DNA of 64,000 bases from the IMG/VR virus record IMGVR_UViG_3300025087_000053, positions 1 to 64,000 of that record, one strand, 5' to 3'. How positions within the stretch are numbered: position 1 is the stretch's first letter; each line of letters starts with the position of its first letter. Under the pieces are notes generated by a model. The model had not been told where the DNA came from, did no database searches, and worked only from the letters and a program-made list of their open reading frames with translations. The position numbers and the translations under genes are program-made. Positions 1 through 64,000 of the stretch are shown one piece after another. Source of the DNA: a virus.

Positions 1-139
1 AAGAGGAGGAATTTTATTAAGTATTGTAAAATGTCAAGAAATATATAACTTCTAGCTTTATCGTTGTTTTCTTCTATTGGAATAAATATGTGGCCGAGGC
101 TTTCTTCGTTTTCTTTTTCTGTCTTGGCGATGTTTTCTG

Positions 140-670
140 TCATTTGCTTGGTGGCTCCATAACGCTATGCGTTAATAGCTGCTGGTCGGGAACTATTAAA
201 GTTCCAATCGGTTCTCTTAACCTTGAGTCTTTATAAAATACATTGTAAGTCTCTTCTACCAGAGGTATCATTATTCCTGTGCATTCGTTTTCATATAGAA
301 AGACCACAGGATTAACTGTTGTATTCTTTTCTTCGCTAAAAGGAGTTCTTTCGTAAATTGACATATCAAAGTTTCTCATTGCCTCATAAACTTTATTTGT
401 CTCTGACACTCTTTTGGCAATAATCTTTTCGATTTTATTTCTTGTGTCTTGGGAAAAAGAGTTCATCTTCCATTCTGCATCTGTTATAATTGTTACTTTA
501 TCAAAACGCATTTTATCTAAACTTTCGCCTTTTAAAATATAACATGTCTCATTGAGATAATCCCATTGAACCCTGTGATTGTGGTAATAACATTTTCTTT
601 GGAACTTATGTAGCCCAGATTCATGACTACCACCAAAAAACGGACCATAAAAGAAATAATCGGTTTCCAT
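140..670 (-). CDS. hypothetical protein, 'YFF...GxxIPxTEETY' paralogue family
   Basis: 176 aa; N-terminal DYFFYGPFFG and C-terminal GIMIPLVEETYNVFYK shared with neighbours. Confidence 0.8.
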   Translation of the reverse strand: METDYFFYGPFFGGSHESGLHKFQRKCYYHNHRVQWDYLNETCYILKGESLDKMRFDKVTIITDAEWKMNSFSQDTRNKIEKIIAKRVSETNKVYEAMRNFDMSIYERTPFSEEKNTTVNPVVFLYENECTGIMIPLVEETYNVFYKDSRLREPIGTLIVPDQQLLTHSVMEPPSK

Positions 671-687
671 TTTATATACCTGTTAGT

Positions 688-1170
688 TTACAGTCTCCAT
701 GGCTTTGGAATAAAAAGAGGAAATACGCTTCTTCTTAAATCCGGCTCTTTATAGAATACATTATAGGTCTCTTCTGTCAATGGAATTATAATACCTACGT
801 GCTCTTGTGCGTTTAACTCTATGTATTCCTTATCGATTCCGTCCTTCTGCACAGACTCTTCAAAAAATCTCTTGAATAGGAACGTTTTGTGCGTTTCGGT
901 TAATTGCTCTACGACTCCTCGACAAATTTTATTTCTTGTGTCTTGGGAAAACCCACCACATGATCTATCAAGAATTGGGTTTTGAGGCACTAAAGCTAGA
1001 ATAGCACGACTCCACTTTAAAAATTCAAACGAGTGATCAAAAAACTCCCAACTGCTAGAGTTACTTAAAGTATAATTTACAACTATTGAATTTTTTGTAT
1101 TGTTCCCAAAATAGGGACCATAAAAGAAATAATCTGTCTGTGTCAAGTCTTCTGTTTTTAGGCTTTGCAT
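688..1170 (-). CDS. hypothetical protein, same paralogue family
   Basis: 160 aa; DYFFYGPYFG, FSQDTRNKI and GIIIPLTEETYNVFYK nearly identical to 140..670. Confidence 0.8.
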   Translation of the reverse strand: MQSLKTEDLTQTDYFFYGPYFGNNTKNSIVVNYTLSNSSSWEFFDHSFEFLKWSRAILALVPQNPILDRSCGGFSQDTRNKICRGVVEQLTETHKTFLFKRFFEESVQKDGIDKEYIELNAQEHVGIIIPLTEETYNVFYKEPDLRRSVFPLFIPKPWRL

Positions 1171-1175
1171 TTTGT

Positions 1176-1682
1176 TTATCTTGGTAAAATCAAAAGACCA
1201 GTATTCAATACGTTGTTATTAAACACAAACACTGGTTCTTTTTCTTTTCTTCTTCCCAACAATACATCGTAAGTCTCTCTTGTGATTGGGATTGACAATC
1301 CAAGAAATTCATCGTGCGCCACATGGAAAAAGCCGTTTGTTTTGGCAAAGTATTTCTTTCGGAACTCGTTAAAACACGGCTTAACAAGATTTTCTCTGTA
1401 CAAATACCGATTAACCCCGATTTTTTTAACTTTGATCAACATCATTCTGCTATAATATTTTCTTGGAATAAGAGGAAAGTCTTTTGGAAACAAAATAACA
1501 TCTCTAACTGTCGACAAACACTCAAGAAAGTCTTTGTTATAGTAATAATATTGGGAATCTTCAGGCTGATACTTGCTGTATTCTCTTTCTGAGAACTCAA
1601 TAAAGAAATGCCCTATTGTTTCGGCTTTCTGCTCTCTCTCCATTTTTTGTCGTCTTTGCCGAGAATTAAGTTGCATTGTCAA
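1176..1682 (-). CDS. hypothetical protein, same paralogue family
   Basis: GHFFIEF ... GLSIPITRETYDVL. Confidence 0.7.
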   Translation of the reverse strand: MTMQLNSRQRRQKMEREQKAETIGHFFIEFSEREYSKYQPEDSQYYYYNKDFLECLSTVRDVILFPKDFPLIPRKYYSRMMLIKVKKIGVNRYLYRENLVKPCFNEFRKKYFAKTNGFFHVAHDEFLGLSIPITRETYDVLLGRRKEKEPVFVFNNNVLNTGLLILPR

Positions 1683-2074
1683 TCTTTTTCTTCCTCAACA
1701 ATTAGAAAAGGAAGCGGCTTTAGGAAAATCTCTTTATTGTTCACTACACTGTAAGTTTCCTCTGTGATTGGAATTTTAGTTCCCAAAGACCAGTCACGCC
1801 CTTCCTGTGATAGTGGAGCTTTCAACTCGTATTCTCTCCACTCTATAAACCTCACACCTGAGACCTTTCTTGCCCAACCTGTAAGAGCAAAATACTTTAT
1901 GTCTACTGGCCAATTCTTTGGCGATAGAAAGAAAATCACAATTTCATCGGTATATATGGGTAATCTACTTCCATAGGGGTTTGGCCCTTTCGAGAAAAAC
2001 TCTGCTACCTTCTTTTTTGCTTCTTCGGTTAGAACGTGTGGAGCTTCCCTACTTTCCAAGAAATAATACAACAT
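1679..2074 (-). CDS. hypothetical protein, same paralogue family
   Basis: LYYFLE ... GTKIPITEETYSVV. Confidence 0.7.
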   Translation of the reverse strand: MLYYFLESREAPHVLTEEAKKKVAEFFSKGPNPYGSRLPIYTDEIVIFFLSPKNWPVDIKYFALTGWARKVSGVRFIEWREYELKAPLSQEGRDWSLGTKIPITEETYSVVNNKEIFLKPLPFLIVEEEKD

Positions 2075-2075
2075 T

Positions 2076-2687
2076 TTATTCTTCTCTCTCGGGGATAATC
2101 AAATGCCCGGAAAGCTTTAGAATATATCCCACATCCCTTGTGGACGAAAAAATACCTCCTCCCGTTCCAATCGAAGATAAAGTTCTTTTCGTTGTTGCTG
2201 CATAGTCTGTGTTTTTATTGACAATGAAATAATCGTAAACCTCTTTATTCATCGGAAGGCAAATGCCAAACCTTTTATCTTCTGCCAAACAGATAACACC
2301 CGGATTTTTAACGTCAAGTTCTCCTAAAGAAGAATGATAAAGATTGTGCTCTAAATCGCTGCACAAATTGGAAACATGCCGATATTCTTTGATTTTGGAA
2401 TAAAGCTTGTTAACGGATAAAACTTGACAAAGAACAATCTTTGCTCGATTTCTTTTATTTCGTCTTTTGTGTTTATCGGAAACCAAATGAAAGTTTTTAT
2501 TGAATTCAGAAGTAAAAAGTTTTGACTCTACAATAGACTTTTCATAATCAAGAACAAAAGAATTAATAGACCGTCTTAGTTTGTTATTCCAGGTGTTTGA
2601 AGCATAATGTCCAGAAAATTCAAAAAAAAGATATCCAAGAATACCACTGGAAGGGTAGAGATCTTCTTTTTTTTGTGTGTTGGACAT
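2076..2687 (-). CDS. hypothetical protein, divergent member of same family
   Basis: GYLFFEF ... GICLPMNKEVYDYF. Confidence 0.65.
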   Translation of the reverse strand: MSNTQKKEDLYPSSGILGYLFFEFSGHYASNTWNNKLRRSINSFVLDYEKSIVESKLFTSEFNKNFHLVSDKHKRRNKRNRAKIVLCQVLSVNKLYSKIKEYRHVSNLCSDLEHNLYHSSLGELDVKNPGVICLAEDKRFGICLPMNKEVYDYFIVNKNTDYAATTKRTLSSIGTGGGIFSSTRDVGYILKLSGHLIIPEREE

Positions 2688-2691
2688 AATT

Positions 2692-3129
2692 CTACTTTTC
2701 GAAACTTCGTCTCTCTATGATTTTTCTTGTGTTTGCATCCAAGAAGAAAGTCCGTCCACAATCTACACACTGATAAAATCCCTGGTCATCCGGCTCGTGC
2801 GTCAAATTGTGATTCCCTTCTTTACAATTTCTCCAATAAGGATTGTGTCCCAAACGACCAGCAATCCAATCGGAATCGGAACAATTCACGTTAGTATCCC
2901 TGCCTTCAAGAAACATCTCCTCCGTTGCTGAGGTTGGCCCAGGCTTAATTTCCTCGGTTTTGGGCAGCTCCGGGACAGCCTTTGCCCTCTCCTCCTCTAG
3001 GGCAATCAAGAGAACGTCGTAAAGGCTCTGTGCAAGAACATTAAGTCCTGGATAATCTGCCAGCTCCCTTTTAAGGTAACGAGCACACTCGAAAAGAACC
3101 GGAGATTCACGAAGATTTGTGTTTGACAT
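2692..3129 (-). CDS. hypothetical protein with C-terminal CxxC
   Basis: start moved to MSNTNLRES, downstream of the TTGACC-17-TATTAT promoter and a purine-rich leader. Confidence 0.6.
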   Translation of the reverse strand: MSNTNLRESPVLFECARYLKRELADYPGLNVLAQSLYDVLLIALEEERAKAVPELPKTEEIKPGPTSATEEMFLEGRDTNVNCSDSDWIAGRLGHNPYWRNCKEGNHNLTHEPDDQGFYQCVDCGRTFFLDANTRKIIERRSFEK

Positions 3130-3163
3130 TGTTTTTCTTTCTCTTGTGGTGTTGAACAAAAGA

Positions 3164-3192
3164 ATAATAACACAACTTTTTGGAAAGGTCAA
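3164..3192 (-). promoter_or_regulatory. sigma70-like early promoter
   Basis: TTGACC-17 nt-TATTAT on the minus strand. Confidence 0.65.
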
Positions 3193-3224
3193 TAAGAAAA
3201 AACTTGAGGCTTTTAGGATTTTGT

Positions 3225-3641
3225 CTAGAACGAAGAAGAGGAATCGAGAGGGATCGTAACAGAAACGATCTCCACCTCTCCCTTAAACTCCGAAACCATT
3301 CCGTTGTACACCTCCTCGCCCTCGTGCGAGACGTCCATCGCCCAATAGCGGGACGTCCTTGAGATGTTATAAATGTAATCCGCCTTCGACTTCCAAGAAG
3401 CCTTAACAGTATGAGCCCTGTATTCCTCAGAATTCAAAAGATCTTCGAGAAATCGTGCTCCCGCCTCAATGTTTAGATAATTCGGGAAGCTCGACTCTCC
3501 AATAATGTCCCGAATAAACACCCCCAATCTTTCCGGGTTTCCGTTGTTCTGAACATAAATGGAAAGCTCAGTCTTATTGAACCCCCCGTTGTTGTTGTTG
3601 CAGAAGTTGATGAGAGCGGTGGTGCTGTTCGTCTTCGACAT
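3225..3641 (-). CDS. hypothetical early protein
   Basis: 138 aa ORF behind a TTGACT-17-TATAAA promoter (3677-3705). Confidence 0.7.
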   Translation of the reverse strand: MSKTNSTTALINFCNNNNGGFNKTELSIYVQNNGNPERLGVFIRDIIGESSFPNYLNIEAGARFLEDLLNSEEYRAHTVKASWKSKADYIYNISRTSRYWAMDVSHEGEEVYNGMVSEFKGEVEIVSVTIPLDSSSSF

Positions 3642-3712
3642 TTTCTTTTTTCTTTCTTGCTCGGAAGTTATCTCTCTTTATACAAGAGTTTTCCCCAAGA
3701 GTCAATAAAAAA

Positions 3713-3970
3713 CTACTTCCCCATCTTCTTGTGGTGTGGTTCAGCCCACTTATCAAGATCAACCCACCTCCATCCGTCGCACCCCCATTCCCAAGGTGTG
3801 GAAATTTCATTGGCTTCCGGGAAAATATCCCCTTCGGGATCAAAATCGGCACTCTTAATAATTTGTTTTTCCTTGTGCCGACGGCTCCGGTTGTTATCTG
3901 TCCTATCCTCCTTGCGATTGGAGGTACGGGCATTGTTAAAAACTGGCGTCTTCTTGTAGCTGCGTGACAT
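3713..3970 (-). CDS. small basic hypothetical protein
   Basis: MSRSYKKTPV start with GGGGAAGG SD-like sequence upstream. Confidence 0.65.
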   Translation of the reverse strand: MSRSYKKTPVFNNARTSNRKEDRTDNNRSRRHKEKQIIKSADFDPEGDIFPEANEISTPWEWGCDGWRWVDLDKWAEPHHKKMGK

Positions 3971-4039
3971 CGCCTTCCCCTTGCTCTCTAACCCTAACTA
4001 TCAAAACCCGAATAAAAGAGCAAGAAGAAAGTTTTCTTT

Positions 4040-4234
4040 TTAATCTTCGCAACCATGGAGACACACAAAATCAAAAAGGTTCTTCTTTGCGGTCCTCACT
4101 GGCGCAGTAAAGGTCCCGCTGTAGACCCAGCAGCCGCTCTTGGACATAAATGCCCAAAGCTGGAACATCTTTCTGTTCTGTCCGTTGACAATGGCCTTCG
4201 AGACATTTCGAATTTGATACTTCTGCTTGTCCAT
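4040..4234 (-). CDS. hypothetical protein
   Basis: 64 aa; GGGAGG SD. Confidence 0.6.
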   Translation of the reverse strand: MDKQKYQIRNVSKAIVNGQNRKMFQLWAFMSKSGCWVYSGTFTAPVRTAKKNLFDFVCLHGCED

Positions 4235-4291
4235 TTGTTCCTCCCTATAAAACCAATAGTATCAAATTTCTTTCTTTAAAGCAAGCTGTTT

Positions 4292-4783
4292 TTAATCTTT
4301 CTTCTTTGCCTTTCTTTCAAAATCTATATAATACTCGTGGACCAAGGGTAGAAACTCTTTAAAAGCCTTTGTTTTCACGATGTTACTATAAAAAATGTCC
4401 CAAAGTGCAGAATCTGCAGCCTCCCCCGTGATCTCTTCCTTTGCTATACCCGTAATCATCATTGATTGAAACCCAGAAGGAATAAAGAAAAAAAGATTGG
4501 GTTTGCTTCTTTTTATTTTGTGGAAGGAATCGGTGTCATAAATCGTAAAACGAGTAACTTCTCGTTCTTGGTCGGAAATAAGATAAGAACCGTCCTTTTG
4601 TTCCTCTTTGGAAAGAAACTTCTCCAGATACCGGAATTCTAAGTATCCGCCAGACTTCCAAAAACGAGGATTAATTTCCACGACCTTTGCGTAAACTTGA
4701 TTTCCTTGTTTATCTTTGTAAGATTCAAACTCGCGTTCTCCCTTATATTCATGTCGGTAAGAACGTTTGTGTTCAAAAAACAT
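4292..4783 (-). CDS. hypothetical protein
   Basis: 163 aa, abuts the upstream ORF. Confidence 0.65.
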   Translation of the reverse strand: MFFEHKRSYRHEYKGEREFESYKDKQGNQVYAKVVEINPRFWKSGGYLEFRYLEKFLSKEEQKDGSYLISDQEREVTRFTIYDTDSFHKIKRSKPNLFFFIPSGFQSMMITGIAKEEITGEAADSALWDIFYSNIVKTKAFKEFLPLVHEYYIDFERKAKKKD

Positions 4784-5002
4784 TTACTTCTCCCTCTTCT
4801 CTCCCAAAACCCCAACAATCATCTTGTAAAGCTCTTCGGTTTCTTCCTTACTACACAGACTCATGTACATCTGAATAATGTGAAAAGTTATCTCGTCGGA
4901 GGCTTTTTGATTTGTTATAGAAAGATTGGAAACAATCTGATGCGCTTTCGCAAGCAAACAAATAATTTCCTTTAGCTTTTTGATTTCTTCAATCAGTAAC
5001 AT
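4784..5002 (-). CDS. hypothetical protein
   Basis: 72 aa, tightly packed in an operon. Confidence 0.55.
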   Translation of the reverse strand: MLLIEEIKKLKEIICLLAKAHQIVSNLSITNQKASDEITFHIIQMYMSLCSKEETEELYKMIVGVLGEKREK

Positions 5003-5003
5003 T

Positions 5004-5240
5004 CTAATCCCTCCCGTTGTCCACAGACAAGTATGTCTCTACGAGGCTCAAACAATCATTGTTACAGTTTCTCAAAACAGAAATGATTCTTTCTGCCGGA
5101 AGTGAACTGTTCTTTCTCGCAAAATCAATTGCATTTGCCGCTTGTCGAAGGGATTCTACAATCGCCTTTGCATAGTTGTTCTTTACGTTTTCAACAATCT
5201 TCTTTTTTTGAGAATCTCTGTCAAAGTTCGTGAAGTCCAT
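5004..5240 (-). CDS. hypothetical protein
   Basis: 78 aa; GGAGG SD. Confidence 0.6.
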   Translation of the reverse strand: MDFTNFDRDSQKKKIVENVKNNYAKAIVESLRQAANAIDFARKNSSLPAERIISVLRNCNNDCLSLVETYLSVDNGRD

Positions 5241-5241
5241 C

Positions 5242-5469
5242 TCACCCCTCCTTTGCCGTCAGACGATAGCTCGACGGAAGGCGACGAAAACATCCGTTGA
5301 TTGCGTCAACCAGAACTCCATTGGCAAGCGAGAGAGCCGCACCACTGATCGCCCCACCTCGACGCACAAGCCCGAAAATCTCCGACCCCGGAGGATTGAT
5401 TGTCGAAAGAGTCTTGGCGATCTTCATCGAGGTCTTGTCGACGTGGATCGAAACCGTTGTCGCTAGCAT
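5242..5469 (-). CDS. hypothetical protein (true start downstream of the CRISPR array)
   Basis: MLATTVSIHV start follows the purine-rich leader typical of early genes here; the longer ORF call just runs through the repeats. Confidence 0.55.
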   Translation of the reverse strand: MLATTVSIHVDKTSMKIAKTLSTINPPGSEIFGLVRRGGAISGAALSLANGVLVDAINGCFRRLPSSYRLTAKEG

Positions 5470-5500
5470 TTCTTTTTTCTCTCTTGTTCGGAAGTTTCGG

Positions 5501-5772
5501 GGTCCATCCCCACACACGCAGGGGAGACACGTTGACGCTATTAGGCTGCACATTAGAAGAAGGTCCATCCCCGCACACGCGGGGGAGACTTTCAGGATCT
5601 TTTTTCTGTGCTCTTGGCAGAAGGTCCATCCCCGCACACGCGGGGGAGACGTAGGACGGGGGAAAAATGTTGGCACCGGGGCTGGTCCATCCCCGCACAC
5701 GCGGGGGAGACATCTTTTTTTAGCCTTCGACCACGCTTTTGCCAGGTCCATCCCCGCACACGCGGGGGAGAC
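5501..5772 (-). CRISPR. CRISPR array, 5 x 28-nt repeats (GTCTCCCCCGCGTGTGCGGGGATGGACC) and 4 x 33-nt spacers, type I-E-like repeat
   Basis: repeats at 5501, 5562, 5623, 5684 and 5745 (61-bp period); CCCCGC-GTGT-GCGGGG hairpin; the 5501 copy has 2 substitutions and is the trailer end. Confidence 0.97.
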
Positions 5773-6065
5773 TCTATGACATCGAAGTCATACCCAACTG
5801 TGGCTCCCCTGCCACATGCGGGAATAGCATATCCGTCAAAGAATTTATTCTTTGCTATACATGCTTCTGTAGGCGGAAACTCCGCACGGCTTTCCGAGAG
5901 TATTGCCATACCAGTCTTATTTTATTAAGACTTTCTTGGGCCACTTTCTCAGATTAGGGCGTGGGACCACGCCCAGAATACAAAACTGTATTCTATTCCC
6001 AAATTTATTCTTTATTCAGTTTTTCAAAGAACTTTATCTTGTGGCTATTGCCGCCCCAAGAATGA
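5773..6065 (-). ncRNA. putative tracrRNA/scaffold RNA for Cas12f
   Basis: anti-repeat at 5802-5828 plus several hairpins (TATGAC/GTCATA, GCGGA/TCCGC, AGTCTTA/TAAGACT, GGGCGTG/CACGCCC, AGAATACA/TGTATTCT) between the cas gene and the array. Confidence 0.7.
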
Positions 6066-6070
6066 CATAA

Positions 6071-7498
6071 CTATAGCACATCTTCTATGCTTTTGTCAAC
6101 AGCTTTTTCTTCTTCTCGTCTTGTTGAAGACTCTTCCGTCTCCGACGTACCAGTCTCCTCACATTCATACTCATCATCCTTTAATCCACGGTAAGGAAGT
6201 TTGTTTTTTATGCAATATTCCTTAATCATATTTTCTATGTCTTTTGTAGCAATGTTTTTTGCTGCATTATAATCTGCGTTTGCAGTATATCCACAAGAAA
6301 CACAAACAAATTTTTCTTGTGTCTTGCGATTATCTTCGTGGATCGTTCCACACTCTGAACACCTTTGAGACGTGTATTGAGGATTTATCTTCACAACCTT
6401 AATTCCCACAATCTTTGCCTTATATTCTATCTTTGTTTGAAGATCAAAATATCTCCAATTTTTAAGAAACTTTGGCTTTTTCCCGGCAGTAATGCCAGAA
6501 AGGTTTTCCATTTGAATGGTTTTAGCTCCTTCTTTTATTGCTCGGTTAATCAATGCTTTAGACATTTTGTGGTTCATTGTATCTGCCCAACTACTCTCCC
6601 TGTTTTCGATTGAAAGCGTTGGCTCTAGGGCTTTCTTTCGTCCTCTTCCTTTGCGCTCTTCATAGTTTTTATATCCTCTTTGAATACTTCTTCTTCTTTC
6701 CCGAAATTGGGTTTGATTTTTTCGTATTAAAGAAGCATCCATTGAAAAGTCCCGCTTTTCGGAATTAGAAAAAGCAATAGTCCACGGATGCGCTATCCCC
6801 AAATCAATTCCCATAATAACATTTGAGTCTAGCTCTGTGACAACCGGAGGGTGTTTGCAAGACACAAGAAAGAAAATCTTATTATCTTTTATCTGCAAAT
6901 AGCACTCTCCGGTTCCAAGCCTCCCTTCCCACATACTCTTCATTTCTTTTTTGAGAAAAGCAGGAAGCTTTGAACTTTTTAAAACAAAGCTAATTTTTCT
7001 TTCCTCTTTGGGAACACTCTTTGACCCTGTTGTAAGCCTAACACAAAATTCTTTCTCCTCGGACAAAAAGAGTTCATAACTGCCCTTGGGGAAGGGAACT
7101 GGGCTTGTTCTTTTAAAGAACAAAACAGACTCTTCTTTTTTTACTAAAGTTGCAAACCTGTGTCTCACATAAAAGTCTCCAACTTGTATTTTAAGTCCTT
7201 CCATAATCGGAGTAGAAATCAAGAGATATTTTGGTTTAACCAGAGTATGATAGGTTTTAGACTTAAGACACCCCTCCTTTGAAGATTTATCATACTTGCC
7301 GTTTTTAAATTCAAAAGACGAGAGCAGCTTGTTTTCTATTTCTAAATTCTTTCTATCTGCTAAATAATATTCTACAGCATAAGTGTTTTTTATGTCTGAA
7401 CATTGTTCTGACAGTAAACGAATCTTTTTCCCAAACTCCTGCCAAGAAAGTCCAATCGGCTTATGAATTTGAAATTTCTTAATTGTAACGTTTCCCAT
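6071..7498 (-). CDS. cas12f: CRISPR-associated type V-F nuclease Cas12f (Cas14/C2c10-like)
   Basis: 475 aa; RuvC-I IMGIDLG, RuvC-II IQMENL, CSECG/CVSCG zinc ribbon, RuvC-III NADYNAAKNI; N-terminus (KPIGLSWQEFG) and NWRYFDLQTKIEYKA...PQYTSQRCSECG resemble AsCas12f1 as I recall it; adjacent to the array. Confidence 0.88.
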   Translation of the reverse strand: MGNVTIKKFQIHKPIGLSWQEFGKKIRLLSEQCSDIKNTYAVEYYLADRKNLEIENKLLSSFEFKNGKYDKSSKEGCLKSKTYHTLVKPKYLLISTPIMEGLKIQVGDFYVRHRFATLVKKEESVLFFKRTSPVPFPKGSYELFLSEEKEFCVRLTTGSKSVPKEERKISFVLKSSKLPAFLKKEMKSMWEGRLGTGECYLQIKDNKIFFLVSCKHPPVVTELDSNVIMGIDLGIAHPWTIAFSNSEKRDFSMDASLIRKNQTQFRERRRSIQRGYKNYEERKGRGRKKALEPTLSIENRESSWADTMNHKMSKALINRAIKEGAKTIQMENLSGITAGKKPKFLKNWRYFDLQTKIEYKAKIVGIKVVKINPQYTSQRCSECGTIHEDNRKTQEKFVCVSCGYTANADYNAAKNIATKDIENMIKEYCIKNKLPYRGLKDDEYECEETGTSETEESSTRREEEKAVDKSIEDVL

Positions 7499-7540
7499 TT
7501 TTTATATCCTTTCACGATTTCTTCTAGCTTAAAGTTTCAA

Positions 7541-7846
7541 TTAAAAAATCTTCAGAAGAAGCCAAGCAATAGACAGAAAGCTTGCCCCAACAAGAAATGG
7601 ACACCAAAGCGGAGCCGTCTCTGCAAGAAGTTCTTCTTCCTTGTGCTTCTTATATGGCTTTTGCCGAATAATATAAACAATCATCAGAATTCCAGCCGTT
7701 GTATAAAAATTCAAAACAAAGGGAAAGAAAAAAGAAAGATTATACCAATCCCAAATACACATGATCACCCATGAATTCCAAGCCACCTGAAGCACAGACA
7801 CGAAAAGGGCAATAGCCGCAGCCACAATATAATAAATCGCTTTCAT
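7541..7846 (-). CDS. membrane protein
   Basis: several hydrophobic segments from MKAIYYIVAAA. Confidence 0.6.
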   Translation of the reverse strand: MKAIYYIVAAAIALFVSVLQVAWNSWVIMCIWDWYNLSFFFPFVLNFYTTAGILMIVYIIRQKPYKKHKEEELLAETAPLWCPFLVGASFLSIAWLLLKIF

Positions 7847-7847
7847 T

Positions 7848-8072
7848 TTACTTTTCCTCTGCCTTGAGAACAACCCCAGGATAAGATGCTTCCATCGAAC
7901 CATCAAAAAACCCGCTGGAGTACGCTGAATGCAGAATGCTCAACAACAAATTCCTTTCCTCTTCTTTGAAAGAAAGATGCGAAACCATCTTAAAAAAAAC
8001 ATTTGCCTGGTCGTTAATCCTCTCACTAAGCAGCAAAGCCTTCTTTTCGTAGTCTGTGGTTATGGTGTCCAT
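7848..8072 (-). CDS. hypothetical protein
   Basis: 74 aa; GAGG SD. Confidence 0.55.
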   Translation of the reverse strand: MDTITTDYEKKALLLSERINDQANVFFKMVSHLSFKEEERNLLLSILHSAYSSGFFDGSMEASYPGVVLKAEEK

Positions 8073-8242
8073 TTTCTTTTTACCTCTTGTCTGAAAGTTT
8101 CCCCATTATAATCGGCGGGAACAAAACTCAAGCGAAAAGAACAACAAGAACAAAACAAAAAACAAGAAAGCCTGTTGCATAATCGAGAGTCTTTTCGGAA
8201 TTATATCCGTTGTGATAATACGACATTTTGTTTTCTTTCTGA

Positions 8243-8572
8243 TTACGTTGTGGACCAAACTCTACCAAAAATCTTCTTTCCGTATCTCTCTTCCATTCTC
8301 AAGAGAGCGCGCTTCATATTCTCGACGCCCTTTGGGTTTGCACTGTGGATGTTGACAGTCGGAGGATTCCAGTCTCGATGAAAAAACATCCACTCGTCCA
8401 TCCAGTTGATAACATCCATACCCGTCTTAAGTCCATCGCCCAAATCATGATCAAAAGAAACCTCTGAAACGTTTTGGAGGGTTCTAAGAAGATAAATCAT
8501 GTCCTCTGCTGTCTTCACCGGCTCCCAGCCAGAAGGACATTGCCTTTCGTCATCTAAAAAAAGCTTCTTCAT
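8243..8572 (-). CDS. cyclic-phosphate-processing receiver-domain protein
   Basis: LFLDDER, SFDHDLG, TGMD and IHSANPxG motifs. Confidence 0.75.
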   Translation of the reverse strand: MKKLFLDDERQCPSGWEPVKTAEDMIYLLRTLQNVSEVSFDHDLGDGLKTGMDVINWMDEWMFFHRDWNPPTVNIHSANPKGVENMKRALLRMEERYGKKIFGRVWSTT

Positions 8573-8697
8573 TTTGTTTTCTTTCTTTTGTTGGGAAGAT
8601 ACTTAAAACTTAAGAGGCTGTGGGATCTTCGGCGACTACCACAATCACGCTGTTCGTAAACGTAGGCTGTAAAAATACAGCCGCCCCTTAAACTCAA

Positions 8698-8880
8698 TTA
8701 TCGGGCAAGCTGTTCATCCTCGATGCGCTTATCGTATCCGCGATTAAAAGCAAGCTCCACAAGCCGCTTCATCTCGTCAATCGTAACCACCTCGAAGCTC
8801 TCTTGCGGCAGATTGCTATCGTTGCAAGAAGCCGTGTAGGTCTTGTCCATGTCCTTGTTCTTGCTCAAGAAAAAGCGCAT
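8698..8880 (-). CDS. hypothetical protein
   Basis: 60 aa; AGGAGG SD. Confidence 0.55.
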   Translation of the reverse strand: MRFFLSKNKDMDKTYTASCNDSNLPQESFEVVTIDEMKRLVELAFNRGYDKRIEDEQLAR

Positions 8881-8907
8881 TTTATCCTCCTATTGGAGCA
8901 AAGCGTT

Positions 8908-9264
8908 TTAGTCAACAAAAACCTTCATTCCGCAATCAATCCCGTTGCGCTCGCACAGACGAACAACATAGTCCTTCGCCTCTCGAAGTCCCTCTCCCGT
9001 CTTCTCGCGACGATATTTAATGGCCTGGATAGCATGGTCATTAGTAGCCATGCCAAGAATAGTCCGGTCATTCTCGGAAAGAAGCGACGATGAAGACGTT
9101 GCCCCGTAAATGTCCTCCACCGTCCGCATGAAGATCTCGGGGTGGCGAACCGCAATCTGCTTCATGAAAGCTGCGGTCTTCTCGTTATTGGTTGCTGCAG
9201 CAATCTTCTCGATGCAATTGAAGTAGCGAAGACGATACTTGAGACTATCGAGATTATGAGACAT
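8908..9264 (-). CDS. protein with ribosomal bL12 (L7/L12) C-terminal-like motif
   Basis: IQAIKYRREKTGEGLREAKDYV resembles the bL12 'IKxVRxxTGLGLKEAKxxV' motif; promoter at 9300-9329. Confidence 0.6.
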   Translation of the reverse strand: MSHNLDSLKYRLRYFNCIEKIAAATNNEKTAAFMKQIAVRHPEIFMRTVEDIYGATSSSSLLSENDRTILGMATNDHAIQAIKYRREKTGEGLREAKDYVVRLCERNGIDCGMKVFVD

Positions 9265-9337
9265 TTTCTTTCTCCTTAGTTTCCGAAGTTGATGAGCTGA
9301 TTATAACAGAAATTTGTGCAAAGAGTCAACAATTAAA

Positions 9338-9703
9338 TTATCTCTCCTCGCAACGAAAATCTTCTTGGTTGTAGTGCTCAAGACTCAAAAGCTCACAATA
9401 GTCCGGATGCTTGCGGAAAAGAGCCCGAAGCTGAAGACGGGCGACGTCAACAAGAGGAATCTGTCCATGCCAATACCAAGTGCTCCCACGAACCGAAGAA
9501 ATCTGGTCGTAAAGCTGCTGACCAAGCGTGCCCGGACGACGATCTGACACCTCTCGCACGTAGCCACCACCTGGCGGAGCCCACCACTCCTGCGTGGTCT
9601 TATAGTCCTTCCCATCGCAGTCCTCGAAAAAGAAAGTCACCTCCACGAGAGTCTCCTCGGTCTCTCGGATGGTGTAACGACGAGGATTGTTTCGAATGCT
9701 CAT
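9338..9703 (-). CDS. hypothetical early protein
   Basis: MSIRNNPRRY start behind TTGACT-17-TATAAT and an AAGGAG SD. Confidence 0.65.
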   Translation of the reverse strand: MSIRNNPRRYTIRETEETLVEVTFFFEDCDGKDYKTTQEWWAPPGGGYVREVSDRRPGTLGQQLYDQISSVRGSTWYWHGQIPLVDVARLQLRALFRKHPDYCELLSLEHYNQEDFRCEER

Positions 9704-9734
9704 CTTTTTCTCCTTGTTCTCGATTTCTTCGAGC

Positions 9735-9763
9735 ATTATATGAGAAACTTGCGGAGAAGTCAA
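9735..9763 (-). promoter_or_regulatory. near-consensus sigma70-like promoter
   Basis: TTGACT-17-TATAAT. Confidence 0.75.
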
Positions 9764-9771
9764 TAAAGAAA

Positions 9772-9963
9772 TTACTTCCAAACAAGGATGCTGAACCAAA
9801 TAGCAGTAGACAGACAAAGAAAATAACTAAGGCCATTGAAAATGGCATGCTTTTTATAGAGCACAGCGTCAACAAACTTTACAACAAACCAAAGAAAACT
9901 CCACATCGAAGCAAAGAAAGAAACAAAAAAAATAATCTGCGTCCAGAGGATGCTGTCGAACAT
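9772..9963 (-). CDS. small membrane protein
   Basis: MFDSILW start with GGAGG SD; two hydrophobic helices. Confidence 0.5.
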   Translation of the reverse strand: MFDSILWTQIIFFVSFFASMWSFLWFVVKFVDAVLYKKHAIFNGLSYFLCLSTAIWFSILVWK

Positions 9964-10113
9964 GTCAATCCCTCCAGTTTCTGCAAGCGTTTTTATTTTC
10001 ATTCTTCTTCTTGTCCACAAAAGAACCCGCCTTGCGAAAGTGAGCAACCACCGCAATTTGATTGCGAATCTTCCCCATCTTCCGATTCTTCTTGGTGCTC
10101 ACTTTCTTAAACC

Positions 10114-10281
10114 TCACTTCCGCTTTCGACGGTTCATCCACTCTGAGATCTTTGCCCAAACAATCACAGCAACGAAAACAAAAACCATCGTTGCCCCAAC
10201 CCAAACGATTCCACCTTCCTCCCAAAGATAAAAATCTTGTGTTGCTTCCTGAGAACTGCGATAAACAATCACCTTTTCCAT
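10114..10281 (-). CDS. small membrane protein
   Basis: MEKVIVYRS start with GGAGG SD; one transmembrane helix. Confidence 0.5.
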   Translation of the reverse strand: MEKVIVYRSSQEATQDFYLWEEGGIVWVGATMVFVFVAVIVWAKISEWMNRRKRK

Positions 10282-10353
10282 CTTTTCTTCCTCCGAAAGA
10301 AGATAAAATAACAATAGCATACTTAAAAAAAGAAGTCAATCCCCTAAAACGGC

Positions 10354-10563
10354 AAAAGCCGGGAATTTCACCCGGCTCTTCAGCTAGCAACTATGGGAAC
10401 CCAATGCCTCATGTCTAGCGTGCGTGCTATGTGATACACCACATGCCTGCTCAGGAACTTACACAGCCTGGTATAGGCAGACTGCCCTGAGACTTCCCGC
10501 GTCTCCCGACAGGGGGGACCGCTTCTTGCCGTTACTCCCGGCTTATCGGTCCTAGTCGCGAAC
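10354..10563 (-). ncRNA. candidate ~210-nt structured non-coding RNA
   Basis: TTGACA-17-TATTAT promoter (10570-10598), GC-rich multi-hairpin body with no credible ORF, terminator-like GAGCCGGG-TGAAATT-CCCGGCTTTT. Confidence 0.55.
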
Positions 10564-10594
10564 AAGATAATAATAGCAGAGCACAGGAGACTTG

Positions 10595-10939
10595 TCAATC
10601 TTTATTTTCTTCTTCCTTGTCCAAAAGAAACGGCCATGTTTTCTTTACTTCTCCTTTTAGTCCCAAATAATTATAATGTCCTTCGGAGGAAAGTTTGTAT
10701 GTGAGCTTGTTCATTTCTATTGCAAGACCATAGGGGCAACCGTAGAGATCTGCAATTTCCTCCTGCTCTTCGGATACTCCAACAAAGTTAGGATTACATT
10801 CTTTAAAATCGCTGTAACACTTATCAGAAATCTTTTTCGCCGTTCCTGTACCAATAATAAACCCTTTCAACTGTCTCTTGGCACAATACAACCCTTCGTT
10901 TGCTTCATTAAAATAGCTTATTGGCAAGAAGTAATTCAT
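10595..10939 (-). CDS. hypothetical protein, divergent member of the TEETY family
   Basis: MNYFLP ... YGLAIEMNKLTYKL. Confidence 0.55.
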   Translation of the reverse strand: MNYFLPISYFNEANEGLYCAKRQLKGFIIGTGTAKKISDKCYSDFKECNPNFVGVSEEQEEIADLYGCPYGLAIEMNKLTYKLSSEGHYNYLGLKGEVKKTWPFLLDKEEENKD

Positions 10940-10972
10940 TGCGCACACACACATATATATAATTATATATAT

Positions 10973-11671
10973 TTATTCTTCTTCGACGTCCACAAGCTCT
11001 TGGATATATCCTCGTTCTTGAGAAAAGATTGGGATTTCTTCATCTGATACGCCGCTTTCCACAACACACCAGCCCCTCTTTTTCCACGTTTCAATGTCGT
11101 TCCAGTTAATTCCATAACCAGAAAACAACATCTCTTGCATCTCTCCCGTATTCTTTCCGTGAAGAGCCTTTGAAGAAAACTTTGATTGGGCAAGAGAGGC
11201 AATAGAATTCCTTGTTGCGTCCTGTTGCCTCCAAATAAAATAATTCACAACTTCTTCTCTTGGCAAGACAAAGCACCTTGAATCAAAATGAGCGTCTTTG
11301 TTTTTGTGTGGTGCGTTTTTATTAAAGGCAAGTGTTGCAATAGAAGCCGAAACAGAAGCTATCTTCTGCACATTCTTATCAAACCAAGAACAAGTTTTAT
11401 AAGTTTCGTAATCTGTGCAAAGAACAGAGATTTCATCGCTTTGAAGATAGGCCAAGCTCGCACCTTGAATACTTTTAATTAATGCCTTGGCTGTCTCCGT
11501 CATGGCAAAATGAAGATTCATATCCCAAGGGAACTCAAGACCTCTTGTATAGCTATGGAAAGCTTTTCCATCTATTCGAATAATCATCGGCATTCTGGGG
11601 GTTAGATGAAGTCTCGAGATATTTTCGTATCCCTTCATGCGGATTGCGAGATCGGAATTCTTTCTTGGCAT
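10973..11671 (-). CDS. thg1: tRNA(His) guanylyltransferase Thg1-like protein
   Basis: RIDGKAFH, YLQSDEIS, FDSR and YFIWRQQDATRNSI motifs. Confidence 0.92.
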   Translation of the reverse strand: MPRKNSDLAIRMKGYENISRLHLTPRMPMIIRIDGKAFHSYTRGLEFPWDMNLHFAMTETAKALIKSIQGASLAYLQSDEISVLCTDYETYKTCSWFDKNVQKIASVSASIATLAFNKNAPHKNKDAHFDSRCFVLPREEVVNYFIWRQQDATRNSIASLAQSKFSSKALHGKNTGEMQEMLFSGYGINWNDIETWKKRGWCVVESGVSDEEIPIFSQERGYIQELVDVEEE

Positions 11672-11721
11672 TATCTAACCTTCTTTCTAAAACTCCATCT
11701 TACCGGGAAAAACGAAAGATG

Positions 11722-12861
11722 TCAATACTTAAAAACCCTTACACAGTCTGCCTGTACAGCGTCTTCTAGGTTGTGTATAAAAGCTTCGTGAGTAAACATT
11801 TTCATTTTCCCATACAAAAGTGCCTGAAGCTCTTGCGGCATCTGGTCAAGACAAGTAATGGCTAGAATCACATTCAGCGGATAAGTAGTTTGTTTATAGT
11901 CGTGAGAAATAGTTGTTCCAACTTTGGTTATATCTAACCACGCATATCTTAATATGTCTTGATGCATATTTGGTTGGTTTGTAATATCAACAATTCCATA
12001 TGGAGCTTCTTTTAATTCGTTTTCTAACGGTCCCGCCCCATGTCTTGTAAGATAAGGTCGCGTAACATAATAAATATCAAGCATCTCTTTAATTCTAGCT
12101 TCTTCTAACATAGCCAAAACGTTTGTCAACCCCGTCCTAGACCTCGTAACGTGGGGAAAGTCTTTACCGTATTCATCTAACAAAAGACCCTGAGCCCCCT
12201 CAAAAATAAAGTGTTCGTAATTTGGTAGTTTTGTAGAAGATTGAGGCCATAAGAAAGATTCACATCGTGCAGTCATAATGGCACAGTCTTCGTAATACTG
12301 TTCCCACATTTGTTTATTGTCAACTTGCTCTAAATCTTCTATAATGTTAAGCTCCCTCATCCTCCTGGGAAGCCAGAAATTAACAATCAATTCGATCTTT
12401 TTCTTCAAAAGGGATCTGTTTGAAAGATCCCTAAAAACAATAGCAAAGCCTGCCTCGCTCCTGGTAACAGTTTCGTTGATACCAAGGCCACAACTCCCGT
12501 GTTTATATTTGCCTCTTAAAGCTTCAATTGTTTGGTTTAAAATCATATCAACTGGTGTGGTTACAAGACATCGTGGATCTGCCAAAACAATTGGGTCTGG
12601 TGGCAGAGATAGAAGCTCTTGAGAAAACAAAACAGGATTTACAATAAAATGCTTGGAGAAGTAAGTAGCAGCCCCATTAAAAGTGCCTGAGCCAAAGTGA
12701 TGAAAGACGTGTCGGCTGCCATCAGATTTAATTACAGTATGAGCAGCTTGAGCCCCGCCGTTGAATCTAATTACAAGGCTTTTATTATCCGACAAGCAAT
12801 CAACAACGTGTCCCTTGCCTTCGTCGCCATAATTAGTTCCAATGACAGCCGACAGTCGCAT
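11722..12861 (-). CDS. purA: divergent adenylosuccinate synthetase-like ligase
   Basis: GDEGKG, RFNGGAQAAH, GSCGLG, FEGAQGLLLD, PHVTRS and YLTRHGAGP; lacks the canonical TTGRxRR aspartate loop. Confidence 0.85.
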   Translation of the reverse strand: MRLSAVIGTNYGDEGKGHVVDCLSDNKSLVIRFNGGAQAAHTVIKSDGSRHVFHHFGSGTFNGAATYFSKHFIVNPVLFSQELLSLPPDPIVLADPRCLVTTPVDMILNQTIEALRGKYKHGSCGLGINETVTRSEAGFAIVFRDLSNRSLLKKKIELIVNFWLPRRMRELNIIEDLEQVDNKQMWEQYYEDCAIMTARCESFLWPQSSTKLPNYEHFIFEGAQGLLLDEYGKDFPHVTRSRTGLTNVLAMLEEARIKEMLDIYYVTRPYLTRHGAGPLENELKEAPYGIVDITNQPNMHQDILRYAWLDITKVGTTISHDYKQTTYPLNVILAITCLDQMPQELQALLYGKMKMFTHEAFIHNLEDAVQADCVRVFKY

Positions 12862-12874
12862 TGCACCCTTCTTT

Positions 12875-13801
12875 CTATAGAGTAATCAGCCCTTGAGAGT
12901 CTGAGGATGCGGAGCTTGTTAGGCCAGAGATTGCTTTATGAACAACCATGGCCGTACTGCCATCCCACGAATCAGCAACGTCGTCTGCTTTAGAACCTTC
13001 CACAACTTGAATTGCCGAAACAATAACTTCAGCCATCTTGGTGTGATCGGTCAAAGTCAAAGAACGCTCTCCTAGCAACGCTCTCCAGCGGTCTACAACC
13101 CAACTATCATATGAGCCACCTTCAGCAACATTCAAATGAAAAACCTCCCAATTTCGTGTGAGCATTGTCAAAAGCTGTTTCCCGGAAATGTCTTCGCCGA
13201 TAGTATCCCCGAAGACTGATTGGGCATGCTCAACAAGAATCTTTGGAGTTGGTCCGTCATCGCCAACAGTAAATAAATAACCCTTTCTGTTTCTCTTTTC
13301 AACGGCATCGCACGAGGTATGCTTCGCAGCAAAATAATGCAAGAGAGAATATCCTTCGGAATCATTTCCTCCGCCGCCGCCCTCAAGATAAAGCTTTTCA
13401 AGCTGTTCTGCGATACGAATATCTGCTTCAAATTGAGAAACTTGAAGCGGAGAATTATCGCAGTATGCATCGCCGATTGCAGCGCAAAGAACATGAGGAT
13501 CGCGCACCGGCTTTCTATTATAAATCTCTTCGAACAGGGTTTTCAGTCCCTTTTTTGCCATTATTTCCAAAATACGAGACATTGAACCCGTAACGTCTAG
13601 TCCAACGATAATTGGAGTAGAGTTGGGATTGTCTGCGGAATCCCTAGATTCTCGCAGCCCATTCTTTATTTTCTTTGGATCTAAATCATCGTTCATTGAA
13701 GAGGACTTGTAGATGTGAGCCGCAGTCGTCGAAGCCTTGTGCAAACCACGCGAGCTAGAATAAGAAGCCCAGTCTGTTGGTGAAAATCTTCCGCTTCCCA
13801 T
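12875..13801 (-). CDS. vWA-domain protein
   Basis: MIDAS motif LDVTGSM; EGGGGGNDSEGY; LFTVGDD. Confidence 0.8.
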   Translation of the reverse strand: MGSGRFSPTDWASYSSSRGLHKASTTAAHIYKSSSMNDDLDPKKIKNGLRESRDSADNPNSTPIIVGLDVTGSMSRILEIMAKKGLKTLFEEIYNRKPVRDPHVLCAAIGDAYCDNSPLQVSQFEADIRIAEQLEKLYLEGGGGGNDSEGYSLLHYFAAKHTSCDAVEKRNRKGYLFTVGDDGPTPKILVEHAQSVFGDTIGEDISGKQLLTMLTRNWEVFHLNVAEGGSYDSWVVDRWRALLGERSLTLTDHTKMAEVIVSAIQVVEGSKADDVADSWDGSTAMVVHKAISGLTSSASSDSQGLITL

Positions 13802-13803
13802 GA

Positions 13804-14814
13804 TTATTCTCCCTGTTTGTAAGCTTCATCGACGTGAAGCTCCATTTTGACAAATTTGCGTTTTCCAAATGTTTTTTGCAACGCCTCATGCCACAACTTG
13901 TAAGCACGCTGAGCCGTGTCGTCCACCGGAATCTGCACCAGATCGACCATGGGGCTTGACGATAAAGAACGTCCTGTAATATCTCCCAACAACTCTCGAA
14001 CAGTAGCCCTAATTATCTCAAGATCTACTAGAGGTGTAGCAATTTTGTTACATTTCACCTCCCATGGCAGATACTTGTATGTTCTAATTGGCAACGTAGA
14101 AATCTTTTCATCTATTGGAACAGCAAACCACCAACTTCCCAACAAAGACACGCTGTGATCAGAAGGAGAAATAAAAACGGAATCAAGAGAAATATCTCCA
14201 TGAACTATCTTAGCCCACTCCAAATAACACGCTATGTTGTGCAATCCACTCCCAATCCATGCTACATGAACTGGTTCAATCTTTCCCTTGTAATAGCTAA
14301 AAACTTCTCGCAACGGAACAAGGTTTTTTGACTTTGGAATCGTTAAAAGAAGTTTATCATCTTCAAGTTCAAATACTTTTATTGACTCTGGAAGGGTTTT
14401 CGACATCTCTTTCTTCATTTTATCATCTGCATAATGAAGATTTTTTATAGTTCTCTCTGCTCTTTTTGAAAATTGTTCGAACTTCTTATCAATTAAATAT
14501 GAAATGTGGGTATTCGCAATATAAACGTACCCCAATTCGAAGCTTCTGCTAACTAGGTATTTGAACCTAATACTCCCACCACCCTTCTTTTTCAAATCAA
14601 GAAAACTAGAACCTCTCCATTTCCCAGTTTCTAGAAGCCTTACTGCTTCTTTATAAAGCTCCGTAATATGTGACATTACCTTGGCATCACCAGTTGTTTT
14701 ATCAGGATGCCAATAAAGAGCCAATTCGTGAAATTTCTTTTTTGCTTCTGCAAGATCACCTGGAAACAAAGACTCTGGAACAGTGAACTCAAGAATTTGT
14801 TTTTCTGTTTCCAT
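13804..14814 (-). CDS. J-domain fused to a protein-kinase-like domain
   Basis: ELALYWHPDK (HPD motif); IVHGDIS catalytic-loop-like motif; LLGSWWF in place of DFG. Confidence 0.7.
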   Translation of the reverse strand: METEKQILEFTVPESLFPGDLAEAKKKFHELALYWHPDKTTGDAKVMSHITELYKEAVRLLETGKWRGSSFLDLKKKGGGSIRFKYLVSRSFELGYVYIANTHISYLIDKKFEQFSKRAERTIKNLHYADDKMKKEMSKTLPESIKVFELEDDKLLLTIPKSKNLVPLREVFSYYKGKIEPVHVAWIGSGLHNIACYLEWAKIVHGDISLDSVFISPSDHSVSLLGSWWFAVPIDEKISTLPIRTYKYLPWEVKCNKIATPLVDLEIIRATVRELLGDITGRSLSSSPMVDLVQIPVDDTAQRAYKLWHEALQKTFGKRKFVKMELHVDEAYKQGE

Positions 14815-14844
14815 TTTTAATTCTTTCTGCTCGCACTTCTTTTC

Positions 14845-15041
14845 CTACGCGCCCGACTGCTTCTGTAACATATAATCTACCCAAGCATCCGCCATCTTGG
14901 CAGCCAACATTACAGACCATAAGACAGGAATTTCAATATAGTCTGGAAGAAAACCCTCTGGCCACACTCCTGTCTTTTGCACGATATCATATGCCCGTAT
15001 ATGCTCATAATTGTGAGATCAAACCAATCATAAAGAGACAT
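14845..15041 (-). pseudogene. frameshifted small gene
   Basis: GGAGG SD, then MSLYDWFD, then a shifted frame continues HNYEHIRAY..GVWPEGFLP..KMADAW to TAG; flanked by the 15-bp direct repeat TTTCCTACGCGCCCG (14841, 15053). Confidence 0.5.
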
Positions 15042-15059
15042 TTTATCCTCCGTTTCCTA

Positions 15060-15087
15060 CGCGCCCGGAGAGGCTTGAACTCCCGAC
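15060..15087 (-). pseudogene. 3' fragment of a canonical tRNA (T-arm plus acceptor strand)
   Basis: GTC GGGAG-TTCAAGC-CTCTC CGGGCGC G; the complementary acceptor strand GCGCCCG lies at 16626-16632. Confidence 0.65.
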
Positions 15088-15134
15088 TTGTATTTTTTAT
15101 ACAAAAGCGAGTTCGACTCCACTATTTATAATAA

Positions 15135-15210
15135 CGCCCTGGGCAGGGCTCGAACCTGCATTATTCCAATTACGGTACACACGGGTAGAAGCCGTGGCCG
15201 TTACCAGGGC
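15135..15210 (-). tRNA. non-canonical tRNA-Arg(UCU)-like gene lacking a normal D-arm
   Basis: acceptor GCCCTGG/CCAGGGC+G, anticodon arm CACGG-CTTCTAC-CCGTG, T-arm GCAGG-TTCGAGC-CCTGC; 7-nt connector instead of a D-arm and a 20-nt variable region. Confidence 0.65.
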
Positions 15211-15225
15211 AATAGGAGAACACCA

Positions 15226-16616
15226 TCCCGTTCGAGATTTAAACCACGAAATCATCAGCCGACATGAGTTTAAGCTCTCTCCTCTTATTAAAAATAATGA
15301 ATTTACAAAAAAGTCAACATATTTCACTTCGTGTGCTATATTTATAATGTGTCGAAACGTCTTTCTACAACTTCTGAAAAAAGCCTCCCTATAACTATCC
15401 TCAGTCAACGTATTCGACTCGTTCCAAATAACATCCAAACAACCTTTTTCGAACGTTGTGCTGGTGCATCTCGCTTCGTCTACAACTGGGGATTGGACCG
15501 TTGGAAAACTCAATACGAAGCCGAAGGAAAGCCCTCTTGGATCAGTCTTAACACCGAGCTGAATGCCTGCAAAAACACCGAATTTCCTTGGATGGCAAAA
15601 TTGCCGTGGGCTGTTGCTGCAACGGCGTTGTCCAACCTCGGCAATGCTTTCTCCAACTTCTTTCGCCGTATCAAATCTGGCCAAAAGCCCGGCTATCCCC
15701 GCTTCAAGTCGAAGAAACAAAGCAAAATGTCCTTCGCCGTTGAAGGTCGAGCCCTTCGCTTTGACGGCCGAAGAGTTAAGATTCCCAAGCTTGGTTGGGT
15801 CCGCACTCGACAAGAGATAAGATTTCCTGGTAAAATCCTGTCCGCTCACTTTACGAAACATGCCGGTCATTGGTACGTCTCGGTCCAAATTCAAGTCTCC
15901 GACTCCTGGTCCTATCCCCATCGCTGCGAAACCCAAGAAGCGGTTGGAGTGGATCTCGGGCTCCGAGACCTTGCCGTGCTTTCTACGGGAGAACGGGTCG
16001 AGGCTCCACGCATTCTGCGTGCTCATGAAACCAGACTGCGACGATTCAACAAGGAAATGTCTCGTCGCGTCATAGGAGGAAGAAATTGGCAGAAGACTAA
16101 AACGAAGCTTGGACGGCTGCATGAACGGATTTCCAACATCCGCAAAGACGTAACGCATAAGCTTACCGCTCGGCTGGTCCGAGACTTTCGTCGGATTGGA
16201 ATCGAGGACTTGAACGTCAAGGGGATGATGGCAAATCATCATCTTGCCAAGTCGATTGCGGATGCTGCCTTGTCGGAAATCAGGCGTCAGCTTATGTATA
16301 AAGCTCCGCTTGCCGGCAGTGAAATCATTGTTGCCGACCGCTGGTTCCCTTCTTCCAAGCTGTGTTCCGACTGTGGAACAAGACGAGAAGGACCGTTGCC
16401 TTTGTCCATCCGAGAATGGGTTTGTGAGGTTTGTGGGGTTGTCCACGACCGAGACATCAACGCAGCCATTAATCTTAGAACCGCCGCCCTGGCGGGGATA
16501 GCCTGCTGTCAAGAAAGCTCTGGTTCTGGCCCTACGGCCAGAACGAAACTTCCTCATGGGCAGGAATTGAGCAACTGTGTTAACTAATGGGTTCATGGTT
16601 TAAGTCTCAAATGGGA
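15226..16616 (+). mobile_element. TnpB-only IS element, copy A (IS607/IS1341-like, no transposase)
   Basis: left end TCCCGTTCGAGATTTAAACC and right end GGTTTAAGTCTCAAATGGGA are inverted copies; homologous to copies B-E. Confidence 0.85.
15349..16587 (+). CDS. tnpB: RNA-guided endonuclease TnpB
   Basis: N-terminal HTH (RFVYNWGL), VGVDLG, IGIEDL, CSDC/CEVC, HDRDINAAINL; probable GTG start at 15349. Confidence 0.93.
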   Translation: MSKRLSTTSEKSLPITILSQRIRLVPNNIQTTFFERCAGASRFVYNWGLDRWKTQYEAEGKPSWISLNTELNACKNTEFPWMAKLPWAVAATALSNLGNAFSNFFRRIKSGQKPGYPRFKSKKQSKMSFAVEGRALRFDGRRVKIPKLGWVRTRQEIRFPGKILSAHFTKHAGHWYVSVQIQVSDSWSYPHRCETQEAVGVDLGLRDLAVLSTGERVEAPRILRAHETRLRRFNKEMSRRVIGGRNWQKTKTKLGRLHERISNIRKDVTHKLTARLVRDFRRIGIEDLNVKGMMANHHLAKSIADAALSEIRRQLMYKAPLAGSEIIVADRWFPSSKLCSDCGTRREGPLPLSIREWVCEVCGVVHDRDINAAINLRTAALAGIACCQESSGSGPTARTKLPHGQELSNCVN

Positions 16617-16632
16617 ACTGAGCTACGGGCGC
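16616..16632 (-). pseudogene. 5' fragment of a canonical tRNA (Arg-like)
   Basis: GCGCCCGTAGCTCAGTT; removing element A extends it with GG to give a normal D-loop start. Confidence 0.65.
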
Positions 16633-16675
16633 TAATATTAAAAAGCATACCCTCCCGTATCGTCTTTCACTTCTG

Positions 16676-17029
16676 TCACTTGGGAAGAACCCCCAGCTTT
16701 ATAAACCCAACCGGACCAACTCCGTTAGAATGGCTCCTCACTGGTTTCACAATTTCTTTTTCTTCTCTTAGCACTTCAACGTGAATCGAACCAATCACCA
16801 CATACCCACCACCAAACTTCTTTCTTGCCTCTCGGGTGAAAAGAAGCTCATATCGAGAATTGCCAACGTCCTTCGAAAAAACCTTGAAAGCCTTACCCTT
16901 ATTGGCCCTTTCAAAAGCTTTCGCAATGCAAGAACCGATATCCTTGTCTTCCGTCTTCATTGCATAAAGCGGCCGAGACATACTAAAATACTTGTCAACT
17001 CCACACTCGAAATAGATCCTGTTAGACAT
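16676..17029 (-). CDS. hypothetical protein
   Basis: MSNRIYFEC start after an AAGGA SD. Confidence 0.55.
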   Translation of the reverse strand: MSNRIYFECGVDKYFSMSRPLYAMKTEDKDIGSCIAKAFERANKGKAFKVFSKDVGNSRYELLFTREARKKFGGGYVVIGSIHVEVLREEKEIVKPVRSHSNGVGPVGFIKLGVLPK

Positions 17030-17034
17030 TTTAA

Positions 17035-17787
17035 TTATCCTTTCTTGTCCAAATTCCATTTCTTGACGACTTCTGGCATTTCTTTGTTATAGTGGTCGGG
17101 GTCGTGTTGGTAAAGAATCTTCACGACCTCAACATGGCCTTTTGCCGAAGCCCATCGGATGGCATGGTTGTCATCGGCCGTTGGATCAACCCTCTTGTCG
17201 GAAAGAAGAATCTTCACGACCTCAACATGGCCTCTTTCCGAAGCCCATAGGATGGCATAGTTGTTATCGGCCGTTGGATCAACCCTCTTGTCGGAAAGAA
17301 GAATCTTCACGACCTCAACATGGCCTTTTGCCGAAGCCCATCGGATGGCATGGTTGTCATCGGCCGTTGGATCAACCCTCTTGTCGGAAAGAAGAATCTT
17401 CACGACCTCAACATGGCCGCAACTCGAAGCATCTTGGATGGCAGCGTTGTCATCGGCCGTTAGATCAACCCCGCAATCCAAAAGAGTTCTCCACGTCGAA
17501 GCTTTCTTCAAAGACATCCGAGGACCAAGAAGAATCTTGTTTGCCTTCCACTTGCTCCCACCGGGGTCCTTATAAATCTGCAAATCCTCGTCGTTTGGAA
17601 ACGTCACCTCTCTGATCCACGGGCCGTAATTAAGGAATTCGCAGATATGCTTTTCGTCGGAGAAATATATTCCTCCGGAAGTACAGGTTCCTTGAGGATT
17701 AAAGGGCAAGACATCGACATTAAGCCCCGTCTTGTAATGCATTCTGTTGTGGCGCTCTTTTTCATTAAGAATCTTGAAGAACGGCAT
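17035..17787 (-). CDS. ankyrin-repeat protein with conserved N-terminal domain
   Basis: four 31-aa (93-bp) units GHVEVVKILLSDKRVDPTADDNxAIxWAS. Confidence 0.9.
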   Translation of the reverse strand: MPFFKILNEKERHNRMHYKTGLNVDVLPFNPQGTCTSGGIYFSDEKHICEFLNYGPWIREVTFPNDEDLQIYKDPGGSKWKANKILLGPRMSLKKASTWRTLLDCGVDLTADDNAAIQDASSCGHVEVVKILLSDKRVDPTADDNHAIRWASAKGHVEVVKILLSDKRVDPTADNNYAILWASERGHVEVVKILLSDKRVDPTADDNHAIRWASAKGHVEVVKILYQHDPDHYNKEMPEVVKKWNLDKKG

Positions 17788-17824
17788 GGTGATGTCCTTT
17801 GTTAGAAGATGGAGCCATCTTATC

Positions 17825-18034
17825 TTATTTTTGTTGTCTTGTCAAGCCCTCAACATATTTACATCCATCGGAATACCCATCGTCGTATCCATCGTCGTAT
17901 CCCGCATTCCTCGCTGAAACTTTTGCAGAGTCAATACACATTTTGCAAGGAAGAAGATAATAGCTACCCGACTCCCCGGATTCTTGGACTTCCAAAACAC
18001 TAGCACAAACTCTACAATAAAACTTTCTTTCCAT
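17825..18034 (-). CDS. small zinc-binding protein
   Basis: CRVC...CKMC; GYDDGYDDGYSDG. Confidence 0.55.
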   Translation of the reverse strand: MERKFYCRVCASVLEVQESGESGSYYLLPCKMCIDSAKVSARNAGYDDGYDDGYSDGCKYVEGLTRQQK

Positions 18035-18398
18035 CTTCTTCCTCCTCCTCAAACAAAACAAATTTAGAATGAAATATCTTGATAGTTTCTTCTGTAAAAG
18101 GAATCTTTAATCCAACCAACTTAGATTCTCCGCTAAGGGGATCTTTCTTAGTTCTTCTAAAATAATGAGCCATAACCCTATGTCCGAAAAGATATTCTTT
18201 TTTGTCTTTTATCGCAATCCTAGACTTAAACTTGTTGTTAAATTTAGGATAAAGTCTGTAATTTGTAAAGTGTCTTTCACCCTCATCTGTTGGTGTCGCC
18301 ATTCCGATCTCACAATAGCACAAAATATCTCCCAACGAGTTTATTTTATCTTGAAATTCTTCATGAAACAACACTCCAAATGGAAAAAAGTAAAACAT
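18012..18398 (-). CDS. hypothetical protein, TEETY family
   Basis: MFYFFP ... GLKIPFTEETIKIF. Confidence 0.65.
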   Translation of the reverse strand: MFYFFPFGVLFHEEFQDKINSLGDILCYCEIGMATPTDEGERHFTNYRLYPKFNNKFKSRIAIKDKKEYLFGHRVMAHYFRRTKKDPLSGESKLVGLKIPFTEETIKIFHSKFVLFEEEEEDGKKVLL

Positions 18399-18602
18399 TT
18401 AAAGCAAATCCCAAAGGTTCTTATAAAGAACATCAGAAATATTCTTTGGTAACTCTTCTTGTGTTTCAGCCAAGTGCTTTATAAACTTCAAGAACTTTTC
18501 GTCTACTTCCTTGGCGATTTGCTCTGCCTGCCTTTTCGCAAGGTGTTTAAGCCGCCTTTCATATTGCTTTTTTGATATACGGAGATTGCGTTTTCTTCTC
18601 AT
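18399..18602 (-). CDS. small basic hypothetical protein
   Basis: 67 aa, abuts the next gene. Confidence 0.5.
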   Translation of the reverse strand: MRRKRNLRISKKQYERRLKHLAKRQAEQIAKEVDEKFLKFIKHLAETQEELPKNISDVLYKNLWDLL

Positions 18603-18763
18603 AATATTTAAACCAGCCTATTCATCGCCCCGTTCCTATTGAGAAGCTTATCTCCAATAGCAACAATTAAAGGATTTGGTTCCATTACTTGACCAACACC
18701 AGAACGAAAAACTTTATCCAAAGCCGCACCTTCGTTCCCTGGTCCCATTGCCCAACAAGACAT

Positions 18764-19057
18764 AATCTTTGAGACTTAACCACGACACGAACCCGTTAGT
18801 TAACATGGGGTTAAGCCTTCTCCTTCTGTTAAAAAGAACGAATTTACAAAAAAGGAGTAAATTCCACTTCGTATGCTCTATTTATAGTATGTCGAAGTTT
18901 TATACTACGACGATAAAAAGAACCGCCGCCCTGGCGGGGATAGCCTGCTGTCAAGAAAGCTCTGGTTCTGGCCTTACGGCCAGAACGAAACTTTTTCATG
19001 GGCAGGAATCGAGCAGCCGTATTAACTAAGGAGTTCATGGTTTAAGTCTCGAAGGGG
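18764..19057 (+). mobile_element. non-autonomous TnpB derivative, copy C (promoter plus omegaRNA scaffold)
   Basis: both ends of A/B retained with ~1.1 kb of tnpB deleted; in-frame 46-aa remnant ORF 18889..19029. Confidence 0.88.
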
Positions 19058-19063
19058 AAAATA

Positions 19064-19096
19064 AAGAACCGGCCTAGATCGTGCGCCGGTTCTTTC
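19064..19096. terminator. hairpin, likely terminator
   Basis: AAAGAACCGGC...GCCGGTTCTTT inverted repeat. Confidence 0.55.
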
Positions 19097-19278
19097 TAAG
19101 TCGCCTACTTTTCAAGGCAGTTTGTTTTTTTACTAGATAAAGTTGTTTTTTTGTGAGCCCAGCGAGAGCATCACCACCTTTCCTTTTAGGATTATTTGTT
19201 CTCTCGGCCGTGATTCAAGAGAGACAACCAGAGGCCCCACCACGGGGGATTTGGTTAGTGGCCGAGAGAACAAATCTT

Positions 19279-19866
19279 TTAAGCAGTTGCCTCTGCCGAC
19301 TGCTCGTTTGCCCTCTTTTCCTTGCGAGTCTGCGTCATGTCCTTGGGAAGAAGATCGGAAAACTTCTTAATCTCCTCTGCAGCCGCAGTCTCAAGATTCA
19401 GAAGATCATCAAGGGTGTTAACCTTCTTGAGATTCTTCTTTGTAAGAACCCTCCTCATTTCTCCAAGAACTCCAGAGAAATCCGAATAGAACTTTGAAAA
19501 ACTGCCGTTTGAAAGCGAAAAACAATGCTTGTTGCTACCGATCTTGAAAACCTCACCTCCCACCGTATACTCTCGGAAGTAATCTCCCTTATCCTCGTCG
19601 GGGATGGCAATGCGCACCTCTGCGCCACTAAGGACTGCGGTCTTTCTCACGTAAACCTTCTTCTCCGACTTAAACTCGTCGGGGAGCGTGCGATACCCAG
19701 CGTCCCAATGGCTCAAGGCATCTGTATCCGTCTTGCCATACTTGCGAAAAATCTTGTACCAAACCACAGGCATACCATTCTTGGCCTTGCCTCGCCCAAA
19801 GCCCTTGGGCTTCTCCTCGGTCGTAGTGTTGTCGGTGACGGTCAGGGTGCTGTTATCGCTGTCCAT
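19279..19866 (-). CDS. hypothetical early protein
   Basis: MDSDNS start behind TTGACT-17-TAATAT (19908-19936). Confidence 0.7.
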   Translation of the reverse strand: MDSDNSTLTVTDNTTTEEKPKGFGRGKAKNGMPVVWYKIFRKYGKTDTDALSHWDAGYRTLPDEFKSEKKVYVRKTAVLSGAEVRIAIPDEDKGDYFREYTVGGEVFKIGSNKHCFSLSNGSFSKFYSDFSGVLGEMRRVLTKKNLKKVNTLDDLLNLETAAAEEIKKFSDLLPKDMTQTRKEKRANEQSAEATA

Positions 19867-19938
19867 TTTACTTCTCTCTTTCAAGTTTGTTGTCCAAGAC
19901 AAAAACTATATTATTCGATCTCTCTCTAAAAGTCAAGA

Positions 19939-20205
19939 TTAAATCATCGGAGCGCGGCCGAAATAATCGTCCTTCAAAGCTTCCATGATCTTCTTGGACA
20001 TCTTCACAGTCCATTCATTCCTGAGATCACACTGGTCCTCCATCTCAGACCAACGCTTGATGCAAGCCAGAAAAAGACCAAAGACAGACTGTTGCAGCGT
20101 CCTGTGCTGACGAGTGATTGCATCAACAAATGGCTTTTCATCATAGCAGCAGTTGTTAACAAGGCTTGCAATCTGCTCTGCCGTCTTCTCTGCGTCAAGG
20201 TTCAT
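19939..20205 (-). CDS. hypothetical protein
   Basis: 88 aa; purine-rich leader; HRTLQQS motif. Confidence 0.65.
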   Translation of the reverse strand: MNLDAEKTAEQIASLVNNCCYDEKPFVDAITRQHRTLQQSVFGLFLACIKRWSEMEDQCDLRNEWTVKMSKKIMEALKDDYFGRAPMI

Positions 20206-20239
20206 TTTTTTCTCTCTTGTTCGCCCTGTTTTAGGAATT

Positions 20240-20515
20240 CCCCTTCGAGACTTAAACCATGAACTCCTTAGTTAACAAGTTAACACGGACGCTCGATTCC
20301 TGCCCATGAGAACGTTTCGTGCTGGCCGTAAGACCAGAACCAGAGCTTTCTTGACAGAAGGCTATCCCCGCCAAGGCGGCGGTTCTTTCATAAGTCGTAG
20401 TACAAAACTTCGACACGCTATAATTATAGCACACGAAGTGAAACATGTTGACTTTTTTTGCAAATTCGTTGTTTTATTCAGCAGTTTATTAACTACAGTT
20501 CAAGTCTCAAACGCC
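20240..20515 (-). mobile_element. non-autonomous TnpB derivative, copy D
   Basis: reverse-orientation homologue of copy C with the same deletion junction; AA dinucleotide (minus strand) at both flanks. Confidence 0.88.
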
Positions 20516-20564
20516 TTGGAAATCTCAAGCTCTGGTTTTTCCACTGTATTCTCCAAGGGTTTAA

Positions 20565-21170
20565 TTAAAACCGGCAACCTGCCTTCTTCAACAGCTTCAC
20601 GACCTCAACATGGCCGTTTTCCGAAGCCCATAGGATGGCACGGTTGTCACCGGCCGTTGGATCAACCCTTTTGTCGGAAAGAAGAATCTTCACGACCTCA
20701 ACATGGCCGTTTTCCGAAGCCCATAGGATGGCACGGTTGTCACCGGCCGTTGGATCAACCCTCTTGTCGGAAAGAAGAATCTTCAAGACCTCAACATGGC
20801 CTCTTTCCGAAGCCACTCGGATGGCATAGTTGTCATCGGCCGTTGGATCAACTCCGCAATCCAAAAGAGTTCTCCACGTCGAAGCTTTCTTCAAAGACAT
20901 CCGAGGACCAAGAAGAATCTTGTTTGCCTTCCACTTGCTCCCACTTGGGTCCTTATAAATCTGCAAATCCTCGTCGTTTGGAAACGTCACCTCTCTGATC
21001 CACGGGCCGTAATTAAGGAATTCGCAGATATGCTTTTCGTCGGAGAAATATATTCCTCCGGAAGTACAGGTTCCTTGAGGATTAAAGGGCAAGACATCGA
21101 CATTAAGCCCCGTCTTGTAATGCATTCCATGGTGGCACTCGTCGTCATTAAGAATCTTGAAGAACGGCAT
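20565..21170 (-). CDS. ankyrin-repeat protein (paralogue of 17035..17787)
   Basis: near-identical N-domain and three repeats. Confidence 0.9.
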   Translation of the reverse strand: MPFFKILNDDECHHGMHYKTGLNVDVLPFNPQGTCTSGGIYFSDEKHICEFLNYGPWIREVTFPNDEDLQIYKDPSGSKWKANKILLGPRMSLKKASTWRTLLDCGVDPTADDNYAIRVASERGHVEVLKILLSDKRVDPTAGDNRAILWASENGHVEVVKILLSDKRVDPTAGDNRAILWASENGHVEVVKLLKKAGCRF

Positions 21171-21231
21171 GGGGATGTCCTTTGTTAGAAGATTGAGTTC
21201 TTACCGAGGATATCAAAAACAAAAGAAGATG

Positions 21232-21501
21232 TCAAGCGGGTTCTTTACCGCTTTCTTCTATTTTCTTTTTTGCGTCTTTCGGGCAGCAGTCTGGACAATA
21301 AAGAATCGCCTTTGGTTCCGGTTGCGAAAAAACCTCGACGTACCACTCTTTTACAGATTCTTTAGTCTTTACAAATTCTTTGTTACAAACAGAACAATGG
21401 TCGGTTTTCATCATTAAAGAAGAAGAAGCTTTAATTTCTTTTGCAATCTTCTTAACAAACTGATTAACTTTCTTTCTTCTTATCTTTCTTTCGAAGCTCA
21501 T
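21232..21501 (-). CDS. small zinc-finger protein
   Basis: CSVC...W.V...LYCPDC. Confidence 0.6.
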   Translation of the reverse strand: MSFERKIRRKKVNQFVKKIAKEIKASSSLMMKTDHCSVCNKEFVKTKESVKEWYVEVFSQPEPKAILYCPDCCPKDAKKKIEESGKEPA

Positions 21502-21707
21502 TAGTCACCATCTTTCTTTCCAATAGAAGAAGAATAAAGATCCTTACCCCAACCGCCTCCCTTTAGAACAAAGGTAGTTTTATAATTTGTTTGCTTCTCT
21601 GTTTCTTCAGAAGAACAATCGGGACATTTAATAGACCCTCGCCCTTTCGTCACAATCTCTTCAAATCTCTTCCCGCATTTCTGACAAACAAACTCGAACA
21701 AGGGCAT
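21501..21707 (-). CDS. FmdB-family zinc-ribbon protein
   Basis: MPLFEFVCQKCG...CPDCSS...FVLKGGGW; AGGAG SD. Confidence 0.75.
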   Translation of the reverse strand: MPLFEFVCQKCGKRFEEIVTKGRGSIKCPDCSSEETEKQTNYKTTFVLKGGGWGKDLYSSSIGKKDGD

Positions 21708-21742
21708 TGTACATTCTCCTGCGTGTATACGCATATATATAT

Positions 21743-22018
21743 TTATTTAATTATATCTCTCGCTTTTGGGGTAGAGCACCACATGAGGTCTCCTGGATAT
21801 GTCGAACTATGGATATAACTTACCATATCTTTTGCCCAAAGCTTCATTAAAGAGTCTATTACCATAGCGTTTGAATATCCTGACTCTTCTACAATATATT
21901 CCTGAGAAAGATAAGACCTTGCGGCACAGGTTCTTAATATATTTTTGTCTCTCTTGTCTTCTGCTCTCAACAAGGCTTTTAAAATCTTTTCTTCGTACAC
22001 TGTTAGTTTGTTTTCCAC
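21743..22018 (-). CDS. hypothetical protein, possible winged-helix
   Basis: LSQEYIVEESGYSNAMVIDSLMKL pattern. Confidence 0.45.
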   Translation of the reverse strand: MENKLTVYEEKILKALLRAEDKRDKNILRTCAARSYLSQEYIVEESGYSNAMVIDSLMKLWAKDMVSYIHSSTYPGDLMWCSTPKARDIIK

Positions 22019-22026
22019 TATTTTAA

Positions 22027-22590
22027 TTAGTCTATATAATCTAGTCCTTCACCCCAAAAGTTCGGATTTTTTCTTTCCCATACAACAAAATAACCCGAAA
22101 GAACAGAAATATTATCTCTCTTAAAGACTTTGTATGGATGTCGCGTAGCAGCACTTATAGTTCCATATTTTGGTCTTGGCTTGGATTTTTGAAACTTCTT
22201 TCTCTTAGGAATCTGATTAAGAAAATTCATGCACCCGTCCAAGAACACACTTACGTCATATTCTGCAAGATATTCTTCAAGCATTTTCTCAAGTGGATAC
22301 AAATATCCTACAATTGCATACCACTTGTTTCCTCCTTTATCGTTGGAGCGAAAATTATCAAAGCTCAGCACCGTTGCGCTATATCTTGCTTTCTTCTTTT
22401 CTTCTGAACAGCTTAAAGAAAATCCTCTTTCTGGAATCTCCAAGAAGTCGCAAGGAATCAAAAACTTATTTGTCTCTTCAAAAGAATCCTCTTCTACTTG
22501 CTCTTCTTCCGGAAGGCTTATGGAAGATTCTCCAACGCCCAACTTCTCCATCTTCTGTAAGATATCAAGTGCCGATGTCTTTTGTGTCAT
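22027..22590 (-). CDS. hypothetical protein
   Basis: 187 aa ORF. Confidence 0.65.
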   Translation of the reverse strand: MTQKTSALDILQKMEKLGVGESSISLPEEEQVEEDSFEETNKFLIPCDFLEIPERGFSLSCSEEKKKARYSATVLSFDNFRSNDKGGNKWYAIVGYLYPLEKMLEEYLAEYDVSVFLDGCMNFLNQIPKRKKFQKSKPRPKYGTISAATRHPYKVFKRDNISVLSGYFVVWERKNPNFWGEGLDYID

Positions 22591-23386
22591 ATAGATATTT
22601 CTCTTTCACAACAAATTGCTTCTTTGTCTTGGGAGAAATCACCAGATAAGGTCGACTTCCCTTCGACACAGATTGAATTGTTTGATCTTTATTATCCAAA
22701 ACGATAACATCTTCTGTTGTAATCTTGGTTTTATCCTGCGAAGCGTAATACTTTCTGTTCTTATTAAAATTGTTCGGACGATAAACCCTAACTAACTGTC
22801 CCTCTTCAAACTTCGGAGGTTCAAGATAAACTCTCCACACTCTATTAGACCACTTGTTATGACAAATGTAAAGATAGTCTGAGTAGTTTTGCGGAGGACG
22901 AATAAAATATTTATTACTCGACGCATCCCAAAGTTGTGTTTTAGAGAAAATGCTTCTAGCGTTGGGATATTGAGCGCACAAACTCCAGTTTGCAGACTTG
23001 TTGCCAGCACCCAGCGAGAAATTATAATACCCTAAACAAGCTTCCCACCGTTCCTTACATCTTTCGGTGTTTTCTTCAAACCATTTAGAAAAGCCTTTAC
23101 CGCCAAAGCAATCATATACCTTTTCTCTTGAGAACAAATCGTTTGCCATTACACTAATAAACGAAAGTTGCCCAACGGAAAGAGTTGTGATTCTCGCTTT
23201 GCTAAGCAGATCAAGATAATAGCTTTGATATTTATTTTTCCAAATCTCCCAATGAGGAGACTTGTTTCCTTTTAGGTTTTCATTTAGAGTCTTCAAATAC
23301 TTAAGGTTTTGTTTTGTTACCTCATCCAAACTAGACGGATATTCCGGCTCAATTGGCATGTTCTTAAAAAGAATCGGATTAAACAT
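22565..23386 (-). CDS. hypothetical protein
   Basis: 273 aa ORF overlapping its neighbours. Confidence 0.65.
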   Translation of the reverse strand: MFNPILFKNMPIEPEYPSSLDEVTKQNLKYLKTLNENLKGNKSPHWEIWKNKYQSYYLDLLSKARITTLSVGQLSFISVMANDLFSREKVYDCFGGKGFSKWFEENTERCKERWEACLGYYNFSLGAGNKSANWSLCAQYPNARSIFSKTQLWDASSNKYFIRPPQNYSDYLYICHNKWSNRVWRVYLEPPKFEEGQLVRVYRPNNFNKNRKYYASQDKTKITTEDVIVLDNKDQTIQSVSKGSRPYLVISPKTKKQFVVKEKYLYDTKDIGT

Positions 23387-24068
23387 GGCAACCCGCTTTC
23401 GACAACAGCTTCACAACTTCGTAGTGGCCTGCTTGCGAAGCCACTAGGAGGGCATAGTTGTTGTCGACCGTTGGATCAACCCTCTCGTCGGCAAGAAGAA
23501 TCCTCACGACCTCTGCATGTCCTTTTAACGAAGCCCATCGGATGGCACAATTGTATGAATCCGCTGGATCGACTCTCTTATCGGCAAGGAGAGCCTTCAC
23601 AACTTTACTGTGACCTTGCTTCGAAGCCCATCGGATGGCAGCGTTGCTATCGTCCGCTGGATTAGCCCTTTTGTCGGAAAGAAAAAGCTTCACAGCTTCA
23701 ACATAACCACTATACGAAACCTTTTGGAGTGCGCTGTTCGTTGGAACAACCCCGCAATCCAAAAGAGTTCTCCACGTCGACGCCTTCTTCAAAGACATCC
23801 GAGGACCAAGAAGAATCTTGTTTGCCTTCCACTTGCTCCCACCGGGGTCCTTATAAATCTGCAAATCCTTGTCGTTTGGGAACGTCACCTCTCGGATCCA
23901 CGGGCCATATCTAAGGAAATCGCAGATGTGCTTTTCGTCGGAGAAATACAAACCTCCGGGGTCACAACTTCCGCTAGGATTAAACGGCAAAATGTCGACG
24001 TTAAGACCCGTTTTATACTTCATTCCATAGTGGCGCTCGTTGTCGTGAAGAATCTTAAAGAACGGCAT
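23379..24068 (-). CDS. ankyrin-repeat protein (third paralogue, more diverged repeats)
   Basis: same MPFFKIL N-domain; AIRWASxxGH repeats. Confidence 0.88.
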   Translation of the reverse strand: MPFFKILHDNERHYGMKYKTGLNVDILPFNPSGSCDPGGLYFSDEKHICDFLRYGPWIREVTFPNDKDLQIYKDPGGSKWKANKILLGPRMSLKKASTWRTLLDCGVVPTNSALQKVSYSGYVEAVKLFLSDKRANPADDSNAAIRWASKQGHSKVVKALLADKRVDPADSYNCAIRWASLKGHAEVVRILLADERVDPTVDNNYALLVASQAGHYEVVKLLSKAGCHV

Positions 24069-24135
24069 GGCGATATCCTTTGGTAAAAGCTAAATTCTTG
24101 CCGAGGATAACAAAAACAAAAGAGGATGTCAATAG

Positions 24136-25743
24136 CTATTTTTTAACGAGAACACAACTTAGCGTAATTAACATGGAGGCGGCGCTAAGAGCGTTGAGAA
24201 GCGCAAACACTTCTACTTTCGTAGGATCAAGAATCCCGGCCCCAATCATATCAGGTACAAAACCTCTTGTCAAGAAATTATACCCTTTCCATAAACTTTT
24301 GTTTTTATTTCTTTTATTTCTCTTTAGCACCTCTGAAGAAAGAGAATCAAAGCTAACGCCAGAATTGCCACAAAGCTTTCTGAATGGAGAAGATAGGGCA
24401 TTTTTAATGATTTGAGCACCATGTTTTTGTTCCTCTGTTTTAAAATCGCACATCTTTAAAGATTCGGATTGAAGCAGCAAGGGGATGCCTCCACCAGGAA
24501 GATACCCATGTTCTAGAGAAGACTTAACCGCCTCTAAAGAGTCCTGAACTCTGTGCGTTTTTTCTATTGCTTCTGCTTCTGTATACCCTCCAACACGTAT
24601 AACCGCAGCTCCAGAAGAAAGTCTAGAAATTCTTCCTTCAAGAATCTTTTGTTTTATTTCGCTCTCTTCTCGGCGAAGCTCTTCTTTTAATTCTTCTGTC
24701 TTGGCAAGTATCTTTGCTTGCTCTCCTCCTCCACCAACGAAAGTAGAAACATTTTTATAAATCTCTACTGATTTGACTCGACCAAGATGTACCATTCTGG
24801 TTTTTTCTAAAGTCAGCATCGCACTATCATAAGGAGAAATAAACTCTGCTCCAGTGACAAGAGCCAAATCTTTAAGTATCTCTTTTCTTTCTTCACCAAA
24901 AGCGGGAGGACTTACCACCGCAATTTTCATTGTGTTGTTGATTGCGTTTAATATAACAGCCGATAAAGCCTGACCCTCCACCTCTTCCGCGATAATTACC
25001 AAAGGCTTTCCTTCTTTTGCTGCCATGGTCAGAATACCCATTATTTGCTCAACAAAAGAAACTCTCTGATCTGTTACCAACACCAATGCGTCGTTATATC
25101 TTACGGAATTTGTTCTATGGTCGTTTACAAGCGCCGAAGAAACATAGCCTGAGTTAAATCGAAATCCGTCGATATATTCAACAACGGTATCAAAAGACTT
25201 CGACATTTCAACCACAATTGAGCCATCTTTCCCTATGTTTGAAACAACATCCTCTATTAGATTCCCAATAACTTCGTCGCCATTTGCAGAAATTGTCGCA
25301 ATACTTTTAATTTGTTCTGTTGAGTCAACCTTGAGAGAACTCTTTTTCAATTCTTCTACAACTTTTTCTACAGCTTTTTCCATTCCCACTTTAAGTTCGT
25401 TGGGATTGTCGCCAAGATCAAGATATTTCAAAGAAGAGAAAAAGATATTCGCGGCCAACACAATACTTGTCGTAGTTCCATCACCTGCGTTGATGTTTGT
25501 GGAAATTGCAGCTTGCTTTAATATTTGTACTATGGCATTTATAATCGGGTCATCTGATTCAACAAACTTCGCAACAGTTACACCGTCTTTCGTTTGGACG
25601 GGCGAACCATCTCCGCTCTTTAAAAGAACCGTTTTACCAGCAGGACCCATTGTTGACGATACAGGAAAATAAATAAGTTCTATCGCCTTTAGAACTTTTT
25701 CTCTAAGCTCACGAGAATCCATTTCATGAAAATTCATTCTCAA
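24136..25743 (-). CDS. groEL: chaperonin GroEL-like
   Basis: TMGPAG, TKDGVTVAK, AGDGTTT, ATISANGD, PGGG and GILDP motifs. Confidence 0.93.
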   Translation of the reverse strand: MRMNFHEMDSRELREKVLKAIELIYFPVSSTMGPAGKTVLLKSGDGSPVQTKDGVTVAKFVESDDPIINAIVQILKQAAISTNINAGDGTTTSIVLAANIFFSSLKYLDLGDNPNELKVGMEKAVEKVVEELKKSSLKVDSTEQIKSIATISANGDEVIGNLIEDVVSNIGKDGSIVVEMSKSFDTVVEYIDGFRFNSGYVSSALVNDHRTNSVRYNDALVLVTDQRVSFVEQIMGILTMAAKEGKPLVIIAEEVEGQALSAVILNAINNTMKIAVVSPPAFGEERKEILKDLALVTGAEFISPYDSAMLTLEKTRMVHLGRVKSVEIYKNVSTFVGGGGEQAKILAKTEELKEELRREESEIKQKILEGRISRLSSGAAVIRVGGYTEAEAIEKTHRVQDSLEAVKSSLEHGYLPGGGIPLLLQSESLKMCDFKTEEQKHGAQIIKNALSSPFRKLCGNSGVSFDSLSSEVLKRNKRNKNKSLWKGYNFLTRGFVPDMIGAGILDPTKVEVFALLNALSAASMLITLSCVLVKK

Positions 25744-26480
25744 ACCTCTTTCAACAGTTGTTCAATATCTAAAGCTCCATAACAATCCTGTTTTTCTCTA
25801 TTGATATGATAATGATGAATAAACCCCTTACAAGAGTTATGGATAAATGTTGCTTTATTCCCATTCAAAGTCTGCAAAGGAAGATGAAAGAAAAGATGAA
25901 AAGCCTTCCAAAGCTCTTTTAAAGCCTCTAGTTGTATTGGATAAAATCCTAATATCTTCCCAAGTTTAACACCATTCACTCTATCCTGGGTTTCTATAAT
26001 CGGTCGTGCTCCAAATCCATTCTTCTCATACCAATCTTGGTATTTTAGTTCTACAGCGTTTGTTATTTCAACTCCAACGCTTTTTGCATTATAGGGCTTT
26101 GCGTGCTGAGCAATGTCCGCAATGTCACACATTTGATATATCGTTCCATCGTTGTCAATAGAAAAATGAACACTCAATCCTCTATGTTCCAATACAGAAT
26201 AGCAATCTCGCGAGGACAAACAAGCATCCCAATGGTTAACAAATAAATTAATCTCTCTGGTCCCCTTAACACTTACTACATTCTTATTCCTCATTCCTCC
26301 TGGCTCTGTGAAGTCGACAACAGGCCAGGCAATGGGGACTGAAGCTGTTCTCCGATAGATAAGAAAATTTTCCTCTTTTAAACTAGGCTTCTGGGGCACA
26401 TAGGTTATGCCTTTCTCCAGATTATAGTTGGAAATATTCTCTCTCGCGAGAGCTGAGAGGTCTTCTTTGGTTTTTGTCAT
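25740..26480 (-). CDS. N-acetylmuramoyl-L-alanine amidase (endolysin-like)
   Basis: HWD, SVHFSIDNDGTIYQ, AQHA, SVGVEI; native ATG abuts TnpB element B. Confidence 0.78.
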   Translation of the reverse strand: MTKTKEDLSALARENISNYNLEKGITYVPQKPSLKEENFLIYRRTASVPIAWPVVDFTEPGGMRNKNVVSVKGTREINLFVNHWDACLSSRDCYSVLEHRGLSVHFSIDNDGTIYQMCDIADIAQHAKPYNAKSVGVEITNAVELKYQDWYEKNGFGARPIIETQDRVNGVKLGKILGFYPIQLEALKELWKAFHLFFHLPLQTLNGNKATFIHNSCKGFIHHYHINREKQDCYGALDIEQLLKEV

Positions 26481-27869
26481 CGCATTCGAGATTTGAACCA
26501 TGAACTCCTTAGTTAACATGGGTTTAAATCTTCTCCTCCTGTTAAAAAGAATGAATTTGAAAAAAAGTCAACATATTTCACTTCGTGTGCTATAATTATA
26601 GTGTGCCGAAACATCATTCTACAACTTCCGAAAATAACCTCCCCACAACTATCCTCGGCCAACGCATTCGGCTGGATCTTAATAACGTCCAAACATCTTT
26701 TTTTGAACGATGCGCCGGTGCTTCCCGTTTCGTCTACAACTGGGGATTGGACCGCTGGAAAGCTCAGTACGAGGCTGGTGGAAAACCGTCGTGGGTTAGT
26801 CTTAGCTCTGAACTGAATGCCTGTAAAACTACCGAATTTCCCTGGATGATCAAGCTGCCGTGGGCTGTTCCCTCTACGGCGCTGTCCAACCTCGGCAATG
26901 CTTTCTCCAACTTCTTTCGTCGTGTTAAATCTGGCCAAAAGCCCGGTTATCCCCGTTTCAAGTCGAAGAAACGGAACAAAGCAGCCTTTGCCATCGAGGG
27001 CCGAGCCCTTCGTTTTGACGGCCGAAGAGTTAAAATTCCCAAACTCGGCTGGGTCCGCACCCGACAAGAGATAAGATTCCCCGGCAAAATCTTGTCCGCT
27101 CACTTTACGAAACATGCCGGTCATTGGTACGTCTCGATTCAAGTTCAAGTCTCCGACTCCTGGTCTTATCCTCACCGCTGCGAAACCCAAGAAACGGTTG
27201 GAGTGGACCTCGGACTTCGAGACCTTGCCGTGTTTTCCACTGGAGAACGGGTCGAGGCTCCACGCATTCTGCGTGCTCATGAAACCCGACTGCGACGACT
27301 CAACAAGGAAATGTCTCGTCGCGTCATAGGAGGAAGAAATTGGCAGAAGACTAAAACGAAGCTTAGTCGGCTGCATGAACGGATTTCCAACATCCGCAAA
27401 GACGTAACGCATAAGCTTACCGCTCGGCTGGTCCGAGACTTCCGTCGGATTGGAATCGAGGACTTGAACGTCAAGGGAATGATGGCAAATCACCATCTTA
27501 CCAAGTCGATTGCGGATGCTTCCCTGTCGGAAATTAGGCGTCAGCTCACGTATAAGGCTCCGCTTGCCGGCAGCGAAATCGTTGTTGCAGACCGCTGGTT
27601 CCCCTCTTCCAAGCTGTGTTCCGACTGCAGAACAAGACGAGAAGAGCCGTTGCCTTTGTCTGTCCGAGAATGGGTTTGCGAAGCCTGCGGGGTTGTCCAC
27701 GACCGAGACATCAACGCAGCCATTAATCTTAGAACCGCCGCCCTGGCGGGGATAGCCTGCTGTCAAGAAAGCTCTGGTTCTGGCCTTACGGCCAGAACGA
27801 AACTCTCTCATGGGCAGGAATCGAGCAGCCGTGTTAACTAAGAAGTTCATAGTTTAAGTCTCGAAGGGG
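26481..27869 (+). mobile_element. TnpB-only IS element, copy B, with 37-bp imperfect terminal inverted repeats
   Basis: 26485-26521 versus 27829-27865 match 32/37 inverted; AT at both flanks; removal restores TAAGGGGCTAGAC-ATG between clpP and the amidase. Confidence 0.9.
26603..27841 (+). CDS. tnpB: RNA-guided endonuclease TnpB
   Basis: close paralogue of copy A with intact D-E-D RuvC triad and zinc ribbon. Confidence 0.93.
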   Translation: MPKHHSTTSENNLPTTILGQRIRLDLNNVQTSFFERCAGASRFVYNWGLDRWKAQYEAGGKPSWVSLSSELNACKTTEFPWMIKLPWAVPSTALSNLGNAFSNFFRRVKSGQKPGYPRFKSKKRNKAAFAIEGRALRFDGRRVKIPKLGWVRTRQEIRFPGKILSAHFTKHAGHWYVSIQVQVSDSWSYPHRCETQETVGVDLGLRDLAVFSTGERVEAPRILRAHETRLRRLNKEMSRRVIGGRNWQKTKTKLSRLHERISNIRKDVTHKLTARLVRDFRRIGIEDLNVKGMMANHHLTKSIADASLSEIRRQLTYKAPLAGSEIVVADRWFPSSKLCSDCRTRREEPLPLSVREWVCEACGVVHDRDINAAINLRTAALAGIACCQESSGSGLTARTKLSHGQESSSRVN

Positions 27870-27881
27870 ATGTCTAGCCCC

Positions 27882-28580
27882 TTAAATAATCTCGTCGATT
27901 ATCCCATACTCAAGAGCTTTTTGTGCAGAGAAGTAGTGGTTTCTCACCTTAAGAAACTTTTTTAAGTCTCTCTCGGTAAGCTTTGAATTTTCCAGAAGAA
28001 TTCTGCAATAGGTATCTTGCAAAACAGTAATTTCTGCAGAATGTTCTTTCATTGCCGGGTATGAACCTTCAAAAGAGGCGATTACATTATGAATCATAAA
28101 TCTACAGTTTTCAGTAGCTCTTCTCTTTGTACCGCCAATTAAAAGTATTGTAGCAGCAGATTGACATGTGCCAATAGCAGTAGTGATTATTTCAAATCCC
28201 TGTCTCTTTATGATCTGCATCATGTCATAAACACCCAAAGTTCCCTCCACTATCCCACCCGTAGAAGAAACTAAAATCTCAAAAGGCTCTTTTACTACTT
28301 CTTCTTCTCCGGTTTCTTCGTTTTTGTAAAGATATAGACCTTTTGCTGCGAGGGAAAGCATTTGAAACGTTGCGCTAGCACAAACGTCTTCTGTTATCTG
28401 TCCGTATACACCAACAACTCTTAAAGGATTAGAGTCTTCCGGAGAAACAAAAAGTCCCTTATCCTCATCATCCTCGCCCTGCTCACAATGGTCGCATAGC
28501 TTAGTATAAACCTTTTTATTTACTTCGCATACACTACGAAGTTTATTTGAATTTTTCATGAATTCTCCGGGTTCGGTCAT
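27882..28580 (-). CDS. clpP: ClpP-like protease
   Basis: SSTGG, GTCQSAAT (catalytic Ser), RFMIH, FSAQKALEYGIIDEI. Confidence 0.85.
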   Translation of the reverse strand: MTEPGEFMKNSNKLRSVCEVNKKVYTKLCDHCEQGEDDEDKGLFVSPEDSNPLRVVGVYGQITEDVCASATFQMLSLAAKGLYLYKNEETGEEEVVKEPFEILVSSTGGIVEGTLGVYDMMQIIKRQGFEIITTAIGTCQSAATILLIGGTKRRATENCRFMIHNVIASFEGSYPAMKEHSAEITVLQDTYCRILLENSKLTERDLKKFLKVRNHYFSAQKALEYGIIDEII

Positions 28581-28606
28581 ACAGACCGAAGGGGTTATTT
28601 TTTATT

Positions 28607-29305
28607 TCACTTAGTCTTGGAAGATTTGCGAGACTTCGCTTCTTTGACGGCAGAACGAAGCTTTGAAACCACTCTGCGATAAACCTCGTTAATAACCTCT
28701 TCGGAAACCTCTCCTTCAGTAACAGGAGCGTCTTCTTCGGTCACAACTTCGGCGCCAGCAGCAGCAGGAGGTGCTTCGGCTTCTTTAATCTTGCCCTTTT
28801 GAACCATTTTGCCTTTGCCAAGCTTTTCTTGCATCACAGGAGGCTCTTCCTCTTCTTCCGCTTCGGGAGCCGGGGGCAGGCCACCTTCGCCACCTTCGGG
28901 AGCCGGGGGAGGCATCTCGCCGCCTTCGCCACCTTCCATTTCGCCACCTGCGCCACCGTCTACTTGGACATTAACATTCGCTCCAGACTTAGCAGAAATA
29001 ACGTCTGCGATGTCTTGGATTAGTTCTGCTACGGCCTCTTCGGGCAGACCAGCAAGAGCGCTGTCTTCTACAGGAGCGCCTTCCTCGGGCGGCATATCGG
29101 AGGGCATGTCACCTGCGGGAGCGGGCGGAGGAGGCTCGGCACCGGCATCAACTGGGGGCATATCGCCACCTTCGGGCGCGCCTTCCTCGTCCTCTTCGTC
29201 CTCTTCTTTCAGACGAGCCAGAAAGCCTTCAGTCAGTTTCTCTTGACCAGCCAGACGCATGAATCTAATAGTTTCATCTCTTTCCAAAAGTAGCTTTTTA
29301 GCCAT
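28607..29305 (-). CDS. acidic Pro/Gly/Glu-rich protein, possibly virion/scaffold-associated
   Basis: low-complexity core; ACTATTTA late-type motif upstream (29355-29363). Confidence 0.6.
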   Translation of the reverse strand: MAKKLLLERDETIRFMRLAGQEKLTEGFLARLKEEDEEDEEGAPEGGDMPPVDAGAEPPPPAPAGDMPSDMPPEEGAPVEDSALAGLPEEAVAELIQDIADVISAKSGANVNVQVDGGAGGEMEGGEGGEMPPPAPEGGEGGLPPAPEAEEEEEPPVMQEKLGKGKMVQKGKIKEAEAPPAAAGAEVVTEEDAPVTEGEVSEEVINEVYRRVVSKLRSAVKEAKSRKSSKTK

Positions 29306-29364
29306 TTTTCAATCTCCTTGATAACAATTCTTACGCCACTCGGCGGTTTCATTATTAAATAGTA

Positions 29365-29661
29365 TCAAAATTGACGAAACTCTTTGAAATCTCGTTTTTT
29401 TCTTAATTTTAAGTACGACCTATCCAAAATCCTAGATATTGCAGTATAATGAATTCCTAATCTTTTTGATATCTGTTGCAAAGTCATAGGCCCGTTTTCA
29501 TTTATCGAAAAATAAGTACAGTTATATTCTTCTGGAAATTCTATCCACATCCTACAACTTTCAGAAGAACACGGACACTCTTCGGAATGACACTTTTGTA
29601 CACATTCTGGTAAATCCCTTAAATTATTGATCTTTTTCCTCGTCTGCATCATCATTTTCAT
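29365..29661 (-). CDS. Cys-rich protein with sigma region-4-like HTH
   Basis: GPMTLQQISKRLGIHYTAISRILDRSYLKL. Confidence 0.6.
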   Translation of the reverse strand: MKMMMQTRKKINNLRDLPECVQKCHSEECPCSSESCRMWIEFPEEYNCTYFSINENGPMTLQQISKRLGIHYTAISRILDRSYLKLRKKRDFKEFRQF

Positions 29662-30316
29662 CCGCCTTTTCTAAGTCTTCTAAAGTCAAAGAAGCAACCT
29701 CTTCGTCCTCTTCGAAGTCTTTTAGTAATTCATCAAAATTTAAATAATCTTCTACTTTATCTTCATAAACAGTAGGAAAAGAATCGTCCACTTCGTCTTC
29801 TTGCTGTATGTTTCCAACCAAATAATTGACTACCTCTTTTCTTTTTTCCAGTTGTTCTTCTATTTCCTTTAATTTTCTTTCGTTTGGATAAAACACGTCT
29901 GGGTGTCTGTAATTATAAATCTTACGAAAAGGGTTTTTATTTTTAGTAAGAACACCCTTTCTAATAGAAGGCAAATCAAAGAAGTTCCCTCTTCTCGTAT
30001 AGCTCTGACTATATTTCTTTGTAGCGTAATCTCTTAGAAACTTAATAAACTCAATGTCTTCTTCTATAATTAAGTCCATCACCGTAAGCCAAACCCAATT
30101 ATGAGACAAGTCTAATCTGTCAAGAGAAAGAAAAAACCTTACAAACTTCTGAAAGGAAACGGCTATTCCCGGAACTCTTGTATCCATATACATGAAATCG
30201 TCATGTATAAAGTTGTTAGGGTCTCTTTCTTTTTCTCTTCGAGAATAATAAGCGTTGGAACTTTCTTTTCTGCGTCTTATTACCTCATCGACAAATAATT
30301 GATATCTTTTGGGCAT
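29624..30316 (-). CDS. hypothetical protein with acidic tail
   Basis: 230 aa ORF. Confidence 0.6.
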   Translation of the reverse strand: MPKRYQLFVDEVIRRRKESSNAYYSRREKERDPNNFIHDDFMYMDTRVPGIAVSFQKFVRFFLSLDRLDLSHNWVWLTVMDLIIEEDIEFIKFLRDYATKKYSQSYTRRGNFFDLPSIRKGVLTKNKNPFRKIYNYRHPDVFYPNERKLKEIEEQLEKRKEVVNYLVGNIQQEDEVDDSFPTVYEDKVEDYLNFDELLKDFEEDEEVASLTLEDLEKADENDDADEEKDQ

Positions 30317-30318
30317 AG

Positions 30319-32400
30319 TTATAGCTTTCTAAATGCTTCATTTATCTTCTTGTTCGTAGAAAAACCCCACTTCTCATCTTTGGTAACGACGCCAACATAA
30401 GCTGAGTTTTCAACAAGAGGATAATAGTCTTTCACATTCCAGCACTTAATTTTGTTCTCTTCACCCGTATTATCAACCACCGTAAGAACAGCATAATCTT
30501 TCTTGTTTGCTAAGGTTTGCTTAAACTCTACGCTCTTTAATACAAACCAAACATATTTGCCCACTTCCCATTCGCTCACCGGAACGGCGCCAAGAGACTT
30601 TAAAGCTTTTACGTCTTTAGGTGAAACAATTTGGTCAACAGGATAAACTCCTGTTAACTGAGAGCGATAAATAAGTCTTTCTTTTTCCGCGAAGGAGCCT
30701 TCTGGAGAATACAATTTAATATTTTCTTCAAAGTCTTCTTGGTCTTTAGGACGAATAACCGCCACACATGACCAGAAATGCTTGTCGCCAGTAAACCTTT
30801 CGTCCATAAGACTATCTAATGCGCCGCTTCTTGTCAAGACATCTAGATACTTTTTATTTAGCTTCTTGCCCCAAATGTCTTCTTTAAAAAGCACATCTTC
30901 AATCTTATTGTAGGGACGACAATAGGAGATTTGTTCTACAGCGGTCTTGCCCATCCCCAGCAAAGAGAACAGAGGTTGAATAAGTTCTTTTTTGTTGTCT
31001 GGAGACACATCCCAATCATATAAAGAGGACTTATTTATGTCCACAGAAGCCATAGTGAACCCAATAGATTTAGCATCAGATATCGCTTTTGCTTTTGTTT
31101 TTTCTGGCTCGCTGTTGAGGAAGGCGGCAACCCATTCGCTTTGATAATAAGTAAAAAGCCAAGCACACTGATAAGAAAGGATGGAATATCCGCAACTGTG
31201 GGACAAATTAAATCCATAATTGTTGAATAATTCCAAGGACTTCCATAATTCTTCTAAAGCATTACCTTCAATCCCCTTTTCAAGACCACCCTCGACAAAC
31301 TTCTTATAAATCTTCTCTTTCTTTTCTGCGTTGTTCCCTATGAGACCCTTTTTTGTCAAGAGTTTTCTAAGAGAGTTTCCTTCCATTAGAGAAACGTCTT
31401 TCCCTATTGCAACAGCCAACTTAGCAATTTGCTCTTGATAAATAACAAAGCCATAGGTACTTTTTAAAACAGGCTCCACACAAGGATGAAGGTAGGTAAC
31501 GGTTTCTGGATGCCTTTTCGCTTTTAAATACTTCTTGTCTATGTTCGAACCCAGAGGTCCCGGCCGATATATCGAAGTTACAGCAGACAAATCCTCAATA
31601 GATGTGGGTTTAACTTTCACGCAAAAGGATTGCGCGCCGTCGTTAGAAAATTGGAAAATACCTAAATTTAAATTCTTCTTCTTGTGGAAAACAGTTTCCC
31701 ATACTTTCTGATCGTCGAAGTTGATTACGTCGGGGTGCAAGTTTCTATTATAAAACTCTATAATTTCTTTTATCCCACAAGAGAGTTTTCTTTTGTGAAG
31801 AATATGTTTGATAGTATCTTCTATAATTGTTAAAGTTTGCAATCCTAAAATATCAAATTTAATAAACCCCAAAGGTTCTAGATGCCGTACCGCTTGCCCT
31901 TCAGACCAAGGACTTTGGAAAGAACCCTTGGCGCTAATAAGAGGCATTTTTTCATGTAAGTTATCAGACCAAACAAGTCCCGCCGCATGTTGTCCAATAG
32001 ACTTCACCATGCCTTGTAAATTTTCTATGTGAGATGCTACAGAGGGATATTTTCTTAAAAAGGCTTGGAAAGAAGGACTATATGCCTTAACTTCTTCATA
32101 AGTAGGTTCGTAAACTCCGGCAACTTGCTCATGATCCTGTTTGGCTTTTGGTAAAGCCTCGTCGACCATTTTTGTTGTTACTTCATTAACTTCTTGAAAA
32201 GATACATTATAAAATTTTGATATGTCCTTAACAAGAGACTTCAAGTGAAATGTGCCATAGTTTGAAATAAGAGTTGCGCTCTTTTCTCCCCACTCTTCAA
32301 TAAGAAAAGTCTTAAACTCTGCTGCACGAGAAAAATCGCAGTTGTGAACAATAACAGTCTTATAACTCTCTTTAAAAGAGTGATGTTTAATGATTTCCAT
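30319..32400 (-). CDS. dnaE: DNA polymerase III alpha, C-terminal half preceded by a 20-aa C-intein
   Basis: MEIIK...VIVHN|CDF; HAAG, KFDILGL, GIFQF, SIYRPGP, YQEQ and YGFNLSH motifs; own GAGG SD. Confidence 0.9.
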   Translation of the reverse strand: MEIIKHHSFKESYKTVIVHNCDFSRAAEFKTFLIEEWGEKSATLISNYGTFHLKSLVKDISKFYNVSFQEVNEVTTKMVDEALPKAKQDHEQVAGVYEPTYEEVKAYSPSFQAFLRKYPSVASHIENLQGMVKSIGQHAAGLVWSDNLHEKMPLISAKGSFQSPWSEGQAVRHLEPLGFIKFDILGLQTLTIIEDTIKHILHKRKLSCGIKEIIEFYNRNLHPDVINFDDQKVWETVFHKKKNLNLGIFQFSNDGAQSFCVKVKPTSIEDLSAVTSIYRPGPLGSNIDKKYLKAKRHPETVTYLHPCVEPVLKSTYGFVIYQEQIAKLAVAIGKDVSLMEGNSLRKLLTKKGLIGNNAEKKEKIYKKFVEGGLEKGIEGNALEELWKSLELFNNYGFNLSHSCGYSILSYQCAWLFTYYQSEWVAAFLNSEPEKTKAKAISDAKSIGFTMASVDINKSSLYDWDVSPDNKKELIQPLFSLLGMGKTAVEQISYCRPYNKIEDVLFKEDIWGKKLNKKYLDVLTRSGALDSLMDERFTGDKHFWSCVAVIRPKDQEDFEENIKLYSPEGSFAEKERLIYRSQLTGVYPVDQIVSPKDVKALKSLGAVPVSEWEVGKYVWFVLKSVEFKQTLANKKDYAVLTVVDNTGEENKIKCWNVKDYYPLVENSAYVGVVTKDEKWGFSTNKKINEAFRKL

Positions 32401-34267
32401 GTTTCCTCTTGTTGTCTATCTCAAGTACAAATCTCTTTCTTTCTTCGGTAATAGTATTAAAAACTTCTATTACATCCAATGGAACTATTTGAAAACTTTT
32501 TGTTTCTCCCAATAAAGAAATGTCGGTTAAAGCTATTCTTTCTTTTTTTTGTTTTGACATCTTTTCTATTTCCAGCACCACTACTTCCCCGCCAATAGAT
32601 TTCAAAGAATCACCAATTTTTAATTCTTTTGTCTTAGTAACCCTGTCACTTGAAAGAATAAACTTGTGCGTTTCGCCCGCAATAATAATACCCAAAATAT
32701 CTTCTTCTACTTGTTGTACTACTATTGAAAATACTTTTTCTTTCGGCCGCACATTTCTACTAAAAACAGCAGAAACCACGGAGTTCTCTCCAAACTCGTT
32801 TATAACAACATCTCCTATTAGAACATCTCGAAGTTTTTTATATCCCCCAGAAACTCGTACTTCGTGCCCGCTCCAAAGACAATCTATGTCGGGACTCGAA
32901 CCTTCGGATAAAAATCTTTCAAACAAAAGACCATATTTAATAGGGTCGACATGTGTTATGTTCAACACATACGCAATTAAAGAACCTCCAGCAGAGCCCC
33001 GCCCTGGTCCAGTCAGACAAAAATTCCTGCTTTTGTCTATTATCTTTTTCATTGCCAGAAAATATTTACAATATCCTCGGTCTTTTACAACCCTAAGCTC
33101 ATGTTTCAGTCTGTCTACATATTCTTTCTTTTCATACAGCCCCTTGGCCTTTAGACCAGCCACTGCCCTCCTTGCTAAAGCCCCTTCTTCAGTTTGGCCA
33201 GTGGGGACAACAGAGGAAGGTAGTTTATAGCTTCTGTCCATATCGACATTCTCTATCCTGTTCATAGCAATGTCATATGTGTTATCGAGACTCTTTTCTA
33301 TCGTGTCATCTTCATAAAAAGAATTATGTTTAAGAGAATATTTTTTATAATCTCTCCACATTTCTTCTGCAGATTTTGGATACAACTCATAACCGATTTC
33401 TTCTACGGTTTCTGGTAGCTTTGCCTGCTCGCTGTCTTTAGAGTTTAACCAACCCAACTTCTTGTAAAGAAATCTATCTTTCCACAACTCGGGCCTTGGG
33501 TAGTGTGCGTCAGCAGTAGAAACCAGCTTAAACCCCATCTCAACTGAAAGCTGTATTATTAGTTGGTTTAAATCATGCTGTTCAACAAAGTCATTCCACT
33601 GTAATTCTCCGTACCATCTATCTTCAAAGATATCCAACATAGCTTGCGTTGTCTTGCGCATCTCTAAAAGAATATAGTCTGTTCCCTTTTCGTAATTATC
33701 AAAAAAGTTAGAAGAATAAACTCCGCCCACACAAGCACTTGTTGCAATAATGCCTTTGTTATATGAACGAAGCATATCGTAATCTATTCTGGGGTATCTA
33801 TAGAAGTTTTCTCTCTTGTAGGAGTTGTAGACGAGTTGAAATAGATTTTTAAGCCCGTCTTGATTTTGAGCCAAAAGAAGTATATGGCTTCTTTTATTAA
33901 TTTCTGTCTTCTTTGTCCTTGAAAACCTCTTTAGATCGTCTTCAATAACCGTTGCGTTTATCTCTTCTTCTTTCTTCTTTTTTAATTCTTTGTTCTCTTT
34001 GGCCGTTTCGTATGCCGTTCTCCACTTCTTAAAAGAAGGAATAATATACGCCTCAATTCCATATATTGGTTTTACTATCTTCCCCTCTTTTTTCATTTCT
34101 TCTGCGGCAAATAGTTGGTAGGCCATGGAGTTCATGTTACCATGGTTCGTGATGGCGAGGGCTTCACCCCCCGTCTCGTGGACTCTTTCCATAAATTGTT
34201 TGGGATAACCGAATCCGTCAAACACCGAGAACGTATCGTGGCAATGAAGATTTACAAATTTTACCAT
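32387..34267 (-). CDS. dnaE: DNA polymerase III alpha, N-terminal half (PHP plus palm) followed by a 164-aa N-intein
   Basis: VNLHCH, ITNHG, TADAHY, GPGRGSAGGSL, LLFERFL, PDID|CLWSGH. Confidence 0.9.
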   Translation of the reverse strand: MVKFVNLHCHDTFSVFDGFGYPKQFMERVHETGGEALAITNHGNMNSMAYQLFAAEEMKKEGKIVKPIYGIEAYIIPSFKKWRTAYETAKENKELKKKKEEEINATVIEDDLKRFSRTKKTEINKRSHILLLAQNQDGLKNLFQLVYNSYKRENFYRYPRIDYDMLRSYNKGIIATSACVGGVYSSNFFDNYEKGTDYILLEMRKTTQAMLDIFEDRWYGELQWNDFVEQHDLNQLIIQLSVEMGFKLVSTADAHYPRPELWKDRFLYKKLGWLNSKDSEQAKLPETVEEIGYELYPKSAEEMWRDYKKYSLKHNSFYEDDTIEKSLDNTYDIAMNRIENVDMDRSYKLPSSVVPTGQTEEGALARRAVAGLKAKGLYEKKEYVDRLKHELRVVKDRGYCKYFLAMKKIIDKSRNFCLTGPGRGSAGGSLIAYVLNITHVDPIKYGLLFERFLSEGSSPDIDCLWSGHEVRVSGGYKKLRDVLIGDVVINEFGENSVVSAVFSRNVRPKEKVFSIVVQQVEEDILGIIIAGETHKFILSSDRVTKTKELKIGDSLKSIGGEVVVLEIEKMSKQKKERIALTDISLLGETKSFQIVPLDVIEVFNTITEERKRFVLEIDNKRKHGNH

Positions 34268-34269
34268 GT

Positions 34270-35295
34270 TTATTTTTTACCTAAAAACTCCATCGCCTGA
34301 AGGGTTTGACGAGGAATGAATTCTTTTTTAGAAAGGAACTCTTCTCGCTCGGGGAACTCTTTTGTTTCTAGCAAGAAGCTTCTATATCCTTCCCACAGAG
34401 TAATATCATAGGACCAAGTGGGAGTCAAGAAAATATCATCTTCCTGTCGCGCAATATTCTCAAATACCTCTTTAAACTGTATCTTCTTATAGAAGTTTTC
34501 TTTAAGGGCTTTTTCAAGAGACTCGTACTCTTTTTTTTTCTTATTGACAGAAGAGTAATATGCCTTAACAAACTCAACAAACCTGTTGTATCTTATTATA
34601 AAAGGGCACAACTCTCCGTCTAAAATTGTTTTCCCATCTCTCTCAAAGAAGATATTACCACCTTCCCAGCTCATAGCTGTTTTTCTTACTTCGTTCAAAA
34701 AGTCTAAATCGGTTGCAGAATAAGGAAACATTACAAGATATTTATCCGGCAAAGCATATGCTGATATTGTTTCAAACATCTTTGTTGTCAATATCATCGC
34801 TTTTAAAGTAGACCACAACAGAGTATTAACTCCTTCCTCTTCGAAGTCGGAGATAATATAAAAAATAGGGATTCTCTTCCTTAAAGAATTTAAGTTTGGG
34901 AACGCATGTCCTTTGCCTTCTTCTAAAAGGTTCTTGTGATAAAGATACTTGCGAGCAAAAGCAGGAGAGTACATCCAATTCCCAAGTCTATTTCGTATGG
35001 GAATATATTGTTTATTGTTTACTACAACATAAATTGAAGTTGCACCCAAAAGAGCCGCCTCATATGCTGTCCTCTCAAAAGCTAAAAGACCTTTACCGAC
35101 GGGGATATACAAATCATTCCAATAAAAAGAAGTATTTCGAAAGTCACCGCTAATCGGAATTATCGCGGTCGACGTAAAGCCCACCGGCCTCGTCACATCC
35201 CGATCCTTCTCCCTCAGATCCCGAATGGTCAGAATCTTTTTTATCTTTCCAGACATCATCTCTTTCGTATTCTTCGAAGTAAAGGTCGTTTCCAC
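34270..35295 (-). CDS. hypothetical protein, weak sugar-nucleotidyltransferase-like N-terminus
   Basis: AIIPISG...YIPVG...GATSIYVV. Confidence 0.45.
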   Translation of the reverse strand: METTFTSKNTKEMMSGKIKKILTIRDLREKDRDVTRPVGFTSTAIIPISGDFRNTSFYWNDLYIPVGKGLLAFERTAYEAALLGATSIYVVVNNKQYIPIRNRLGNWMYSPAFARKYLYHKNLLEEGKGHAFPNLNSLRKRIPIFYIISDFEEEGVNTLLWSTLKAMILTTKMFETISAYALPDKYLVMFPYSATDLDFLNEVRKTAMSWEGGNIFFERDGKTILDGELCPFIIRYNRFVEFVKAYYSSVNKKKKEYESLEKALKENFYKKIQFKEVFENIARQEDDIFLTPTWSYDITLWEGYRSFLLETKEFPEREEFLSKKEFIPRQTLQAMEFLGKK

Positions 35296-36271
35296 TTTCT
35301 GCCTTTCCTTTCCACATCTTCATCGCATCCCACAAATAAGAAGAAGCTGCATTTGTAATTGGAGTATTTTGTAAATATTTAAGCCAAGGAGGATAATAAT
35401 CTTCCTCTTTCAAAAAGAATTGTATTCTCTTCTCTGGATCGTAATAAACGTTGGGGTCTTCTATGTATTCTTCTCTTCTAACCATATCCAAATAAATCGG
35501 ATAATAAGAGACTTCGGGCTGTTTCTCTTTTGATCTCCACATCCGCTTTCTCCCAACTAACCCAAGAGTGTTTTTAATAAAAAAGCTAAGATATTCCAAC
35601 ACTTCTCCTTGGGAATATCTTCGCAATTCTTCTCCCTGTATGTCTTTAAGCTTAAGACGAGACACAGAAATAATATTTGTGTAAGGCTTGCTAAACGCCT
35701 GAGAAAGCTTCTTAAGAACAGGAGTCTTGCCAAGACCAACTAAAGGAAAATGTATAATTGAACAAAGTTTCTCTTCTCTTTTAAAAAATCTCTGCTGTCC
35801 AAAATGGCACTTCCAGTCTCCCTGTATGTCTATCATATTAGCCCAGTCAAAATAATAAACATTAACGTCTTCTGGATTTCTTTCTCCTGTTTTGTATTTC
35901 GATAATCCTTCCACGTTATGTGTGTCATAAACAAGCAACTTCTTGTATTGATAAGAATATTCTCGCCCGCCATATATTATATGGACAAGCCGTTTCTCTC
36001 CATCCACAACGATTTTATCTGCTGCGCTATCGTTCAGCATAGCTCCGTTAAACAGAGAAGTATAAAAAACATTCTCTCTAAACCACTTAAGTCTACTGAC
36101 TTCCCACGGAAGAGGATCTATTTTTCTTGTATACGCAATCCCAGGTCTTTTCAACGCAAGGGAAGCACACAGCATAGAAGGAAAATTGCAGCCTATTACA
36201 ATAGTTGCAAACGTTCTGTAGGCTTTAGCGCGAGGAAGTCTTCTGGGCCTTGAGTAGAAAAAGAACTTCAT
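35150..36271 (-). CDS. hypothetical protein
   Basis: 373 aa ORF. Confidence 0.55.
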   Translation of the reverse strand: MKFFFYSRPRRLPRAKAYRTFATIVIGCNFPSMLCASLALKRPGIAYTRKIDPLPWEVSRLKWFRENVFYTSLFNGAMLNDSAADKIVVDGEKRLVHIIYGGREYSYQYKKLLVYDTHNVEGLSKYKTGERNPEDVNVYYFDWANMIDIQGDWKCHFGQQRFFKREEKLCSIIHFPLVGLGKTPVLKKLSQAFSKPYTNIISVSRLKLKDIQGEELRRYSQGEVLEYLSFFIKNTLGLVGRKRMWRSKEKQPEVSYYPIYLDMVRREEYIEDPNVYYDPEKRIQFFLKEEDYYPPWLKYLQNTPITNAASSYLWDAMKMWKGKAESGNDLYFEEYERDDVWKDKKDSDHSGSEGEGSGCDEAGGLYVDRDNSD

Positions 36272-36279
36272 CGATCATT

Positions 36280-36552
36280 TCAAAGCTCGATGTAAGCAAC
36301 GACGTTGTGTTCTCGAATAAGAAAGAACTCTCTATCTAGGATCTTTACAGACTGAAGGAGGTTCTCAACCACAAGATAGGTGGCTTTTGGTCCCGTGTCT
36401 GCTCTAACCACAACGAAGTCTTGAGCCTTGTCTTTAGCTTTATCCACAGGCAAGAGAAGATTAATTTCTTTGTCTTTGGACAAACCCTCTGATAGTTCTT
36501 CAAGGTCGACCTTTTCTACGACCATCCACTTATTTGTTGGCTTCAGGTGCAT
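36280..36552 (-). CDS. groES: GroES-like co-chaperonin
   Basis: LKPTNKWMVVE, LLLP and FLIREHNVVAYIE match the Cpn10 pattern. Confidence 0.6.
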   Translation of the reverse strand: MHLKPTNKWMVVEKVDLEELSEGLSKDKEINLLLPVDKAKDKAQDFVVVRADTGPKATYLVVENLLQSVKILDREFFLIREHNVVAYIEL

Positions 36553-36553
36553 C

Positions 36554-36817
36554 TCAGTCTCCCAACATCTTGACAATCTTCTTCTGCATCTCGCTTAGAT
36601 CTTGAAAATTAGTCCCGTTCTTACGGAGACGATAGACAATCATAATGTCTTTAATTTGTTCCTTTGTAAGCCAGTTGTTATCTACGTAGCCTTTCCGAAG
36701 TTCCTTTCGTTGCTCCTTGTACGGCTCAATAGTAGCATCAATCGTAGCAATAGACTTTAGATAATCTGCAATTCTTTCCTCTGTGCTCTTGGGTTTCTCG
36801 TCAACGTTTTCTGTCAT
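36554..36817 (-). CDS. small coiled-coil protein, possible dsDNA-binding (DsbA/GapR-like)
   Basis: 87 aa helical pattern; AAGGAG SD. Confidence 0.45.
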   Translation of the reverse strand: MTENVDEKPKSTEERIADYLKSIATIDATIEPYKEQRKELRKGYVDNNWLTKEQIKDIMIVYRLRKNGTNFQDLSEMQKKIVKMLGD

Positions 36818-36997
36818 TTCTTTCTCCTTAGGTGATATCTTCTATTCTAGATCACCGTTTGTTAAGACAATGCAACTACAACAAAATATCTATTTCCTAG
36901 TCTTTAACCTTCCGGACAATTAAACCTAGGTCTAAAACAACTCCATTTTTAGAAACTATGATATCAAATATCATTTTTCACAGAGTACCACAAAAGT

Positions 36998-37711
36998 TTA
37001 TACTTCATCTTTCTCGTACTTTCTGTCTAACTCTTTTATAAAAGAGCTTAGCCCAGGTATTATTTCTTTTACAAAAGAAACAAATTCTTCTATGCTTAAA
37101 CTTCCTTTTAAAGAATTAATTGCGAAACAACACAAAACAATGTTTTCTTTTGTATATCCTTTTGTTGGGTCTATTCTGTCTATGCTTACACTATCGTGTT
37201 GAAATATACCAGAATTACGACTAATGCTTTTACCTGTGTAAAAGCATTTTCCTTTTTGTTTTAGGAATAAATCGTAAATATCATCTTTTTCTAAAGTACA
37301 AATAATGTTTTTCCTCCTGCACGAGAAAGATATTGAAGATATCCTTTGTCTAAAGTAAGCTTTTAAATCGCTTTTCATCTTAAAAGACTTCTTTTTATAC
37401 CCTGCTTGAACACAACTGTAATTTGCAAAGCACTCTTTACAAACCTTCTGGTACCCTGTTAAGGTATGTCTGTTTTTCGAGAAATCTAATAATGGTAGAA
37501 ATTTCTTACACTTATAACACCATTTTTCCCCATTTTGTATAGAAGGGCAAAGGTGCCTTCTTTGCGAAAATTTATATTCCTTTATCGCTTCAATCCCACA
37601 TCTTCGACACTTTAACCAAACAGGTTTGTGAGAGCCTTTTTTTAAGTCACCAGTAGAATAGCCGAATTCTTCTTTGGTCTTTTCTTCTAAAATTTCATAC
37701 TCTCCATACAT
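36998..37711 (-). CDS. free-standing homing endonuclease-like protein (zinc fingers plus HNH-like domain)
   Basis: WLKCRRCG, WCYKCK, CFYTG, SIDRIDPTKGYTKENIVLCCFAINSLKG. Confidence 0.72.
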   Translation of the reverse strand: MYGEYEILEEKTKEEFGYSTGDLKKGSHKPVWLKCRRCGIEAIKEYKFSQRRHLCPSIQNGEKWCYKCKKFLPLLDFSKNRHTLTGYQKVCKECFANYSCVQAGYKKKSFKMKSDLKAYFRQRISSISFSCRRKNIICTLEKDDIYDLFLKQKGKCFYTGKSISRNSGIFQHDSVSIDRIDPTKGYTKENIVLCCFAINSLKGSLSIEEFVSFVKEIIPGLSSFIKELDRKYEKDEV

Positions 37712-37716
37712 CTTGT

Positions 37717-37741
37717 TTCCCTCCTATATAAATAGGAGGAA
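37717..37741 (-). promoter_or_regulatory. RBS-sequestering hairpin overlapping a late-promoter-like motif
   Basis: TTCCTCCTAT-TTAT-ATAGGAGGGA pairs over the SD; CCTATTTAT motif in the 5' arm and loop. Confidence 0.6.
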
Positions 37742-37754
37742 ATTTTGGTTTTAT

Positions 37755-38198
37755 CTAGTCTGACGACCCGAATCCGCCCGTGCCTCTGCTGGTGTTTGTA
37801 TTAACCTCTCCAACAGTAAGATCACAATATACCACAGAACCAAACACCATTTGCGCAATTCTTGAGTAGGGAAACACAGTGTAAGGCTCTTTACTATAAT
37901 TATAAAGGATTACGGCAATTGGGCCACGGTACTCGTTATCAATACTGCCGGGAGAGTTTGCAACAGTAACTCCATTTTTAAGAGCCAACCCCGACCTTGG
38001 ACGAATTTGCGCATCAACGCCTATAGGCATTTGCATTTTAAATCCACAAGGAACCAACGCCCACTGTCCCGGCTCAAGCACCAAAGGCTCTTTAAGAAAA
38101 GCCTTAAGGTCATAACCCGAATCTGTAGGATTTGCTTTCGTCGGCATACACTCCGGGTCGTCAAGCTGGATAATAAACTTCGAAAAAGTGTGTGTCAT
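37755..38198 (-). CDS. dut: dUTPase (trimeric)
   Basis: SGYDL, IRPRSGLALK, GSIDNEYRG, RIAQMV, RGTGGFGSS. Confidence 0.96.
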   Translation of the reverse strand: MTHTFSKFIIQLDDPECMPTKANPTDSGYDLKAFLKEPLVLEPGQWALVPCGFKMQMPIGVDAQIRPRSGLALKNGVTVANSPGSIDNEYRGPIAVILYNYSKEPYTVFPYSRIAQMVFGSVVYCDLTVGEVNTNTSRGTGGFGSSD

Positions 38199-38222
38199 TT
38201 CTTTTTACCTTTCTGCTTTCTA

Positions 38223-38308
38223 CGGAAGGTAGAGGACTCGAACCTCTGCAACCTTTCGGTTGGCCGCCGCTTTCCAAGCGGGCACGATAGCCGCTCCGTC
38301 AACCTTCC
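38223..38308 (-). tRNA. tRNA-Ser(GGA), CCA not encoded
   Basis: GGAAGGT/ACCTTCC acceptor, CCGC-TTGGAAA-GCGG, long variable arm CAACC-GAAA-GGTTG, AGAGG-TTCGAGT-CCTCT, G discriminator. Confidence 0.9.
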
Positions 38309-38314
38309 ACAAGC

Positions 38315-38656
38315 TTATATTTCTTTTATTCTCTCTGCGGATTTCTTTAGGGCATCAATAAAAGACTCAATATTTTCTTCGTCGAACAAAAAGACTTCGC
38401 TTTTGTCCGTTGTCCTACCCCTAAAAAGAATTGAAAAAGCTTCTTTAATCCTTTCCCAAAAGCTATCAGCAAACATTTGCGTTCTGAGATCAACCCAATT
38501 ATAAATCTCCCCCTCTTCGTCCTTTATTATAGTAAGCTCTATGTCGTGTTCTCTTATACCACACTGACACGGAATTCTCCAATGCACCATCTGCTCGTCT
38601 TCAAAAATCAACATTTGTTTTTTCATTATTTCCCTCTGTTTTCTATAAAACCACAC
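38315..38656 (-). CDS. hypothetical protein
   Basis: CQCG..HDI motif; true start may be MKKQML. Confidence 0.55.
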   Translation of the reverse strand: MWFYRKQREIMKKQMLIFEDEQMVHWRIPCQCGIREHDIELTIIKDEEGEIYNWVDLRTQMFADSFWERIKEAFSILFRGRTTDKSEVFLFDEENIESFIDALKKSAERIKEI

Positions 38657-39198
38657 GACTTAAACTCTGGGCAAAAGCCGTTTCTATAGATGCATTCTCT
38701 AACCATATACTTAGCTAGGTCCGGGTCAACTTTGGCTACATTTTTCTTTATCTCTCGGAACACTCGTTGAGTCACGGCGTGCGACTTCGCACAAAGCCTC
38801 TTCCTCGACATGTTTATTAGCGATTGAGCATTTACCAGCATCGCCATATCAGAGGGAGTCCATCTGTCTTGTTCTCCCTTTTGGCCTCTGTCTTCTCTTC
38901 CTGTTCTCACATAAAAAGAATTGCCAACAGAGTGCCTTGGGAAATGAGTAGAAACAAAATGCGGAATGCCATACATTTCAATCCAAAACATCTGTGTTCT
39001 AATGGGTGAGTGTTCAGATTTATACGCAGCACTTAGAGATATCTTTTTAATTTCCTTATGTGATGTCATTTTAAACGCTTCAATCATTAGGTCGAAATCT
39101 GTTAGTTTTCTCACCAAGACAGAAAAATTAATCTCTATTTCTTTTTCTAATCCATCCGGATTCGTATAGTTGTAGACATATTTAACAGGAGTCGACAT
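38626..39198 (-). CDS. thyX: FAD-dependent thymidylate synthase ThyX-like
   Basis: EHSPIR, VSTHFPRH, REDRG, SRKRLC, CIYRNGFCPE; lies in the nucleotide-metabolism cluster. Confidence 0.75.
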   Translation of the reverse strand: MSTPVKYVYNYTNPDGLEKEIEINFSVLVRKLTDFDLMIEAFKMTSHKEIKKISLSAAYKSEHSPIRTQMFWIEMYGIPHFVSTHFPRHSVGNSFYVRTGREDRGQKGEQDRWTPSDMAMLVNAQSLINMSRKRLCAKSHAVTQRVFREIKKNVAKVDPDLAKYMVRECIYRNGFCPEFKSCGFIENRGK

Positions 39199-39425
39199 TA
39201 CCAATATCTCCTCACGCATGGGCAGTCTTGTTCTACAGGCGCAATTTCTGAACTTCGAATCCCCACCTTCCAATGTTGGACATTATCTTTTGTCCTAGTT
39301 CTATTGCCTCTCCGTATAGTTTTTATAAACAACTTTGCCTTCTCGGGCTCAAGAGCATCAAATGGCTGAACGCTCTTTATCCTCTTACAGCCTATGCAAT
39401 ATGCGATTAGCCATTGTTTTTTCAT
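39198..39425 (-). CDS. small Cys-containing protein
   Basis: 75 aa, coupled to its neighbours. Confidence 0.45.
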   Translation of the reverse strand: MKKQWLIAYCIGCKRIKSVQPFDALEPEKAKLFIKTIRRGNRTRTKDNVQHWKVGIRSSEIAPVEQDCPCVRRYW

Positions 39426-39751
39426 TAATTAATCTCCAGCTTTTTTTCCTCTTTTGCAAGGAATTCTTCAATAGAAGCAACCCGCTGGTCAAGCTGCTTG
39501 ACGCTTTTATTAAGTGTTGAAATAGATTCCGAAAGAAGAATAAAATCTGCTACCAACTGAGAAGCCACAAAGAGAGCATCTTTTACGGCAGATTGCAGTT
39601 CTTTGAATTCTTTTTCTTCTGGTGTAAGTTCTTTTACCTTGGGCACGACGTCCTCTTTATCGGAGAGTATTAAAACACACTCCTTGGCAACAGTCAAGAT
39701 CTTTTTTGCTATCCGCATTTTGAATACCCGCAAGTTTTGCAAACGGCACAA
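39425..39751 (-). CDS. coiled-coil hypothetical protein
   Basis: heptad-rich C-terminus. Confidence 0.5.
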   Translation of the reverse strand: MCRLQNLRVFKMRIAKKILTVAKECVLILSDKEDVVPKVKELTPEEKEFKELQSAVKDALFVASQLVADFILLSESISTLNKSVKQLDQRVASIEEFLAKEEKKLEIN

Positions 39752-42123
39752 CCACCTTCATATACCAGCTTTTGCCCACATTCTTGACAAATACTGTCGC
39801 CTCCACAAACACAAACACCGTCATTTATGTATCTTTTCAAAATTCTTGCAATAACCTTGGCAAAAGAAGAAAAATCTCCATCTTCGCTTCTATTAAGCTG
39901 CTCCACGATAAAAGAAGGAGAACTTCCATGTCTCAAGGATAAAGAAATTAATCTCGTCATAACCCCTTCTGTAGGATTATTAAAGACTTTTGCAATATCT
40001 TTTATCTTTGTTGCGTCTTCTCCGTAAACGAGATCATATCTACTTCTAGATTTAAATTTTGTCTTCTCGATAATTCCTGTTGTATGTTTTGTAGGTATTT
40101 CCACCAAATCCGATAGACCAGCAAAAATCTCATATGGCTTAGAGTCTAACAAACCAACAAAAATAGTCCACTCTTCTCCTTTTATCTTCGCTCTGTGGAT
40201 GTCACATTTTAATGATAGAGGACGCTTGGGAGCCTTTGTAATATTAAAGGGGTTAGATGTCTTCCCGTTCTCTTGCTTTGCTTTTTCCTTAGAGGTAAAC
40301 AAAACAGCATCTCTGGAGCCTTCTCTATAAACAGTTATTCCCTTAAGCCCCTTTTCCCAAGCATAAGTATAAATTTCTTCTACTTGTTCTGCGGTTGTGC
40401 TTTCTGGTAAATTAATCGTAGAAGATATGGAGTGGTCTATATGTTTTTGTATCACACTTTGCATTTCCACTCGGCGCTTCCAATCAATTTCATTCGCCGA
40501 AACAAAGTATTCTGGGATATCTGTAGTGTTGAACTTTTTTTGGTATTCTGTAAGGTTAGAGTGCTTTACTTCATATTCTACCCACTTATCGCCTACAAGG
40601 TCTTCTTTACCAATCGTCTTTTCTTCTGAATTAGTTTTTCTCTTTCTGGTATAAGAGTTCTGGAATACTGGTTCTATCCCGCTGCTGGTTTGTGTTAGAA
40701 GAGAAATAGAACCAGCGGGAGAACAAGTTAAAATAGAAATGTTTCTTCTGCCAAAACTCCTTATTTCCTTTTGCAGCTCTTTCGAAAGAGAAAGAATAAA
40801 CTCGTTATCTTTTTCCAGTTCCCATTTAAAAGCAGGAAAGACACCTCTCTCTTTTGCAAGAGTCACACTGCTTTCATAGGCAGAAGTTTTTATTGTATTA
40901 AAGACCTCATCCGCTACTGCTATAGCTTCAGAAGAATCATAACACAACTTTAATTCCGCAAACATATCTGCAAGGCCAGTAATACTAAGACCTGTTCTTC
41001 TTCCGTCTCTTGCAGATTCAAACATTTCTTGCCAAATTTGTTTTTCATCTTGAGTATCGCAGACTTTAATGATTTTTTCTATTTTCTCCATTTCCAAATC
41101 AACCAAATCGTCCAAAAGTCTTTGCGCAACGTGTGTCATAGAACGCAATTTTTTAAAATTGACTTGTGGAGCCTCAAAGGCGCTGTCAACAAAAGATTTT
41201 AAATTAAGCAGAAGAAGGCGACATCCATCGTTAACACACAAAGGAAGTTCAGAACAAGCATTTGTAGAAACAGCTTTAAACCTTGGATAAGACGAAGCGG
41301 GACAATAAGAGATTATTCTAGACCAAAAAAGAATGCCAGGTTCTGCTGTATCTCTAGCTAACTTAGTGATATGCTTCCAAAGTTCTTTTGCTTTTATTTT
41401 TCTTGTTACTTTTGCCGGTCCCTCTACTGGCCACCGAAGTTCGTATTCTTCATCATTTAAAGCTGCCTTCATAAAATCGTCATAAATCTTTATTGAAACA
41501 TTTGCTCCAACAACCTTTTTAAGGTCTTTCTTCATAGATGCAAACTTCTCTACATCAGGATGTCTACCATCCAAAGAGATTAAAAGAGCCGCCCTTCGAT
41601 TACCTTGTCCTATCATTCTTGCAACATTTGAATAATAATCAGCAAAACTCCAAGCACCCGAAGTGGTTTTAGCACTGTTATTTACTCCAGTACCCTCCGG
41701 GCGTAAAAGAGATAAGTCCGTACCAACTCCGCACCTTCTTTTGGTAAGATTGGCTAAGTCTCTTCCGCTTTCAAAAATAGAAGAAATGTTGTCCTCTGGC
41801 GGTCTTGCTACAACGCAGTTTGCCAAAGAAGATAAACTATAATTGTTTCCTATTCCATAAAGCGGGCTTCCTTGAGGAACGATGTATTTAAACCCGCGTA
41901 AGGCTTCGTATATTTCCTTTTCGCTAAGAGGGTTGGGATATTTTTTTTCTATTCTTGCAAACTCTTTTGTCACCCTCCGGATTGTTTCGTCCGGATAGCT
42001 CTCTAAAAACAAATCTTCCTTATCTCTGAGGGCATACTTCTTCATCCAGACGTCTGTTGCTAGCTCGTCCCCCTCAAAATATTCAAGCGTTGCTTTACGT
42101 ACTTCTTCTTCTGTAAACATCAA
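39709..42123 (-). CDS. nrdJ: adenosylcobalamin-dependent (class II) ribonucleotide reductase
   Basis: SLANC, GVGTDLS, EPGILF, TNACSELPL, SPAGSISL, SSGIEP, KGITVYREGSR, C-terminal zinc ribbon CKTCGYSKCG. Confidence 0.9.
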   Translation of the reverse strand: MMFTEEEVRKATLEYFEGDELATDVWMKKYALRDKEDLFLESYPDETIRRVTKEFARIEKKYPNPLSEKEIYEALRGFKYIVPQGSPLYGIGNNYSLSSLANCVVARPPEDNISSIFESGRDLANLTKRRCGVGTDLSLLRPEGTGVNNSAKTTSGAWSFADYYSNVARMIGQGNRRAALLISLDGRHPDVEKFASMKKDLKKVVGANVSIKIYDDFMKAALNDEEYELRWPVEGPAKVTRKIKAKELWKHITKLARDTAEPGILFWSRIISYCPASSYPRFKAVSTNACSELPLCVNDGCRLLLLNLKSFVDSAFEAPQVNFKKLRSMTHVAQRLLDDLVDLEMEKIEKIIKVCDTQDEKQIWQEMFESARDGRRTGLSITGLADMFAELKLCYDSSEAIAVADEVFNTIKTSAYESSVTLAKERGVFPAFKWELEKDNEFILSLSKELQKEIRSFGRRNISILTCSPAGSISLLTQTSSGIEPVFQNSYTRKRKTNSEEKTIGKEDLVGDKWVEYEVKHSNLTEYQKKFNTTDIPEYFVSANEIDWKRRVEMQSVIQKHIDHSISSTINLPESTTAEQVEEIYTYAWEKGLKGITVYREGSRDAVLFTSKEKAKQENGKTSNPFNITKAPKRPLSLKCDIHRAKIKGEEWTIFVGLLDSKPYEIFAGLSDLVEIPTKHTTGIIEKTKFKSRSRYDLVYGEDATKIKDIAKVFNNPTEGVMTRLISLSLRHGSSPSFIVEQLNRSEDGDFSSFAKVIARILKRYINDGVCVCGGDSICQECGQKLVYEGGCAVCKTCGYSKCG

Positions 42124-43514
42124 TTTATGTCCTTCTTTGTCTTTACCTTATTATATGCTGCCTGCAAGGCACTTGCTTGTAGCTCCGAGGCTTTCTTTGG
42201 CCCTGTCGCTTCTATGGCTTCCTCGGGCGCCGAAACATTAATATCAATTACCCTTGTGTCCATATAGACAGGGCATACCATTTGATCGTCTCCAAATCTG
42301 TTCTTGGAGATAAACATACGTCCAGCTTTATTTTGTCTCTCTTCCGGACTTCTTGACACAACCATAACAAAATCACATGGAAAATTCTTTCCATAACCAC
42401 CAGAACTATGCTCCATCGTTGCAACTTCCGCCTGAGCACCCGTCCTGTTTAGCTGGTCCATTGTCCAAACTGGGAAACCAAAATCTTCTCCCATAGAACG
42501 AAGGTCGTCTGCAATATCTTCCGTTTCCGACCATCCGTCTTTCTTCACAACAACGGGCTTAATTTTGCTAAGGTAATCTATAAGAACCAAGTCAGGTTTA
42601 AAATCTCTTTTTATTGTCTTCTCAACATAGTTTCTAAGTGTTTGTACTGATGCTGCTTTCGCTCTAAATTTCTTTACAACAAGTCTTCCTTTTACCAAAG
42701 ACTGCAAGTCCCCAAACACTGCTTCTTGTGAGCCAAACAAAAGCTCTGGGGGGACCTTGGTTAAACACACATCAAATCTTCTTCCTATTACGCTTTCCGA
42801 AAGCTCTAGCGTGATGTACAATACGTTTTTACCAAGCTTTAGTGCATGCGCTCCTAGATGCACAAGCATCATGGTTTTCCCGCCCCCCGTAGGAGCCATC
42901 CCCAAACCGATTTCCCCTATTCCCAAGCCTCCCTGCATTAAGTTGTCAATGTAGTTCCAACCTGTAGAAATCGGAGTTCTGGTTTCTTGAGTTTTATATC
43001 TCGCATAAAAGTCTCTTACAAGATCGTGTCCAATATCGTTGTCCAACCCAAGTCGAAGAGACTCTACAATTATTTTTTCTATCTCTTCGAAAGAAGAGGA
43101 AGCCATAAGCTTAATCGACTGAAGCATTGCCTTCTTTAGGTTCTGCTTCTTACAAAACTTTATTGAAGAATCTTTGATATATTCTATGTCTACACTAAGG
43201 CCAGGCTCTGTTTTAAATTTCGACAATAGTTCTTTTGCTTGCCCATACGAAGTTTCATCCGTTTCATTTTCAGAAGTTCCCAAGATAGCAGAAATAATAT
43301 TTAGCGAAGGATGAACTTTATATTGTTTCTTATAGGCCAATAGTTTTTGTACATAAAATCTAAGATATTCAAATTCAAAGAATACCGTTTCAAGAACTTC
43401 CGTGATTTGATCGCAATAAAGATGATCAAAAGTCATCGCCTTTACGACTTCTTCTTGAAACGACAGACCAAAAGAAGAAAAGTCTTCTACCTCTCGTACT
43501 TCCTTTTTTGTCAT
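42120..43514 (-). CDS. replicative DnaB-like helicase
   Basis: APTGGGKT Walker A, YITLELSE, LIDY, QLNR, KNRFG. Confidence 0.9.
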   Translation of the reverse strand: MTKKEVREVEDFSSFGLSFQEEVVKAMTFDHLYCDQITEVLETVFFEFEYLRFYVQKLLAYKKQYKVHPSLNIISAILGTSENETDETSYGQAKELLSKFKTEPGLSVDIEYIKDSSIKFCKKQNLKKAMLQSIKLMASSSFEEIEKIIVESLRLGLDNDIGHDLVRDFYARYKTQETRTPISTGWNYIDNLMQGGLGIGEIGLGMAPTGGGKTMMLVHLGAHALKLGKNVLYITLELSESVIGRRFDVCLTKVPPELLFGSQEAVFGDLQSLVKGRLVVKKFRAKAASVQTLRNYVEKTIKRDFKPDLVLIDYLSKIKPVVVKKDGWSETEDIADDLRSMGEDFGFPVWTMDQLNRTGAQAEVATMEHSSGGYGKNFPCDFVMVVSRSPEERQNKAGRMFISKNRFGDDQMVCPVYMDTRVIDINVSAPEEAIEATGPKKASELQASALQAAYNKVKTKKDIN

Positions 43515-43517
43515 AGA

Positions 43518-44477
43518 TTATTTTATCTCCGACATAACTCGATTGCTCCACTGGAAAAGTGGAGTCCAATTCAATTCAGCAAACCCATCTTTAATTGCAG
43601 ATTGTGTAAACATTGACTTACGAAAAACTAAATCCCTCTTCTCTATTTCTTCTCGAATTTCTCCCTGAGCCTGAAGAGAAATGAGAGGGCTATCTAACTG
43701 TATCATTCGCATATTCTGTATTACTTGATCTCGGCCAGAAAGAATGTTTTTATGTATAACTAGTGGTTTCTCGACGTTTTGACAGAACTTTACAACGTCG
43801 TCTATACTATATTCTTTTTCTTCCTTAAGAAAATCAAATCTTTTTGCAACAGACTTCAACTTAACTCCGCCAACTCCTTGAACATTATCACTCTTGTCGT
43901 CTCCTGATATTGCACGGGCTAAAGCAAAGTTTCTCGGATGAATCCCATACTTTTCAAGGATCTTTTTTATCGACAACACCTCGTCCTGAATCGGTCTGTA
44001 TACTATCGTATTTTTGTCGATCAGTTGAAAGAAATCCTTGTCAGAAGACACAATAATTTTCTGTGCTTCTTTATATTTCTCGCGATGAACTAGAAACGCA
44101 ATAACATCATCAGCCTCTACCGATTCATAAATCAATTGCTTTACCGGCAAAAAAGAAAGATATTCGATAAGCTTGGCGTGCTGCCAAAACTTATTTCTTT
44201 CTTCGTCTTGCGGATCTATTTGCAAAGAACGATTGAGATTAATTGGCTTTCTTCCAGCCTTATAGTTTTTATCAATTGCTCGACGACGCCTTGAGCCTCC
44301 TAGACCATCCCAGACGACAACCACCTCGTCGGGCTTTATATAATTTATCATTGACTGTAGAGACTTAAGTCCTCCAACAACCCCTCCAATCGGAGCGCCG
44401 TTTAAAGAAAGAGTTGGGTTTACAACATAATTCCGGATAAATAAAGAATTTAAACTGTCAATAAATACTACTCTCAT
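43518..44477 (-). CDS. 5'-3' exonuclease / flap endonuclease (RNase H-like)
   Basis: FIDSLN, VVWDG, YKAGR, VEADDVIA, SSDKDFFQL, GDDKSDNVQGVGGV. Confidence 0.9.
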   Translation of the reverse strand: MRVVFIDSLNSLFIRNYVVNPTLSLNGAPIGGVVGGLKSLQSMINYIKPDEVVVVWDGLGGSRRRRAIDKNYKAGRKPINLNRSLQIDPQDEERNKFWQHAKLIEYLSFLPVKQLIYESVEADDVIAFLVHREKYKEAQKIIVSSDKDFFQLIDKNTIVYRPIQDEVLSIKKILEKYGIHPRNFALARAISGDDKSDNVQGVGGVKLKSVAKRFDFLKEEKEYSIDDVVKFCQNVEKPLVIHKNILSGRDQVIQNMRMIQLDSPLISLQAQGEIREEIEKRDLVFRKSMFTQSAIKDGFAELNWTPLFQWSNRVMSEIK

Positions 44478-44483
44478 TTTTGT

Positions 44484-44918
44484 TTATGCCCTGATCATAG
44501 ACAAGCTGCCGTCATCATTAGAATAATAAATCTTCTTGATGCCGCAGAAGTCCATCACTGCTTGACACATCTCGCAAGGGCGAGAATTTCGAAGCTCTCC
44601 GTTCTTGCCAATACGAACCACAACAATGGTTCCACCAACAGTAAGAGCTGCTGGAATATTCAGACAGGCCCGGCTTTCAGCATGACGAGATGCCTTAAGA
44701 TTTCCGTTAGTTACACGAAAGTCGAACCTGTTACAGAAAGAAGAATAATTCCTCTTGTTCGAGGCCGCGTTGATATAAGCCCCACCGTTATTGATCAGTA
44801 CAGCTCCATGACGAAACCCGCAAGCAGAAGCATCTGCGACTTTACGAGCCAGTTCCACAGCCTTCGCAATACGATTCGTAATGTCGATGTTGTGGATTTC
44901 TCGCATGATTTTCCTCAT
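44484..44918 (-). CDS. zinc-dependent cytidine/dCMP deaminase-fold protein
   Basis: HGAVL, HAE, SRPCEMC, GIKKIYYS. Confidence 0.8.
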   Translation of the reverse strand: MRKIMREIHNIDITNRIAKAVELARKVADASACGFRHGAVLINNGGAYINAASNKRNYSSFCNRFDFRVTNGNLKASRHAESRACLNIPAALTVGGTIVVVRIGKNGELRNSRPCEMCQAVMDFCGIKKIYYSNDDGSLSMIRA

Positions 44919-45910
44919 GGAACATAAGAATAATAATAAGGTGCCTTAAAAACTCCGTCGACTTTCTCTCTTAATTTAAACAATTGTGTACACGATAATA
45001 TGCTCGCCAACATAGATACTGTATCATTATTTAGCAAAGAAAGCAATATGCTTTCTGTCGTCAAAAGCGTAGTAAGTCTTTCTCGAACAGTGCTCTTATC
45101 CTCTTCGGCGTGTAGATTATTGTATATTGATTCAACAAGATTTTCTTGATTTTCTATACTCCGAATATCATATTTGGCAATATACTTTGTAAGTCGATAA
45201 AGATTCAAATGCTGCATCTTGTTAATTTTTAAAACCTTATTTGATACACAAGAAGAAAAGTCTTCATGATAAAATACCCGCTTATCATTAAATCCTACCA
45301 TGGAATTAAAGAAATCAAAATTAGAAACAATATTTTCTGGGGTGTCCATAAAGCTAGAAACAAGCTGCACCGTGTGGGGTTTGGGAGAAGGCTTTATGAA
45401 ACTCTTTACAAGTTTCCTTATCAAAGGAGTTTTTTCTAGCTTTCTAGTAAGATAACTTCTTGTATCAACCATTTTATATGTTTCTGCAAATGTCTTTTTT
45501 CCATAGTTTGTGTTTGGTACATTTTTCCAATATTCAACTGTAAGATTATCTGAAAAAGCGATTAGGTGTTTGTTGTATTTGCCTTGCTTTATAAACTTTT
45601 TATGAAACAAATCACTTTCTTCTTTTGAAGAAAACCAAACGTCCAAATCCCCTGCAAGACCAATAAGACTTGAGTATAACCCACGATGTTCCTCAAAAAC
45701 TTTATTATTCTCTGGGGTAATTTCTATCCTCCTATTTGTTGTTAAAATCTCCCACAAGTCCATATTTGAATAATAATACATCAGAGGAAGGCCGCCAGCG
45801 ACAAACCCTCCGCAGTCAAAAACATTTTTGAACTGTTCCAAGAAATTAGGAAGGTCTGGCTTGTCAGAGAAAAAAGATTGTTGAATTGGTACGGAATGTA
45901 TTACTGACAT
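44915..45910 (-). CDS. putative Pol-beta-superfamily nucleotidyltransferase
   Basis: FVAGG...GDLDVWF...NFDF; own promoter TTGACT-17-TAATCT (45938-45966). Confidence 0.55.
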   Translation of the reverse strand: MSVIHSVPIQQSFFSDKPDLPNFLEQFKNVFDCGGFVAGGLPLMYYYSNMDLWEILTTNRRIEITPENNKVFEEHRGLYSSLIGLAGDLDVWFSSKEESDLFHKKFIKQGKYNKHLIAFSDNLTVEYWKNVPNTNYGKKTFAETYKMVDTRSYLTRKLEKTPLIRKLVKSFIKPSPKPHTVQLVSSFMDTPENIVSNFDFFNSMVGFNDKRVFYHEDFSSCVSNKVLKINKMQHLNLYRLTKYIAKYDIRSIENQENLVESIYNNLHAEEDKSTVRERLTTLLTTESILLSLLNNDTVSMLASILSCTQLFKLREKVDGVFKAPYYYSYVP

Positions 45911-45967
45911 TTCTCCCTCTCCGTTTGCAAGAGCGACAGATTAGCACAGCGAGAGGGAAAAGTCAAA

Positions 45968-47182
45968 CTATTCTTCGTCCTTCTCTCCAAACGACACTAC
46001 AGAAGAGCCCTTCTTTTCATTGAGTTTTTCCGTTGGTTGGTCGGGAAAGTTAGGAATTTCTTTGTGTCCCTCGTCTGTTTCTTTATCGAAATAGAAATCC
46101 GCTGCATTCTTTTTTTCGTTAAAGTTCACAACCATCTCTTCTTCAACAACCTTCATCACAAGAGCAAAAAAGTTTGCATCGTTCTTGAGAAGATCGCTCC
46201 AATCTTTCTCTTGGAACTTTACTTCTTGCTTGTCATCTCCCATAAGAAACTTCCAAGGTCCGCCTGTACGATATCTAGGAGAGATTTTAACTACCTCAAA
46301 CAAACTTTCATCATCACAAACTCCGACTCTGTTGGGGTCTCCCCACAAAATCTTAAACTCACACTTTCTTTTCTCGGTCCCATATCGTGATTTAATAAGC
46401 TTCGCTTTTACTGTTGAGCCAATAATAAACCCCTTCTCGTCCTCAACGAAAGAGGCTTTTGCATGAGGCTTAACAAGCCAAATACGAAGATGGCAAGCAT
46501 AAGCAACAGAAAGCCCACCAGGAGTAAAATACTTAACTTCATCTGTTGCGTATTTGCTAGAAGCCTCTGGAGAAATGTTTGTCTTAAGATGATTTAAGAT
46601 TACCCAAGTGGCCCCAGCCCTGTTAAGAGGTCCAAGCAGCTTCGAAATACCCTTTGAAATAGTTCTTGCCTTAACAGAAACCGAAGAACTTGGATTAAAA
46701 TCTCCTTCAACATCAGTTAAGTCGGGGAGCATGGCAAGGCTGTCGAGAATAAAGACAACTCTACCCATCTCTTCTTCTGAAAGAACAGCTTCCATGATTT
46801 CAAACATTTGTCGTATATCGTCTGGAAGAATATAGGTAAGATGATCTAAGTCGCATCCGGCGTTGATAAGAAACTCTGAGTCTATTGCTCTCTCGCTATC
46901 AAAATATACAACGTGATAGCCCTTCTTTTGGGCATTTACCGCAATTTGCGCTGCCAAATAACTTTTCCCAACTCCAGACAAAGAGGCTATTTCTGTAATT
47001 CTTCCTACGGGAATTCCCGCTTTAATTCCCCTTGCGATTGTACAATCCAGAAGAAAAGAACCTGTAGAAATCCAGTCTTTAACTGTTGCAGGAGACTCAT
47101 CTTTTGTAAGATTGTAAGCAACGTCATGTCCGACTTTTTTGTTTATGATAGATTTAATTTTTTCTAAGCTTGTCTTTGTCAT
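45968..47182 (-). CDS. recA: RecA/UvsX recombinase
   Basis: ISTGSFLLD, GIPVGRITEI, SGVGKS, FDSE, LDSLA, TPGG. Confidence 0.9.
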   Translation of the reverse strand: MTKTSLEKIKSIINKKVGHDVAYNLTKDESPATVKDWISTGSFLLDCTIARGIKAGIPVGRITEIASLSGVGKSYLAAQIAVNAQKKGYHVVYFDSERAIDSEFLINAGCDLDHLTYILPDDIRQMFEIMEAVLSEEEMGRVVFILDSLAMLPDLTDVEGDFNPSSSVSVKARTISKGISKLLGPLNRAGATWVILNHLKTNISPEASSKYATDEVKYFTPGGLSVAYACHLRIWLVKPHAKASFVEDEKGFIIGSTVKAKLIKSRYGTEKRKCEFKILWGDPNRVGVCDDESLFEVVKISPRYRTGGPWKFLMGDDKQEVKFQEKDWSDLLKNDANFFALVMKVVEEEMVVNFNEKKNAADFYFDKETDEGHKEIPNFPDQPTEKLNEKKGSSVVSFGEKDEE

Positions 47183-47212
47183 TATTGTTCCTCAGTTAAA
47201 AGATGTAGAACA

Positions 47213-47241
47213 ACTCCGGCCGAGATAAACCCAGCCGGAGT
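47213..47241 (-). terminator. hairpin between the SSB and recA genes
   Basis: ACTCCGGC...GCCGGAGT inverted repeat. Confidence 0.5.
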
Positions 47242-47265
47242 ATTGTTCTACATTTTCATCTCAAT

Positions 47266-48054
47266 CTATTTTTCTTCAAACGCAGCGTCAATAGCGTCGT
47301 CACCAGAAACCGGGGGCTCTGCTGCTTGTGTTAGAATAGTTTCCGATTCCTTGGCAGCACCATATTTTTCTGTGCCTCCCTCGGAATTGCCAACATCTTG
47401 GTTCATATGCTCGCTAAGAATCATTTCCACATCTTGTGGAGTCTTGCGAGGATAAAGAAGATTAAAGGTCGGCATATCTGCAACAAGCTTACGGGCTACT
47501 TCGTAGTCTTCCATAATCGGAGTGGGGCGACGAGCAATCTTTACGCTGCTCTTGGAGAAGCGAGGATTAGCTTCGTTGTACTCATATGAAAGTAGCACAT
47601 CAAATCCTTTTTCTTCGTCGGCGATGTTGCCAACGTCGGGATTAAGAACTTCCTCTAGCATTGACTTGTACACGCCTTTGCCATAGCTCCACCAACGCAC
47701 GCCTTGGTCCTCTTCGCCGCGAACAAGAATGGGCGAGAAATATCTCTCACGAGGAAAGTAATTATCTTTCGCTAGTTGGATCTTCTCAGCATCTTTTGTA
47801 TTGTAAAGCTCAAAAGCCATTTCACAAATAGCACACTTCTCATTGAAATTCTTTCGAGGACAAAGGAAACTCTTTCCGCCAATAAAGTGGATAGAAGCCT
47901 CAACAAAGGGTTCTGATACGTTCACAATACGTAATGCAAAAGTTTTTGTTTCCTTGGGCGACCAACGATACGATTTCCCTTCTCCGGTTTTTGCCTTCTT
48001 GGGGTTGTTAATGCTGTCTAATTTCTTTCTGATTTCTTCTAGGTTTAGTGACAT
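47266..48054 (-). CDS. single-stranded DNA-binding protein (T4 gp32-like)
   Basis: HF...CP...CAICE, ILVRGEE..GVRWW.YGK, G.D motif, acidic C-tail. Confidence 0.8.
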   Translation of the reverse strand: MSLNLEEIRKKLDSINNPKKAKTGEGKSYRWSPKETKTFALRIVNVSEPFVEASIHFIGGKSFLCPRKNFNEKCAICEMAFELYNTKDAEKIQLAKDNYFPRERYFSPILVRGEEDQGVRWWSYGKGVYKSMLEEVLNPDVGNIADEEKGFDVLLSYEYNEANPRFSKSSVKIARRPTPIMEDYEVARKLVADMPTFNLLYPRKTPQDVEMILSEHMNQDVGNSEGGTEKYGAAKESETILTQAAEPPVSGDDAIDAAFEEK

Positions 48055-48076
48055 TTTGTTTCTCCTTGTTATGTTA

Positions 48077-48310
48077 CTATGCTGTAACTTTTTCTGGTCC
48101 CTCAACTACTTGATCCCAATTGATAATTCTAAAGTCCTGTTTGTCTACATCCCAGACCACCTCCTGATTTTGTTTTGCTGGTTGTCTTCCCGTGCCCTTT
48201 ATTCTTTCGTTTAAAAGGGATTTGGGAAGGTCTCTCAAATATTGAAAAGTCATTGTTCTCGCTTCGCCATTTTTCTTCATAAACAGAATTTTCCAAGTTG
48301 GTGTTGTCAT
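48077..48310 (-). CDS. small SH3/WYL-like protein
   Basis: FMKKNGEARTM...VWDVDKQDFR. Confidence 0.55.
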   Translation of the reverse strand: MTTPTWKILFMKKNGEARTMTFQYLRDLPKSLLNERIKGTGRQPAKQNQEVVWDVDKQDFRIINWDQVVEGPEKVTA

Positions 48311-49164
48311 GATGTTATAATCTCCTGTATTTGATCAGAATACGGAATAACAAACAAATATTTACTATCGTATGGGGAAATAAATATGTCGTATACGTAG
48401 TCTACTGCTTGTTTCCGATTAAGTTTTTCTCTTGCTTCCTGCAATAACCCTGATTGTTTTTCGTAGTCTCCTTTGCTTACTAAATAGTAGTAAGCTTTGA
48501 GAATAGGCGAAAATATTTCATAAAAAAGATTCTCTTTCCCCGTTTCCAAATCGACACTTCCAAGAGTATAAATTCTTGCGCAATTAGGAGGAGTTAAGTC
48601 TTGTTTCAAAACGCCCTCTTGTTCTCTATAGGCCAACAACATTTTATACGTCCCAAGAAGAAGCTCTGTTTTTTTAGTTTCTATCTCGGACAATGTTGTT
48701 GCAGGAATCATTTTCTCCAGACAATAATCATCAACTATGCAGATTTCCTTAAAAACTCCCGATCTGGCGTATTCTTGGAGCACACCATACACCACCTTTC
48801 GATTTAGTTTGACGTCATTTTTATAAGTTGGCGTAGGTCTTAGCAAAAAAATTATTCTGATGTCTGCGTCCTTGACTTTTTGAAGCAGACGAAGACTACA
48901 TGCAGAAACGATGTCTGAGCCATCAACAAATGCTATACAAGAATTGCCAAGTTTATTAAATTTATGAAGATTACACTTTGAAGAGGAATAAAGCTTATCA
49001 AAAGATTCTTCTATCTTCTCGGGACTTGTCTCTTTAATTACTACATCAGAGTCATCACGAGAAGACACAAGAAAAACTTTCTTGAGTTCTGGCCAAGACT
49101 TTAATTGTTCTACTAATACGGGCTGATTTCCTATTACTACAGCACAACTAGACTTTTTTACCAT
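48307..49164 (-). CDS. hypothetical protein, possible degenerate tubulin/FtsZ-like fold
   Basis: VVIGN, FVDGSDIVS, FLLRP and VLQEYARSG spacing recalls the tubulin GTPase domain, but the Gly-rich loops are eroded. Confidence 0.35.
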   Translation of the reverse strand: MVKKSSCAVVIGNQPVLVEQLKSWPELKKVFLVSSRDDSDVVIKETSPEKIEESFDKLYSSSKCNLHKFNKLGNSCIAFVDGSDIVSACSLRLLQKVKDADIRIIFLLRPTPTYKNDVKLNRKVVYGVLQEYARSGVFKEICIVDDYCLEKMIPATTLSEIETKKTELLLGTYKMLLAYREQEGVLKQDLTPPNCARIYTLGSVDLETGKENLFYEIFSPILKAYYYLVSKGDYEKQSGLLQEAREKLNRKQAVDYVYDIFISPYDSKYLFVIPYSDQIQEIITS

Positions 49165-50341
49165 GTTCTAAAATCCTACTCATCTCTCCAAAATTCTTCC
49201 CTATAGAGAGGTTTATAACATACTTTCCAAAATCTGTAGAAGAGAAAATTTCTTCTATCTCTCTTATTTTATGTTTTTCATTCTTGTCAAAATCTAATAC
49301 AAGACAGTCGTGAATAAGGAAAGCGATATAGCTTCTCATCTTATTCTTTTTCAGACATTCCCAAACTTTTAGTGCCTGCGCAAGAAACAAATCACTCGTT
49401 GTGCTTTGGATAAGATAATTAAAAACAAAATGAAAATCCTCTATTTCTATAGTTCGCCCCAAAGGTGTTTCAATCTTTTTCCCGTCCCAATACTTCTTTA
49501 TTAGTTCTTCTCTGTCAAATATCTTTAAGGAAGCATCTTCTGGGTTATACAGCCAAGAGAAAACTTTCTTTTTTGCTTCTTCTCTGGAAAGTTTACCGCA
49601 AAAGAGGTTTTCTGCATTCCATTGGTGGATATCGTGTTGAGGTTGTTCTTTCCCAAACAAATGTAAAATAGTTCTTATTTCAGCTCCATTTATGTCCAAT
49701 TCGACATAAACATCATTGTTGGGACAAAGAATGTGTCTTTCTTTTTTGGGCAATCTAAGTATCGGAAAAGAACCCGGCCGCTCGCTCAGACGCCCTGTAA
49801 CAGTACCAAAAAGATTATAGTCTATTCTCTGTAGGCTTTTATTTAAAGCGTTCTTTATGTCTTCGTCCGCTTCTGCACAGACGTTAAGTTTTTTAAAGGC
49901 TATGTCCTCTAATAGAAACGACGCCTGTTTAAGCAAATTATAATTCTTTGGCCTTTCGGTCGAATCAATAATCTTTTTTGTTATTTCAGTTCTTTTGGCG
50001 GCAAACTCAAGCAAGAAGTCAAAAGAAAATAAATCAACAAAATTCCTAGAAGTTACTTTTACTTTAGCTGTTTTAATTGCACACTGATATGCGGCCCATG
50101 TTTCATAAAGCTTTTCCCAGTCTCTCCTTTCCTTTTGCGAACATACGTCGACAACCTTTTTATTGGAACAGTACAAAGCGGCGGAGTCAACACAAGGGAA
50201 GGCTCTCGATAGATACCAAGAAAAACTCGGGACTGGAAGATTTCCGGACTCTGAAAGAGATAATACATTAATACTACCATCACAGTAAATAACGTCAGAT
50301 TCACCGTTTTTAGAAGAAAAAAGAACGTCTATGAAATTCAT
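49148..50341 (-). CDS. compact family-A DNA polymerase-like protein
   Basis: TVTGRLS, ELDINGAEIR (motif A), REEAKKKVFSWLY (motif B), NYLIQST, IHDCLV (motif C). Confidence 0.82.
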   Translation of the reverse strand: MNFIDVLFSSKNGESDVIYCDGSINVLSLSESGNLPVPSFSWYLSRAFPCVDSAALYCSNKKVVDVCSQKERRDWEKLYETWAAYQCAIKTAKVKVTSRNFVDLFSFDFLLEFAAKRTEITKKIIDSTERPKNYNLLKQASFLLEDIAFKKLNVCAEADEDIKNALNKSLQRIDYNLFGTVTGRLSERPGSFPILRLPKKERHILCPNNDVYVELDINGAEIRTILHLFGKEQPQHDIHQWNAENLFCGKLSREEAKKKVFSWLYNPEDASLKIFDREELIKKYWDGKKIETPLGRTIEIEDFHFVFNYLIQSTTSDLFLAQALKVWECLKKNKMRSYIAFLIHDCLVLDFDKNEKHKIREIEEIFSSTDFGKYVINLSIGKNFGEMSRILEHGKKV

Positions 50342-50347
50342 GCTGCC

Positions 50348-51355
50348 TTATCTTGTTTCGGCCTCAAGATATCGCATCGCACGGTCAAAGTCAAGTTCTT
50401 TTAAAAGAGCACAAGATTTCTCAATAATCTTCTTTTTCTTGGCCAAAGACAGCCCCTTATCCGAATACTCCAGCTTTAACCCAAGATAAAGATTAAACCA
50501 AAAACCAACGTCTTTGTCAACATCCTTTTTATTAACGTATTTGCGATAAGAAGCAATAATAACTTCTTTTAGCAAATCCAAGTCTTTATATTTCGCGTCT
50601 TCGAAATATTCTTCAAGTACCGAGTTTTGCTCTGTTTTTTCTATAAAAGGCTTTGCCGCATCAGAATAAAGATTAAACATCAATCTCCATGGAGCGTTTT
50701 TATCTACAGCAAACCCAAATCGGACAGCACAGCTCTGATAAAGGGGATAATTGTCGTCCGACATTAAAACAGTTTTTGGGTAATCGTCTGAATGAGACTT
50801 TTTCATTACCTCTATTCCAAGTCCACTGCAAAGAGGATCACAATACTTGGAATTAATAAAGTCTGTAAACGTAAATGGTAGTTTTGTATTTTCTGAGAGT
50901 GCTATTATCTGTCTTGAGAAGTTAAGAAAATCCTTCTTTTTAAAGAACCCATTCTTAAAAGAGTTGTCTACCAAGTTTGCAAAATAATTTTTGTATTCTT
51001 GCTCGGGGTTTTTATAACCAGAGACAACTTTTATATCTTTGAATTCGCTTTTATCCAAGCATCCGGCCATTTTAACAAACTCTTTCTTAAAGGATTCGTA
51101 AGCCGATACAACAAAACTTACTCCTCTTTCTTTCTTCTTCCCAGAGTCTAAATAAACATCAAACTTATCTTTCTTAGGGATTATAGAAACTCCATTAAAA
51201 CTCTTTCCATAAACTTGATGCCGATAAAGGAAGTCGATATAATATCCGTTTAATTCAAGTCTCTCGTCAAAAAGAGAAAGATATTCTATTCTCTTGTTAA
51301 AAAGAATTCTCGTGGACATGGAGTTTTTTCCATCTGCAACCATATTATTTTTCAA
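50348..51355 (-). CDS. hypothetical protein in the tail/baseplate region
   Basis: 335 aa; GFAVDKNAPWRL motif. Confidence 0.6.
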   Translation of the reverse strand: MKNNMVADGKNSMSTRILFNKRIEYLSLFDERLELNGYYIDFLYRHQVYGKSFNGVSIIPKKDKFDVYLDSGKKKERGVSFVVSAYESFKKEFVKMAGCLDKSEFKDIKVVSGYKNPEQEYKNYFANLVDNSFKNGFFKKKDFLNFSRQIIALSENTKLPFTFTDFINSKYCDPLCSGLGIEVMKKSHSDDYPKTVLMSDDNYPLYQSCAVRFGFAVDKNAPWRLMFNLYSDAAKPFIEKTEQNSVLEEYFEDAKYKDLDLLKEVIIASYRKYVNKKDVDKDVGFWFNLYLGLKLEYSDKGLSLAKKKKIIEKSCALLKELDFDRAMRYLEAETR

Positions 51356-53642
51356 CTCCGTCTACAGAGCTATAACTTTGAGTAGAAGAAACATTACCGT
51401 CGTCTAGGCTTCTAGGAGTTACAGCTCCCTCTTCTTCCCCGACATTGAACCCAATTACCATTTCCGTCATACATGTCAAATTTGTTTTAAAGCTACTAGG
51501 AGTAATCTCACACTCCGTTTTAATTACAGTATAATACCCCAACAATCCAAATCTTCTCGCGTTTGTTTCATTTGCAAGCATTGGAGACGGATGAAGAAAT
51601 ATCTTACTTCCGTTGGTAAAAATGTTATTCCCCATCAACGCCACGTTAGCATCAAAAACGTCCAACAACATCAAACCATCAGAGCTTTCAATGCCTTTTT
51701 TAATCTTTGCCATACGAACGCTTCTTAACGCCTCGTCGCTTCTTTGCGCATATTTTATTTCTTCTGTTATGCCCCGATTTCTCCCCTCATAAAGATGATA
51801 TACTCCATTTTTCTGATCTTTTTCAACATCAATCTTTTTAAAGTGTGCTCCCTCGTAATCAATAGCAAACACAATAAACCACGATTCCTGCTCCGGAGAT
51901 ATTTGTTGATTAGATTCAGATATGACTTTTTTATCTCTCTTCTTGGGAAAAGTTAAAACAGTCGAAGAAAACAAAACTCTTTTGCTTTGAGGATATCTTC
52001 CCAAAAGCCCTTTTGGATGATGTAGGCTGGGTCTAATCAGGCTCTGCAAAAGACCAAAGATAAAGTTCTTCAGGAACACAGAGGGAACTCCGGTCTTAAT
52101 AACGTTTGCTTTAAACCAAGTCAAATAGTTGTTAAGAGATATCGGCAAATCGGCAATAGAAATACTTTTTAACTCTCCTCCGTCGCCTTTTATCGTTATA
52201 TTCCCAAATAAAATCTTCAAATCTTGAAGAATCTTGGGATTGTTGCCCTCTACGATCCTCATCGCAGCATCAACAAGATCTCCAAAAAAGAAATACTTAA
52301 TATCAAATCTTCCATTAATGTAAGACAACTCTGGAGATTGGGAGCTTCCTTGCAATATCTTTTTTGCCTGTTCATCATGGTCGTTTGCATCGGAATTTTG
52401 ATTTTTTGGTATTTTCTCCAAATATGCTTGTTTTTCTTCCGGTGTTAAATCAACCTCAAGATGATACAATACATCCAAAGGCTCCGCTTCAAGAGAATAT
52501 ATTTGATCGTTGCATTTTAACATTTCCAACAAAATCTTGTATGCAGCATATATCTCCTGTTGCCTTAGCTCTTTTATTTCTTCTTGTCGCTTTTTCTCAA
52601 GATCCCTTTCTATAGTTCTAATATCAACGCCCTTTTTTTCTGCTTCGTCGTCCAACTCATATGCTTCAAACTTCAATAACGAATTTTGAAACTTCTTATC
52701 TGCCTCCTTGATGGAATAGAAAATATCTGCATCGGCAGAATTCATCAAGCCTTCCAAAGAAGAAATAAAATCAAAAGTCATTCTCACATAACCAGCTTGA
52801 GCAATCTCCGTTTGATAATTCACAGGAAAAAGCTGCAAGACGATATTGTGAGAATTCAAAGCATCTTTTAATTTCTTTGACAAAAGGGGATTGTTTTGGT
52901 CAAAAGACCAGCCAACATGAGCCTTAACTATAAATGGAGGATTGTTCTTAGCACTTATTCCATAATTCCCCAACCAACCCATTGAGGATCTTTGCTTAAA
53001 CCAAGTAAAATCAGAAAAACCAATTTTATATTCTCCGTCTATTGTCCTCTCTTCGAAAAACTCGTCAAGAGAAGAAAATAATATTGTTAATGACGCCAAG
53101 ATGTTTCTATCCGACGTCGCAAGGTCGGTTCCCTCATAACTCCATTTAAAAGATTCTACACCCGCTCCTCCTCCTCTTGCTTTCTTGTCTTTAAATATCT
53201 TCTCTATGTCCTTTGTATCAATAAAGTTCTTGAAAGTATACTCAACTTCTTTCTTTTTCCCACCTTCCAAAAGAAATACTTTATATAGTCGTATTTTTGG
53301 AACCAAACAGCTTTGTTGAGCAGGAGTCATGTTTAATATTTCTTCTGCTCCTTCTCTTCTTAAAAGCTTGGATATAAAGCTTTCTGAGCTTTCATTTGTG
53401 GTGAGATATAAATGAGATTTTGATTTATTCCTTGTCTCTTGCTGTTGAATTATCTTGTCGAAGTTGGCTGCAATATATTCCTGCTCTCTAAATCCACGAT
53501 AAAAAGCTTCTTGAATCTTTTTAACAGCAGAATCAAAAGACTCTTCCTGCTTTTTTCTTTGTTCTATTGTCGCTTCTGCCGCTCTAATGTCCGAATGCTT
53601 TATGACATTGGGGTCATAAAGATCACCTACTCTTCTTTCCAT
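51345..53642 (-). CDS. putative baseplate hub-like protein
   Basis: 765 aa; LVPKIRLYKV, YFFFGDLV and a C-terminal GYYTVIK..C.I...F.T.L beta pattern; position in the tail module. Confidence 0.5.
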   Translation of the reverse strand: MERRVGDLYDPNVIKHSDIRAAEATIEQRKKQEESFDSAVKKIQEAFYRGFREQEYIAANFDKIIQQQETRNKSKSHLYLTTNESSESFISKLLRREGAEEILNMTPAQQSCLVPKIRLYKVFLLEGGKKKEVEYTFKNFIDTKDIEKIFKDKKARGGGAGVESFKWSYEGTDLATSDRNILASLTILFSSLDEFFEERTIDGEYKIGFSDFTWFKQRSSMGWLGNYGISAKNNPPFIVKAHVGWSFDQNNPLLSKKLKDALNSHNIVLQLFPVNYQTEIAQAGYVRMTFDFISSLEGLMNSADADIFYSIKEADKKFQNSLLKFEAYELDDEAEKKGVDIRTIERDLEKKRQEEIKELRQQEIYAAYKILLEMLKCNDQIYSLEAEPLDVLYHLEVDLTPEEKQAYLEKIPKNQNSDANDHDEQAKKILQGSSQSPELSYINGRFDIKYFFFGDLVDAAMRIVEGNNPKILQDLKILFGNITIKGDGGELKSISIADLPISLNNYLTWFKANVIKTGVPSVFLKNFIFGLLQSLIRPSLHHPKGLLGRYPQSKRVLFSSTVLTFPKKRDKKVISESNQQISPEQESWFIVFAIDYEGAHFKKIDVEKDQKNGVYHLYEGRNRGITEEIKYAQRSDEALRSVRMAKIKKGIESSDGLMLLDVFDANVALMGNNIFTNGSKIFLHPSPMLANETNARRFGLLGYYTVIKTECEITPSSFKTNLTCMTEMVIGFNVGEEEGAVTPRSLDDGNVSSTQSYSSVDGVEK

Positions 53643-53644
53643 CT

Positions 53645-53986
53645 TTATCCCTCAAACATCATCATAACTTTTTCCAACGGCAAAGGAATATAAACTATTT
53701 GTCCAATTGTTAATTGGCAGTCTACTGGAACTTGGTTAAACCAAGCAATCAACCACCATAAAGTAACATCTCCATAGTGTTTATATGCAAGTTTATAATA
53801 CTTGTCCCCGGCTCTCCATGTATGATTAACAACATCAAGTTCTTTTATTTGTTCTTTTGTCGGATATTTCAGTTGAAGAGTTTTGTATTGTAAAATATGC
53901 TTAAGCCCCTTTTTCTTAAGCTCCGAAGCATACATTTCATTTTTGTTGATAACAGGATTTAACCTGCGATAACGAGAGATGGGCAT
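53645..53986 (-). CDS. baseplate wedge protein (LysM/gp53-like)
   Basis: GDKYYKLAYKHYGDVTLWWLIAWFN. Confidence 0.8.
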   Translation of the reverse strand: MPISRYRRLNPVINKNEMYASELKKKGLKHILQYKTLQLKYPTKEQIKELDVVNHTWRAGDKYYKLAYKHYGDVTLWWLIAWFNQVPVDCQLTIGQIVYIPLPLEKVMMMFEG

Positions 53987-55554
53987 TATTTAACAACCTC
54001 TTTATACGATTCTTTGATTAATCTTCTTAGAAAGGATTCTTTTATTTCTTCTTTCTTGTCCAAATCCCATTTCCTGACGATTCCTGGTGTTTCTTTATTA
54101 TAGTGGTCGGGGTTATGTTGATAAAGAATCTTCACGACCTCAACATGGCCGTTTGCCGAAGCCCATCGGATGGCAGCGTTGTCATCGGCCGAGGGAACAA
54201 CCCTCTTGTCGGAAAGAAGAATCTTCACGACCTCAACATGGCCGTTTGCCGAAGCCACTCGGATGGCAAGGTTGTTACCGGCCGTTGGATCAACCCTCTT
54301 GTCGGAAAGAAGAATCTTCACGACCTCAACCTGGCCGTATTCCGAAGCCCATTGGAAGGCATAGTTGTCATCGGCCGTTGGATCAACCCTTTTGTCGGAA
54401 AGAAGAATCTTCACGACCTCAACATGGCCTTTTGCCGAAGCCCATCGGATGGCAAGGTTGTTACTTGTTCTTACGTTCGCACCCTTCCGAATTAAATCTT
54501 TTACATATTCGAGGTTGGGAGTTTCTTCTTGTTTTACCGCATCTTTTAGCTTGTTGTTTAGCAAACCTTGCCGTTGAATCTGTTTTTCATATTTTAAAAA
54601 CTCTTCGGGGATACCACCCTCCGACATCTCCGCCATCATTTCGATGGAAGGATTATACCCGGCTCGAACAATCTTCATTAGCTTTCGGAGTTCGTCGACA
54701 TTATACGCTTCCGCTTCATCTCTATTGAAAGCCGCAGCAACAAACTTTAGCCAATCGTCATATGTTACTTCCTTCATGTTCTTCTGCATCAAGGAAACAT
54801 ATTTGTTAAATCGGTCTTGACCTCCGATCTCTTCTATTACTTCTCTCGGGGTTTGAAGAAGATTTCCCGTAAATATGCCGCCAGGATATTCGTTCTCTAC
54901 TGTCGTTACGGTTGTTTCGATACCGTCCCCTTGGTCGACAACAGCAAAGTTAATTCTTGAAAACCTGTTACTTATGACGTCTTCCAAAGGAACTGTCTTG
55001 TTTATGACGTTAAAAAAGACGACCCCATCGTTAATCGTATATTGATAGAAATAGTTCTGTCCTTGGGCTGCAATACACCATGGGGTTCCTCGACCCCAAT
55101 AACAAGAGCCCTCCCTCGACAGCAGACGAATCATGATGTATTCATCGTCCTCATAAAGAGTTTGGAAATGTTCCCCTTCGCCACTTTCGGCTGCTTTATA
55201 GGCGGTTTTCTTCTTCTCTTTCCCCTTCGATCTCTCGCTCCGTTGCACGGTTTCGTAATAGTTGATTGCGTCGAAGACTCTTTCAGCCGTTTCGTATTGA
55301 TTAATGTCTTTCTTTTCCAGCCGAGGACCAATCTGATCGAACTTAAGAAATGCGTCCGCAACAAGCTCTTTGCTCTCGTTGCCTTGAAGAGTTCTTTTTA
55401 AAGCCCATTCCAAATACTTCTGTTTGCCCGTCGGATCTTTCGAGGCAAAGAAGTCGATTAGCTCTGTTTGCTCGGGAAGCTTTTCTTTCAGAGAGGAAAT
55501 TTTATCTTCAAGCAAAAGAACATCTTTAACTTCTTCCAAAATTACATATCTCAT
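53986..55554 (-). CDS. protein with TPWCIA domain and C-terminal ankyrin repeats
   Basis: SCYWGRGTPWCIA; four 93-bp ankyrin units nearly identical at DNA level to those of 17035..17787. Confidence 0.8.
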   Translation of the reverse strand: MRYVILEEVKDVLLLEDKISSLKEKLPEQTELIDFFASKDPTGKQKYLEWALKRTLQGNESKELVADAFLKFDQIGPRLEKKDINQYETAERVFDAINYYETVQRSERSKGKEKKKTAYKAAESGEGEHFQTLYEDDEYIMIRLLSREGSCYWGRGTPWCIAAQGQNYFYQYTINDGVVFFNVINKTVPLEDVISNRFSRINFAVVDQGDGIETTVTTVENEYPGGIFTGNLLQTPREVIEEIGGQDRFNKYVSLMQKNMKEVTYDDWLKFVAAAFNRDEAEAYNVDELRKLMKIVRAGYNPSIEMMAEMSEGGIPEEFLKYEKQIQRQGLLNNKLKDAVKQEETPNLEYVKDLIRKGANVRTSNNLAIRWASAKGHVEVVKILLSDKRVDPTADDNYAFQWASEYGQVEVVKILLSDKRVDPTAGNNLAIRVASANGHVEVVKILLSDKRVVPSADDNAAIRWASANGHVEVVKILYQHNPDHYNKETPGIVRKWDLDKKEEIKESFLRRLIKESYKEVVK

Positions 55555-56381
55555 TATTTCTTCCCCAACACAACATCTTCTTGAGATTCTTTCACACTAT
55601 CCCCAACAGAAGAATCTGTTGAAAACTTTTCATTATCTGTTCTTTCCTCTGGAAGAACAATGTATCCAAACGGATACCGATTCCCAACCTTATCATCCGA
55701 AAACACAAGAGCCCCATCTTTCGAAGATTTCTTTGTCCATCCTGGAAGATGTGTATGAAGAATATAAAGCATTACAGAAACAGAAATCGTCTTTGGGAAC
55801 GCCTCTGAGTCAAGAGTGCCAAAGAAAAACCCATCGTCTACAACGGGAGCATAATCTATTGCTCCGTCAATATAACATACAACACCACTTGGGATAAGAG
55901 TTGTATTTTTTTCTTCCCCGGTGTCCCCTTCGTTGTTTGTCAAAAAGTTAATAAACTTCGCCTTCATCAGAGGAGGTGCCGAAATCTGTCCGTCTTCATA
56001 AACGGGATAAACCATTCTTTTCAAAACACCAATTTTATACAAATTTAATTTTGCTTCTTCTTCGCTTTCTGCAGGAACATTCCAAGAAATTGTAACTGCT
56101 CGTTCTGTTCCTTTATATATGCTCATCGCATCCATACGACCATATACCTTATTTTTTTCCCATTCAGCAGTATGTGTATCGCGATAATCAGTCAGAAACG
56201 CTTTAAAATCTACTCTTTCTCCCGAAGGAATATGCTGAAATTGGATAATTAACCCTTTCCTCTTTTCAAGGAAATCCGTTCCTTTTACTTCGGGAAGTGA
56301 TATCTGGTCATTCCCCGTAAGCTTAAGACTTCTTCCATCAGAAGATACGCCGTATTGTTCGTCTTTTTTTATCTCTGTCAA
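55554..56381 (-). CDS. tail tube initiator / baseplate tube-like protein
   Basis: FKAFLTDY.D, VYGRMD..IYKGTER, YPVY, PPLM. Confidence 0.65.
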   Translation of the reverse strand: MTEIKKDEQYGVSSDGRSLKLTGNDQISLPEVKGTDFLEKRKGLIIQFQHIPSGERVDFKAFLTDYRDTHTAEWEKNKVYGRMDAMSIYKGTERAVTISWNVPAESEEEAKLNLYKIGVLKRMVYPVYEDGQISAPPLMKAKFINFLTNNEGDTGEEKNTTLIPSGVVCYIDGAIDYAPVVDDGFFFGTLDSEAFPKTISVSVMLYILHTHLPGWTKKSSKDGALVFSDDKVGNRYPFGYIVLPEERTDNEKFSTDSSVGDSVKESQEDVVLGKK

Positions 56382-56394
56382 CGATTAGCCCTCG

Positions 56395-58641
56395 TTAGTA
56401 AGCAACCGACCTAGAGTCTATTCTAATTTCTTCATTTATTGTGTCGACAATAATCTTCTTAAATACCTTGCCGTCTAAATTGAGAGAAATATGTACCTCT
56501 TTCCCACTTCCGCCTCTCTTCGCACCATCAAAATTATTTGAAGTAGAACGAAGGCCAGAAATAGATTTGCCAAAAACCCCCAACAAAGCTGCACCCGGAG
56601 CACCTATCATGGCAAACCCGGCCAACGACAAGGCCAAAGCAGACACACCAGAAGCCGTTGAAAGAAGTCCCGCTCCAATATTAAACCAATTCATATTTGA
56701 AAAAGAATCAAAAAACTTTAACATCTTGTCACCGGCCATATCGGCAAAGCCGGTTAAAGAATTAACCATCATGCCGATCCCTTCCGCCGCTTCTCCAATA
56801 CCTTTTGCTGCAACACCAAAAGAAACAAATGTTACAGAAAGAGCCAACAATGTGCCAATAGCCGCTAGTCCAACAGGCCCCATTGCGCCAAGAGTAAACA
56901 ATAAAATTCCTGTACCTACCGTAAACGCTCCCAATGCTCCTACAACTCCCCAAATTTGAGCAGGGTCTAATTCTTTAAACGAAGCTGCAATATTCGAAAT
57001 GCCTTTTGAAGCAATCCACACAGACGCACCAATTGCCAAAATAACCCCCGCCATACTCCACAGACTAGGACCAGCCGCTTTAGCTGCAGCCCCGGTGCTA
57101 GCCATCCCTCCAGCAACCGTACTGCCGCCAGTAGCAGCGCCGCCCCCCCCAAGAACAGAAGCAATACTTTTTAAATTAATAAATAAACTTCCAAAAAAGC
57201 CGACTCCCTTTATGGCAGTTGCAACACCAAAAATGGCCAACAACCCTCCTGGATGTTCAGAAACAAGTGTTTGTATCGTTGTAACTATCTTCTCTAAAGT
57301 GGGATAAATTTTTTCTACTAGGGGAAGAATAGTGTTCCCCAAAGAAACCAAAGTGCTTTTAAGTCTATCCGATAGTGTTCTAGCATCTTGAATCAATTTA
57401 TTCATGTCTGCCTGTTGTTCATTATATTCTTCAAGACCAGCAGAACCGGCATTAAATAGCTTTGCTGTTGTCGCCGTATCTAGTTCCAAAATACCAGCAA
57501 TGGCTTCTTGTTCTTGACGAGTTAATTGCGAAAACTCCAACCCTGTTGCTTCAAATTGCGACATTAGATATGGAAGTTTTTCATCTAAATCTAATGTTAG
57601 CAAATCAACACTATTAACAAGGTTTTGCCCCAACATCGCATTTAATCTACCCGCTGCCGTTGCTGCCCCTTCAAACGTATCAAATTTCTTTGCAGCACTC
57701 ATCAGATCTTCAACAGAAGTTCCCGCATTCCTCGCCTGAATTGCCATGTTTTTAAACACAGACGTCATTCTGTTCCCGTAACTGGCAACCATTGGAGCTG
57801 CGCGAGAGAAAGAAGAAATCATTTCTTTCGGAGGAAGGCCCATGGAAACAGCGGCTTTTACCATGCTCTCTTGCATTTCGAGAGCGCCTTCGGAAGTTTG
57901 ATTTAATGCCTTTGTCGCAAGATTAAGAAATTCTGCACTTTCTTCGGCAGAAATACCCAAATATTCCAACTTCCCCGTGGACATAATAAGTTGTTGCTGA
58001 ATTTGAGCCCCTTCTTTTCTAAAGTCCACCATAGAAGAATAAAGAGCGTTAATAGAAGATTCCGCTTGATCAAAGCCAACACCCCAAGCTTGACCTTTTA
58101 GAACAACGTCATTCATAACAGGCATAAATTTTCTTCCTGTGCCTGTCAGTTTCGCAATAGAAGCGGCAGCATCATCGGACGCCATAACTGCTTCTTGAAA
58201 CCCTCTTACAAATTTATTGCTTATGCCCTTGGAGATTTCGTTGATTCCCGAAATTATAGCTTTTCTTTTTCCTGGCTGAGTAAACAAAGAAAACGTTTTA
58301 ACAATAACTTTATCTAAAAGGGTCATCTCTCGGTTTGTATCCAAGAAGAGATCAAATAATTGTCCATAAGACTCTTTCGATTGCTCTATTAGCTTTATTT
58401 TCTTCTCTAAGAGAGGGATAGATTCCTGCAGGGTTTTTAAATCTTTCTTGTTCTTCTCTATTTCCTGCTCTGTAAGCTTATTAAGCTCCTCTTTCGAGGT
58501 AAGAATTTCAACAAGCGCTTTTCCCCTGTTCCGAGCTAGTTCTAGTAAATCTTTTTCGTGTTTGATAGAGTTTAGATATTCCGAATTTAATTCTTCTTGA
58601 AGTTTAACAGCATTTTGAGATATGGTAGATTTAGTTGCCAT
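56395..58641 (-). CDS. tape measure protein
   Basis: 748 aa Ala/Gly-rich helical protein with a hydrophobic region; FDTFEGAA..AGRLNA; follows the chaperone genes. Confidence 0.75.
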   Translation of the reverse strand: MATKSTISQNAVKLQEELNSEYLNSIKHEKDLLELARNRGKALVEILTSKEELNKLTEQEIEKNKKDLKTLQESIPLLEKKIKLIEQSKESYGQLFDLFLDTNREMTLLDKVIVKTFSLFTQPGKRKAIISGINEISKGISNKFVRGFQEAVMASDDAAASIAKLTGTGRKFMPVMNDVVLKGQAWGVGFDQAESSINALYSSMVDFRKEGAQIQQQLIMSTGKLEYLGISAEESAEFLNLATKALNQTSEGALEMQESMVKAAVSMGLPPKEMISSFSRAAPMVASYGNRMTSVFKNMAIQARNAGTSVEDLMSAAKKFDTFEGAATAAGRLNAMLGQNLVNSVDLLTLDLDEKLPYLMSQFEATGLEFSQLTRQEQEAIAGILELDTATTAKLFNAGSAGLEEYNEQQADMNKLIQDARTLSDRLKSTLVSLGNTILPLVEKIYPTLEKIVTTIQTLVSEHPGGLLAIFGVATAIKGVGFFGSLFINLKSIASVLGGGGAATGGSTVAGGMASTGAAAKAAGPSLWSMAGVILAIGASVWIASKGISNIAASFKELDPAQIWGVVGALGAFTVGTGILLFTLGAMGPVGLAAIGTLLALSVTFVSFGVAAKGIGEAAEGIGMMVNSLTGFADMAGDKMLKFFDSFSNMNWFNIGAGLLSTASGVSALALSLAGFAMIGAPGAALLGVFGKSISGLRSTSNNFDGAKRGGSGKEVHISLNLDGKVFKKIIVDTINEEIRIDSRSVAY

Positions 58642-58644
58642 TTT

Positions 58645-58995
58645 TTATTTCCCAAAAGGCCACTTAATACCTGTTGTCTTCTGAAAAGAATCAACAGCCT
58701 TTGAAAGCCAAGATTTGCTTGCATATGTCTTGGGATTGTCTAGCCCATATTTTGTTATGGAGTCGACATAGCCCTTTTCTCCAGCAATAGCCTTAGAAAA
58801 TAAGTCTACTTGCTCTTTGGTCCCTACAATTTTAACAGGAATGGCAAAATCCGACCCAAATAGTCTTTTAAGAATATTCTGTATTGCCACACCAAGAGAC
58901 CTTGTAAATCTATCCTCGTTTATTTTATCTTTTTCATTTAAATTAATGCGAATTTCTTGTAGTTCTTGGTCTTTTGACATGGACAGTTCTCCCAA
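58645..58995 (-). CDS. conserved hypothetical protein of the tail module
   Basis: YGLDNPKTY...F.K.TGIKWPF; ACTAATTA motif upstream. Confidence 0.65.
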   Translation of the reverse strand: MGELSMSKDQELQEIRINLNEKDKINEDRFTRSLGVAIQNILKRLFGSDFAIPVKIVGTKEQVDLFSKAIAGEKGYVDSITKYGLDNPKTYASKSWLSKAVDSFQKTTGIKWPFGK

Positions 58996-59039
58996 AAAGA
59001 AAAGATTTCTTTCTCAAATAATTAGTGATTTCTTATTGT

Positions 59040-59241
59040 TTATGGATGATTAAAGCTGGGAGGGCCACTATTTTTCTTTGGCTTCTCTTCTTCCAGCTTT
59101 GCAGATAGTTTCTCGATCAAAAATCTTCTTAATCCAACAGACATATTATAAGACGTTAATATCGAAATATTCCCGTAATATGCCAATAAAAACATCGCCT
59201 CCCAAGCCTTTTCCACATATTCATCATTTATTCCAAAAAAA
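59040..59241 (-). CDS. tail assembly chaperone C-terminal extension (frameshift product)
   Basis: frame opens across the T7 run (FFGINDEY...YNMSVGLRRFLI). Confidence 0.55.
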
Positions 59242-60081
59242 GCTGTGGTCAAGCGGAACCTCCGAGTCCGCTTCGAACCCACAAGAACAAGCAAAATGAT
59301 ACTTTCTCTTAATATCAGGAGCCACTTTAGAATAACAAAAAGTTAAATGGGCCGAGTCTACCATCGGAAGCTTTTCTAATGCTGTACGAAGGAATACGGC
59401 AGTCCTGGGGTCATTCTTTGCTATCTTCTCCCCCTTTTCGTTCTCAATGGAAACAACGGCAGTTTCTAGCACAGAAAGATTTGTCAATTCCTTAATCTTT
59501 TTTTGTTCGTCTCGGGTTAAAAGCTGAAATTGTGCTTTCCATTTGGTTTTGGGAAGTTCTATTTCATATGTCTTTGGGCCGGTTTTTACAATTACTTCGT
59601 CCCCTTCTGGCATACCTGGGGCTAGCTCAAAACTGTCCAAATCTACGGAACTATTAACTCTTTGCCCACAAGATGGACAGCCCAAAGAAAACTCATATTT
59701 CGGAGATATGGATTTTGACCGAGAAGCAATAACAATTGCGTTAATATCGGCAGCCAACAGCTCTCTCGGGTTTATGTGTTTATCCACCAAGATATGAGCA
59801 AGAAATTTATCTATTGCAAGGTCTTTTTTCCATAAATCTTTGTTGGAAAGAATATCCTCGTCTTTTGCTGTCATATGATAAATTTCAACGAATTCAGCAT
59901 CTTTCAGAGGGTGCCCCTCTGGATAAAATCTTCCTTTACTTGGGATTTCTATTGTTTCCGTCTCAACAGGAAGATCAAACCATCTTGTTTTTTCTTGTGT
60001 TGGCGGAGGGTTGAAAGCTACATCTTCTTCTGTTGTTTTTTGATGCGCTCCCAAAAGTCGTTCGTCGTTTCTTGTTGCCAT
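59224..60081 (-). CDS. baseplate/tail assembly chaperone (T4 gp26-like)
   Basis: IPSKGRFY, MTAKDEDIL, CPSCG, CSCG; ends FFW on a T7 run. Confidence 0.75.
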   Translation of the reverse strand: MATRNDERLLGAHQKTTEEDVAFNPPPTQEKTRWFDLPVETETIEIPSKGRFYPEGHPLKDAEFVEIYHMTAKDEDILSNKDLWKKDLAIDKFLAHILVDKHINPRELLAADINAIVIASRSKSISPKYEFSLGCPSCGQRVNSSVDLDSFELAPGMPEGDEVIVKTGPKTYEIELPKTKWKAQFQLLTRDEQKKIKELTNLSVLETAVVSIENEKGEKIAKNDPRTAVFLRTALEKLPMVDSAHLTFCYSKVAPDIKRKYHFACSCGFEADSEVPLDHSFFWNK

Positions 60082-60172
60082 GTTTTATTACCTTCTGGCG
60101 AACTTTCGCCAATGCTCATGCTGCGCTGTCTACAGCCCTTCAAACACATAAAATATATCTCACATAAGTCGG

Positions 60173-60363
60173 TTTCGTGTGCTATATTTACAATGTGTCG
60201 AAGATTTATACTACGACTTATGAAAGAACCGCCGCCTTGGCGGGGATAGCCTGCTGTCAAGAAAGCTCTGGTTCTGGCCTTACGGCCAGAATGAAACTCT
60301 CTCATGGGCAGGAATTGAGTAGCCGTGTTAGCTAAGGAGTTCATGGTTTAAGTCTCAAAGGGG
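60173..60363 (+). mobile_element. non-autonomous TnpB derivative, copy E (left end degraded)
   Basis: promoter, the same deletion junction, scaffold and right end GTTTAAGTCTCAAAGGGG all conserved. Confidence 0.85.
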
Positions 60364-60426
60364 ACCTAGATTAGCACATTAAATAGGCTAATGTGAGGAT
60401 TTTAGCAAGAAGAGAAGAAATAAACA

Positions 60427-60963
60427 TTACGGGAAAACGCGCTGACGAGTGGGAGGAGTGTTTAATTCTGCCCAATCGTAAACAATGGTAACTTCCACTT
60501 CTGAAAGCTCATCGCTGGAATAATCCAATGTTGAAGGGCTAACTGCCGATATCCAAGCATTGTGGAGCATCCAAGTTTCTGTTTCACCACCTTCCTCATC
60601 TAACTGCGCAATCTTTATTAAACCAAGACTTGCCACAGAACGACTTTTAGACATAGAATTGGATAAATCGGATTCGTTAATCGGAGGATGATATCCCGCC
60701 TTTGAAATATATTTCAAAAGAGACATTACCGTATCATCACCAAACCCAAAGTCTACAAAAGTAGCACTAATGTCCTGCCAAGACATAATACCAGGGAATT
60801 TAAATTTGTGCCCCATGTAGTGGTGTTCTACTGTATTGACTTCAAATTTAGGCTTATCGATCTTTTTTGCGGCAATTCTGGGAACTTCGCTGATGCCCAA
60901 ATAAACAACCCACCGAAAAGCTCTCTTAGTGTCCGCGCCTATTGCATCACGCCAAAAAGCCAT
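60427..60963 (-). CDS. tail tube protein (T4 gp19-like)
   Basis: KRAFRW, KFPG..SWQDI..TFVD, ETWMLHNAWI, LDYSSDEL..VEVTIVYDWA. Confidence 0.88.
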   Translation of the reverse strand: MAFWRDAIGADTKRAFRWVVYLGISEVPRIAAKKIDKPKFEVNTVEHHYMGHKFKFPGIMSWQDISATFVDFGFGDDTVMSLLKYISKAGYHPPINESDLSNSMSKSRSVASLGLIKIAQLDEEGGETETWMLHNAWISAVSPSTLDYSSDELSEVEVTIVYDWAELNTPPTRQRVFP

Positions 60964-60992
60964 ATTATTTCCTCTCCTCTAAGTAATTACAA

Positions 60993-63827
60993 TTAATCAT
61001 CAAACGATGCACCACTAGAAGTAATGTTAAACTCAACAGCCAGATATTCAATTGCCTTAGCAGGCTTCAAAAGAATCTTTGCATACATGATGTTCCTGTC
61101 ACGTAAATCAGGAGTCGTAGTGGTTTCGTCAAGAATGATTCTAAAGTCTTCTAGACCGTAGTTAGACTTCACGCTAGCCAGAAGCGGTTCTACTTTAGAG
61201 TAAAACTTTTGCCACGTCGCCTGGACGTTATTCTCAAATAAGATTCCTTTGCTTCTTGTCGAAATCTCTTTCTTCAGATAGATCATCAGACGACGGACAT
61301 TAATTCTGTCCAAAGCAGATTGAGTAGTCTGAAGTGTTTTCTGCCCAAAGATAACAATCCCCTCTTGTGGGAAAGAAGCGATAGGGTTGATATTCACTTC
61401 ATATAATTTATCTCTGTCTTTCTTGGTCAGTTTCGCACGAACGTTAACAACAGGAATCCCACCCGCACCATCAGTTAGACCACCTCGATTAAATCCAGCA
61501 GGAGCAAACCACAGCTTGGAATTCTTTTGTCCATAGGCGAAAGCCCCAATTGCCACAACCGAAGGAGGAACCCACAGAAGAGCGTCGTTAATTGTATCTC
61601 TGACTTGCACCCAAGAATAATAGGTGCAACCATAAGAACTATTAATTCCTCTTCCCTGCAGATTAGAAACAACCGTAGAAACAGTCCCAACTCTAGAACT
61701 TTCCGAGTCGGTGCTTTCTGCACTAGGTTTGTAATCCCCATTCAGATCGATTACAGCTAGAGAATCTCGTCTTTCTTCGCAGGCATCAATAATATATCCA
61801 GTTAGACCTTCGTTAGAAAGACCCGGCATCGACATAATATTGCACTCAACAACTTCGGGATCTCTTACGGAATCAACCGCTCTACGGATTGTGTTGTAAG
61901 CGTAGTTTGTTAATTCTGTGCCACCAGTTAGATAAGTATTTCTAAAAGGTTCCTTCTCGGTAACATCTAGACCATCAAATCCACCAAACAGAGGAGCTGT
62001 AAATTGATCAAACCCAGAATCAAGAACCGTCTTCCAACCAGCAGAACCAGAGGCAGTATAAGAAGTACCTGCCGTTCTATAAGTCGAAGCATACAGAGCG
62101 TTGGTAGAAGATGCCGGATCAACCTTCAAGTTATCCAGAGAGAACTTAAAAGAATGCTCTGTTAGAGTACCATCGGAAAACGAATCTAGATCTGATGGCA
62201 GAGGATAAACCAAATCTTTAAAACTCTTCTCAAACTTCGCAGAAGAACCGCTTTGACAAGTGTCAATGCCCCAGTAAGCATCTCTAGGAGAACTAAAATT
62301 TCCTGTTAGCCCCGTAGTTCTAAGAGCAACCGAGGGGAAGGCCAAAGAACAAGTAAATGCCGAAATCCCAGAATGTATTGCTTGTGTACCTACTGTTGCA
62401 TAAGTTGAATGAGGCACGCTACCCATACCTTTAACAAAGGCGGTTGCTCCCGGTGCACTACCGCTAGTCAAAGAAACAGTATTGCAGCGCAGTGGGCCAT
62501 AGAACCCAAAGGGCAGAAGAGACGCATCTGTTAGACCAGAGTCTACGTCGTCATTCATTACAACATAAACAAATTTGCTTCTATTGGTATAATCACCATA
62601 GGTCACATATAGTCTGTTGGTCTCATCCCAAGTTTGATATTTTGTACCAATTTTCTTGGCAACGTAGTTGGGAGAAGAGGGATCAAGATTACAACCCGTG
62701 AAGGTCTCTAGAACAACTCTCTTCCCATCGTTATCCGAGCTTTGACGAATGGTTACTGTAAATGAACCATATTGATAATCTAAGTTCTCGCTATATTTGA
62801 CATCTTCAACAGAGACTTTAATGTTCTTGCTTAGCCATTCGCCACCGTCCAAGCTAACAAATTTAAACAACTTTTGCATATCATCCGGATCGTAAGAGGC
62901 ATAATCAGTTGATAAATCTTGTGCAAAGAACCACCCGGTTTCAGCTTTTTTAGAACCCATGCGATAGTCTGCACCATCATATGAGCCGCTGCCAAGAGCC
63001 ATAATAAATCCATAACAATCACCTGCAACAGAACCAGCACCAACTGTATCTTTTAGATGCCTGTCGAAGGTTTGACCAAGCCAATAAGTTTTAAGTCCCG
63101 CTGTTGCAATAATGTCGTTATTCACCAAAGTCGGATTTGTATTAAATACTCTTCGAATATATTTCGCAGAATTATCAGAGAAATTAAAAGCCGTGGTCAG
63201 AACATCTGTACCAGACGAATTCGCGATTGTAGCCTTAAATTCATAATTTCCACCTTGAGATTTCACAAGAGCAGCAGCACCAGAGCCGGAAGCACCTACA
63301 ACGGTGTCATTCGGCATCGTACCGCTTAGGCGAATAGAGCCCTCATCAAGATAAAAAATCGCAGCTAATGATGCACTTCCGTGATTTGCCACAGAACTAG
63401 AAGCAACAACAAATAAACCATAGGCTCCGCCATTGGTCGCTTGGTCTACTGTAGGCTCTACCAGAGCCGTTGCCCAACCCGCCTCTCCGTCCGCAGTAGC
63501 GTTGGTATGCTGTTCGCCTAGCAAACGAACATAAGTAATGGGAGATTCGTTTTTCAACCACGCCCAAGCAGCATAAGCGCCGTAAGTAGGAGCTGTATAA
63601 TTACCATCTCTCCATACGTCACCACCCTTACCACCGGCAATAGGATTTCCAAAAATCTCCACAAACTCCGAAAAAGAATTAACTTTTACCGGACGCATAC
63701 CAGGACCGCGTTCTGCACGACCGATGATTGCTGGACCAATAGGAACCCCGGTTTTGGAAACCTGAGAATTATCGGTCTCTTCAATCATAATCGCCGGGGA
63801 AATAAAGCGGAATTTATCAATCGCCAT
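60993..63827 (-). CDS. contractile tail sheath protein
   Basis: FISPAI..EE.D, WFAPAGFNRG, INPIASFP, FGQKTLQ, ALDRINVRRL. Confidence 0.95.
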   Translation of the reverse strand: MAIDKFRFISPAIMIEETDNSQVSKTGVPIGPAIIGRAERGPGMRPVKVNSFSEFVEIFGNPIAGGKGGDVWRDGNYTAPTYGAYAAWAWLKNESPITYVRLLGEQHTNATADGEAGWATALVEPTVDQATNGGAYGLFVVASSSVANHGSASLAAIFYLDEGSIRLSGTMPNDTVVGASGSGAAALVKSQGGNYEFKATIANSSGTDVLTTAFNFSDNSAKYIRRVFNTNPTLVNNDIIATAGLKTYWLGQTFDRHLKDTVGAGSVAGDCYGFIMALGSGSYDGADYRMGSKKAETGWFFAQDLSTDYASYDPDDMQKLFKFVSLDGGEWLSKNIKVSVEDVKYSENLDYQYGSFTVTIRQSSDNDGKRVVLETFTGCNLDPSSPNYVAKKIGTKYQTWDETNRLYVTYGDYTNRSKFVYVVMNDDVDSGLTDASLLPFGFYGPLRCNTVSLTSGSAPGATAFVKGMGSVPHSTYATVGTQAIHSGISAFTCSLAFPSVALRTTGLTGNFSSPRDAYWGIDTCQSGSSAKFEKSFKDLVYPLPSDLDSFSDGTLTEHSFKFSLDNLKVDPASSTNALYASTYRTAGTSYTASGSAGWKTVLDSGFDQFTAPLFGGFDGLDVTEKEPFRNTYLTGGTELTNYAYNTIRRAVDSVRDPEVVECNIMSMPGLSNEGLTGYIIDACEERRDSLAVIDLNGDYKPSAESTDSESSRVGTVSTVVSNLQGRGINSSYGCTYYSWVQVRDTINDALLWVPPSVVAIGAFAYGQKNSKLWFAPAGFNRGGLTDGAGGIPVVNVRAKLTKKDRDKLYEVNINPIASFPQEGIVIFGQKTLQTTQSALDRINVRRLMIYLKKEISTRSKGILFENNVQATWQKFYSKVEPLLASVKSNYGLEDFRIILDETTTTPDLRDRNIMYAKILLKPAKAIEYLAVEFNITSSGASFDD

Positions 63828-63881
63828 AAGTTTTTCTCTCCTCTGCGCTCAAAGCTCCAATCCTTTTTAAGATTGGTCATA

Positions 63882-63890
63882 GTAAATAGT
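63882..63890 (-). promoter_or_regulatory. putative late promoter motif ACTATTTAC
   Basis: the same (A/C)CTA(T/A)TTA motif recurs upstream of other late genes. Confidence 0.5.
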
Positions 63891-64000
63891 TGATTTCTTG
63901 GCCAAAACGCGGAAGAAATAAGAGAAGTTTAATTTTCTTCGTCCTCATCCCAATCTAACATTACATATTCTCTAGGAATCTTGACTTCTACGATACTTTC

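What the first reader, a model, noticed from the sequence alone, without database searches (positions are those of the whole stretch)
5501..7498. Phage-encoded miniature Cas12f system paired with type I-E-like repeats
Seen: a 475-aa RuvC protein with all three catalytic acids and a zinc ribbon, then ~300 nt of structured sequence, then a 5-repeat array, all on one strand, with no cas1/2/4/6 in the window. Established: this order (cas12f, tracrRNA, array) is the V-F layout, and the 28+33-nt CCCCGC-N4-GCGGGG repeat is the hallmark of class 1 type I-E arrays. Inference: this is a complete ~2-kb class 2 interference module on a jumbo phage that has adopted a class 1 repeat. The protein also carries an acidic ~50-aa C-terminal extension after RuvC-III. 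It is a candidate new compact editor and an inter-phage weapon.
Basis: partly seen in the sequence, partly recalled or inferred. Interest (0 to 1): 0.9.

Follow-up and report, generated by a model that had tools for sequence, protein, structure and literature searches.

The report
Phage Cas12f with type I-E repeats
A large phage carries a miniature CRISPR nuclease (Cas12f) with its helper RNA, but its guide array is built from repeats normally used by a different, multi-protein CRISPR type (I-E), which suggests that the phage's system depends on the host's machinery to acquire guides.

Summary
ORF 6071-7498 (-) is a 475-aa Cas12f1-type nuclease. Its best solved relatives are AsCas12f structures (E about 1e-60, full length). 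RuvC D232/E331/D409 and the four zinc-ribbon cysteines are intact, and it has a unique 45-aa acidic tail. Next on the same strand come 298 nt of structured RNA and five 28-nt repeats with a 61-nt period.

The repeat matches 27/28 positions of a genuine Sphingomonas type I-E repeat that lies beside cas5-cas6e-cas1-cas2. About 50 of 80 related loci have arrays, none with an I-E-like repeat.

New here: a covariance model of the family's tracrRNA scaffold, built from relatives only, hits the window once (5974-5890, minus strand, E 4e-4), between gene and array. A 28-nt element (5828-5801) can pair with repeat positions 1-26, at the anti-repeat position seen in relatives.

So this is most likely a V-F1-type Cas12f system whose repeat/anti-repeat module has been exchanged for an I-E one, probably so that a host I-E Cas1-Cas2 can load spacers. 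That last step is inferred.

No spacer target, host or RNA data were found. Precedents exist (phage V-F variants, Cas12r, the V-F1/I-B hypothesis), and this scan has noted other phage Cas12f-like tracrRNAs on other DNA. I rate it a new variant of a known kind.

The parts
6071..7498 (-). cas12f1-like gene, 475 aa (stop codon 6071-6073). RuvC D232 is at 6803-6805, E331 at 6506-6508 and D409 at 6272-6274. The zinc ribbon uses C380, C383, C399 and C402.
6074..6208 (-). Codons for the unique acidic C-terminal extension (residues 431-475). It is modelled with low confidence, with one predicted helix at 457-474.
6070..6099 (-). Sigma-70-like promoter match (11 of 12 positions, extended -10) overlapping the end of the ORF. 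It would start an RNA near 6063. This is a consensus match only.
5890..5974 (-). Conserved tracrRNA scaffold: a 5' G+C hairpin plus a long-range helix that encloses a variable stem-loop.
   Evidence: Covariance model R1, built from 35 relatives without the phage sequence, gives its only hit in the window here (26.7 bits, E 3.8e-4, no non-standard pairs). The MFE fold shows the same helices.
5801..5828 (-). Anti-repeat, the 3' part of the putative tracrRNA. It pairs with repeat positions 1-26. Alternatively it is a decayed sixth repeat.
   Evidence: Duplex energy is -36.4 kcal/mol (-39.2 with the terminal repeat). It is the only such site outside the array in 75.5 kb.
5773..5800 (-). Linker between the anti-repeat and repeat 1, containing a small hairpin. 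It allows pairing in cis.
5501..5772 (-). CRISPR array: five 28-nt type I-E-like repeats and four 33-nt spacers (5744-5712, 5683-5651, 5622-5590, 5561-5529). The terminal repeat 5528-5501 carries two C-to-T changes that keep the hairpin through G:U pairs.

Best explanation
This is a phage-borne type V-F1-like CRISPR-Cas12f interference module without its own adaptation genes.

Proposed mechanism. The minus strand encodes a catalytically intact Cas12f1 homologue. An RNA starting near 6063 then contains the family's conserved tracrRNA scaffold and ends in an anti-repeat. A four-spacer array follows. The anti-repeat pairs with the repeat of each crRNA (in cis for spacer 1, in trans for the others). 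Cas12f binds this duplex plus the scaffold, and the RuvC site cuts DNA that matches the spacer next to a 5' PAM. The likely targets are competing mobile elements.

What is unusual is that the repeat/anti-repeat module is not the family's usual 32-nt type. It is a bona fide type I-E repeat with the I-E 61-nt unit length. The most economical reason is that spacers are inserted by a type I-E Cas1-Cas2 integrase supplied in trans, presumably by the host.

Shown: gene family, catalytic residues, scaffold homology, pairing potential and repeat identity. Inferred: expression, crRNA use by Cas12f, cleavage, PAM, targets and adaptation in trans.
For: Protein:
- Full-length similarity to AsCas12f (E 3e-60; ISDra2 TnpB only 6e-6).
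- The Foldseek top hits are all Cas12f1 structures.
- D/E/D and the four cysteines are invariant.

Family context:
- About 50 of 80 related metagenomic loci have an array within a few hundred nt.
- The phage protein branches inside this family.

tracrRNA:
- Relatives share a scaffold with covariation (9 of 14 pairs show compensatory changes).
- The model built from them hits only 5974-5890 on the minus strand in 128 kb searched. All modelled pairs are standard, including two pairs changed on both sides.
- The model also hits 19 further relatives, on the gene's strand.

Anti-repeat:
- In 9 of the 10 relatives examined the segment next to, or within a few tens of nt upstream of, the array pairs with nearly the whole repeat. 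The phage element does the same with its own I-E repeat.
- The element has lost the repeat's own hairpin (-9.3 against -16.1 kcal/mol), so duplex formation is favoured.
- It lies 55-56 nt from repeat 1, not 61.

Repeat:
- 27/28 identity and the same period as a Sphingomonas array directly downstream of cas5-cas6e-cas1-cas2.
- In-register matches to I-E arrays on Streptomyces, Thermus and Bosea plasmids.
- Relatives have periods of 65-71 nt.

Composition: spacers are 39-61% G+C and cas12f is 36%, like the 41% phage and unlike a high-GC host array.

Literature:
- The AsCas12f tracrRNA is 169 nt, lies between gene and array, and has an anti-repeat (PMC8548392).
- Use of host I-E adaptation has been proposed for phage Cas12r (10.64898/2026.04.20.719267).
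- Use of type I adaptation has been proposed for V-F1 (10.1101/2024.04.09.587696).
Against: - There are no RNA data, so the promoter and RNA ends are predictions.
- The I-E repeat is palindromic. The 'anti-repeat' matches the repeat about as well in direct as in inverted orientation (about 19 identities each by my hand alignment), and a repeat pairs with another repeat almost as strongly (-36.5). The complementarity therefore does not prove co-evolution with the tracrRNA.
- The scaffold hit is modest (26.7 bits, rough E-value) and covers model positions 12-87 only.
- The protein is on a very long branch (2.19 substitutions per site), and its guide-binding N-terminal half is poorly conserved.
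- No protospacer was found, so neither PAM nor function can be checked.
- No host is known, so a co-resident I-E system is assumed.
- If the host has Cas6e, it would cut these repeats and could remove the part that Cas12f needs.
Confidence: 0.6

Rival explanations
1. The array is a phage mini-array made for the host's type I-E Cascade. Host Cas6e would process it, and host Cascade-Cas3 would be redirected against the phage's competitors. Cas12f and its tracrRNA would merely lie next to it, having lost their own array.
For: - The repeat is essentially identical to working I-E repeats and keeps the Cas6e-type hairpin (-16.1 kcal/mol). The two changes in the last repeat preserve that hairpin by G:U pairs.
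- Unit length is exactly that of I-E arrays.
- Phage arrays with host-like repeats and no cas genes are documented (PMC7162821).
Against: - The array lies where the family's own array lies, on the same strand and directly after a tracrRNA scaffold.
- The element upstream of it pairs with the repeat, has lost its own hairpin, and is out of the 61-nt register.
- Two other members of the same subclade also combine non-canonical repeats with matching anti-repeats.
Confidence: 0.18
2. The locus is a decaying remnant. A fragment of a host I-E array was captured by recombination next to a Cas12f gene, and the locus is no longer functional as a CRISPR system.
For: - The array is tiny (4 spacers), and no targets were found.
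- The protein is very divergent, with an odd tail.
- No related phage was available to show conservation.
Against: - The reading frame is intact and all catalytic and zinc-binding residues are present.
- Four repeats are identical.
- All scaffold helices are intact.
- Gene composition is adapted to the phage.
Confidence: 0.1
3. The gene is a transposon TnpB with an omega-RNA, and the array is coincidental.
For: The best NCBIfam model by score is the broad guided_TnpB subfamily, and Pfam OrfB_IS605 matches weakly.
Against: - OrfB_IS605 is below its cut-off, and the HTH_OrfB_IS605 domain present in the window's two true TnpBs is absent.
- It shares only 24-25% identity with those copies.
- It is single-copy in the contig.
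- The solved relatives are Cas12f1 proteins, by a margin of more than 50 orders of magnitude in E-value.
- The tracrRNA scaffold is followed by an anti-repeat and an array, not by an element end.
Confidence: 0.03

Closest known systems
Type V-F1 CRISPR-Cas12f1 (AsCas12f1 from Acidibacillus sulfuroxidans; also OsCas12f and SpCas12f1)
   Same: - Same protein family and fold over the full length.
- Same locus order: gene, long tracrRNA, array (PMC8548392).
- Homologous tracrRNA scaffold.
- No adaptation genes.
   Different: - The repeat is a 28-nt type I-E repeat with a 61-nt unit. The family usually has a repeat of about 32 nt with a 65-68-nt unit.
- The anti-repeat is changed accordingly and lies 27 nt from the array.
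- The protein is about 32-35% identical, on a long branch, with an extra 45-aa acidic tail.
- The context is a phage.
Cas12r-CRISPR of Thermus Lalka phages (bioRxiv 10.64898/2026.04.20.719267)
   Same: - A phage-encoded small type V effector with no adaptation genes.
- 29-bp repeats and 32-33-bp spacers that resemble the host's I-E arrays.
- The authors propose spacer acquisition by the host I-E module, and a role in conflicts between mobile elements.
   Different: - Cas12r is 564 aa and works without tracrRNA. It has a 15-bp gap between gene and array, and degenerate repeats.
- The locus here has a V-F1 tracrRNA scaffold, a 298-nt gap and near-perfect I-E repeats.
- I did not compare the two protein sequences.
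V-F1 (C2c10) systems co-occurring with type I-B, with shared adaptation proposed (bioRxiv 10.1101/2024.04.09.587696)
   Same: The idea that adaptation-less V-F1 arrays are filled by a class 1 Cas1-Cas2 in trans.
   Different: That proposal rests on PAM similarity in bacterial genomes with type I-B. Here the evidence is the repeat sequence and unit length themselves, the type is I-E, and the carrier is a phage.
CRISPR systems and arrays of huge phages (PMC7162821)
   Same: - Phage-borne V-F/V-U variants that lack Cas1, Cas2 and Cas4.
- Phage arrays whose repeats match host arrays.
- Targeting of competing phages.
   Different: I did not find, in the passages I read, a case described there of a tracrRNA-dependent class 2 effector paired with a class 1 repeat.

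Membership tests
Type V-F1 Cas12f1 | RuvC-I/II/III acidic residues and a C-terminal zinc-ribbon (TNB) domain | tested here: met
   D232, E331, D409 and four cysteines are invariant in alignment A1. Pfam TNB domain scores 84 bits.
Type V-F1 Cas12f1 | Closer to characterised Cas12f1 proteins than to TnpB, over the full length | tested here: met
   AsCas12f E 3e-60 (residues 4-427) against ISDra2 TnpB 6e-6. Foldseek ranks 1-12 are Cas12f1 structures. The tree supports this.
Type V-F1 Cas12f1 | CRISPR array next to the gene on the same strand | tested here: met
   The array lies 298 nt downstream. About 50 of 80 relatives also have arrays.
Type V-F1 Cas12f1 | Long tracrRNA with the family scaffold between gene and array | tested here: met
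   Model R1, built from relatives only, gives a single hit at 5974-5890 on the minus strand, E 3.8e-4. RNA expression was not tested.
Type V-F1 Cas12f1 | Anti-repeat complementary to the local repeat | tested here: inconclusive
   Strong pairing with repeat positions 1-26. The palindromic repeat makes a decayed direct copy equally possible.
Type V-F1 Cas12f1 | Family-typical repeat (about 32 nt, unit 65-68 nt) | tested here: not met
   The phage repeat is 28 nt with a 61-nt unit and an unrelated sequence. I therefore call it a variant, not a standard member.
Type V-F1 Cas12f1 | crRNA- and PAM-dependent double-stranded DNA cleavage as a homodimer | not testable with these tools
   This needs biochemistry or an interference assay.
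Type I-E CRISPR array | 28-29-nt repeat with G+C-rich palindromic arms and 32-33-nt spacers (61-nt unit) | tested here: met
Type I-E CRISPR array | Sequence identity to repeats of arrays flanked by I-E cas genes | tested here: met
   27/28 identity to the Sphingomonas silueang array, which is flanked by Cas5, CasE, Cas1 and I-E-type Cas2. Plasmid I-E arrays also match.
Type I-E CRISPR array | I-E cas genes in the same genome | tested here: not met
   No Cas1, Cas2 or Cas6e in the 75.5-kb contig. The host genome is unknown.
IS200/IS605 TnpB element | HTH_OrfB_IS605 plus OrfB_IS605 domains, multiple copies, element ends and an omega-RNA with an adjacent guide | tested here: not met
   No HTH domain, and OrfB_IS605 is below its cut-off. 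The window's true TnpBs have all three domains and share only 24-25% identity with this protein. I did not search explicitly for IS ends.
Cas12r (Lalka phages) | tracrRNA-independent, with the array about 15 bp after the gene | tested here: not met
   A tracrRNA scaffold is present and the gap is 298 nt. Protein similarity was not tested.

The most novel reading that the evidence does not exclude
One array would serve two CRISPR classes across the phage-host boundary. Host I-E Cas1-Cas2 would write spacers into the phage array. The same transcript would then feed both the phage's Cas12f (through a tracrRNA whose anti-repeat arose from a palindromic I-E repeat copy) and the host's Cascade (through Cas6e). 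A palindromic class 1 repeat would then be a ready-made route for a tracrRNA-dependent effector to switch repeat type. The same subclade shows other repeat switches (L031, L099).
Probability: 0.15. Interest if true: 0.85.

Novelty: new variant of a known kind. Interest (0 to 1): 0.6.

Why it matters
If the system works as proposed, three things follow.

- The repeat/anti-repeat module of a tracrRNA-dependent class 2 effector can be exchanged wholesale for a class 1 repeat while the protein-binding scaffold is kept. That would be a concrete example of how adaptation-less type V systems stay 'adaptive', by matching the integrase of a co-resident class 1 system. It would also show how a tracrRNA can be re-derived from a repeat.
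- It would give a testable case of a phage depending on its host's CRISPR adaptation machinery.
- On the practical side, it would show that Cas12f1 tolerates a very different, G+C-rich repeat:anti-repeat duplex, which matters for guide engineering. The nuclease itself (475 aa) is not smaller than known ones.

Tried and rejected
Spacer targets. I searched all four spacers and found nothing in:
- the INPHARED phage collection;
- PLSDB, where only the repeats matched I-E arrays;
- IMG/VR, with exact 22-mers from the PAM-proximal end;
- the phage's own 75.5 kb.
No PAM or target can therefore be given.

Related phages. No IMG/VR contig carries the repeat or a close Cas12f relative. A neighbouring gene also found no kin. 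Conservation of the locus could not be tested.

Host. Both are high-GC organisms and unlikely hosts for a 41% G+C phage. The host remains unknown. The tail sheath is only about 28% identical to that of a Microcystis phage and of an uncultured 484-kb phage.

Cas12 'hacker' (Cas12p). I considered it because it is a phage-encoded miniature Cas12. I rejected it because it is a different 500-700-aa family with a GTN PAM, and structural similarity is weak (rank 29).

Tools not available:
I reran it by coordinates.

Origin of the anti-repeat. I tried to decide from sequence whether 5828-5801 is an anti-repeat or a decayed direct repeat. Identity is about equal in both orientations, so the question stays open. 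Only its spacing, its lost hairpin and its flanks favour the anti-repeat reading.

The careful tree search did not finish in the time allowed. One search is the quick tree.
Full report
**What is there.**
The window is the first 64 kb of a 75.5-kb linear IMG/VR virus record, estimated to be 38% complete. It encodes a tail sheath, a ribonucleotide reductase, a DnaE split into two ORFs, a GroEL-like chaperonin and an ankyrin protein. Nearly all genes are on the minus strand.

On that strand, ORF 7498-6071 encodes 475 aa. After 298 nt come five 28-nt repeats with an exact 61-nt period (5772-5501) and four 33-nt spacers. The last repeat has two C-to-T changes, and both keep the repeat hairpin through G:U pairs. 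No other array exists in the record. HMM searches of the whole record find no Cas1, Cas2, Cas4 or Cas6e. Because 60% of the genome is missing, this does not show absence from the phage.

**The protein.**
- Pfam finds the Cas12f1-like TNB domain, and OrfB_IS605 only below its cut-off. NCBIfam gives the broad guided_TnpB subfamily.
- Against all solved structures, the best matches are the AsCas12f entries 8j3r, 8j12, 7wju and 8dzj (E 3e-60 to 3e-58, residues 4-427). Next come SpCas12f1, OsCas12f and CnCas12f1. ISDra2 TnpB scores only 6e-6.
- An AlphaFold model (mean pLDDT 78.6) gives the same ranking by Foldseek.
- In an alignment with 18 homologues, D232, E331, D409 and the CxxC...CxxC cysteines are invariant.
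- Homology ends near residue 427. The remaining 45-48 residues (15 acidic) have no counterpart in the 118 best homologues and are modelled with low confidence.

**The family is CRISPR-associated.**
A scan of metagenome contigs returned 80 loci encoding relatives (31-51% identity). About 50 have an array within a few hundred nt, upstream or downstream on the gene's strand. Most of their repeats are about 32 nt with units of 65-71 nt, and none is I-E-like.

In a quick maximum-likelihood tree, the phage protein lies inside this family on a long branch (2.19 substitutions per site). It sits in a loosely resolved group with L031, L041, L096, L098/L100 and L040/L071/L078/L099. That group is separated by a very long branch from the window's two genuine TnpB genes.

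**The tracrRNA.**
Relatives share a conserved RNA downstream of the stop codon:
- a G+C hairpin;
- a long-range helix enclosing a variable stem;
- a further hairpin;
- a segment complementary to nearly the whole repeat, which abuts the array or lies a few tens of nt upstream of it.

RNAalifold finds 14 consensus pairs, and 9 of them show compensatory changes.

I built covariance model R1 from 35 such sequences, without the phage. In the 64-kb window, both strands, at E up to 10, it gives one hit: 5974-5890 on the minus strand, 26.7 bits, E 3.8e-4. No non-standard pair is flagged, and two helix pairs are changed on both sides relative to the consensus. The same model finds the scaffold in 19 further relatives, always on the gene's strand. 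It finds nothing at the window's TnpB loci.

The MFE fold of 6063-5712 reproduces these helices (z = -6.8). A strong sigma-70-like match (11 of 12 positions, extended -10) at 6099-6070 would start transcription near 6063. This is a prediction only.

This layout matches the experimentally defined AsCas12f1 tracrRNA, which is 169 nt, is encoded between gene and array, and carries an anti-repeat (PMC8548392).

**The anti-repeat.**
The segment 5828-5801 pairs with repeat positions 1-26 at -36.4 kcal/mol, and at -39.2 with the terminal repeat. In a scan of the whole record it is the only site outside the array with such an energy.

There is a caveat. The repeat is palindromic, so repeat pairs with repeat almost as well (-36.5). 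By my hand alignment the element is about equally similar to the repeat in direct and in inverted orientation.

Four points favour a working anti-repeat:
- It has lost the repeat's own hairpin (-9.3 against -16.1 kcal/mol).
- It is 55-56 nt from repeat 1, not 61.
- Its flanks complement the repeat's flanks.
- It occupies the position that the anti-repeat has in relatives.

It may have originated as a repeat copy, which would be an easy route to a new anti-repeat. An earlier first-stage note (e1-6023542) made the same pairing observation, and I confirm it with this caveat.

**The repeat is type I-E.**
A 23-nt core of the repeat occurs 72 times in a Sphingomonas silueang array, and singly in Streptomyces arrays. 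The Sphingomonas repeat differs from the phage repeat at 1 of 28 positions, has the same 61-nt unit and the same orientation. It lies directly downstream of genes with Cas5, CasE (Cas6e), Cas1 and I-E-type Cas2 domains. The phage array also aligns in register with I-E arrays on Streptomyces, Thermus and Bosea plasmids.

The spacers (39-61% G+C) and cas12f (36%) resemble the 41% G+C phage rather than a high-GC genome. The array is therefore not simply a fresh piece of such a host's array.

**Interpretation.**
The simplest reading is a V-F1-type system in which the protein-binding scaffold was kept and the repeat/anti-repeat module was exchanged for an I-E one.

The 61-nt unit is the product length of the I-E integrase, and the locus has no adaptation genes. 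I therefore infer that spacers are written by an I-E Cas1-Cas2 in trans, presumably the host's. The same idea has been proposed for phage Cas12r, which has I-E-like 29-bp repeats but no tracrRNA (10.64898/2026.04.20.719267). It has also been proposed for bacterial V-F1 with type I-B (10.1101/2024.04.09.587696).

Two other members of the phage protein's subclade (L031, L099) also combine non-canonical repeats with matching anti-repeats, so repeat switching may be recurrent. Their resemblance to class 1 repeats is my recollection, not a test.

Because the repeat keeps a perfect Cas6e-type hairpin, use by host Cascade cannot be excluded, whether alone (the main rival) or in addition (the novel case).

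**Limits.**
- No protospacer was found, so there is no PAM, target or role.
- No host was found.
- No related phage was found.
- No RNA or read data were available.
- The function of the acidic tail is unknown.

**Novelty.**
Phage-borne V-F/V-U effectors without Cas1/Cas2 are known (PMC7162821). This scan has already described several phage Cas12f-like tracrRNAs on other DNA, though none with class 1 repeats. The new element is a tracrRNA-dependent Cas12f1 paired with a genuine I-E repeat and a matching anti-repeat. I rate this a new variant of a known kind, with interest about 0.6.

Noticed in passing
window 15331-16587 (+) and 26585-27841 (+): Two 418-aa TnpB genes, about 90% identical to each other, each with HTH_OrfB_IS605, OrfB_IS605 and TNB domains. 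They lie on the strand opposite to nearly all other genes. Each is fully antisense to a long minus-strand ORF (15097-16596, 499 aa; 26513-27850, 445 aa) that has no Pfam match. Earlier first-stage notes propose omega-RNA cassettes for them.
   Followed up: partly
window 30319-34267 (-): DNA polymerase III alpha is split into two overlapping ORFs. The 626-aa ORF carries the PHP domain and the start of the polymerase domain. The 693-aa ORF carries the remainder of that domain, the finger domain and the HHH motif.
   Followed up: no
L031:4788-5560 and L099:3074-4212: Two metagenomic relatives from the phage protein's subclade have arrays with non-canonical repeats (37 nt and 30 nt). Each has an anti-repeat in the gene-array spacer that matches its own repeat. 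L099 lies beside a phage-type integrase. The repeats look like class 1 repeats from memory only.
   Followed up: partly
window 8243-8572 (-): A 109-aa protein with a cREC_REC (cyclic-phosphate processing receiver) domain, E 2e-26, lies about 750 nt upstream of cas12f on the same strand.
   Followed up: no
window 5242-5469 (-): A 75-aa ORF with no family match starts right after the last repeat, preceded by a purine-rich stretch. Its role is unknown, and it may be co-transcribed with the array.
   Followed up: no
window 24136-25743 (-), 53986-55554 (-), 38222-38309 (-): A GroEL-like chaperonin, an ankyrin-repeat protein and a tRNA-Ser(GGA) gene are encoded by the phage.
   Followed up: no

Follow-up and report, generated by a model that had tools for sequence, protein, structure and literature searches.

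A Cas12f1 gene, a structured RNA and an array on one strand

The window analysed here is a stretch of 64,000 nucleotides (positions 1 to 64,000) taken from a 75.5-kb IMG/VR virus record, the completeness of which is estimated at 38%. Every feature described below is carried by its minus strand, on which a cas12f1 gene is followed by 298 nt of non-coding DNA and then by a CRISPR array with five repeats (Table 1).

Table 1. Positions of the locus features in the window and the evidence for each of them.
Feature	Position	Strand	Details and evidence
cas12f1 gene	6071..7498	minus	475 aa
Promoter-like site	6070..6099	minus	TTGACA-18 nt-TATAGT with upstream TG; consensus scan, 11/12 matches
Three 5′ hairpins	5975..6061	minus	6061-6037, 6032-6007 and 5994-5975; RNAfold centroid; outside the covariance-model match
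Conserved tracrRNA core	5826..5974	minus	covariance model R1, 27.5 bits, E 6.6e-6
Core, stem 1	5974-5957	minus	
Core, stem 2	5953-5893	minus	
Core, hairpin	5885-5873	minus	
Core, long hairpin	5865-5827	minus	
Putative anti-repeat	5802..5828	minus	predicted to pair with repeat nt 1/3-25/26; duplex -35.7 kcal/mol
Linker, 29 nt	5773..5801	minus	hairpin 5792-5775 (6-bp stem, 6-nt loop); sequence and fold
CRISPR array	5501..5772	minus	five 28-nt repeats and four 33-nt spacers; repeat search
Repeats 1 to 5	5772-5745, 5711-5684, 5650-5623, 5589-5562, 5528-5501	minus	period exactly 61

From the comparisons made with the encoded protein, it is clear where its relatives lie. Among solved structures, those of AsCas12f1 (PDB 7wju and 8j12) are the best matches, with an E value of 1e-60 over residues 4-427, while the PADLOC Cas12f model PDLC01699 matches the protein from end to end (E 9e-96) and the Pfam Cas12f1-like_TNB domain is found with an E value of 1e-23. 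The RuvC residues D232, E331 and D409 and the zinc-finger residues C380, C383, C399 and C402 are all intact, and all fall in invariant columns of the alignment. The protein thus combines a length within the range of 400-550 aa, the Cas12f1 fold, the RuvC D-E-D triad and a C-terminal zinc finger, as an effector of type V-F1 does, and judged by its sequence it is a full-length Cas12f1. Its nearest database proteins are only ~35% identical to it; a scan of viral contigs for close relatives by exact peptides gave distant matches only, and a blastn search of the gene against phage records covered 6% of its length. One identical protein fragment exists (P0002).

Its similarity to TnpB is much lower. 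ISDra2 TnpB matches the window protein with an E value of only 6e-6, and the NCBIfam models IS200_TnpB and IS607_TnpB score 61 and 41 bits against cut-offs of 425 and 350, respectively. In contrast to TnpB, the protein also possesses the N-terminal half of Cas12f1. A quick protein tree, with TnpB as the outgroup, nests it inside the Cas12f1 clade on a long branch, away from that outgroup.

The tracrRNA scaffold and its putative anti-repeat

For the non-coding stretch, we built a covariance model (R1) from the tracrRNA regions of 16 related Cas12f1 loci, with AsCas12f1 included and the window left out; 17 of the 22 pairs in this alignment, in stems 1, 2 and 4, show compensatory changes. When searched with R1, the 64-kb window returned a single significant match, which spans the full model (positions 1-148) and ends where the proposed anti-repeat begins. 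The alignment is weak in its 3′ third, where inserts replace the stem-4 region. This match shows homology between the 150 nt of the core and the tracrRNA scaffolds of AsCas12f1 and related loci; in the loci searched, R1 located homologous scaffolds at 60 places. The resemblance between the AsCas12f1 and window scaffolds can also be seen by eye, since in both of them stem 1 precedes a long stem 2, which has ...GAGAA(A)GUG at its opening and ...ACUCUCGG at its close. A long, structured and family-homologous tracrRNA located between cas12f and the array is what characterizes type V-F1, and the window scaffold is an ordinary Cas12f1 tracrRNA in this respect. Rfam matched no family to positions 5000-8500, and gave chance-level matches only to the array alone.

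The sequence-only reading had noticed five or more hairpins upstream of the repeat and had proposed folding and covariation as a check. The predicted fold contains seven: the 364-nt stretch folds at -129 kcal/mol, with a z of -6.4 relative to shuffled sequences. As for covariation, the compensatory pairs were found among the 16 relatives, to which the window is linked through R1, and a search for relatives close enough to show covariation of the exact window RNA found none, the nearest proteins being as distant as stated above. The three most 5′ hairpins may be a 5′ extension of the RNA, or simply a spacer between the gene and the tracrRNA.

AsCas12f1 serves as the reference for this arrangement (7WJU, 8J12; PMC8548392; PMC11246509). 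Its locus (L170) carries a 422-aa ORF that matches PDB 7wju over its full length as an identical protein (E 1e-287), and places the anti-repeat directly after the last scaffold stem (stem 4), with ~160 nt from the stop codon to the anti-repeat end, fitting the published tracrRNA length of 169 nt (PMC8548392). The window shares with it the full-length protein homology, including the catalytic and zinc-finger residues, the gene order of cas12f, tracrRNA and array on one strand, the homologous scaffold (stems 1 and 2, and the covariance-model match), and an anti-repeat after the last stem that can engage nearly the whole repeat in a long, internally bulged duplex, the pairing extending over ~28 nt as reported for AsCas12f1. 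The two loci differ in several other ways. The gap between the anti-repeat and repeat 1 is ~134 nt in AsCas12f1, with room for a leader of its own, and 29 nt in the window, which in turn carries additional hairpins, ~90 nt in all, between its stop codon and stem 1. In AsCas12f1 the repeat has 29 nt, only weak structure and periods of 64-69, whereas that of the window is 28 nt, palindromic and type I-E-like, with a period of 61. Finally, the window locus is phage-borne, and its protein is only ~35% identical.

That the minus-strand RNA adjoining the scaffold could pair with repeat positions ~3-25 had been proposed from the sequence alone, and the pairing is borne out. Counted by hand, it comprises 23 pairs, of which five are G:U, together with one bulged G, one A.C mismatch and a terminal C.U mismatch, the last being an addition to the earlier description, which had listed mostly G:U differences with one bulge and one C:A mismatch. 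RNAduplex gives 21 pairs, so that 21-23 of the 28 repeat bases are paired overall. As also claimed, the mismatch becomes a true pair in the last repeat (the oldest, in that reading), where a U at position 9 turns A.C into A:U and brings the duplex to -38.5 kcal/mol. Between cas12f and the array, the candidate is far ahead of any other partner for the repeat (next best, -18.3 kcal/mol), and in the whole window outside the array it is still the best one, although narrowly (-35.2 and -34.3 kcal/mol at other sites). The GGUCC in the stem-1 loop (5968-5964), able to pair with the last five bases of the repeat, was considered as a second anti-repeat and rejected, since the parts of the AsCas12f1 anti-repeat are contiguous and the main anti-repeat already covers repeat nt 18-25.

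The repeat is, however, a near full-length palindrome, and because of this, complementarity alone cannot separate an anti-repeat from a decayed direct repeat, the very outcome that the sequence-only reading had named as its refutation. A same-sense copy of the repeat pairs with it as well as the candidate does (-36.2 against -35.7 kcal/mol), and 5.6% of simulated same-sense copies decayed to the observed divergence reach the candidate's duplex energy. The element could thus be merely a decayed same-sense repeat, and the linker a former spacer that has been shortened, both having arrived together with the array and without anti-repeat function; the scaffold would in that case be left with no functional partner, or with one at another place. 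When the candidate is aligned with the repeat as DNA, the slightly higher score of the same sense (17, against 13 for the antisense) points the same way, as does the start-to-start distance of 56 nt between the candidate and repeat 1, which is near the 61-nt period. Yet by our own count the same-sense alignment needs four indel events and the antisense only one, and the changes in the non-palindromic flanks, which place A and U opposite U23 and A22, create Watson-Crick pairs that would be impossible with the bases of the repeat itself. Decayed copies normally occupy the distal end of an array, where one is indeed present in this case (5528-5501). The candidate sits exactly at the anti-repeat position of the family, directly after the last scaffold stem, and nothing else in the intergenic stretch pairs with the repeat to a comparable degree. 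We regard a functionless decayed repeat as improbable. Origin and function are in any case separate questions, since an element that arose as a repeat copy may nonetheless act as an anti-repeat.

A comparison across loci bears on the same point. The segment after stem 4 in 33 loci was paired with all 33 repeats, with the anti-repeats in the relatives anchored on the covariance-model match, as a plain best-duplex scan was too noisy (many z near 0). The cognate repeat is the best partner in 12 of the 33 loci and among the top three in 22; for the window segment, it ranks first of 33, with a z of -4.4. The R1 match and this ranking, which are the deciding evidence, together argue for a genuine Cas12f1 tracrRNA, at the 3′ end of which lies, as in type V-F1 generally, a segment complementary to the cognate repeat, albeit a palindromic one here. 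It is shown at the sequence level that the segment adjoining the scaffold is complementary to the locus's own repeat at the position of the relatives' anti-repeats, and position, homology and cognate specificity together point to a real anti-repeat, whatever its origin.

Transcription, folding and layout across Cas12f1 loci

The promoter-like site upstream of the scaffold overlaps the cas12f stop codon, with a predicted RNA start near 6063. On the minus strand between 6070 and 5500, neither a promoter-like nor a terminator-like site was found, and the linker hairpin, which is present as previously described, is not followed by a U-run. As neither a promoter nor a terminator was found between them, the tracrRNA is probably co-transcribed with the array, which would have no promoter of its own and be transcribed behind the scaffold. 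We consider it likely that the segment at 5828-5802 is the anti-repeat of a tracrRNA, and that this phage type V-F1 locus, encoding a Cas12f1 with intact nuclease residues, has its tracrRNA gene joined to the array in one transcription unit.

The sequence-only reading went further, and suggested that one transcript could fold scaffold, anti-repeat, repeat and spacer in cis. The elements are indeed contiguous, and for a transcript that ends after spacer 1 the duplex between the anti-repeat and repeat 1 is part of the minimum free energy (MFE) fold. The predicted probability of this duplex is however only 0.41-0.55, compared with 0.38-0.52 for two separate hairpins; the duplex competes with the stable hairpin of the repeat (-16.1 kcal/mol). 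When the full array is folded, the predicted partner of the anti-repeat becomes the last repeat, which is the variant one, and the in-cis probability falls to 0. In these models, the in-cis fold is thus not thermodynamically dominant. In addition, four spacers share a single anti-repeat, so that action in trans and some processing would be needed.

A plausible course of events can be outlined as follows. Transcription would be initiated at the promoter-like site that overlaps the end of cas12f, or read through from cas12f, and the transcript would run without a stop through scaffold, anti-repeat and linker into the array. The anti-repeat would then open the repeat hairpin and pair with the repeat. 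Kinetically, its first partner would be repeat 1 of its own transcript, which would yield a precursor resembling a single guide for spacer 1, while repeats 2-5 would be paired in trans by scaffold copies from other transcripts. By analogy with AsCas12f1, a Cas12f dimer would bind the scaffold, host RNases would trim the RNA, and the complex would cut spacer-matching DNA beside a T-rich PAM. The spacer-1 unit may remain in one piece or be cleaved within the linker, and both forms should be functional, as are engineered single guides.

The literature places the tracrRNA simply between the gene and the array (PMC8548392, PMC10090079), and in AsCas12f1, the one well-studied case, the crRNA and tracrRNA of the RNP are separate (PMC8548392). 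We have measured the distance from the end of stem 4 to the first repeat in 39 related loci. In ~20 of them it is no more than 36 nt, which leaves room for the anti-repeat plus 0-10 nt; seven cases, the window (55 nt) included, have 50-82 nt, and about ten, AsCas12f1 (156 nt) included, have at least 99 nt. On the quick protein tree, the loci with a long gap group together with AsCas12f1 in a single subclade, and those with the close layout are scattered over the rest. An anti-repeat near repeat 1 is therefore the commonest layout in the Cas12f1 family, and that of the window is ordinary.

The loci with the close layout, from Clostridia and phages (L008, L010-L014, L017, L024, L092 and others), resemble the window in that scaffold, anti-repeat and first repeat are contiguous, with no space for a separate array promoter, and in that their MFE folds show the same in-cis hairpin between anti-repeat and repeat 1; several of them are phage-borne mini-arrays. 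They differ in their linkers, which are ~0-10 nt with a conserved U-rich GC(A) tail, compared with 29 nt and a hairpin in the window, and in their 32-nt repeats, which start with GTTGCAA and have periods of 65-70; the window repeat belongs to another family. Several related phage loci have tandem modules of a scaffold plus a mini-array. In two of the loci (L103 and L107), a second scaffold copy is fused through a 5-nt loop to a truncated repeat that is followed by a terminator, and this second copy is a fully joined single-guide-like unit.

These observations bear on the boldest part of the sequence-only reading, according to which an obligate natural single guide is made here and the locus represents an evolutionary stage between the omegaRNA of TnpB and a split tracrRNA/crRNA. 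The unbroken succession of scaffold, anti-repeat, repeat 1 and spacer 1, among which no terminator was found, the MFE fold of the short transcript, the wide occurrence of the close layout in the family, early branches included, and the scaffolds fused to truncated repeats in related phages all fit such a proposal. It is also accepted that the omegaRNA was split into a dual guide, which collapsed again into natural single guides in dCas12f homologs (bioRxiv 10.1101/2025.06.10.658865). The window protein, however, nests within Cas12f1 on its long branch and stays far below the IS200_TnpB cut-off, the scaffold is a standard Cas12f1 tracrRNA, and one anti-repeat serves four spacers, which calls for action in trans. 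The linker is longer than that in about half of the relatives, so that the window is not an extreme case, and the I-E-like array (see below) was probably acquired recently and is hence not ancestral. An obligate single guide made by an evolutionary intermediate is accordingly a reading to which we give little credence.

Two of the closest known systems also differ from the window in their guides. The chimeric single guides of dCas12f-sigma-E resemble the proposed precursor in that one RNA supplies a Cas12f relative with both scaffold and guide (bioRxiv 10.1101/2025.06.10.658865); that system, however, is without a tracrRNA-like species and uses guides of 14-16 nt, and its protein is catalytically dead and acts in transcription, whereas the window has intact nuclease residues and a canonical tracrRNA scaffold followed by a multi-spacer array. 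With the omegaRNA of TnpB (IS200/IS605), the window has in common a structured RNA that starts where the nuclease gene ends and bears its guide on the 3′ side. The TnpB guide, though, is flanking DNA placed directly after the scaffold without a repeat, whereas in the window the scaffold is followed by an anti-repeat, a linker and a five-repeat array, and CRISPR spacers behind the repeat provide the guide.

The window locus probably does produce a joined tracr-crRNA precursor, as its sequence suggests, and such a precursor with a near anti-repeat would be the normal design of the Cas12f1 clade and not a rare intermediate. For the prediction of Cas12f guides, this means that the tracrRNA often ends a few bases from repeat 1, and that the array is often promoterless.

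A type I-E-like array behind a Cas12f1 tracrRNA

What sets the locus apart is that its repeats are type I-E-like while its tracrRNA is canonical for Cas12f1. In the 28-nt repeat, a GC stem of 6-7 bp is combined with a tetraloop and the handle AUGGACC. The four spacers all measure exactly 33 nt, and the last repeat differs from the others at two bases; the repeats are 75% G+C in a genome of 40% G+C. Arrays of related Cas12f1 loci have repeats of 29-38 nt and variable periods, mostly 64-76 nt, so that the window array, with 28-nt repeats at an exact period of 61, lies outside what is typical of subtype V-F1. Its repeat, handle, 32-33-nt spacer class and period are instead those of the type I-E format, as seen in E. 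coli and Salmonella (28-29-nt repeats that combine a GC stem, a tetraloop and a 3′ AU..ACC handle; 33-nt spacers; a period of 61). By our own count, the 23-nt core differs from the enterobacterial I-E core, the sequence of which is itself confirmed in the literature, only in the loop and in two handle bases.

When a 21-nt core of the repeat was used as the query, it was found exactly in two metagenome arrays, both with a period of 61 (L176 and L173). The first of these has 39 copies of a 29-nt repeat, and its printed copies share 23 bases with the window repeat, the 23-nt core being identical. Three further loci with single exact core matches (L174, L175 and L177) were set aside as not being arrays, as these matches lie in or beside ORFs. 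The core is absent from the viral contigs searched and was not found in 401 sampled Clostridia genomes. No protospacer for the array or its spacers was matched in the phage collection, the 5′ 23 nt of spacers 1 and 2 have no exact match in the viral contigs, and no spacer has a near match elsewhere in the window.

Such an array could serve mainly or only a host type I-E system, with processing by Cas6e, loading onto Cascade and spacers supplied by host Cas1-Cas2, and with cas12f as an incidental neighbour; in a non-exclusive version, both systems would read it. The repeat length, the stem, the position of the tetraloop, the 3′ handle, the exact 33-nt spacers and the 61-nt period all agree with this, as do the closeness to the E. 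coli/Salmonella core and the high G+C content of the repeats. A Pfam search found neither Cas6e (PF08798) nor Cas1 (PF01867) in the 75.5-kb record (38% complete), so that the host would have to supply them. Unlike the I-E arrays of E. coli and Salmonella, that of the window thus has no I-E cas genes in its record, and a Cas12f tracrRNA replaces the AT-rich leader. An incidental juxtaposition, on the other hand, does not predict a correctly placed anti-repeat in a Cas12f1 tracrRNA that matches only the window repeat. The core was not found in the 401 sampled Clostridia genomes, and the long arrays that share it are on short contigs without cas genes and are assigned to type I-E by their sequence and geometry. 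Exclusive or main use by a host I-E system, with cas12f incidental, is in our view unlikely.

That a Cas12f1 anti-repeat fits an I-E-like repeat suggests capture of the array and an anti-repeat that was adapted to it. As a tentative scenario, which we put forward with clear reservations, a nuclease-active phage Cas12f1 would have had its anti-repeat re-matched to a captured I-E array, so that spacers measured to exactly 33 nt by a host I-E Cas1-Cas2 would guide a type V effector and perhaps the Cascade of the host too; the anti-repeat itself would perhaps derive from a same-sense copy of the I-E repeat. If this were true, the palindromic nature of the repeat would offer a tracrRNA a one-step route for switching repeat families, by way of an anti-repeat made from a same-sense repeat copy.

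Should this combination of tracrRNA and repeats be functional, it would show that a tracrRNA can be turned towards a repeat family that belongs to a different CRISPR type, and that a phage can use an array format which the adaptation machinery of the host could extend; this would bear on the movement of arrays between types. It would also provide a compact nuclease that works with a short, highly structured repeat. As regards repeat families, the 32-nt V-F repeat of one related locus (L149) shares a 13-nt block with the window repeat, and some convergence or kinship between the two families is possible from this similarity.

Repeat type of the array and pairing of its last repeat

In repeat sequence and spacing, the array of the window is built on a type I-E-like plan, with a palindromic repeat of 28 nt whose G+C content is 75%, spacers of exactly 33 nt and a period of 61. 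In this it is unlike all of the 60-odd arrays that adjoin related cas12f genes. When the 21-nt core of the repeat was searched, exact copies were found in the 61-period arrays of two metagenome contigs, L176 (39 copies) and L173.

The last, variant repeat (5501-5528) pairs with the anti-repeat more strongly than repeats 1-4 do (duplex energy -38.5 versus -35.7 kcal/mol), and it is also the predicted partner of the anti-repeat when the full array is folded (P 0.8-1.0). Read as a type V array, the locus would yield a fifth guide from this last repeat, with the flank 5500-5468 as its guide sequence. A guide taken from this 3′ flank would be a near-match to the phage's own genome.

The sequence right after the last repeat (5469-5496) is part of a repeated intergenic element, which is found again at 3642-3669 (93% identical) and 8573-8600. 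It may simply be an upstream region common to neighbouring genes.

Features of the window and of related phage loci, with their positions
Feature	Position	Type or setting	Basis
CRISPR array	window 5501-5772	type I-E-like	repeat sequence and geometry
Second tracrRNA copy joined to truncated repeat	L103:4516-4720; L107:4189-4393	related phages	
Three hairpins	window 5975-6061	after the stop codon of cas12f, before stem 1 of the tracrRNA	
GC-rich repeat-pairing segments	window 16475-16508 (minus), 18917-18946 (minus), 28885-28918 (plus)		duplex energy

Hairpins and pairing segments outside the scaffold core

Owing to the three hairpins, the intergenic region is about 100 nt longer than the scaffold of the reference nuclease AsCas12f1. 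They have no counterpart in the covariance model built from the tracrRNAs of 16 related Cas12f1 loci (the window left out), and could belong to the tracrRNA, extending it at its 5′ end, or form a transcriptional element.

The three GC-rich segments nearly equal the anti-repeat in pairing with the repeat (-34 to -35 kcal/mol), and the two on the minus strand are copies of one element. We have taken this pairing as a chance property of GC-rich hairpins.

Duplicated and fused scaffolds in related loci

Two or three copies of the tracrRNA scaffold are present in each of five Cas12f1-type loci (L020, L095, L092, L094 and L023). In L020 and L095, every copy is followed by a short array of its own; behind the extra copies of L092, L094 and L023, no multi-repeat array was detected.

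The second tracrRNA copy of L103 and L107 runs from the anti-repeat through a 5-nt loop into the truncated repeat, followed after about 10 nt by a terminator hairpin. Judged by this arrangement, the unit is a single-guide-like gene, fully fused and without an array. L092:5437-5544 looks like a shortened scaffold, in which stem 4 and the anti-repeat are joined to the 3′ end of a repeat.

Follow-up and report, generated by a model that had tools for sequence, protein, structure and literature searches.

The described tRNA closest to the gene reported here is the canonical bacterial and phage tRNA-Arg(UCU), for which the tRNA-Arg of phage T4 can serve as the example of comparison. The two have in common the minihelix formed by the acceptor and T arms, a stem-loop of the CUUCUAA/C type, the bases U8, A14, G18-G19, A20, A21, C35 and U36, the T-loop, a setting in phage tRNA arrays and a presumed reading of AGA codons. 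They differ in the connectivity of the core strands: in the rewired form the strands of the D-stem and the D-loop lie on opposite sides of the anticodon arm, and a linker of 3-8 nt (range of the rewired family) takes the place of the usual path of the variable loop. Segments in a non-canonical order are also found in Cyanidioschyzon merolae and in certain archaea, whose circularly permuted tRNA genes place the 3' half ahead of the 5' half; a normal tRNA is then regained by way of a circular processing intermediate. In contrast, the rewired gene carries acceptor strands at both gene ends and has normal termini, the swap concerns two internal segments, no splice motif is evident, and the mature RNA would keep the permuted order.

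Two further groups of non-canonical tRNAs are relevant. The D-armless mitochondrial tRNAs, such as the nematode mt-tRNA-Ser(UCU), resemble the rewired gene in the missing hairpin between the acceptor and anticodon arms and in being missed or mis-scored by tRNA finders; they are shortened and flexible, have lost the contact between D-loop and T-loop and need adapted partner proteins (PMC7609411). The phage family differs in being of full length (76-79 nt), in having covarying equivalents of the D-stem together with D-loop equivalents, in conserving the GG and the T-loop, and in that it would need the ordinary bacterial machinery. The allo-tRNAs and other non-canonical cloverleaves are, like the present family, natural tRNAs with an altered helix arrangement that were found by bioinformatics; forms of the 8/4 and 9/3 type have altered helix lengths in a normal strand order (PMC7609411), and none of them closes its D-stem across the anticodon arm as the rewired family does. 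Neither phages nor permuted layouts come up in a review of non-canonical tRNAs (PMC7609411), and in the openly readable full-text literature no description of a swapped-strand tRNA layout was found, a search with the core sequence string included. The Arg(TCT) of the Sf14 paper was considered as a prior description and rejected, as it appears to be canonical. On balance, the architecture seems to have been undescribed until now.

The rewired gene is located in the IMG/VR virus record IMGVR_UViG_3300025087_000053, a record of 75.6 kb with an estimated completeness of 38%, which points to a large phage; positions 1 to 64,000 of the record are referred to here as the window. The tRNA-like gene comprises 76 nt, with flawless Watson-Crick pairing in its acceptor, anticodon (UCU) and T arms. 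Read from 5' to 3', the first half of the gene is GCCCUGG / UA / ACGG / C / CACGG-CUUCUAC-CCGUG and the second half UGUA / CCGU / AAUUGGAAUAAU / GCAGG-UUCGAGC-CCUGC / CCAGGGC / G (Table 1). The acceptor strand and the anticodon stem are separated by 7 nt only, with no local D-arm hairpin (positions 10-25) in the window copy, while the stretch of 20 nt that precedes the T arm contains the complement of ACGG (CCGU) and a D-loop-like strand with GG. The sequence is therefore in agreement with an earlier note on this DNA, in which three perfect arms, 7 nt at the site of the D-arm and half of a D-arm in front of the T arm had been described. In permuted numbering, ACGG corresponds to the D-stem positions 22-25 and CCGU to the D-stem positions 10-13. 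A CCA end is not encoded in the window copy; many homologues encode CCA after the discriminator. Regarding the predicted fold of the window copy, the energy was -29.6 kcal/mol with the ACGG/CCGU helix and -26.0 kcal/mol without it, and the unconstrained minimum-energy fold was a different structure (-31.3 vs -29.6 kcal/mol).

Table 1. Coordinates of the rewired tRNA gene, its parts and its surroundings in the window
Feature	Position	Strand	Remarks
Thg1-like protein	10973..11671	(-)	3.5 kb from the element
PurA/PurZ-type adenylosuccinate-synthetase-like gene	11722..12861	(-)	a few kb from the rewired tRNA
3' remnant (T arm + CGGGCGC) of a separate canonical tRNA gene	15060..15087	(-)	CGGGCGC pairs with GCGCCCG at 16626-16632
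A/U-rich hairpin UUGUA-UAAAAAA-UACAA	ca. 15090..15110		between the remnants
Rewired tRNA gene, complete	15135..15210	(-)	76 nt
Acceptor stem 3' strand CCAGGGC + discriminator G	15135..15142	(-)	direct reading
T arm GCAGG-UUCGAGC-CCUGC (stem, loop, stem)	15143..15159	(-)	perfect 5-bp stem
D-loop-like single strand AAUUGGAAUAAU	15160..15171	(-)	equivalents of A14, A15, G18, G19, A20, A21 and U48
CCGU, 3' strand of the long-range helix	15172..15175	(-)	in homologues located by the following UAA motif alone
Linker UGUA, anticodon stem to second helix strand	15176..15179	(-)	short-linker subtype
Anticodon arm, 5-bp stem + 7-nt loop CUUCUAC	15180..15196	(-)	UCU anticodon at 15187-15189
ACGG, 5' strand of the long-range D-like helix	15198..15201	(-)	complementary to CCGU at 15172-15175
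UA, equivalents of U8 and A9	15202..15203	(-)	invariant in the 34-sequence MAFFT alignment; at least 95% of 42 distinct sequences
Acceptor stem 5' strand GCCCUGG, nt 1-7	15204..15210	(-)	pairs perfectly with 15136-15142
TnpB ORF	15331..16587	(+)	OrfB_IS605, Cas12f1-like TNB and HTH_OrfB_IS605 domains
5' remnant (GCGCCCG UA GCUC AGUU) of the same canonical tRNA-Arg-like gene	16616..16632	(-)	severed by the TnpB element

A total of 42 distinct homologues was collected from IMG/VR contigs and GenBank phages. Comparison with GenBank phages using blastn yielded the full element, at an identity of 79%, in the Streptomyces phages Yaboi, Genie2, BoomerJR, Enygma and others, and two pattern scans of IMG/VR yielded 20 and 35 loci. 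The matched copies of Yaboi and Enygma are each located within a tRNA array. With the copy of Yaboi as the query, 114 GenBank phage records showed a match over at least 80% of the length of the copy; with the copy of phi92 the number of GenBank records with such a match was 256, a count obtained by BLAST that stands as a proxy for the layout. The matching records include phages of the Felix O1, phi92 and 121Q/PBECO4 types, myoviruses of Klebsiella and Serratia, and podoviruses of N4 size. The layout itself was verified one by one in Felix O1 (FO1a), phi92, 121Q, the Streptomyces phages Yaboi, Enygma and Mildred21, and the Rhodococcus phage Trina. An exact 30-mer spanning the window copy's own junction gave no match in IMG/VR, which leaves this copy without close relatives there. 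Among genomes representing 185,579 species of bacteria and archaea the core motif was matched once, on a contig of a metagenome-assembled genome that is itself phage-like (PurZ-type synthetase, endolysin-like peptidase, phage endonucleases); the family is thus essentially confined to phages.

The linker that joins the anticodon stem to the second helix strand comprises 3-5 nt in 13 members, and in the remainder it is an 8-nt motif of the CGUUAAYC type. This motif, which occupies columns 33-40 of the 42-sequence alignment, is nearly invariant in the main subtype, though the 13 members use 3-5 unrelated nucleotides at the same place; it may contribute base triples to the groove of the D-like helix or be a recognition site for a protein. 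Several genes were observed beside members of the family. In Felix O1 (FO1a; locus 2501-2579) and in Mildred21 (locus 1202-1277) the rewired gene has HNH endonuclease genes beside it or directly adjoining it, and these might aid its spread between phages. The starts of two annotated coding sequences, HNH gp44 in FO1a and a thioredoxin in Trina (tRNA at 1197-1275), overlap the rewired tRNA and may be mis-called. Genes with a nucleotidyltransferase domain are located beside the rewired tRNAs of Yaboi (4012-4533) and near that of Trina (1563-2063), and could encode phage CCA-adding or repair enzymes.

The long-range helix was assessed in a MAFFT alignment of 34 distinct sequences that had not been fitted to any structure, in which the helix occupies columns 11-13 and 40-42. 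Each of its three pairs varies at both positions; the central one is U-A in 16 sequences, G-C in 12, C-G in four and A-U in two, with no sequence unpaired. The cells of the helix were paired to 98% and those of the entire structure to 98.2%; sliding the 3' partner by 1-3 columns reduced the pairing to 33-45%, and none of 500 shuffled alignments attained the observed covariation score. When the 42 distinct sequences were aligned to the family model, the helix was paired to 99.2%, with the same outcome for covariation. A motif-anchored parse of 38 sequences, in which the two strands were located solely by a fixed offset and by the following UAA motif, gave complementary strands in 37 of them, in nine versions (CGG/CCG, CUC/GAG, CGU/ACG, CAC/GUG, CGC/GCG, CCC/GGG, UCC/GGA, CCG/CGG and ACC/GGU). 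The pair that flanks the helix, position 13:22 in permuted numbering, reads U·U in the majority of members, and the window copy has A-U there; the 13:22 pair is often non-Watson-Crick in normal tRNAs as well. In the acceptor stem all seven pairs covary across the family (99.6% of the cells paired), and the anticodon stem covaries likewise, both stems varying freely with compensation as in real tRNAs. Judged from the sequences, i.e., from the 73.5 bits that the window copy reached on the covariance model of the permuted layout and from 42 distinct homologues with covariation, the permuted layout of the element is more than a product of chance.

These pairings bear on the alternative that the gene encodes a functional D-armless tRNA with a floppy connector, comparable to mitochondrial tRNA-Ser, in which ACGG, CCGU and the GG strand form no defined core. 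The helix is short, with just 3-4 bp and an asymmetric internal loop between it and the anticodon stem, and RNAalifold applied to the unfitted alignment returned the three classical arms and, on grounds of energy, omitted the 3-bp long-range helix, as such a tRNA would lead one to expect. Compensatory changes at three pairs and a pairing of 98-99% are, however, hard to explain without a helix, and all the elbow and core bases are conserved in an element that is not shortened, which makes the D-armless alternative very improbable. The proposal of the earlier note, namely an internally permuted tRNA in which the ACGG-CCGU helix encloses the anticodon hairpin and a GG strand lies beside the T arm, is supported by the covariation at the three core pairs, and the search for covariation in homologues with a covariance model, which the note had called for, found the displaced helix conserved together with the GG and the equivalents of A14/A15, A21 and U48.

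Regarding single positions in the 34- and 42-sequence alignments, conservation in the permuted order extends to the equivalents of U8, A9, A14/A15, G18-G19, A21, U48, U33 and A37 and to the T-loop. The D-loop-like strand keeps the pattern UAA..GG-A..A-U throughout the family; its first three bases U-A-A represent positions 13, 14 and 15, its final U represents U48, the partner of A15, and the A in front of it represents A21. The T-arm motif GGUUCGA is invariant in the 34-sequence alignment, and two isoleucine members read UUCAA. The anticodons of the 42 distinct sequences were UCU (35), UCG (2), ACG (2) and CCU (1), all of them for arginine, as well as GAU (1) and UAU (1) for isoleucine. The base that follows the GG was A in every member with an arginine anticodon except one of different spacing (L008), and U in both isoleucine members, of which the GAU member also has G16, U12-A23 and A73. 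The published identity set of bacterial tRNA-Arg consists of A20 as the main determinant for arginyl-tRNA synthetase (ArgRS), C35, U/G36 and A/G/U73, and that of bacterial tRNA-Ile includes U20, G16, U12-A23 and A73 (PMC9976931). As read from the aligned sequences, the identity bases appear to switch along with the anticodon in a manner that matches these published sets. The window copy, with GG-A, the anticodon UCU and the discriminator G, fits the arginine set.

Rewired copies with isoleucine anticodons (GAU, UAU) were observed in Yaboi (4543-4619), in Mildred21 and in one further locus (L031, 5506-5582), so that the layout is not limited to arginine. Yaboi also encodes a canonical tRNA-Ile(GAU), which makes the rewired isoleucine copy redundant in this phage.

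Canonical tRNA genes were present in the fetched flanks of 44 of the 47 loci, i.e., the rewired genes are situated in tRNA arrays. A canonical Arg(tct) was found nearby in just two of the 47, in one of which the anticodon of the rewired copy is UCG. The annotated tRNA set of Yaboi covers all 20 amino acids, but its canonical arginine tRNAs are UCG and ACG only, UCU and CCU being represented solely by rewired genes. In phi92, which has no annotated tRNA-Arg, the rewired element occupies a gap in the tRNA array. Felix O1 has canonical Arg(ACG) only, and its rewired UCU gene reached 88.6 bits on the family model; the authors of the paper on this genome had expected a tRNA for AGA, an over-used codon, and did not find one (PMC3185647). 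In Felix O1, phi92 and other classic phages, the "missing" tRNA for AGA is probably the rewired one, to the extent that gene content and codon usage can tell. The arginine(UCU) assignment made in the earlier note agrees with the conserved C35, U36 and A20 equivalent and with the near-constant absence of a canonical Arg(UCU) from the arrays that carry the gene.

The same distribution has to be weighed for a tRNA mimic or decoy, i.e., an RNA with a tRNA-like fold that has no part in translation and soaks up or misdirects a host factor, for instance an anticodon nuclease, an enzyme of tRNA modification or a defence system that senses tRNAs. Such a role had been named as an alternative in the earlier note. 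A non-canonical layout confined to phages (one match, on a phage-like contig, in 185,579 species) would suit such a role, and the 8-nt linker CGUUAAYC is strongly conserved and serves no purpose in the tRNA model. A decoy would, on the other hand, hardly be expected to retain all features of decoding and charging (U33, A37, A20, discriminator, often CCA), would not need identity bases that change together with the anticodon, and should not be nearly confined to sites that lack a canonical Arg(UCU). A decoy is accordingly regarded as unlikely.

The members of the family have largely escaped annotation. ARAGORN called none of 39 native copies, and it missed those of the window, Yaboi and Enygma. 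In GenBank almost all copies either carry no label (e.g., Enygma), are labeled Leu(taa), Phe(gaa) or tRNA-OTHER, or form part of a coding sequence; the copy of Yaboi is labeled Val(aac). The anticodons Val(aac) and Leu(taa) seem to have been taken from the linker; both labels were rejected, as the linker is only 3-5 nt long in 13 members and is not flanked by a covarying stem, while the CUUCUAA hairpin is kept. On the Rfam model RF00005 members of the family scored 25-39 bits at a cut-off of 29, compared with approximately 45-70 bits for canonical tRNAs of the same genomes. The window copy reached a marginal 32.5 bits in a direct search, above the gathering threshold of 29; in an Rfam cmscan the element was not listed as a tRNA, the only match being a weak antisense one to RF04354. 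A dedicated family for the permuted layout is absent from Rfam 15. The expectation of the earlier note that standard finders would miss or misclassify the gene thus held for ARAGORN and for the GenBank labels and went too far for the Rfam tRNA model, which is marginal and not blind (32.5 vs 29). The covariance model of the family separated its members (53-101 bits) from the canonical tRNAs of five complete phage genomes (33 bits at most).

Undoing the permutation in silico was also considered as a line of evidence and rejected. When the 3' block of the window copy was moved behind nt 7-9, ARAGORN called a tRNA-Arg(tct), a rescue that is non-specific according to the control: moving the true block behind nt 8-9 rescued 37 of 39 copies and moving a wrong block 35 of 39.

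The surroundings of the window copy differ from the usual setting in that this copy is located outside any tRNA array. What is left of a canonical tRNA-Arg-like gene are two remnants that pair as a perfect acceptor stem of 7 bp and bracket both the TnpB element and the rewired gene; the middle of the broken tRNA (3' strand of the D-stem, anticodon arm) is unrecognisable. The locus is hence a disturbed former tRNA site, in which the rewired gene itself is intact. An A/U-rich hairpin was also seen between the remnants (Table 1). The other genes near the element code for a Thg1-like protein, a PurA/PurZ-like protein and an ankyrin protein. Thg1-like proteins belong to the tRNA-His guanylyltransferase family, relatives of which repair the 5' ends of tRNAs, and the one in the window may be tied to tRNA maintenance. 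PurZ is a marker of phages that replace adenine with 2-aminoadenine. A PurA/PurZ-type gene lies within a few kb of the rewired tRNA both in the window phage and in the only 'bacterial' contig that bears the motif (3345-4559, minus strand), which may be a coincidence.

From this setting it could be concluded that the window copy is a dead relic of an otherwise functional family, stranded by the TnpB insertion and the rearrangement of the tRNA locus, and not expressed. Its position between the halves of a broken canonical tRNA gene beside a TnpB element, the location outside an array and the missing CCA would be in line with a relic, as would the result that no strong consensus promoter was found immediately upstream on its strand. 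Four perfect helices, the presence of each base conserved in the family and the score on the family model speak against decay. Codon usage points in the same direction: AGA is the commonest arginine codon of the window phage (46% of its arginine codons), and no other arginine tRNA was found within the 75.6-kb record. The sole other tRNA found by ARAGORN in the window, Ser(GGA), reads the dominant serine codon TCT. A relic is therefore considered quite improbable.

Taken together, the gene is likely to be a working phage elongator tRNA-Arg(UCU) that reads AGA and is built on a non-canonical, phage-restricted scaffold with swapped strands, a reading that draws on comparative sequence analysis. 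In the proposed structure, nucleotides 8-9 would lead directly into the strand that normally constitutes the D-stem positions 22-25, and this strand would continue into the anticodon stem. After the anticodon stem, the short linker would lead to the strand equivalent to positions 10-13, which would pair back over the anticodon hairpin and be followed by the D-loop-like strand (A14, A15, G18, G19, A20, A21), with U48 and the T arm after it. In this way the L-shape could retain its stacked helices and elbow contacts, with the strand order B-A instead of A-B. In the known geometry of tRNA, U8 adjoins the D stem at its 13:22 end, positions 44 and 10 are neighbours, and A21 adjoins the 15:48 layer; with these positions adjacent, the new joins (9 to 22, 43/44 to 10 and 21 to 48) would be short and the L-shape could survive. 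We infer that the RNA would fold into the L-shape, would be arginylated by the ArgRS of the host via A20, C35 and U36, and would be used by the ribosome. Rearrangement into a normal tRNA after transcription was also considered and set aside, as it would take two cleavage and two ligation steps and the order as encoded is consistent in itself. Regarding transcripts, 13 RNA-labelled runs contain at least part of a phi92-type array. Four RNA runs were examined: two cover the element within long contigs only (possible DNA carry-over), one does not cover it, and the raw-read run yielded nothing.

Why the core should be swapped can be addressed only tentatively. The swapped core might be an adaptation, in that the ribosome, EF-Tu and ArgRS would accept such a tRNA while factors of the host or of rivals that need a normal D-arm could not act on it; this is a possibility held with considerable doubt. 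Among the factors evaded in this way might be defence-system nucleases that act on tRNAs, enzymes of tRNA modification or activities of the phage itself that deplete the tRNAs of the host. Evasion of tRNA-cleaving defences, the reason suggested in the earlier note, is compatible with the restriction of the family to phages and is speculation. If the adaptation reading is true, the family would represent a naturally orthogonal scaffold for tRNA-Arg (in some phages tRNA-Ile) that is spread among phages of Actinobacteria and Enterobacteria. Uses could lie in a candidate scaffold for engineered orthogonal tRNAs and in a test case for phage tRNAs against tRNA-targeting defence.

For annotation, the family marks a blind spot, with hundreds of phage genomes in which this gene is not annotated and with some coding-sequence calls that overlap it. 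For the phages themselves, it would explain an old gap, i.e., that Felix O1 over-uses AGA and no matching tRNA had been found (PMC3185647); phi92, the jumbo phages of the 121Q type and the Streptomyces phages likewise appear to be without another decoder of AGA. Few architectures in biology are as conserved as that of tRNA. While known exceptions among tRNAs shorten or lengthen arms, this family appears to reorder the strands of the core and to keep all the contact bases. If the RNA is charged and decodes AGA, it would mean that the L-shape can be built with another topology and that this topology is compatible with the ordinary ArgRS, EF-Tu, RNase P and ribosomes of bacteria.

Follow-up and report, generated by a model that had tools for sequence, protein, structure and literature searches.

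The window analysed here is a stretch of 64,000 nucleotides from a large phage (positions 1 to 64,000 of IMG/VR virus record IMGVR_UViG_3300025087_000053). It contains two full copies of a tnpB element, A and B, and three short copies, C, D and E, which were all found at the positions given for them in a preliminary description of this DNA (Table 1). In both full copies TnpB carries the OrfB_IS605, TNB and HTH domains (Pfam), the two proteins being 89% identical. TnpB aligns with ISDra2 TnpB (8H1J) over residues 22-387 with an E-value of 5e-72, and the catalytic D-E-D residues and the CxxC zinc finger are kept in A and B (GVDLG, IGIEDLN, HDRDINAA, CSDC, CEACG). The two proteins are intact ISDra2-type nucleases, in agreement with the earlier proposal of two nucleases alongside a set of guides; the would-be guide, i.e., the 3′ flank, is different for every copy.

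Table 1. Positions of the element copies and of their parts (window coordinates, except for F and G, which lie on contig L022)
Copy	Position	Strand	Left end	Promoter-like site	tnpB or remaining codons	Junction	Scaffold	Would-be guide	Covariance model (bits)	Remarks
A (full)	15227..16616	+	present	15314-15342	tnpB 15349-16587 (412 aa)		16477-16616 (omegaRNA)	from 16617	167	1390 nt
B (full)	26481..27870	+	present (26485-26516 match the right end in inverted orientation)	26568-26596	tnpB 26603-27841		27731-27870	from 27871		1390 nt; TGTCAT directly before
C (short)	18764..19058	+	class 1	-10 mutated to TCTATT	ATG + ~11 codons	near 18915-18920	18920-19058	19059-19074	169.8	
D (short)	20239..20521	-	class 2, shortened	20451-20423 (best match)		near 20385	20385-20239	20238-20223	145.7	
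E (short)	60173..60364	+	none	60159-60188 (extended -10, flank-derived -35)		near 60226	60226-60364	60365-60380	167.2	
F (short)	L022 5295-5584		class 2, shortened			same as C, D, E				
G (short)	L022 ~8003/8070-8282		none			same as C, D, E				

The phage system resembles ISDra2 TnpB and its omegaRNA (or reRNA) from Deinococcus radiodurans (PDB 8H1J, 8EXA) in its catalytic residues, in an RNA that overlaps the 3′ end of tnpB and terminates at the right end, and in a candidate adjacent motif ending in (C/G)AT. However, the proteins are clearly diverged, though they could be aligned end to end, and no Rfam or sequence match was found between the RNAs. The phage elements also lack tnpA and, at the left end, repeat 32 nt of the right end in inverted orientation (in B, a 94% match to the last ~32 nt of the right end), whereas IS200/IS605 elements possess subterminal hairpins rather than terminal inverted repeats.

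Searches of the two phage contigs (G000 and G001, 126 kb, amounting to ~38% + 28% of the phage) detected neither a Y1 TnpA (PF01797) nor a serine recombinase (PF00239). Given this sampling, a transposase from elsewhere in the phage or from its host may still be acting in trans. The closest bacterial TnpB (46% identity) was found in an Alicyclobacillaceae genome (L012), directly behind a MerR-HTH serine recombinase. IS607-family TnpB elements such as this one and CboIStron (bioRxiv 10.1101/2023.11.20.567912) share a homing role of TnpB with the proposal made below, but differ in their serine recombinase, in the presence of an intron and in a GG core dinucleotide, which is not found at the left junctions of the phage copies (these read CAT or GAT). 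When A was removed in silico at 18 cut points, ARAGORN did not report any tRNA, meaning that the tRNA-like 5′ fragment beside the right end of A is not simply part of an interrupted gene.

The metagenome contig L022 overlaps the window start, its first 127 nt matching the reverse complement of that start without a difference, and is a neighbouring piece of the same phage. It carries two more short copies, F and G, so that the count of further copies that had been called for brings the short copies from three to at least five. Two further tnpB copies (H and I), both cut by contig ends, lie on the second phage contig. Altogether we counted nine copies of the element, four full (A, B, H and I) and five short (C, D, E, F and G).

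A single deletion junction had been described for C, D and E, and the same junction is present in F and G. It reads ...ACTACGAC(N)(A/T)(A/T)(A/G)AAAG, followed directly by AACCGCCGCC, and joins ~11 codons of tnpB to the 139-140 nt with which the element ends. The five short copies occupy five loci with unrelated flanks, all between genes, C and E being antisense to the phage genes and D, F and G co-directional with them. The would-be guide of E lies between the baseplate and tail-tube genes, and that of C within a hairpin of the flank (AAAGAACCGGC...GCCGGTTCTTT).

All short copies retain the 3′ structured region, as had been noted for the first three, over 139-140 nt (148 nt in D, owing to an 8-nt duplication). 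The right end is complete in five out of five, and none of them is truncated within the 139-nt block. A covariance model built on this region retrieved exactly seven scaffolds (A-G) in 161 kb and no more diverged copy there; the RNAs of relatives with 30-46% protein identity are beyond the reach of the model. In 64 kb the scaffold motifs were found five times on the strand of the element, whereas shuffled sequences gave an expectation of 0. No omegaRNA family of Rfam was matched, other than by chance hits, by the whole window at the gathering threshold or by the right end of B at the E-value threshold.

The scaffold runs from the 3′ end of tnpB through to the right end, as expected for a TnpB omegaRNA. 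Its identity is 0.910 between short and full copies, 0.914 between full copies and 0.896 among the short ones (C and B are separated by 5 differences; for D the differences number 17-23). Divergence was confirmed to begin directly after GGGGA (TGGGA in A), the next 20 nt being 30% alike, i.e., at chance level. The fall in identity from 0.90-0.91 to 0.30 corresponds to the criterion used elsewhere to place an omegaRNA boundary (PMC10278001). According to the same study, TnpB trims the mRNA from which it is made upstream of the scaffold, and scaffolds after processing measure 79-466 nt.

In the predicted structure 96% of the cells were paired, compared to 33-49% in slid controls. Two base pairs show compensated changes; one of these, 92:141 in the guide-proximal stem, has changed from C-G to U-A in A and E. 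This stem (91-96:136-142) is 100% paired and ends 7 nt before the guide, its one compensated pair being found in 2/7 sequences. The covariation is weak, since seven closely similar sequences were compared and 16 out of 500 shuffles attained the score. Some stems are damaged, with three broken pairs in D, two broken hairpin pairs in F and uncompensated changes in D, F and G.

The left side is more variable. A left end shared with full elements is found only in C (class 1) and in D and F (a shortened class 2), while E and G have none, meaning that it is truncated or replaced in four of the five short copies. At the inferred left boundary, (C/G)AT adjoins the element in 9/9 copies, four of them reading TGTCAT; no target duplication is present. 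The adjacent motif of ISDra2 is TTGAT, which the putative motif of the phage element resembles.

A, B, D, E and F all have, at corresponding positions, a promoter-like site with a TG-extended -10. The site, TCAACA-17-TGnTATAWT, passed a consensus scan in A, B, D and F; that of E, whose -35 has been replaced by flank sequence, also passed. The extended -10 is retained by 4/5 short copies. The statement that the short copies keep the promoter therefore holds only in part, for D and F and, with a -35 taken from the flank, for E; in C the -10 is mutated and in G the -35 is lost, and both of these failed the scan.

How the deletion came to occupy five loci can be partly read from the copies themselves. 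Over the 5′ codons the short copies are 85% identical among themselves compared to 62% with the full copies, which indicates that they form one lineage. All four pairings of left-end type with deletion state are represented: among full copies class 1 (A, B and I) and class 2 (H), and among short copies class 1 (C) and class 2 (D and F). This implies that copies have recombined. At the level of sequence, recombination among the element copies can be regarded as proven.

It had been suggested that one deletion derivative was mobilised repeatedly. The first half of this statement stands, with five loci instead of three, whereas repeated mobilisation does not stand as the favoured route, gene conversion being as likely as repeated transposition to have spread the deletion. 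We take it as a real, if somewhat less than even, possibility that the deletion did not travel as a mini-transposon at all, but entered resident full elements by ectopic gene conversion or recombination. The four combinations just described speak for this, as do the conflicting scaffold characters (at T13 E agrees with D and F, at the 92:141 pair with A) and the 126 kb of phage contigs with no TnpA. Recombination is also heavy in T4-like phages. On the other hand, recombination after transposition would be expected to yield the same mosaic, and E and G have no homology at the left end through which conversion there could proceed. This alternative concerns origin alone and is compatible with either of the functional readings of the cassettes, as trans-acting RNAs or as relics.

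The small ORF attributed to the short copies, generated by an in-frame deletion, was indeed open in all of them (46-54 aa). One could imagine that the cassettes are kept for this peptide, which combines the N-terminus of TnpB with a C-terminal tail and might, for instance, regulate TnpB. The open frame in 5/5 copies and the presence of ATG in three short copies where full copies have GTG would fit such a role; however, a single event suffices to give all copies the same frame, the duplication in D alters the C-terminus, and no ribosome-binding site is available because the -10 box abuts the start codon. Variable columns numbered 7, 10 and 7 at codon positions 1, 2 and 3, with no synonymous excess. 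We judge a peptide function extremely improbable, and we rejected the micropeptide as the cause of retention because codon-position bias is absent.

On the antisense strand of 5/5 short copies, and not in A or B, the junction also gives rise to CCGCCARGGCGGCGG with TTCTTT after it. Together with the location of the copies between genes, this could suggest cis-regulatory modules that combine a promoter with a terminator formed by the junction on the opposite strand. But the stem comprises only 5 pairs, and the mixed orientation with respect to the phage genes argues against any consistent role in cis, so that this interpretation appears highly unlikely.

More attention is due to the idea that the short copies are inert, decaying leftovers of a transposon with no RNA function, whose likeness reflects recent origin and gene conversion instead of selection. 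Scaffold divergence (~10%) is near that of leader and promoter (~15%), the stem changes in D, F and G are uncompensated, two copies (C and G) do not pass the promoter scan, two (E and G) have lost the left end, and 126 kb contain no transposase. Expressed as identity among the short copies, the scaffold stands at 0.896 compared to 0.84-0.85 for leader and promoter; it is only slightly better conserved, too little to establish purifying selection acting on the RNA itself, and the similarity of the copies might just as well be maintained by gene conversion. Against decay, all five copies preserve the full 139-nt block to the exact right end despite loss or replacement of the left end in four of them, a compensated pair is found in the guide-proximal stem, and the extended -10 persists in 4/5. 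On balance we regard inert relics as unlikely, though well worth keeping in mind.

The explanation that we favour, and consider reasonably probable, is that C-G are protein-less internal-deletion derivatives (PATE- or MITE-like) of the phage's ISDra2-type TnpB element, at least some of them acting as trans RNAs. That they are deletion derivatives, taken alone, is almost certain from their sequence; that their RNAs are used by TnpB in trans is plausible. A single deletion, with short A/G-rich microhomologies on its two sides, would have taken out codons ~12-377 of tnpB, leaving the tnpB promoter, ~33 nt comprising leader and first codons, and the entire 3′ block of 139 nt as far as the right end. 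Transcripts of the cassettes may then start from the extended -10 promoter that has been kept, or come from read-through in the case of D, F and G. TnpB supplied by the full copies would bind the scaffold, trim the 5′ leader and take 16-20 nt of the flank after GGGGA as guide.

The resulting complex would presumably cut an insertion-free allele carrying a (T)GTCAT-like motif directly before the flank sequence, such an allele being offered by a co-infecting relative or arising after excision, and repair from the insertion-carrying copy would keep or spread the cassette. In this scheme we infer that the cassettes are transcribed, that TnpB binds their RNAs in trans, which motif is adjacent, and that cutting follows. 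To judge from their sequences, C, E and G seem usable, and D and F in part decayed. A second target at ≤2 mismatches was found for none of the seven guides in 137 kb, which indicates that the phage does not target itself.

A phage relative able to supply a target was not found, either with the flank proteins (tail tube and a 207-aa ORF), which had no relatives in IMG/VR, or with an exact 24-mer of the scaffold, which had no other match in IMG/VR and a single metagenome match, L022. The tail-tube protein is present in identical form on 14 contigs, the longest of 119.9 kb. Among GenBank phages there was no match at the DNA level, and the protein matches, spread over 428 records, were all below 60% identity.

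The closest known counterparts of the short copies are the PATEs of Haloquadratum (PMC3119063) and the PATE-like minimal IS200/IS605 elements of Geobacillus stearothermophilus that encode omegaRNAs (Meers et al. 2023, PMC10055086). Like these, the phage cassettes derive from a TnpB element in their own genome and have no protein gene, are dispersed in several copies, keep a right end with a guide-RNA scaffold, and need TnpB and any transposase in trans. Unlike them, they reside in a large phage whose contigs have no TnpA, 2/5 do not have any left end, and they retain the tnpB promoter and first codons, pointing to an internal deletion of tnpB rather than to bare ends.

The T4-like phages offer a further parallel in their free-standing homing endonucleases Seg and Mob (PMC13565253), for which, as proposed here, an insertion-free relative is cut during co-infection and nearby markers are favoured. 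Recognition by the phage TnpB would instead depend on an RNA guide and an adjacent motif, with one nuclease serving many loci.

Protein-less omegaRNA elements are already described in bacteria and archaea. Action in trans on PATEs was reported by Meers et al. 2023 (PMC10055086) and homing between co-infecting phages is covered in a 2026 review (PMC13565253), so that multi-locus homing is a published model for PATEs and for phage co-infection and not a new mechanism. What the present case mainly adds is a phage example resolved in detail, in which nine copies of the element, one deletion common to the short ones and recombination between copies can be followed.

A bolder possibility, speculative and rather improbable, is that E and G, which have no left end, and perhaps also C have ceased to be transposons and become fixed guide genes, each consisting of a promoter, a scaffold and a guide taken from the flank. 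They would then form a dispersed, array-less guide set that TnpB would use in co-infection to destroy or convert related phages at several structural and replication loci, and would stand, in nature, midway between the guide RNA of a transposon and a multi-guide system resembling CRISPR. Were the cassettes active, a single small nuclease would police no fewer than 7 loci in a phage genome of ~200 kb. The phage would then provide guide RNAs uncoupled from the gene of their nuclease, and a natural setting well suited to the study of RNA-guided homing or exclusion among phages.

Two 23-nt motifs of the omegaRNA scaffold, the 3' block that the short copies retain, mark five places in the window on the element strand, with zero expected in shuffles. 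At two of these, the full elements A and B, the scaffold forms the 3' end of a 412-aa ORF with the OrfB_IS605, TNB and HTH domains of TnpB. The two proteins are 89% identical and align to residues 22-387 of ISDra2 TnpB (E 5.5e-72), with the RuvC D, E, D residues and both CxxC pairs kept. Each element spans 1390 nt, given a left boundary set after CAT, and comprises, from left to right, a left end, a promoter-like site (TCAACA-17-TG-TATAWT, its -10 box ending ~7 nt upstream of the GTG start), tnpB and the scaffold, which covers the last 37 codons of the gene and ends 29 nt past its stop codon. Within the left end lie 32 nt that repeat, inverted, the final part of the right end (94% match), which is unusual given that terminal inverted repeats are said to be absent from this family. 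Two further tnpB copies, H and I (89% DNA identity), are cut by the two ends of G001, a 51-kb IMG/VR contig that has no overlap with the window. Element A has tRNA-like fragments on both sides: a tRNA-like 5' end (GCGCCCGTAGCTCAGT, minus strand) lies directly past its right end; to its left, near 15055-15095, are an acceptor 3' strand that matches this 5' end and a T-arm-like segment. ARAGORN called no tRNA at these flanks, with A present or removed.

The preliminary description had reported three short copies without the nuclease gene, C, D and E, sharing one deletion point, and both statements were confirmed: in the alignment, ...TGTCGAAG-TTTTATACTACGAC-NNNNAAAG is joined to AACCGCCGCC at the same position in all three. 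The retained 3' block measures 139-140 nt, or 148 nt in D through an 8-nt duplication. Searching for further copies yielded two more, F and G, with the identical junction, both on L022 (10.8 kb), the one metagenome contig that an exact-word scan picked out. Trained on the seven scaffolds, a covariance model recovered these and no others in 161 kb, apart from weak hits to left ends; overall there are at least four copies of tnpB and five guide-only ones. In their 5' codons (28 nt compared), the short copies share 85% identity with one another but only 62% with the full copies; this and the identical junction indicate that the deletion happened once. The junction also makes a terminator-like antisense motif in each of the five short copies, CCGCCARGGCGGCGG then TTCTTT, which the full copies lack.

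Positions of the features discussed (strand in brackets)
Feature	Sequence	Position	Remark
Full elements A, B	window	15227-16616 (+), 26481-27870 (+)	
Short copies C, D, E	window	18764-19058 (+), 20239-20521 (-), 60173-60364 (+)	
Inverted right-end copy in B	window	26485-26516 vs 27838-27869	~32 nt; likewise in A, C, H, I
tRNA-like fragments beside A	window	15050-15226, 16617-16633	
Terminator-like motif	window	18923-18937 (-), 20368-20382 (+), 60229-60243 (-)	
Terminator-like motif	L022	5449-5463 (-), 8147-8161 (-)	
tnpB antisense ORFs	window	15097-16596 (-), 26513-27850 (-)	
tnpB antisense ORF	G001	50033-51009	
DUF932 gene	L022	4163-5386 (+)	376 aa
Second RuvC/TNB protein	window	6071-7498 (-)	475 aa
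DNA polymerase (PHROG 405)	window	30319-34267 (-)	two ORFs, 14-nt overlap
Dispersed repeat	G001 vs window	21030-21368 vs 55171-55509	
Dispersed repeat	L022 vs window	10427-10782 vs 17041-17384, 20595-20852, 54040-54395	and others
Closest bacterial TnpB	L012, Alicyclobacillaceae contig QXHL01000039.1	876-2667	MerR-HTH and resolvase ORF upstream (IS607 arrangement)

The predicted scaffold fold consists of a CCGCC/GGCGG hairpin, a long arm closed by CCUGCU/GGGCAGG that bears the GUUCUGGCC-UUAC-GGCCAGAAC hairpin, and a guide-proximal domain closed by AUCGAG/CUCGA, seven nucleotides from the flank. Compensated C-G to U-A changes occur in the guide-proximal stem (in A and E) and in the hairpin (in F), and across the seven sequences 96% of cells pair, versus 33-49% with slid partners. 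Since 16 of 500 shuffles reach the same score and the seven sequences are close, this covariation is only suggestive. No Rfam family matched the scaffold.

The interpretation in the preliminary description is partly supported, and it is plausible that the cassettes would supply guides to TnpB in trans. Several features would speak for retained function. The scaffold is whole to the exact right end in 5/5 short copies, four of which have had their left ends lost or replaced; short-to-full scaffold identity (0.910) equals full-to-full identity (0.914), and the scaffolds of C, E and G carry merely 5-8 differences from B. The promoter, described as kept, passes a promoter scan at the homologous site in D, E and F, and G retains a TG-extended -10. 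The putative guides, the flanks directly after the right end (GGGGA), have no second target with up to 2 mismatches in 137 kb of the phage. Against retained function would count the changed -10 of C, the 8-nt duplication and three broken pairs in the D scaffold, and the two broken pairs in that of F. Moreover, the scaffold exceeds leader and promoter only a little in conservation among the short copies (0.896 versus 0.84-0.85), which leaves selection on the RNA unproven. As for the suggested micropeptide, no stop interrupts the remnant ORF in any of the five copies, and its 7, 10 and 7 variable columns on codon positions 1, 2 and 3 give no hint of coding selection.

The left ends fall into two classes. 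Class 1, with the second arm CATGGGTTTAAATCTTCTCC, comprises those of A, B, I and the short copy C; class 2 carries CACGACTGCTGA-AGA-GAAAC in its place and is seen in one full copy, H, and in two short ones, D and F. The inverted copy in a class-1 left end is followed by a direct one, so that the left end can form a ~15-bp hairpin. Each of the two classes occurs in both full and deleted copies, four combinations in all, so the copies have recombined. Scaffold characters also conflict between copies. Given these mosaic patterns, gene conversion may have carried the deletion into full copies already in place, with no need for a mini-element to transpose. Of the earlier idea of one deletion derivative mobilized repeatedly, the single deletion is supported by its junction and 5' codons; gene conversion is as likely a route of spread as repeated transposition. 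Neither a Y1 nor a serine transposase is encoded in the 126 kb that the window's record and G001 cover together.

In all nine copies, (C/G)AT abuts the left edge of homology. The sequence reads TGTCAT in four of them (B, G, H and I); in the others it is ACCAT (A), GACAT (C), GAGAT (D), CACAT (E) and CTGAT (F). Since the motif does not mark the start of a gene in H and G, a role as target or adjacent motif is more likely than one as start codon. It resembles TTGAT, the motif of ISDra2. A search for empty sites, which would fix the exact cleavage point, recovered none. The phage junctions lack the GG core of IS607 (bioRxiv 10.1101/2023.11.20.567912).

The codon-aligned antisense frame of tnpB is stop-free in A, B and I (ORFs of 499 and 445 aa). 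Among ~70 Leu/Ser codons there is no TTA, CTA or TCA, versus 9, 9 and 3 in the relatives L008, L012 and L013 (P ~3e-6 from the gene's own four-fold A3 frequency; ~2e-4 under a context-aware null), and 0/16 synonymous Leu/Ser differences between A and B end in A. The antisense ORF is co-directional with the phage genes and begins with an ATG inside the right end; its stop in B lies in ATGTTAA, where it overlaps an in-frame start of the amidase ORF. A precedent is 'TnpB_rev', a reverse-strand ORF of Anabaena and phage A-1(L) that is supported by peptide evidence (bioRxiv 10.64898/2026.02.14.705889). A 400-aa antisense ORF also overlies the DUF932 gene of L022; such frames are therefore not unique to tnpB here, which weakens a special reading. 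A second RuvC/TNB protein (only 23% identity to TnpB A/B over 200 residues) is a separate system and probably does not use the scaffolds described here.

The window covers the initial 64 kb of a 75.6-kb IMG/VR virus record with an estimated completeness of 38%. Nearly all its genes lie on the minus strand, among them those for a tail sheath, T4-type tail tube, baseplate protein, ribonucleotide reductase, two-ORF DNA polymerase (each ORF matching a different half of the PHROG 405 profile), GroEL, DnaB helicase, ClpP and amidase. The tail sheath shares only 28.6% identity with the best GenBank phage match, from a Microcystis phage; judging by sequence, the window is thus a piece of a novel, large myovirus-like phage. 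L022 starts with 127 nt that, reverse-complemented, match the first 127 nt of the window exactly, so L022 is the neighbouring piece of this phage. Dispersed repeats (80-360 nt, 84-95% identity) connect the window, G001 and L022 and support an origin of all three in one phage or close relatives.

In GenBank, 428 phage records contain TnpB homologues. Among bacterial TnpB proteins, the closest (46% identity) lies behind an IS607-type serine recombinase, and the closest solved relative is the IS605-type ISDra2; the clade thus associates with both transposase kinds. Minimal protein-less, PATE-like IS elements have been described (Meers et al. 2023, PMC10055086), and TnpB trims its own mRNA into guides with processed scaffolds of 79-466 nt (PMC10278001), a range that includes the 139-nt block of the phage copies. 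A 2026 review (PMC13565253) includes 'transposon non-restorative homing', whose targets are co-infecting phages. The proposed trans-guide and homing mechanism is therefore standard and already known. The observation of orphan cassettes is confirmed and extended, and the case is a good example, distinguished by its copy number, the loss of the left end in two otherwise intact-looking copies and the clear recombination among copies.
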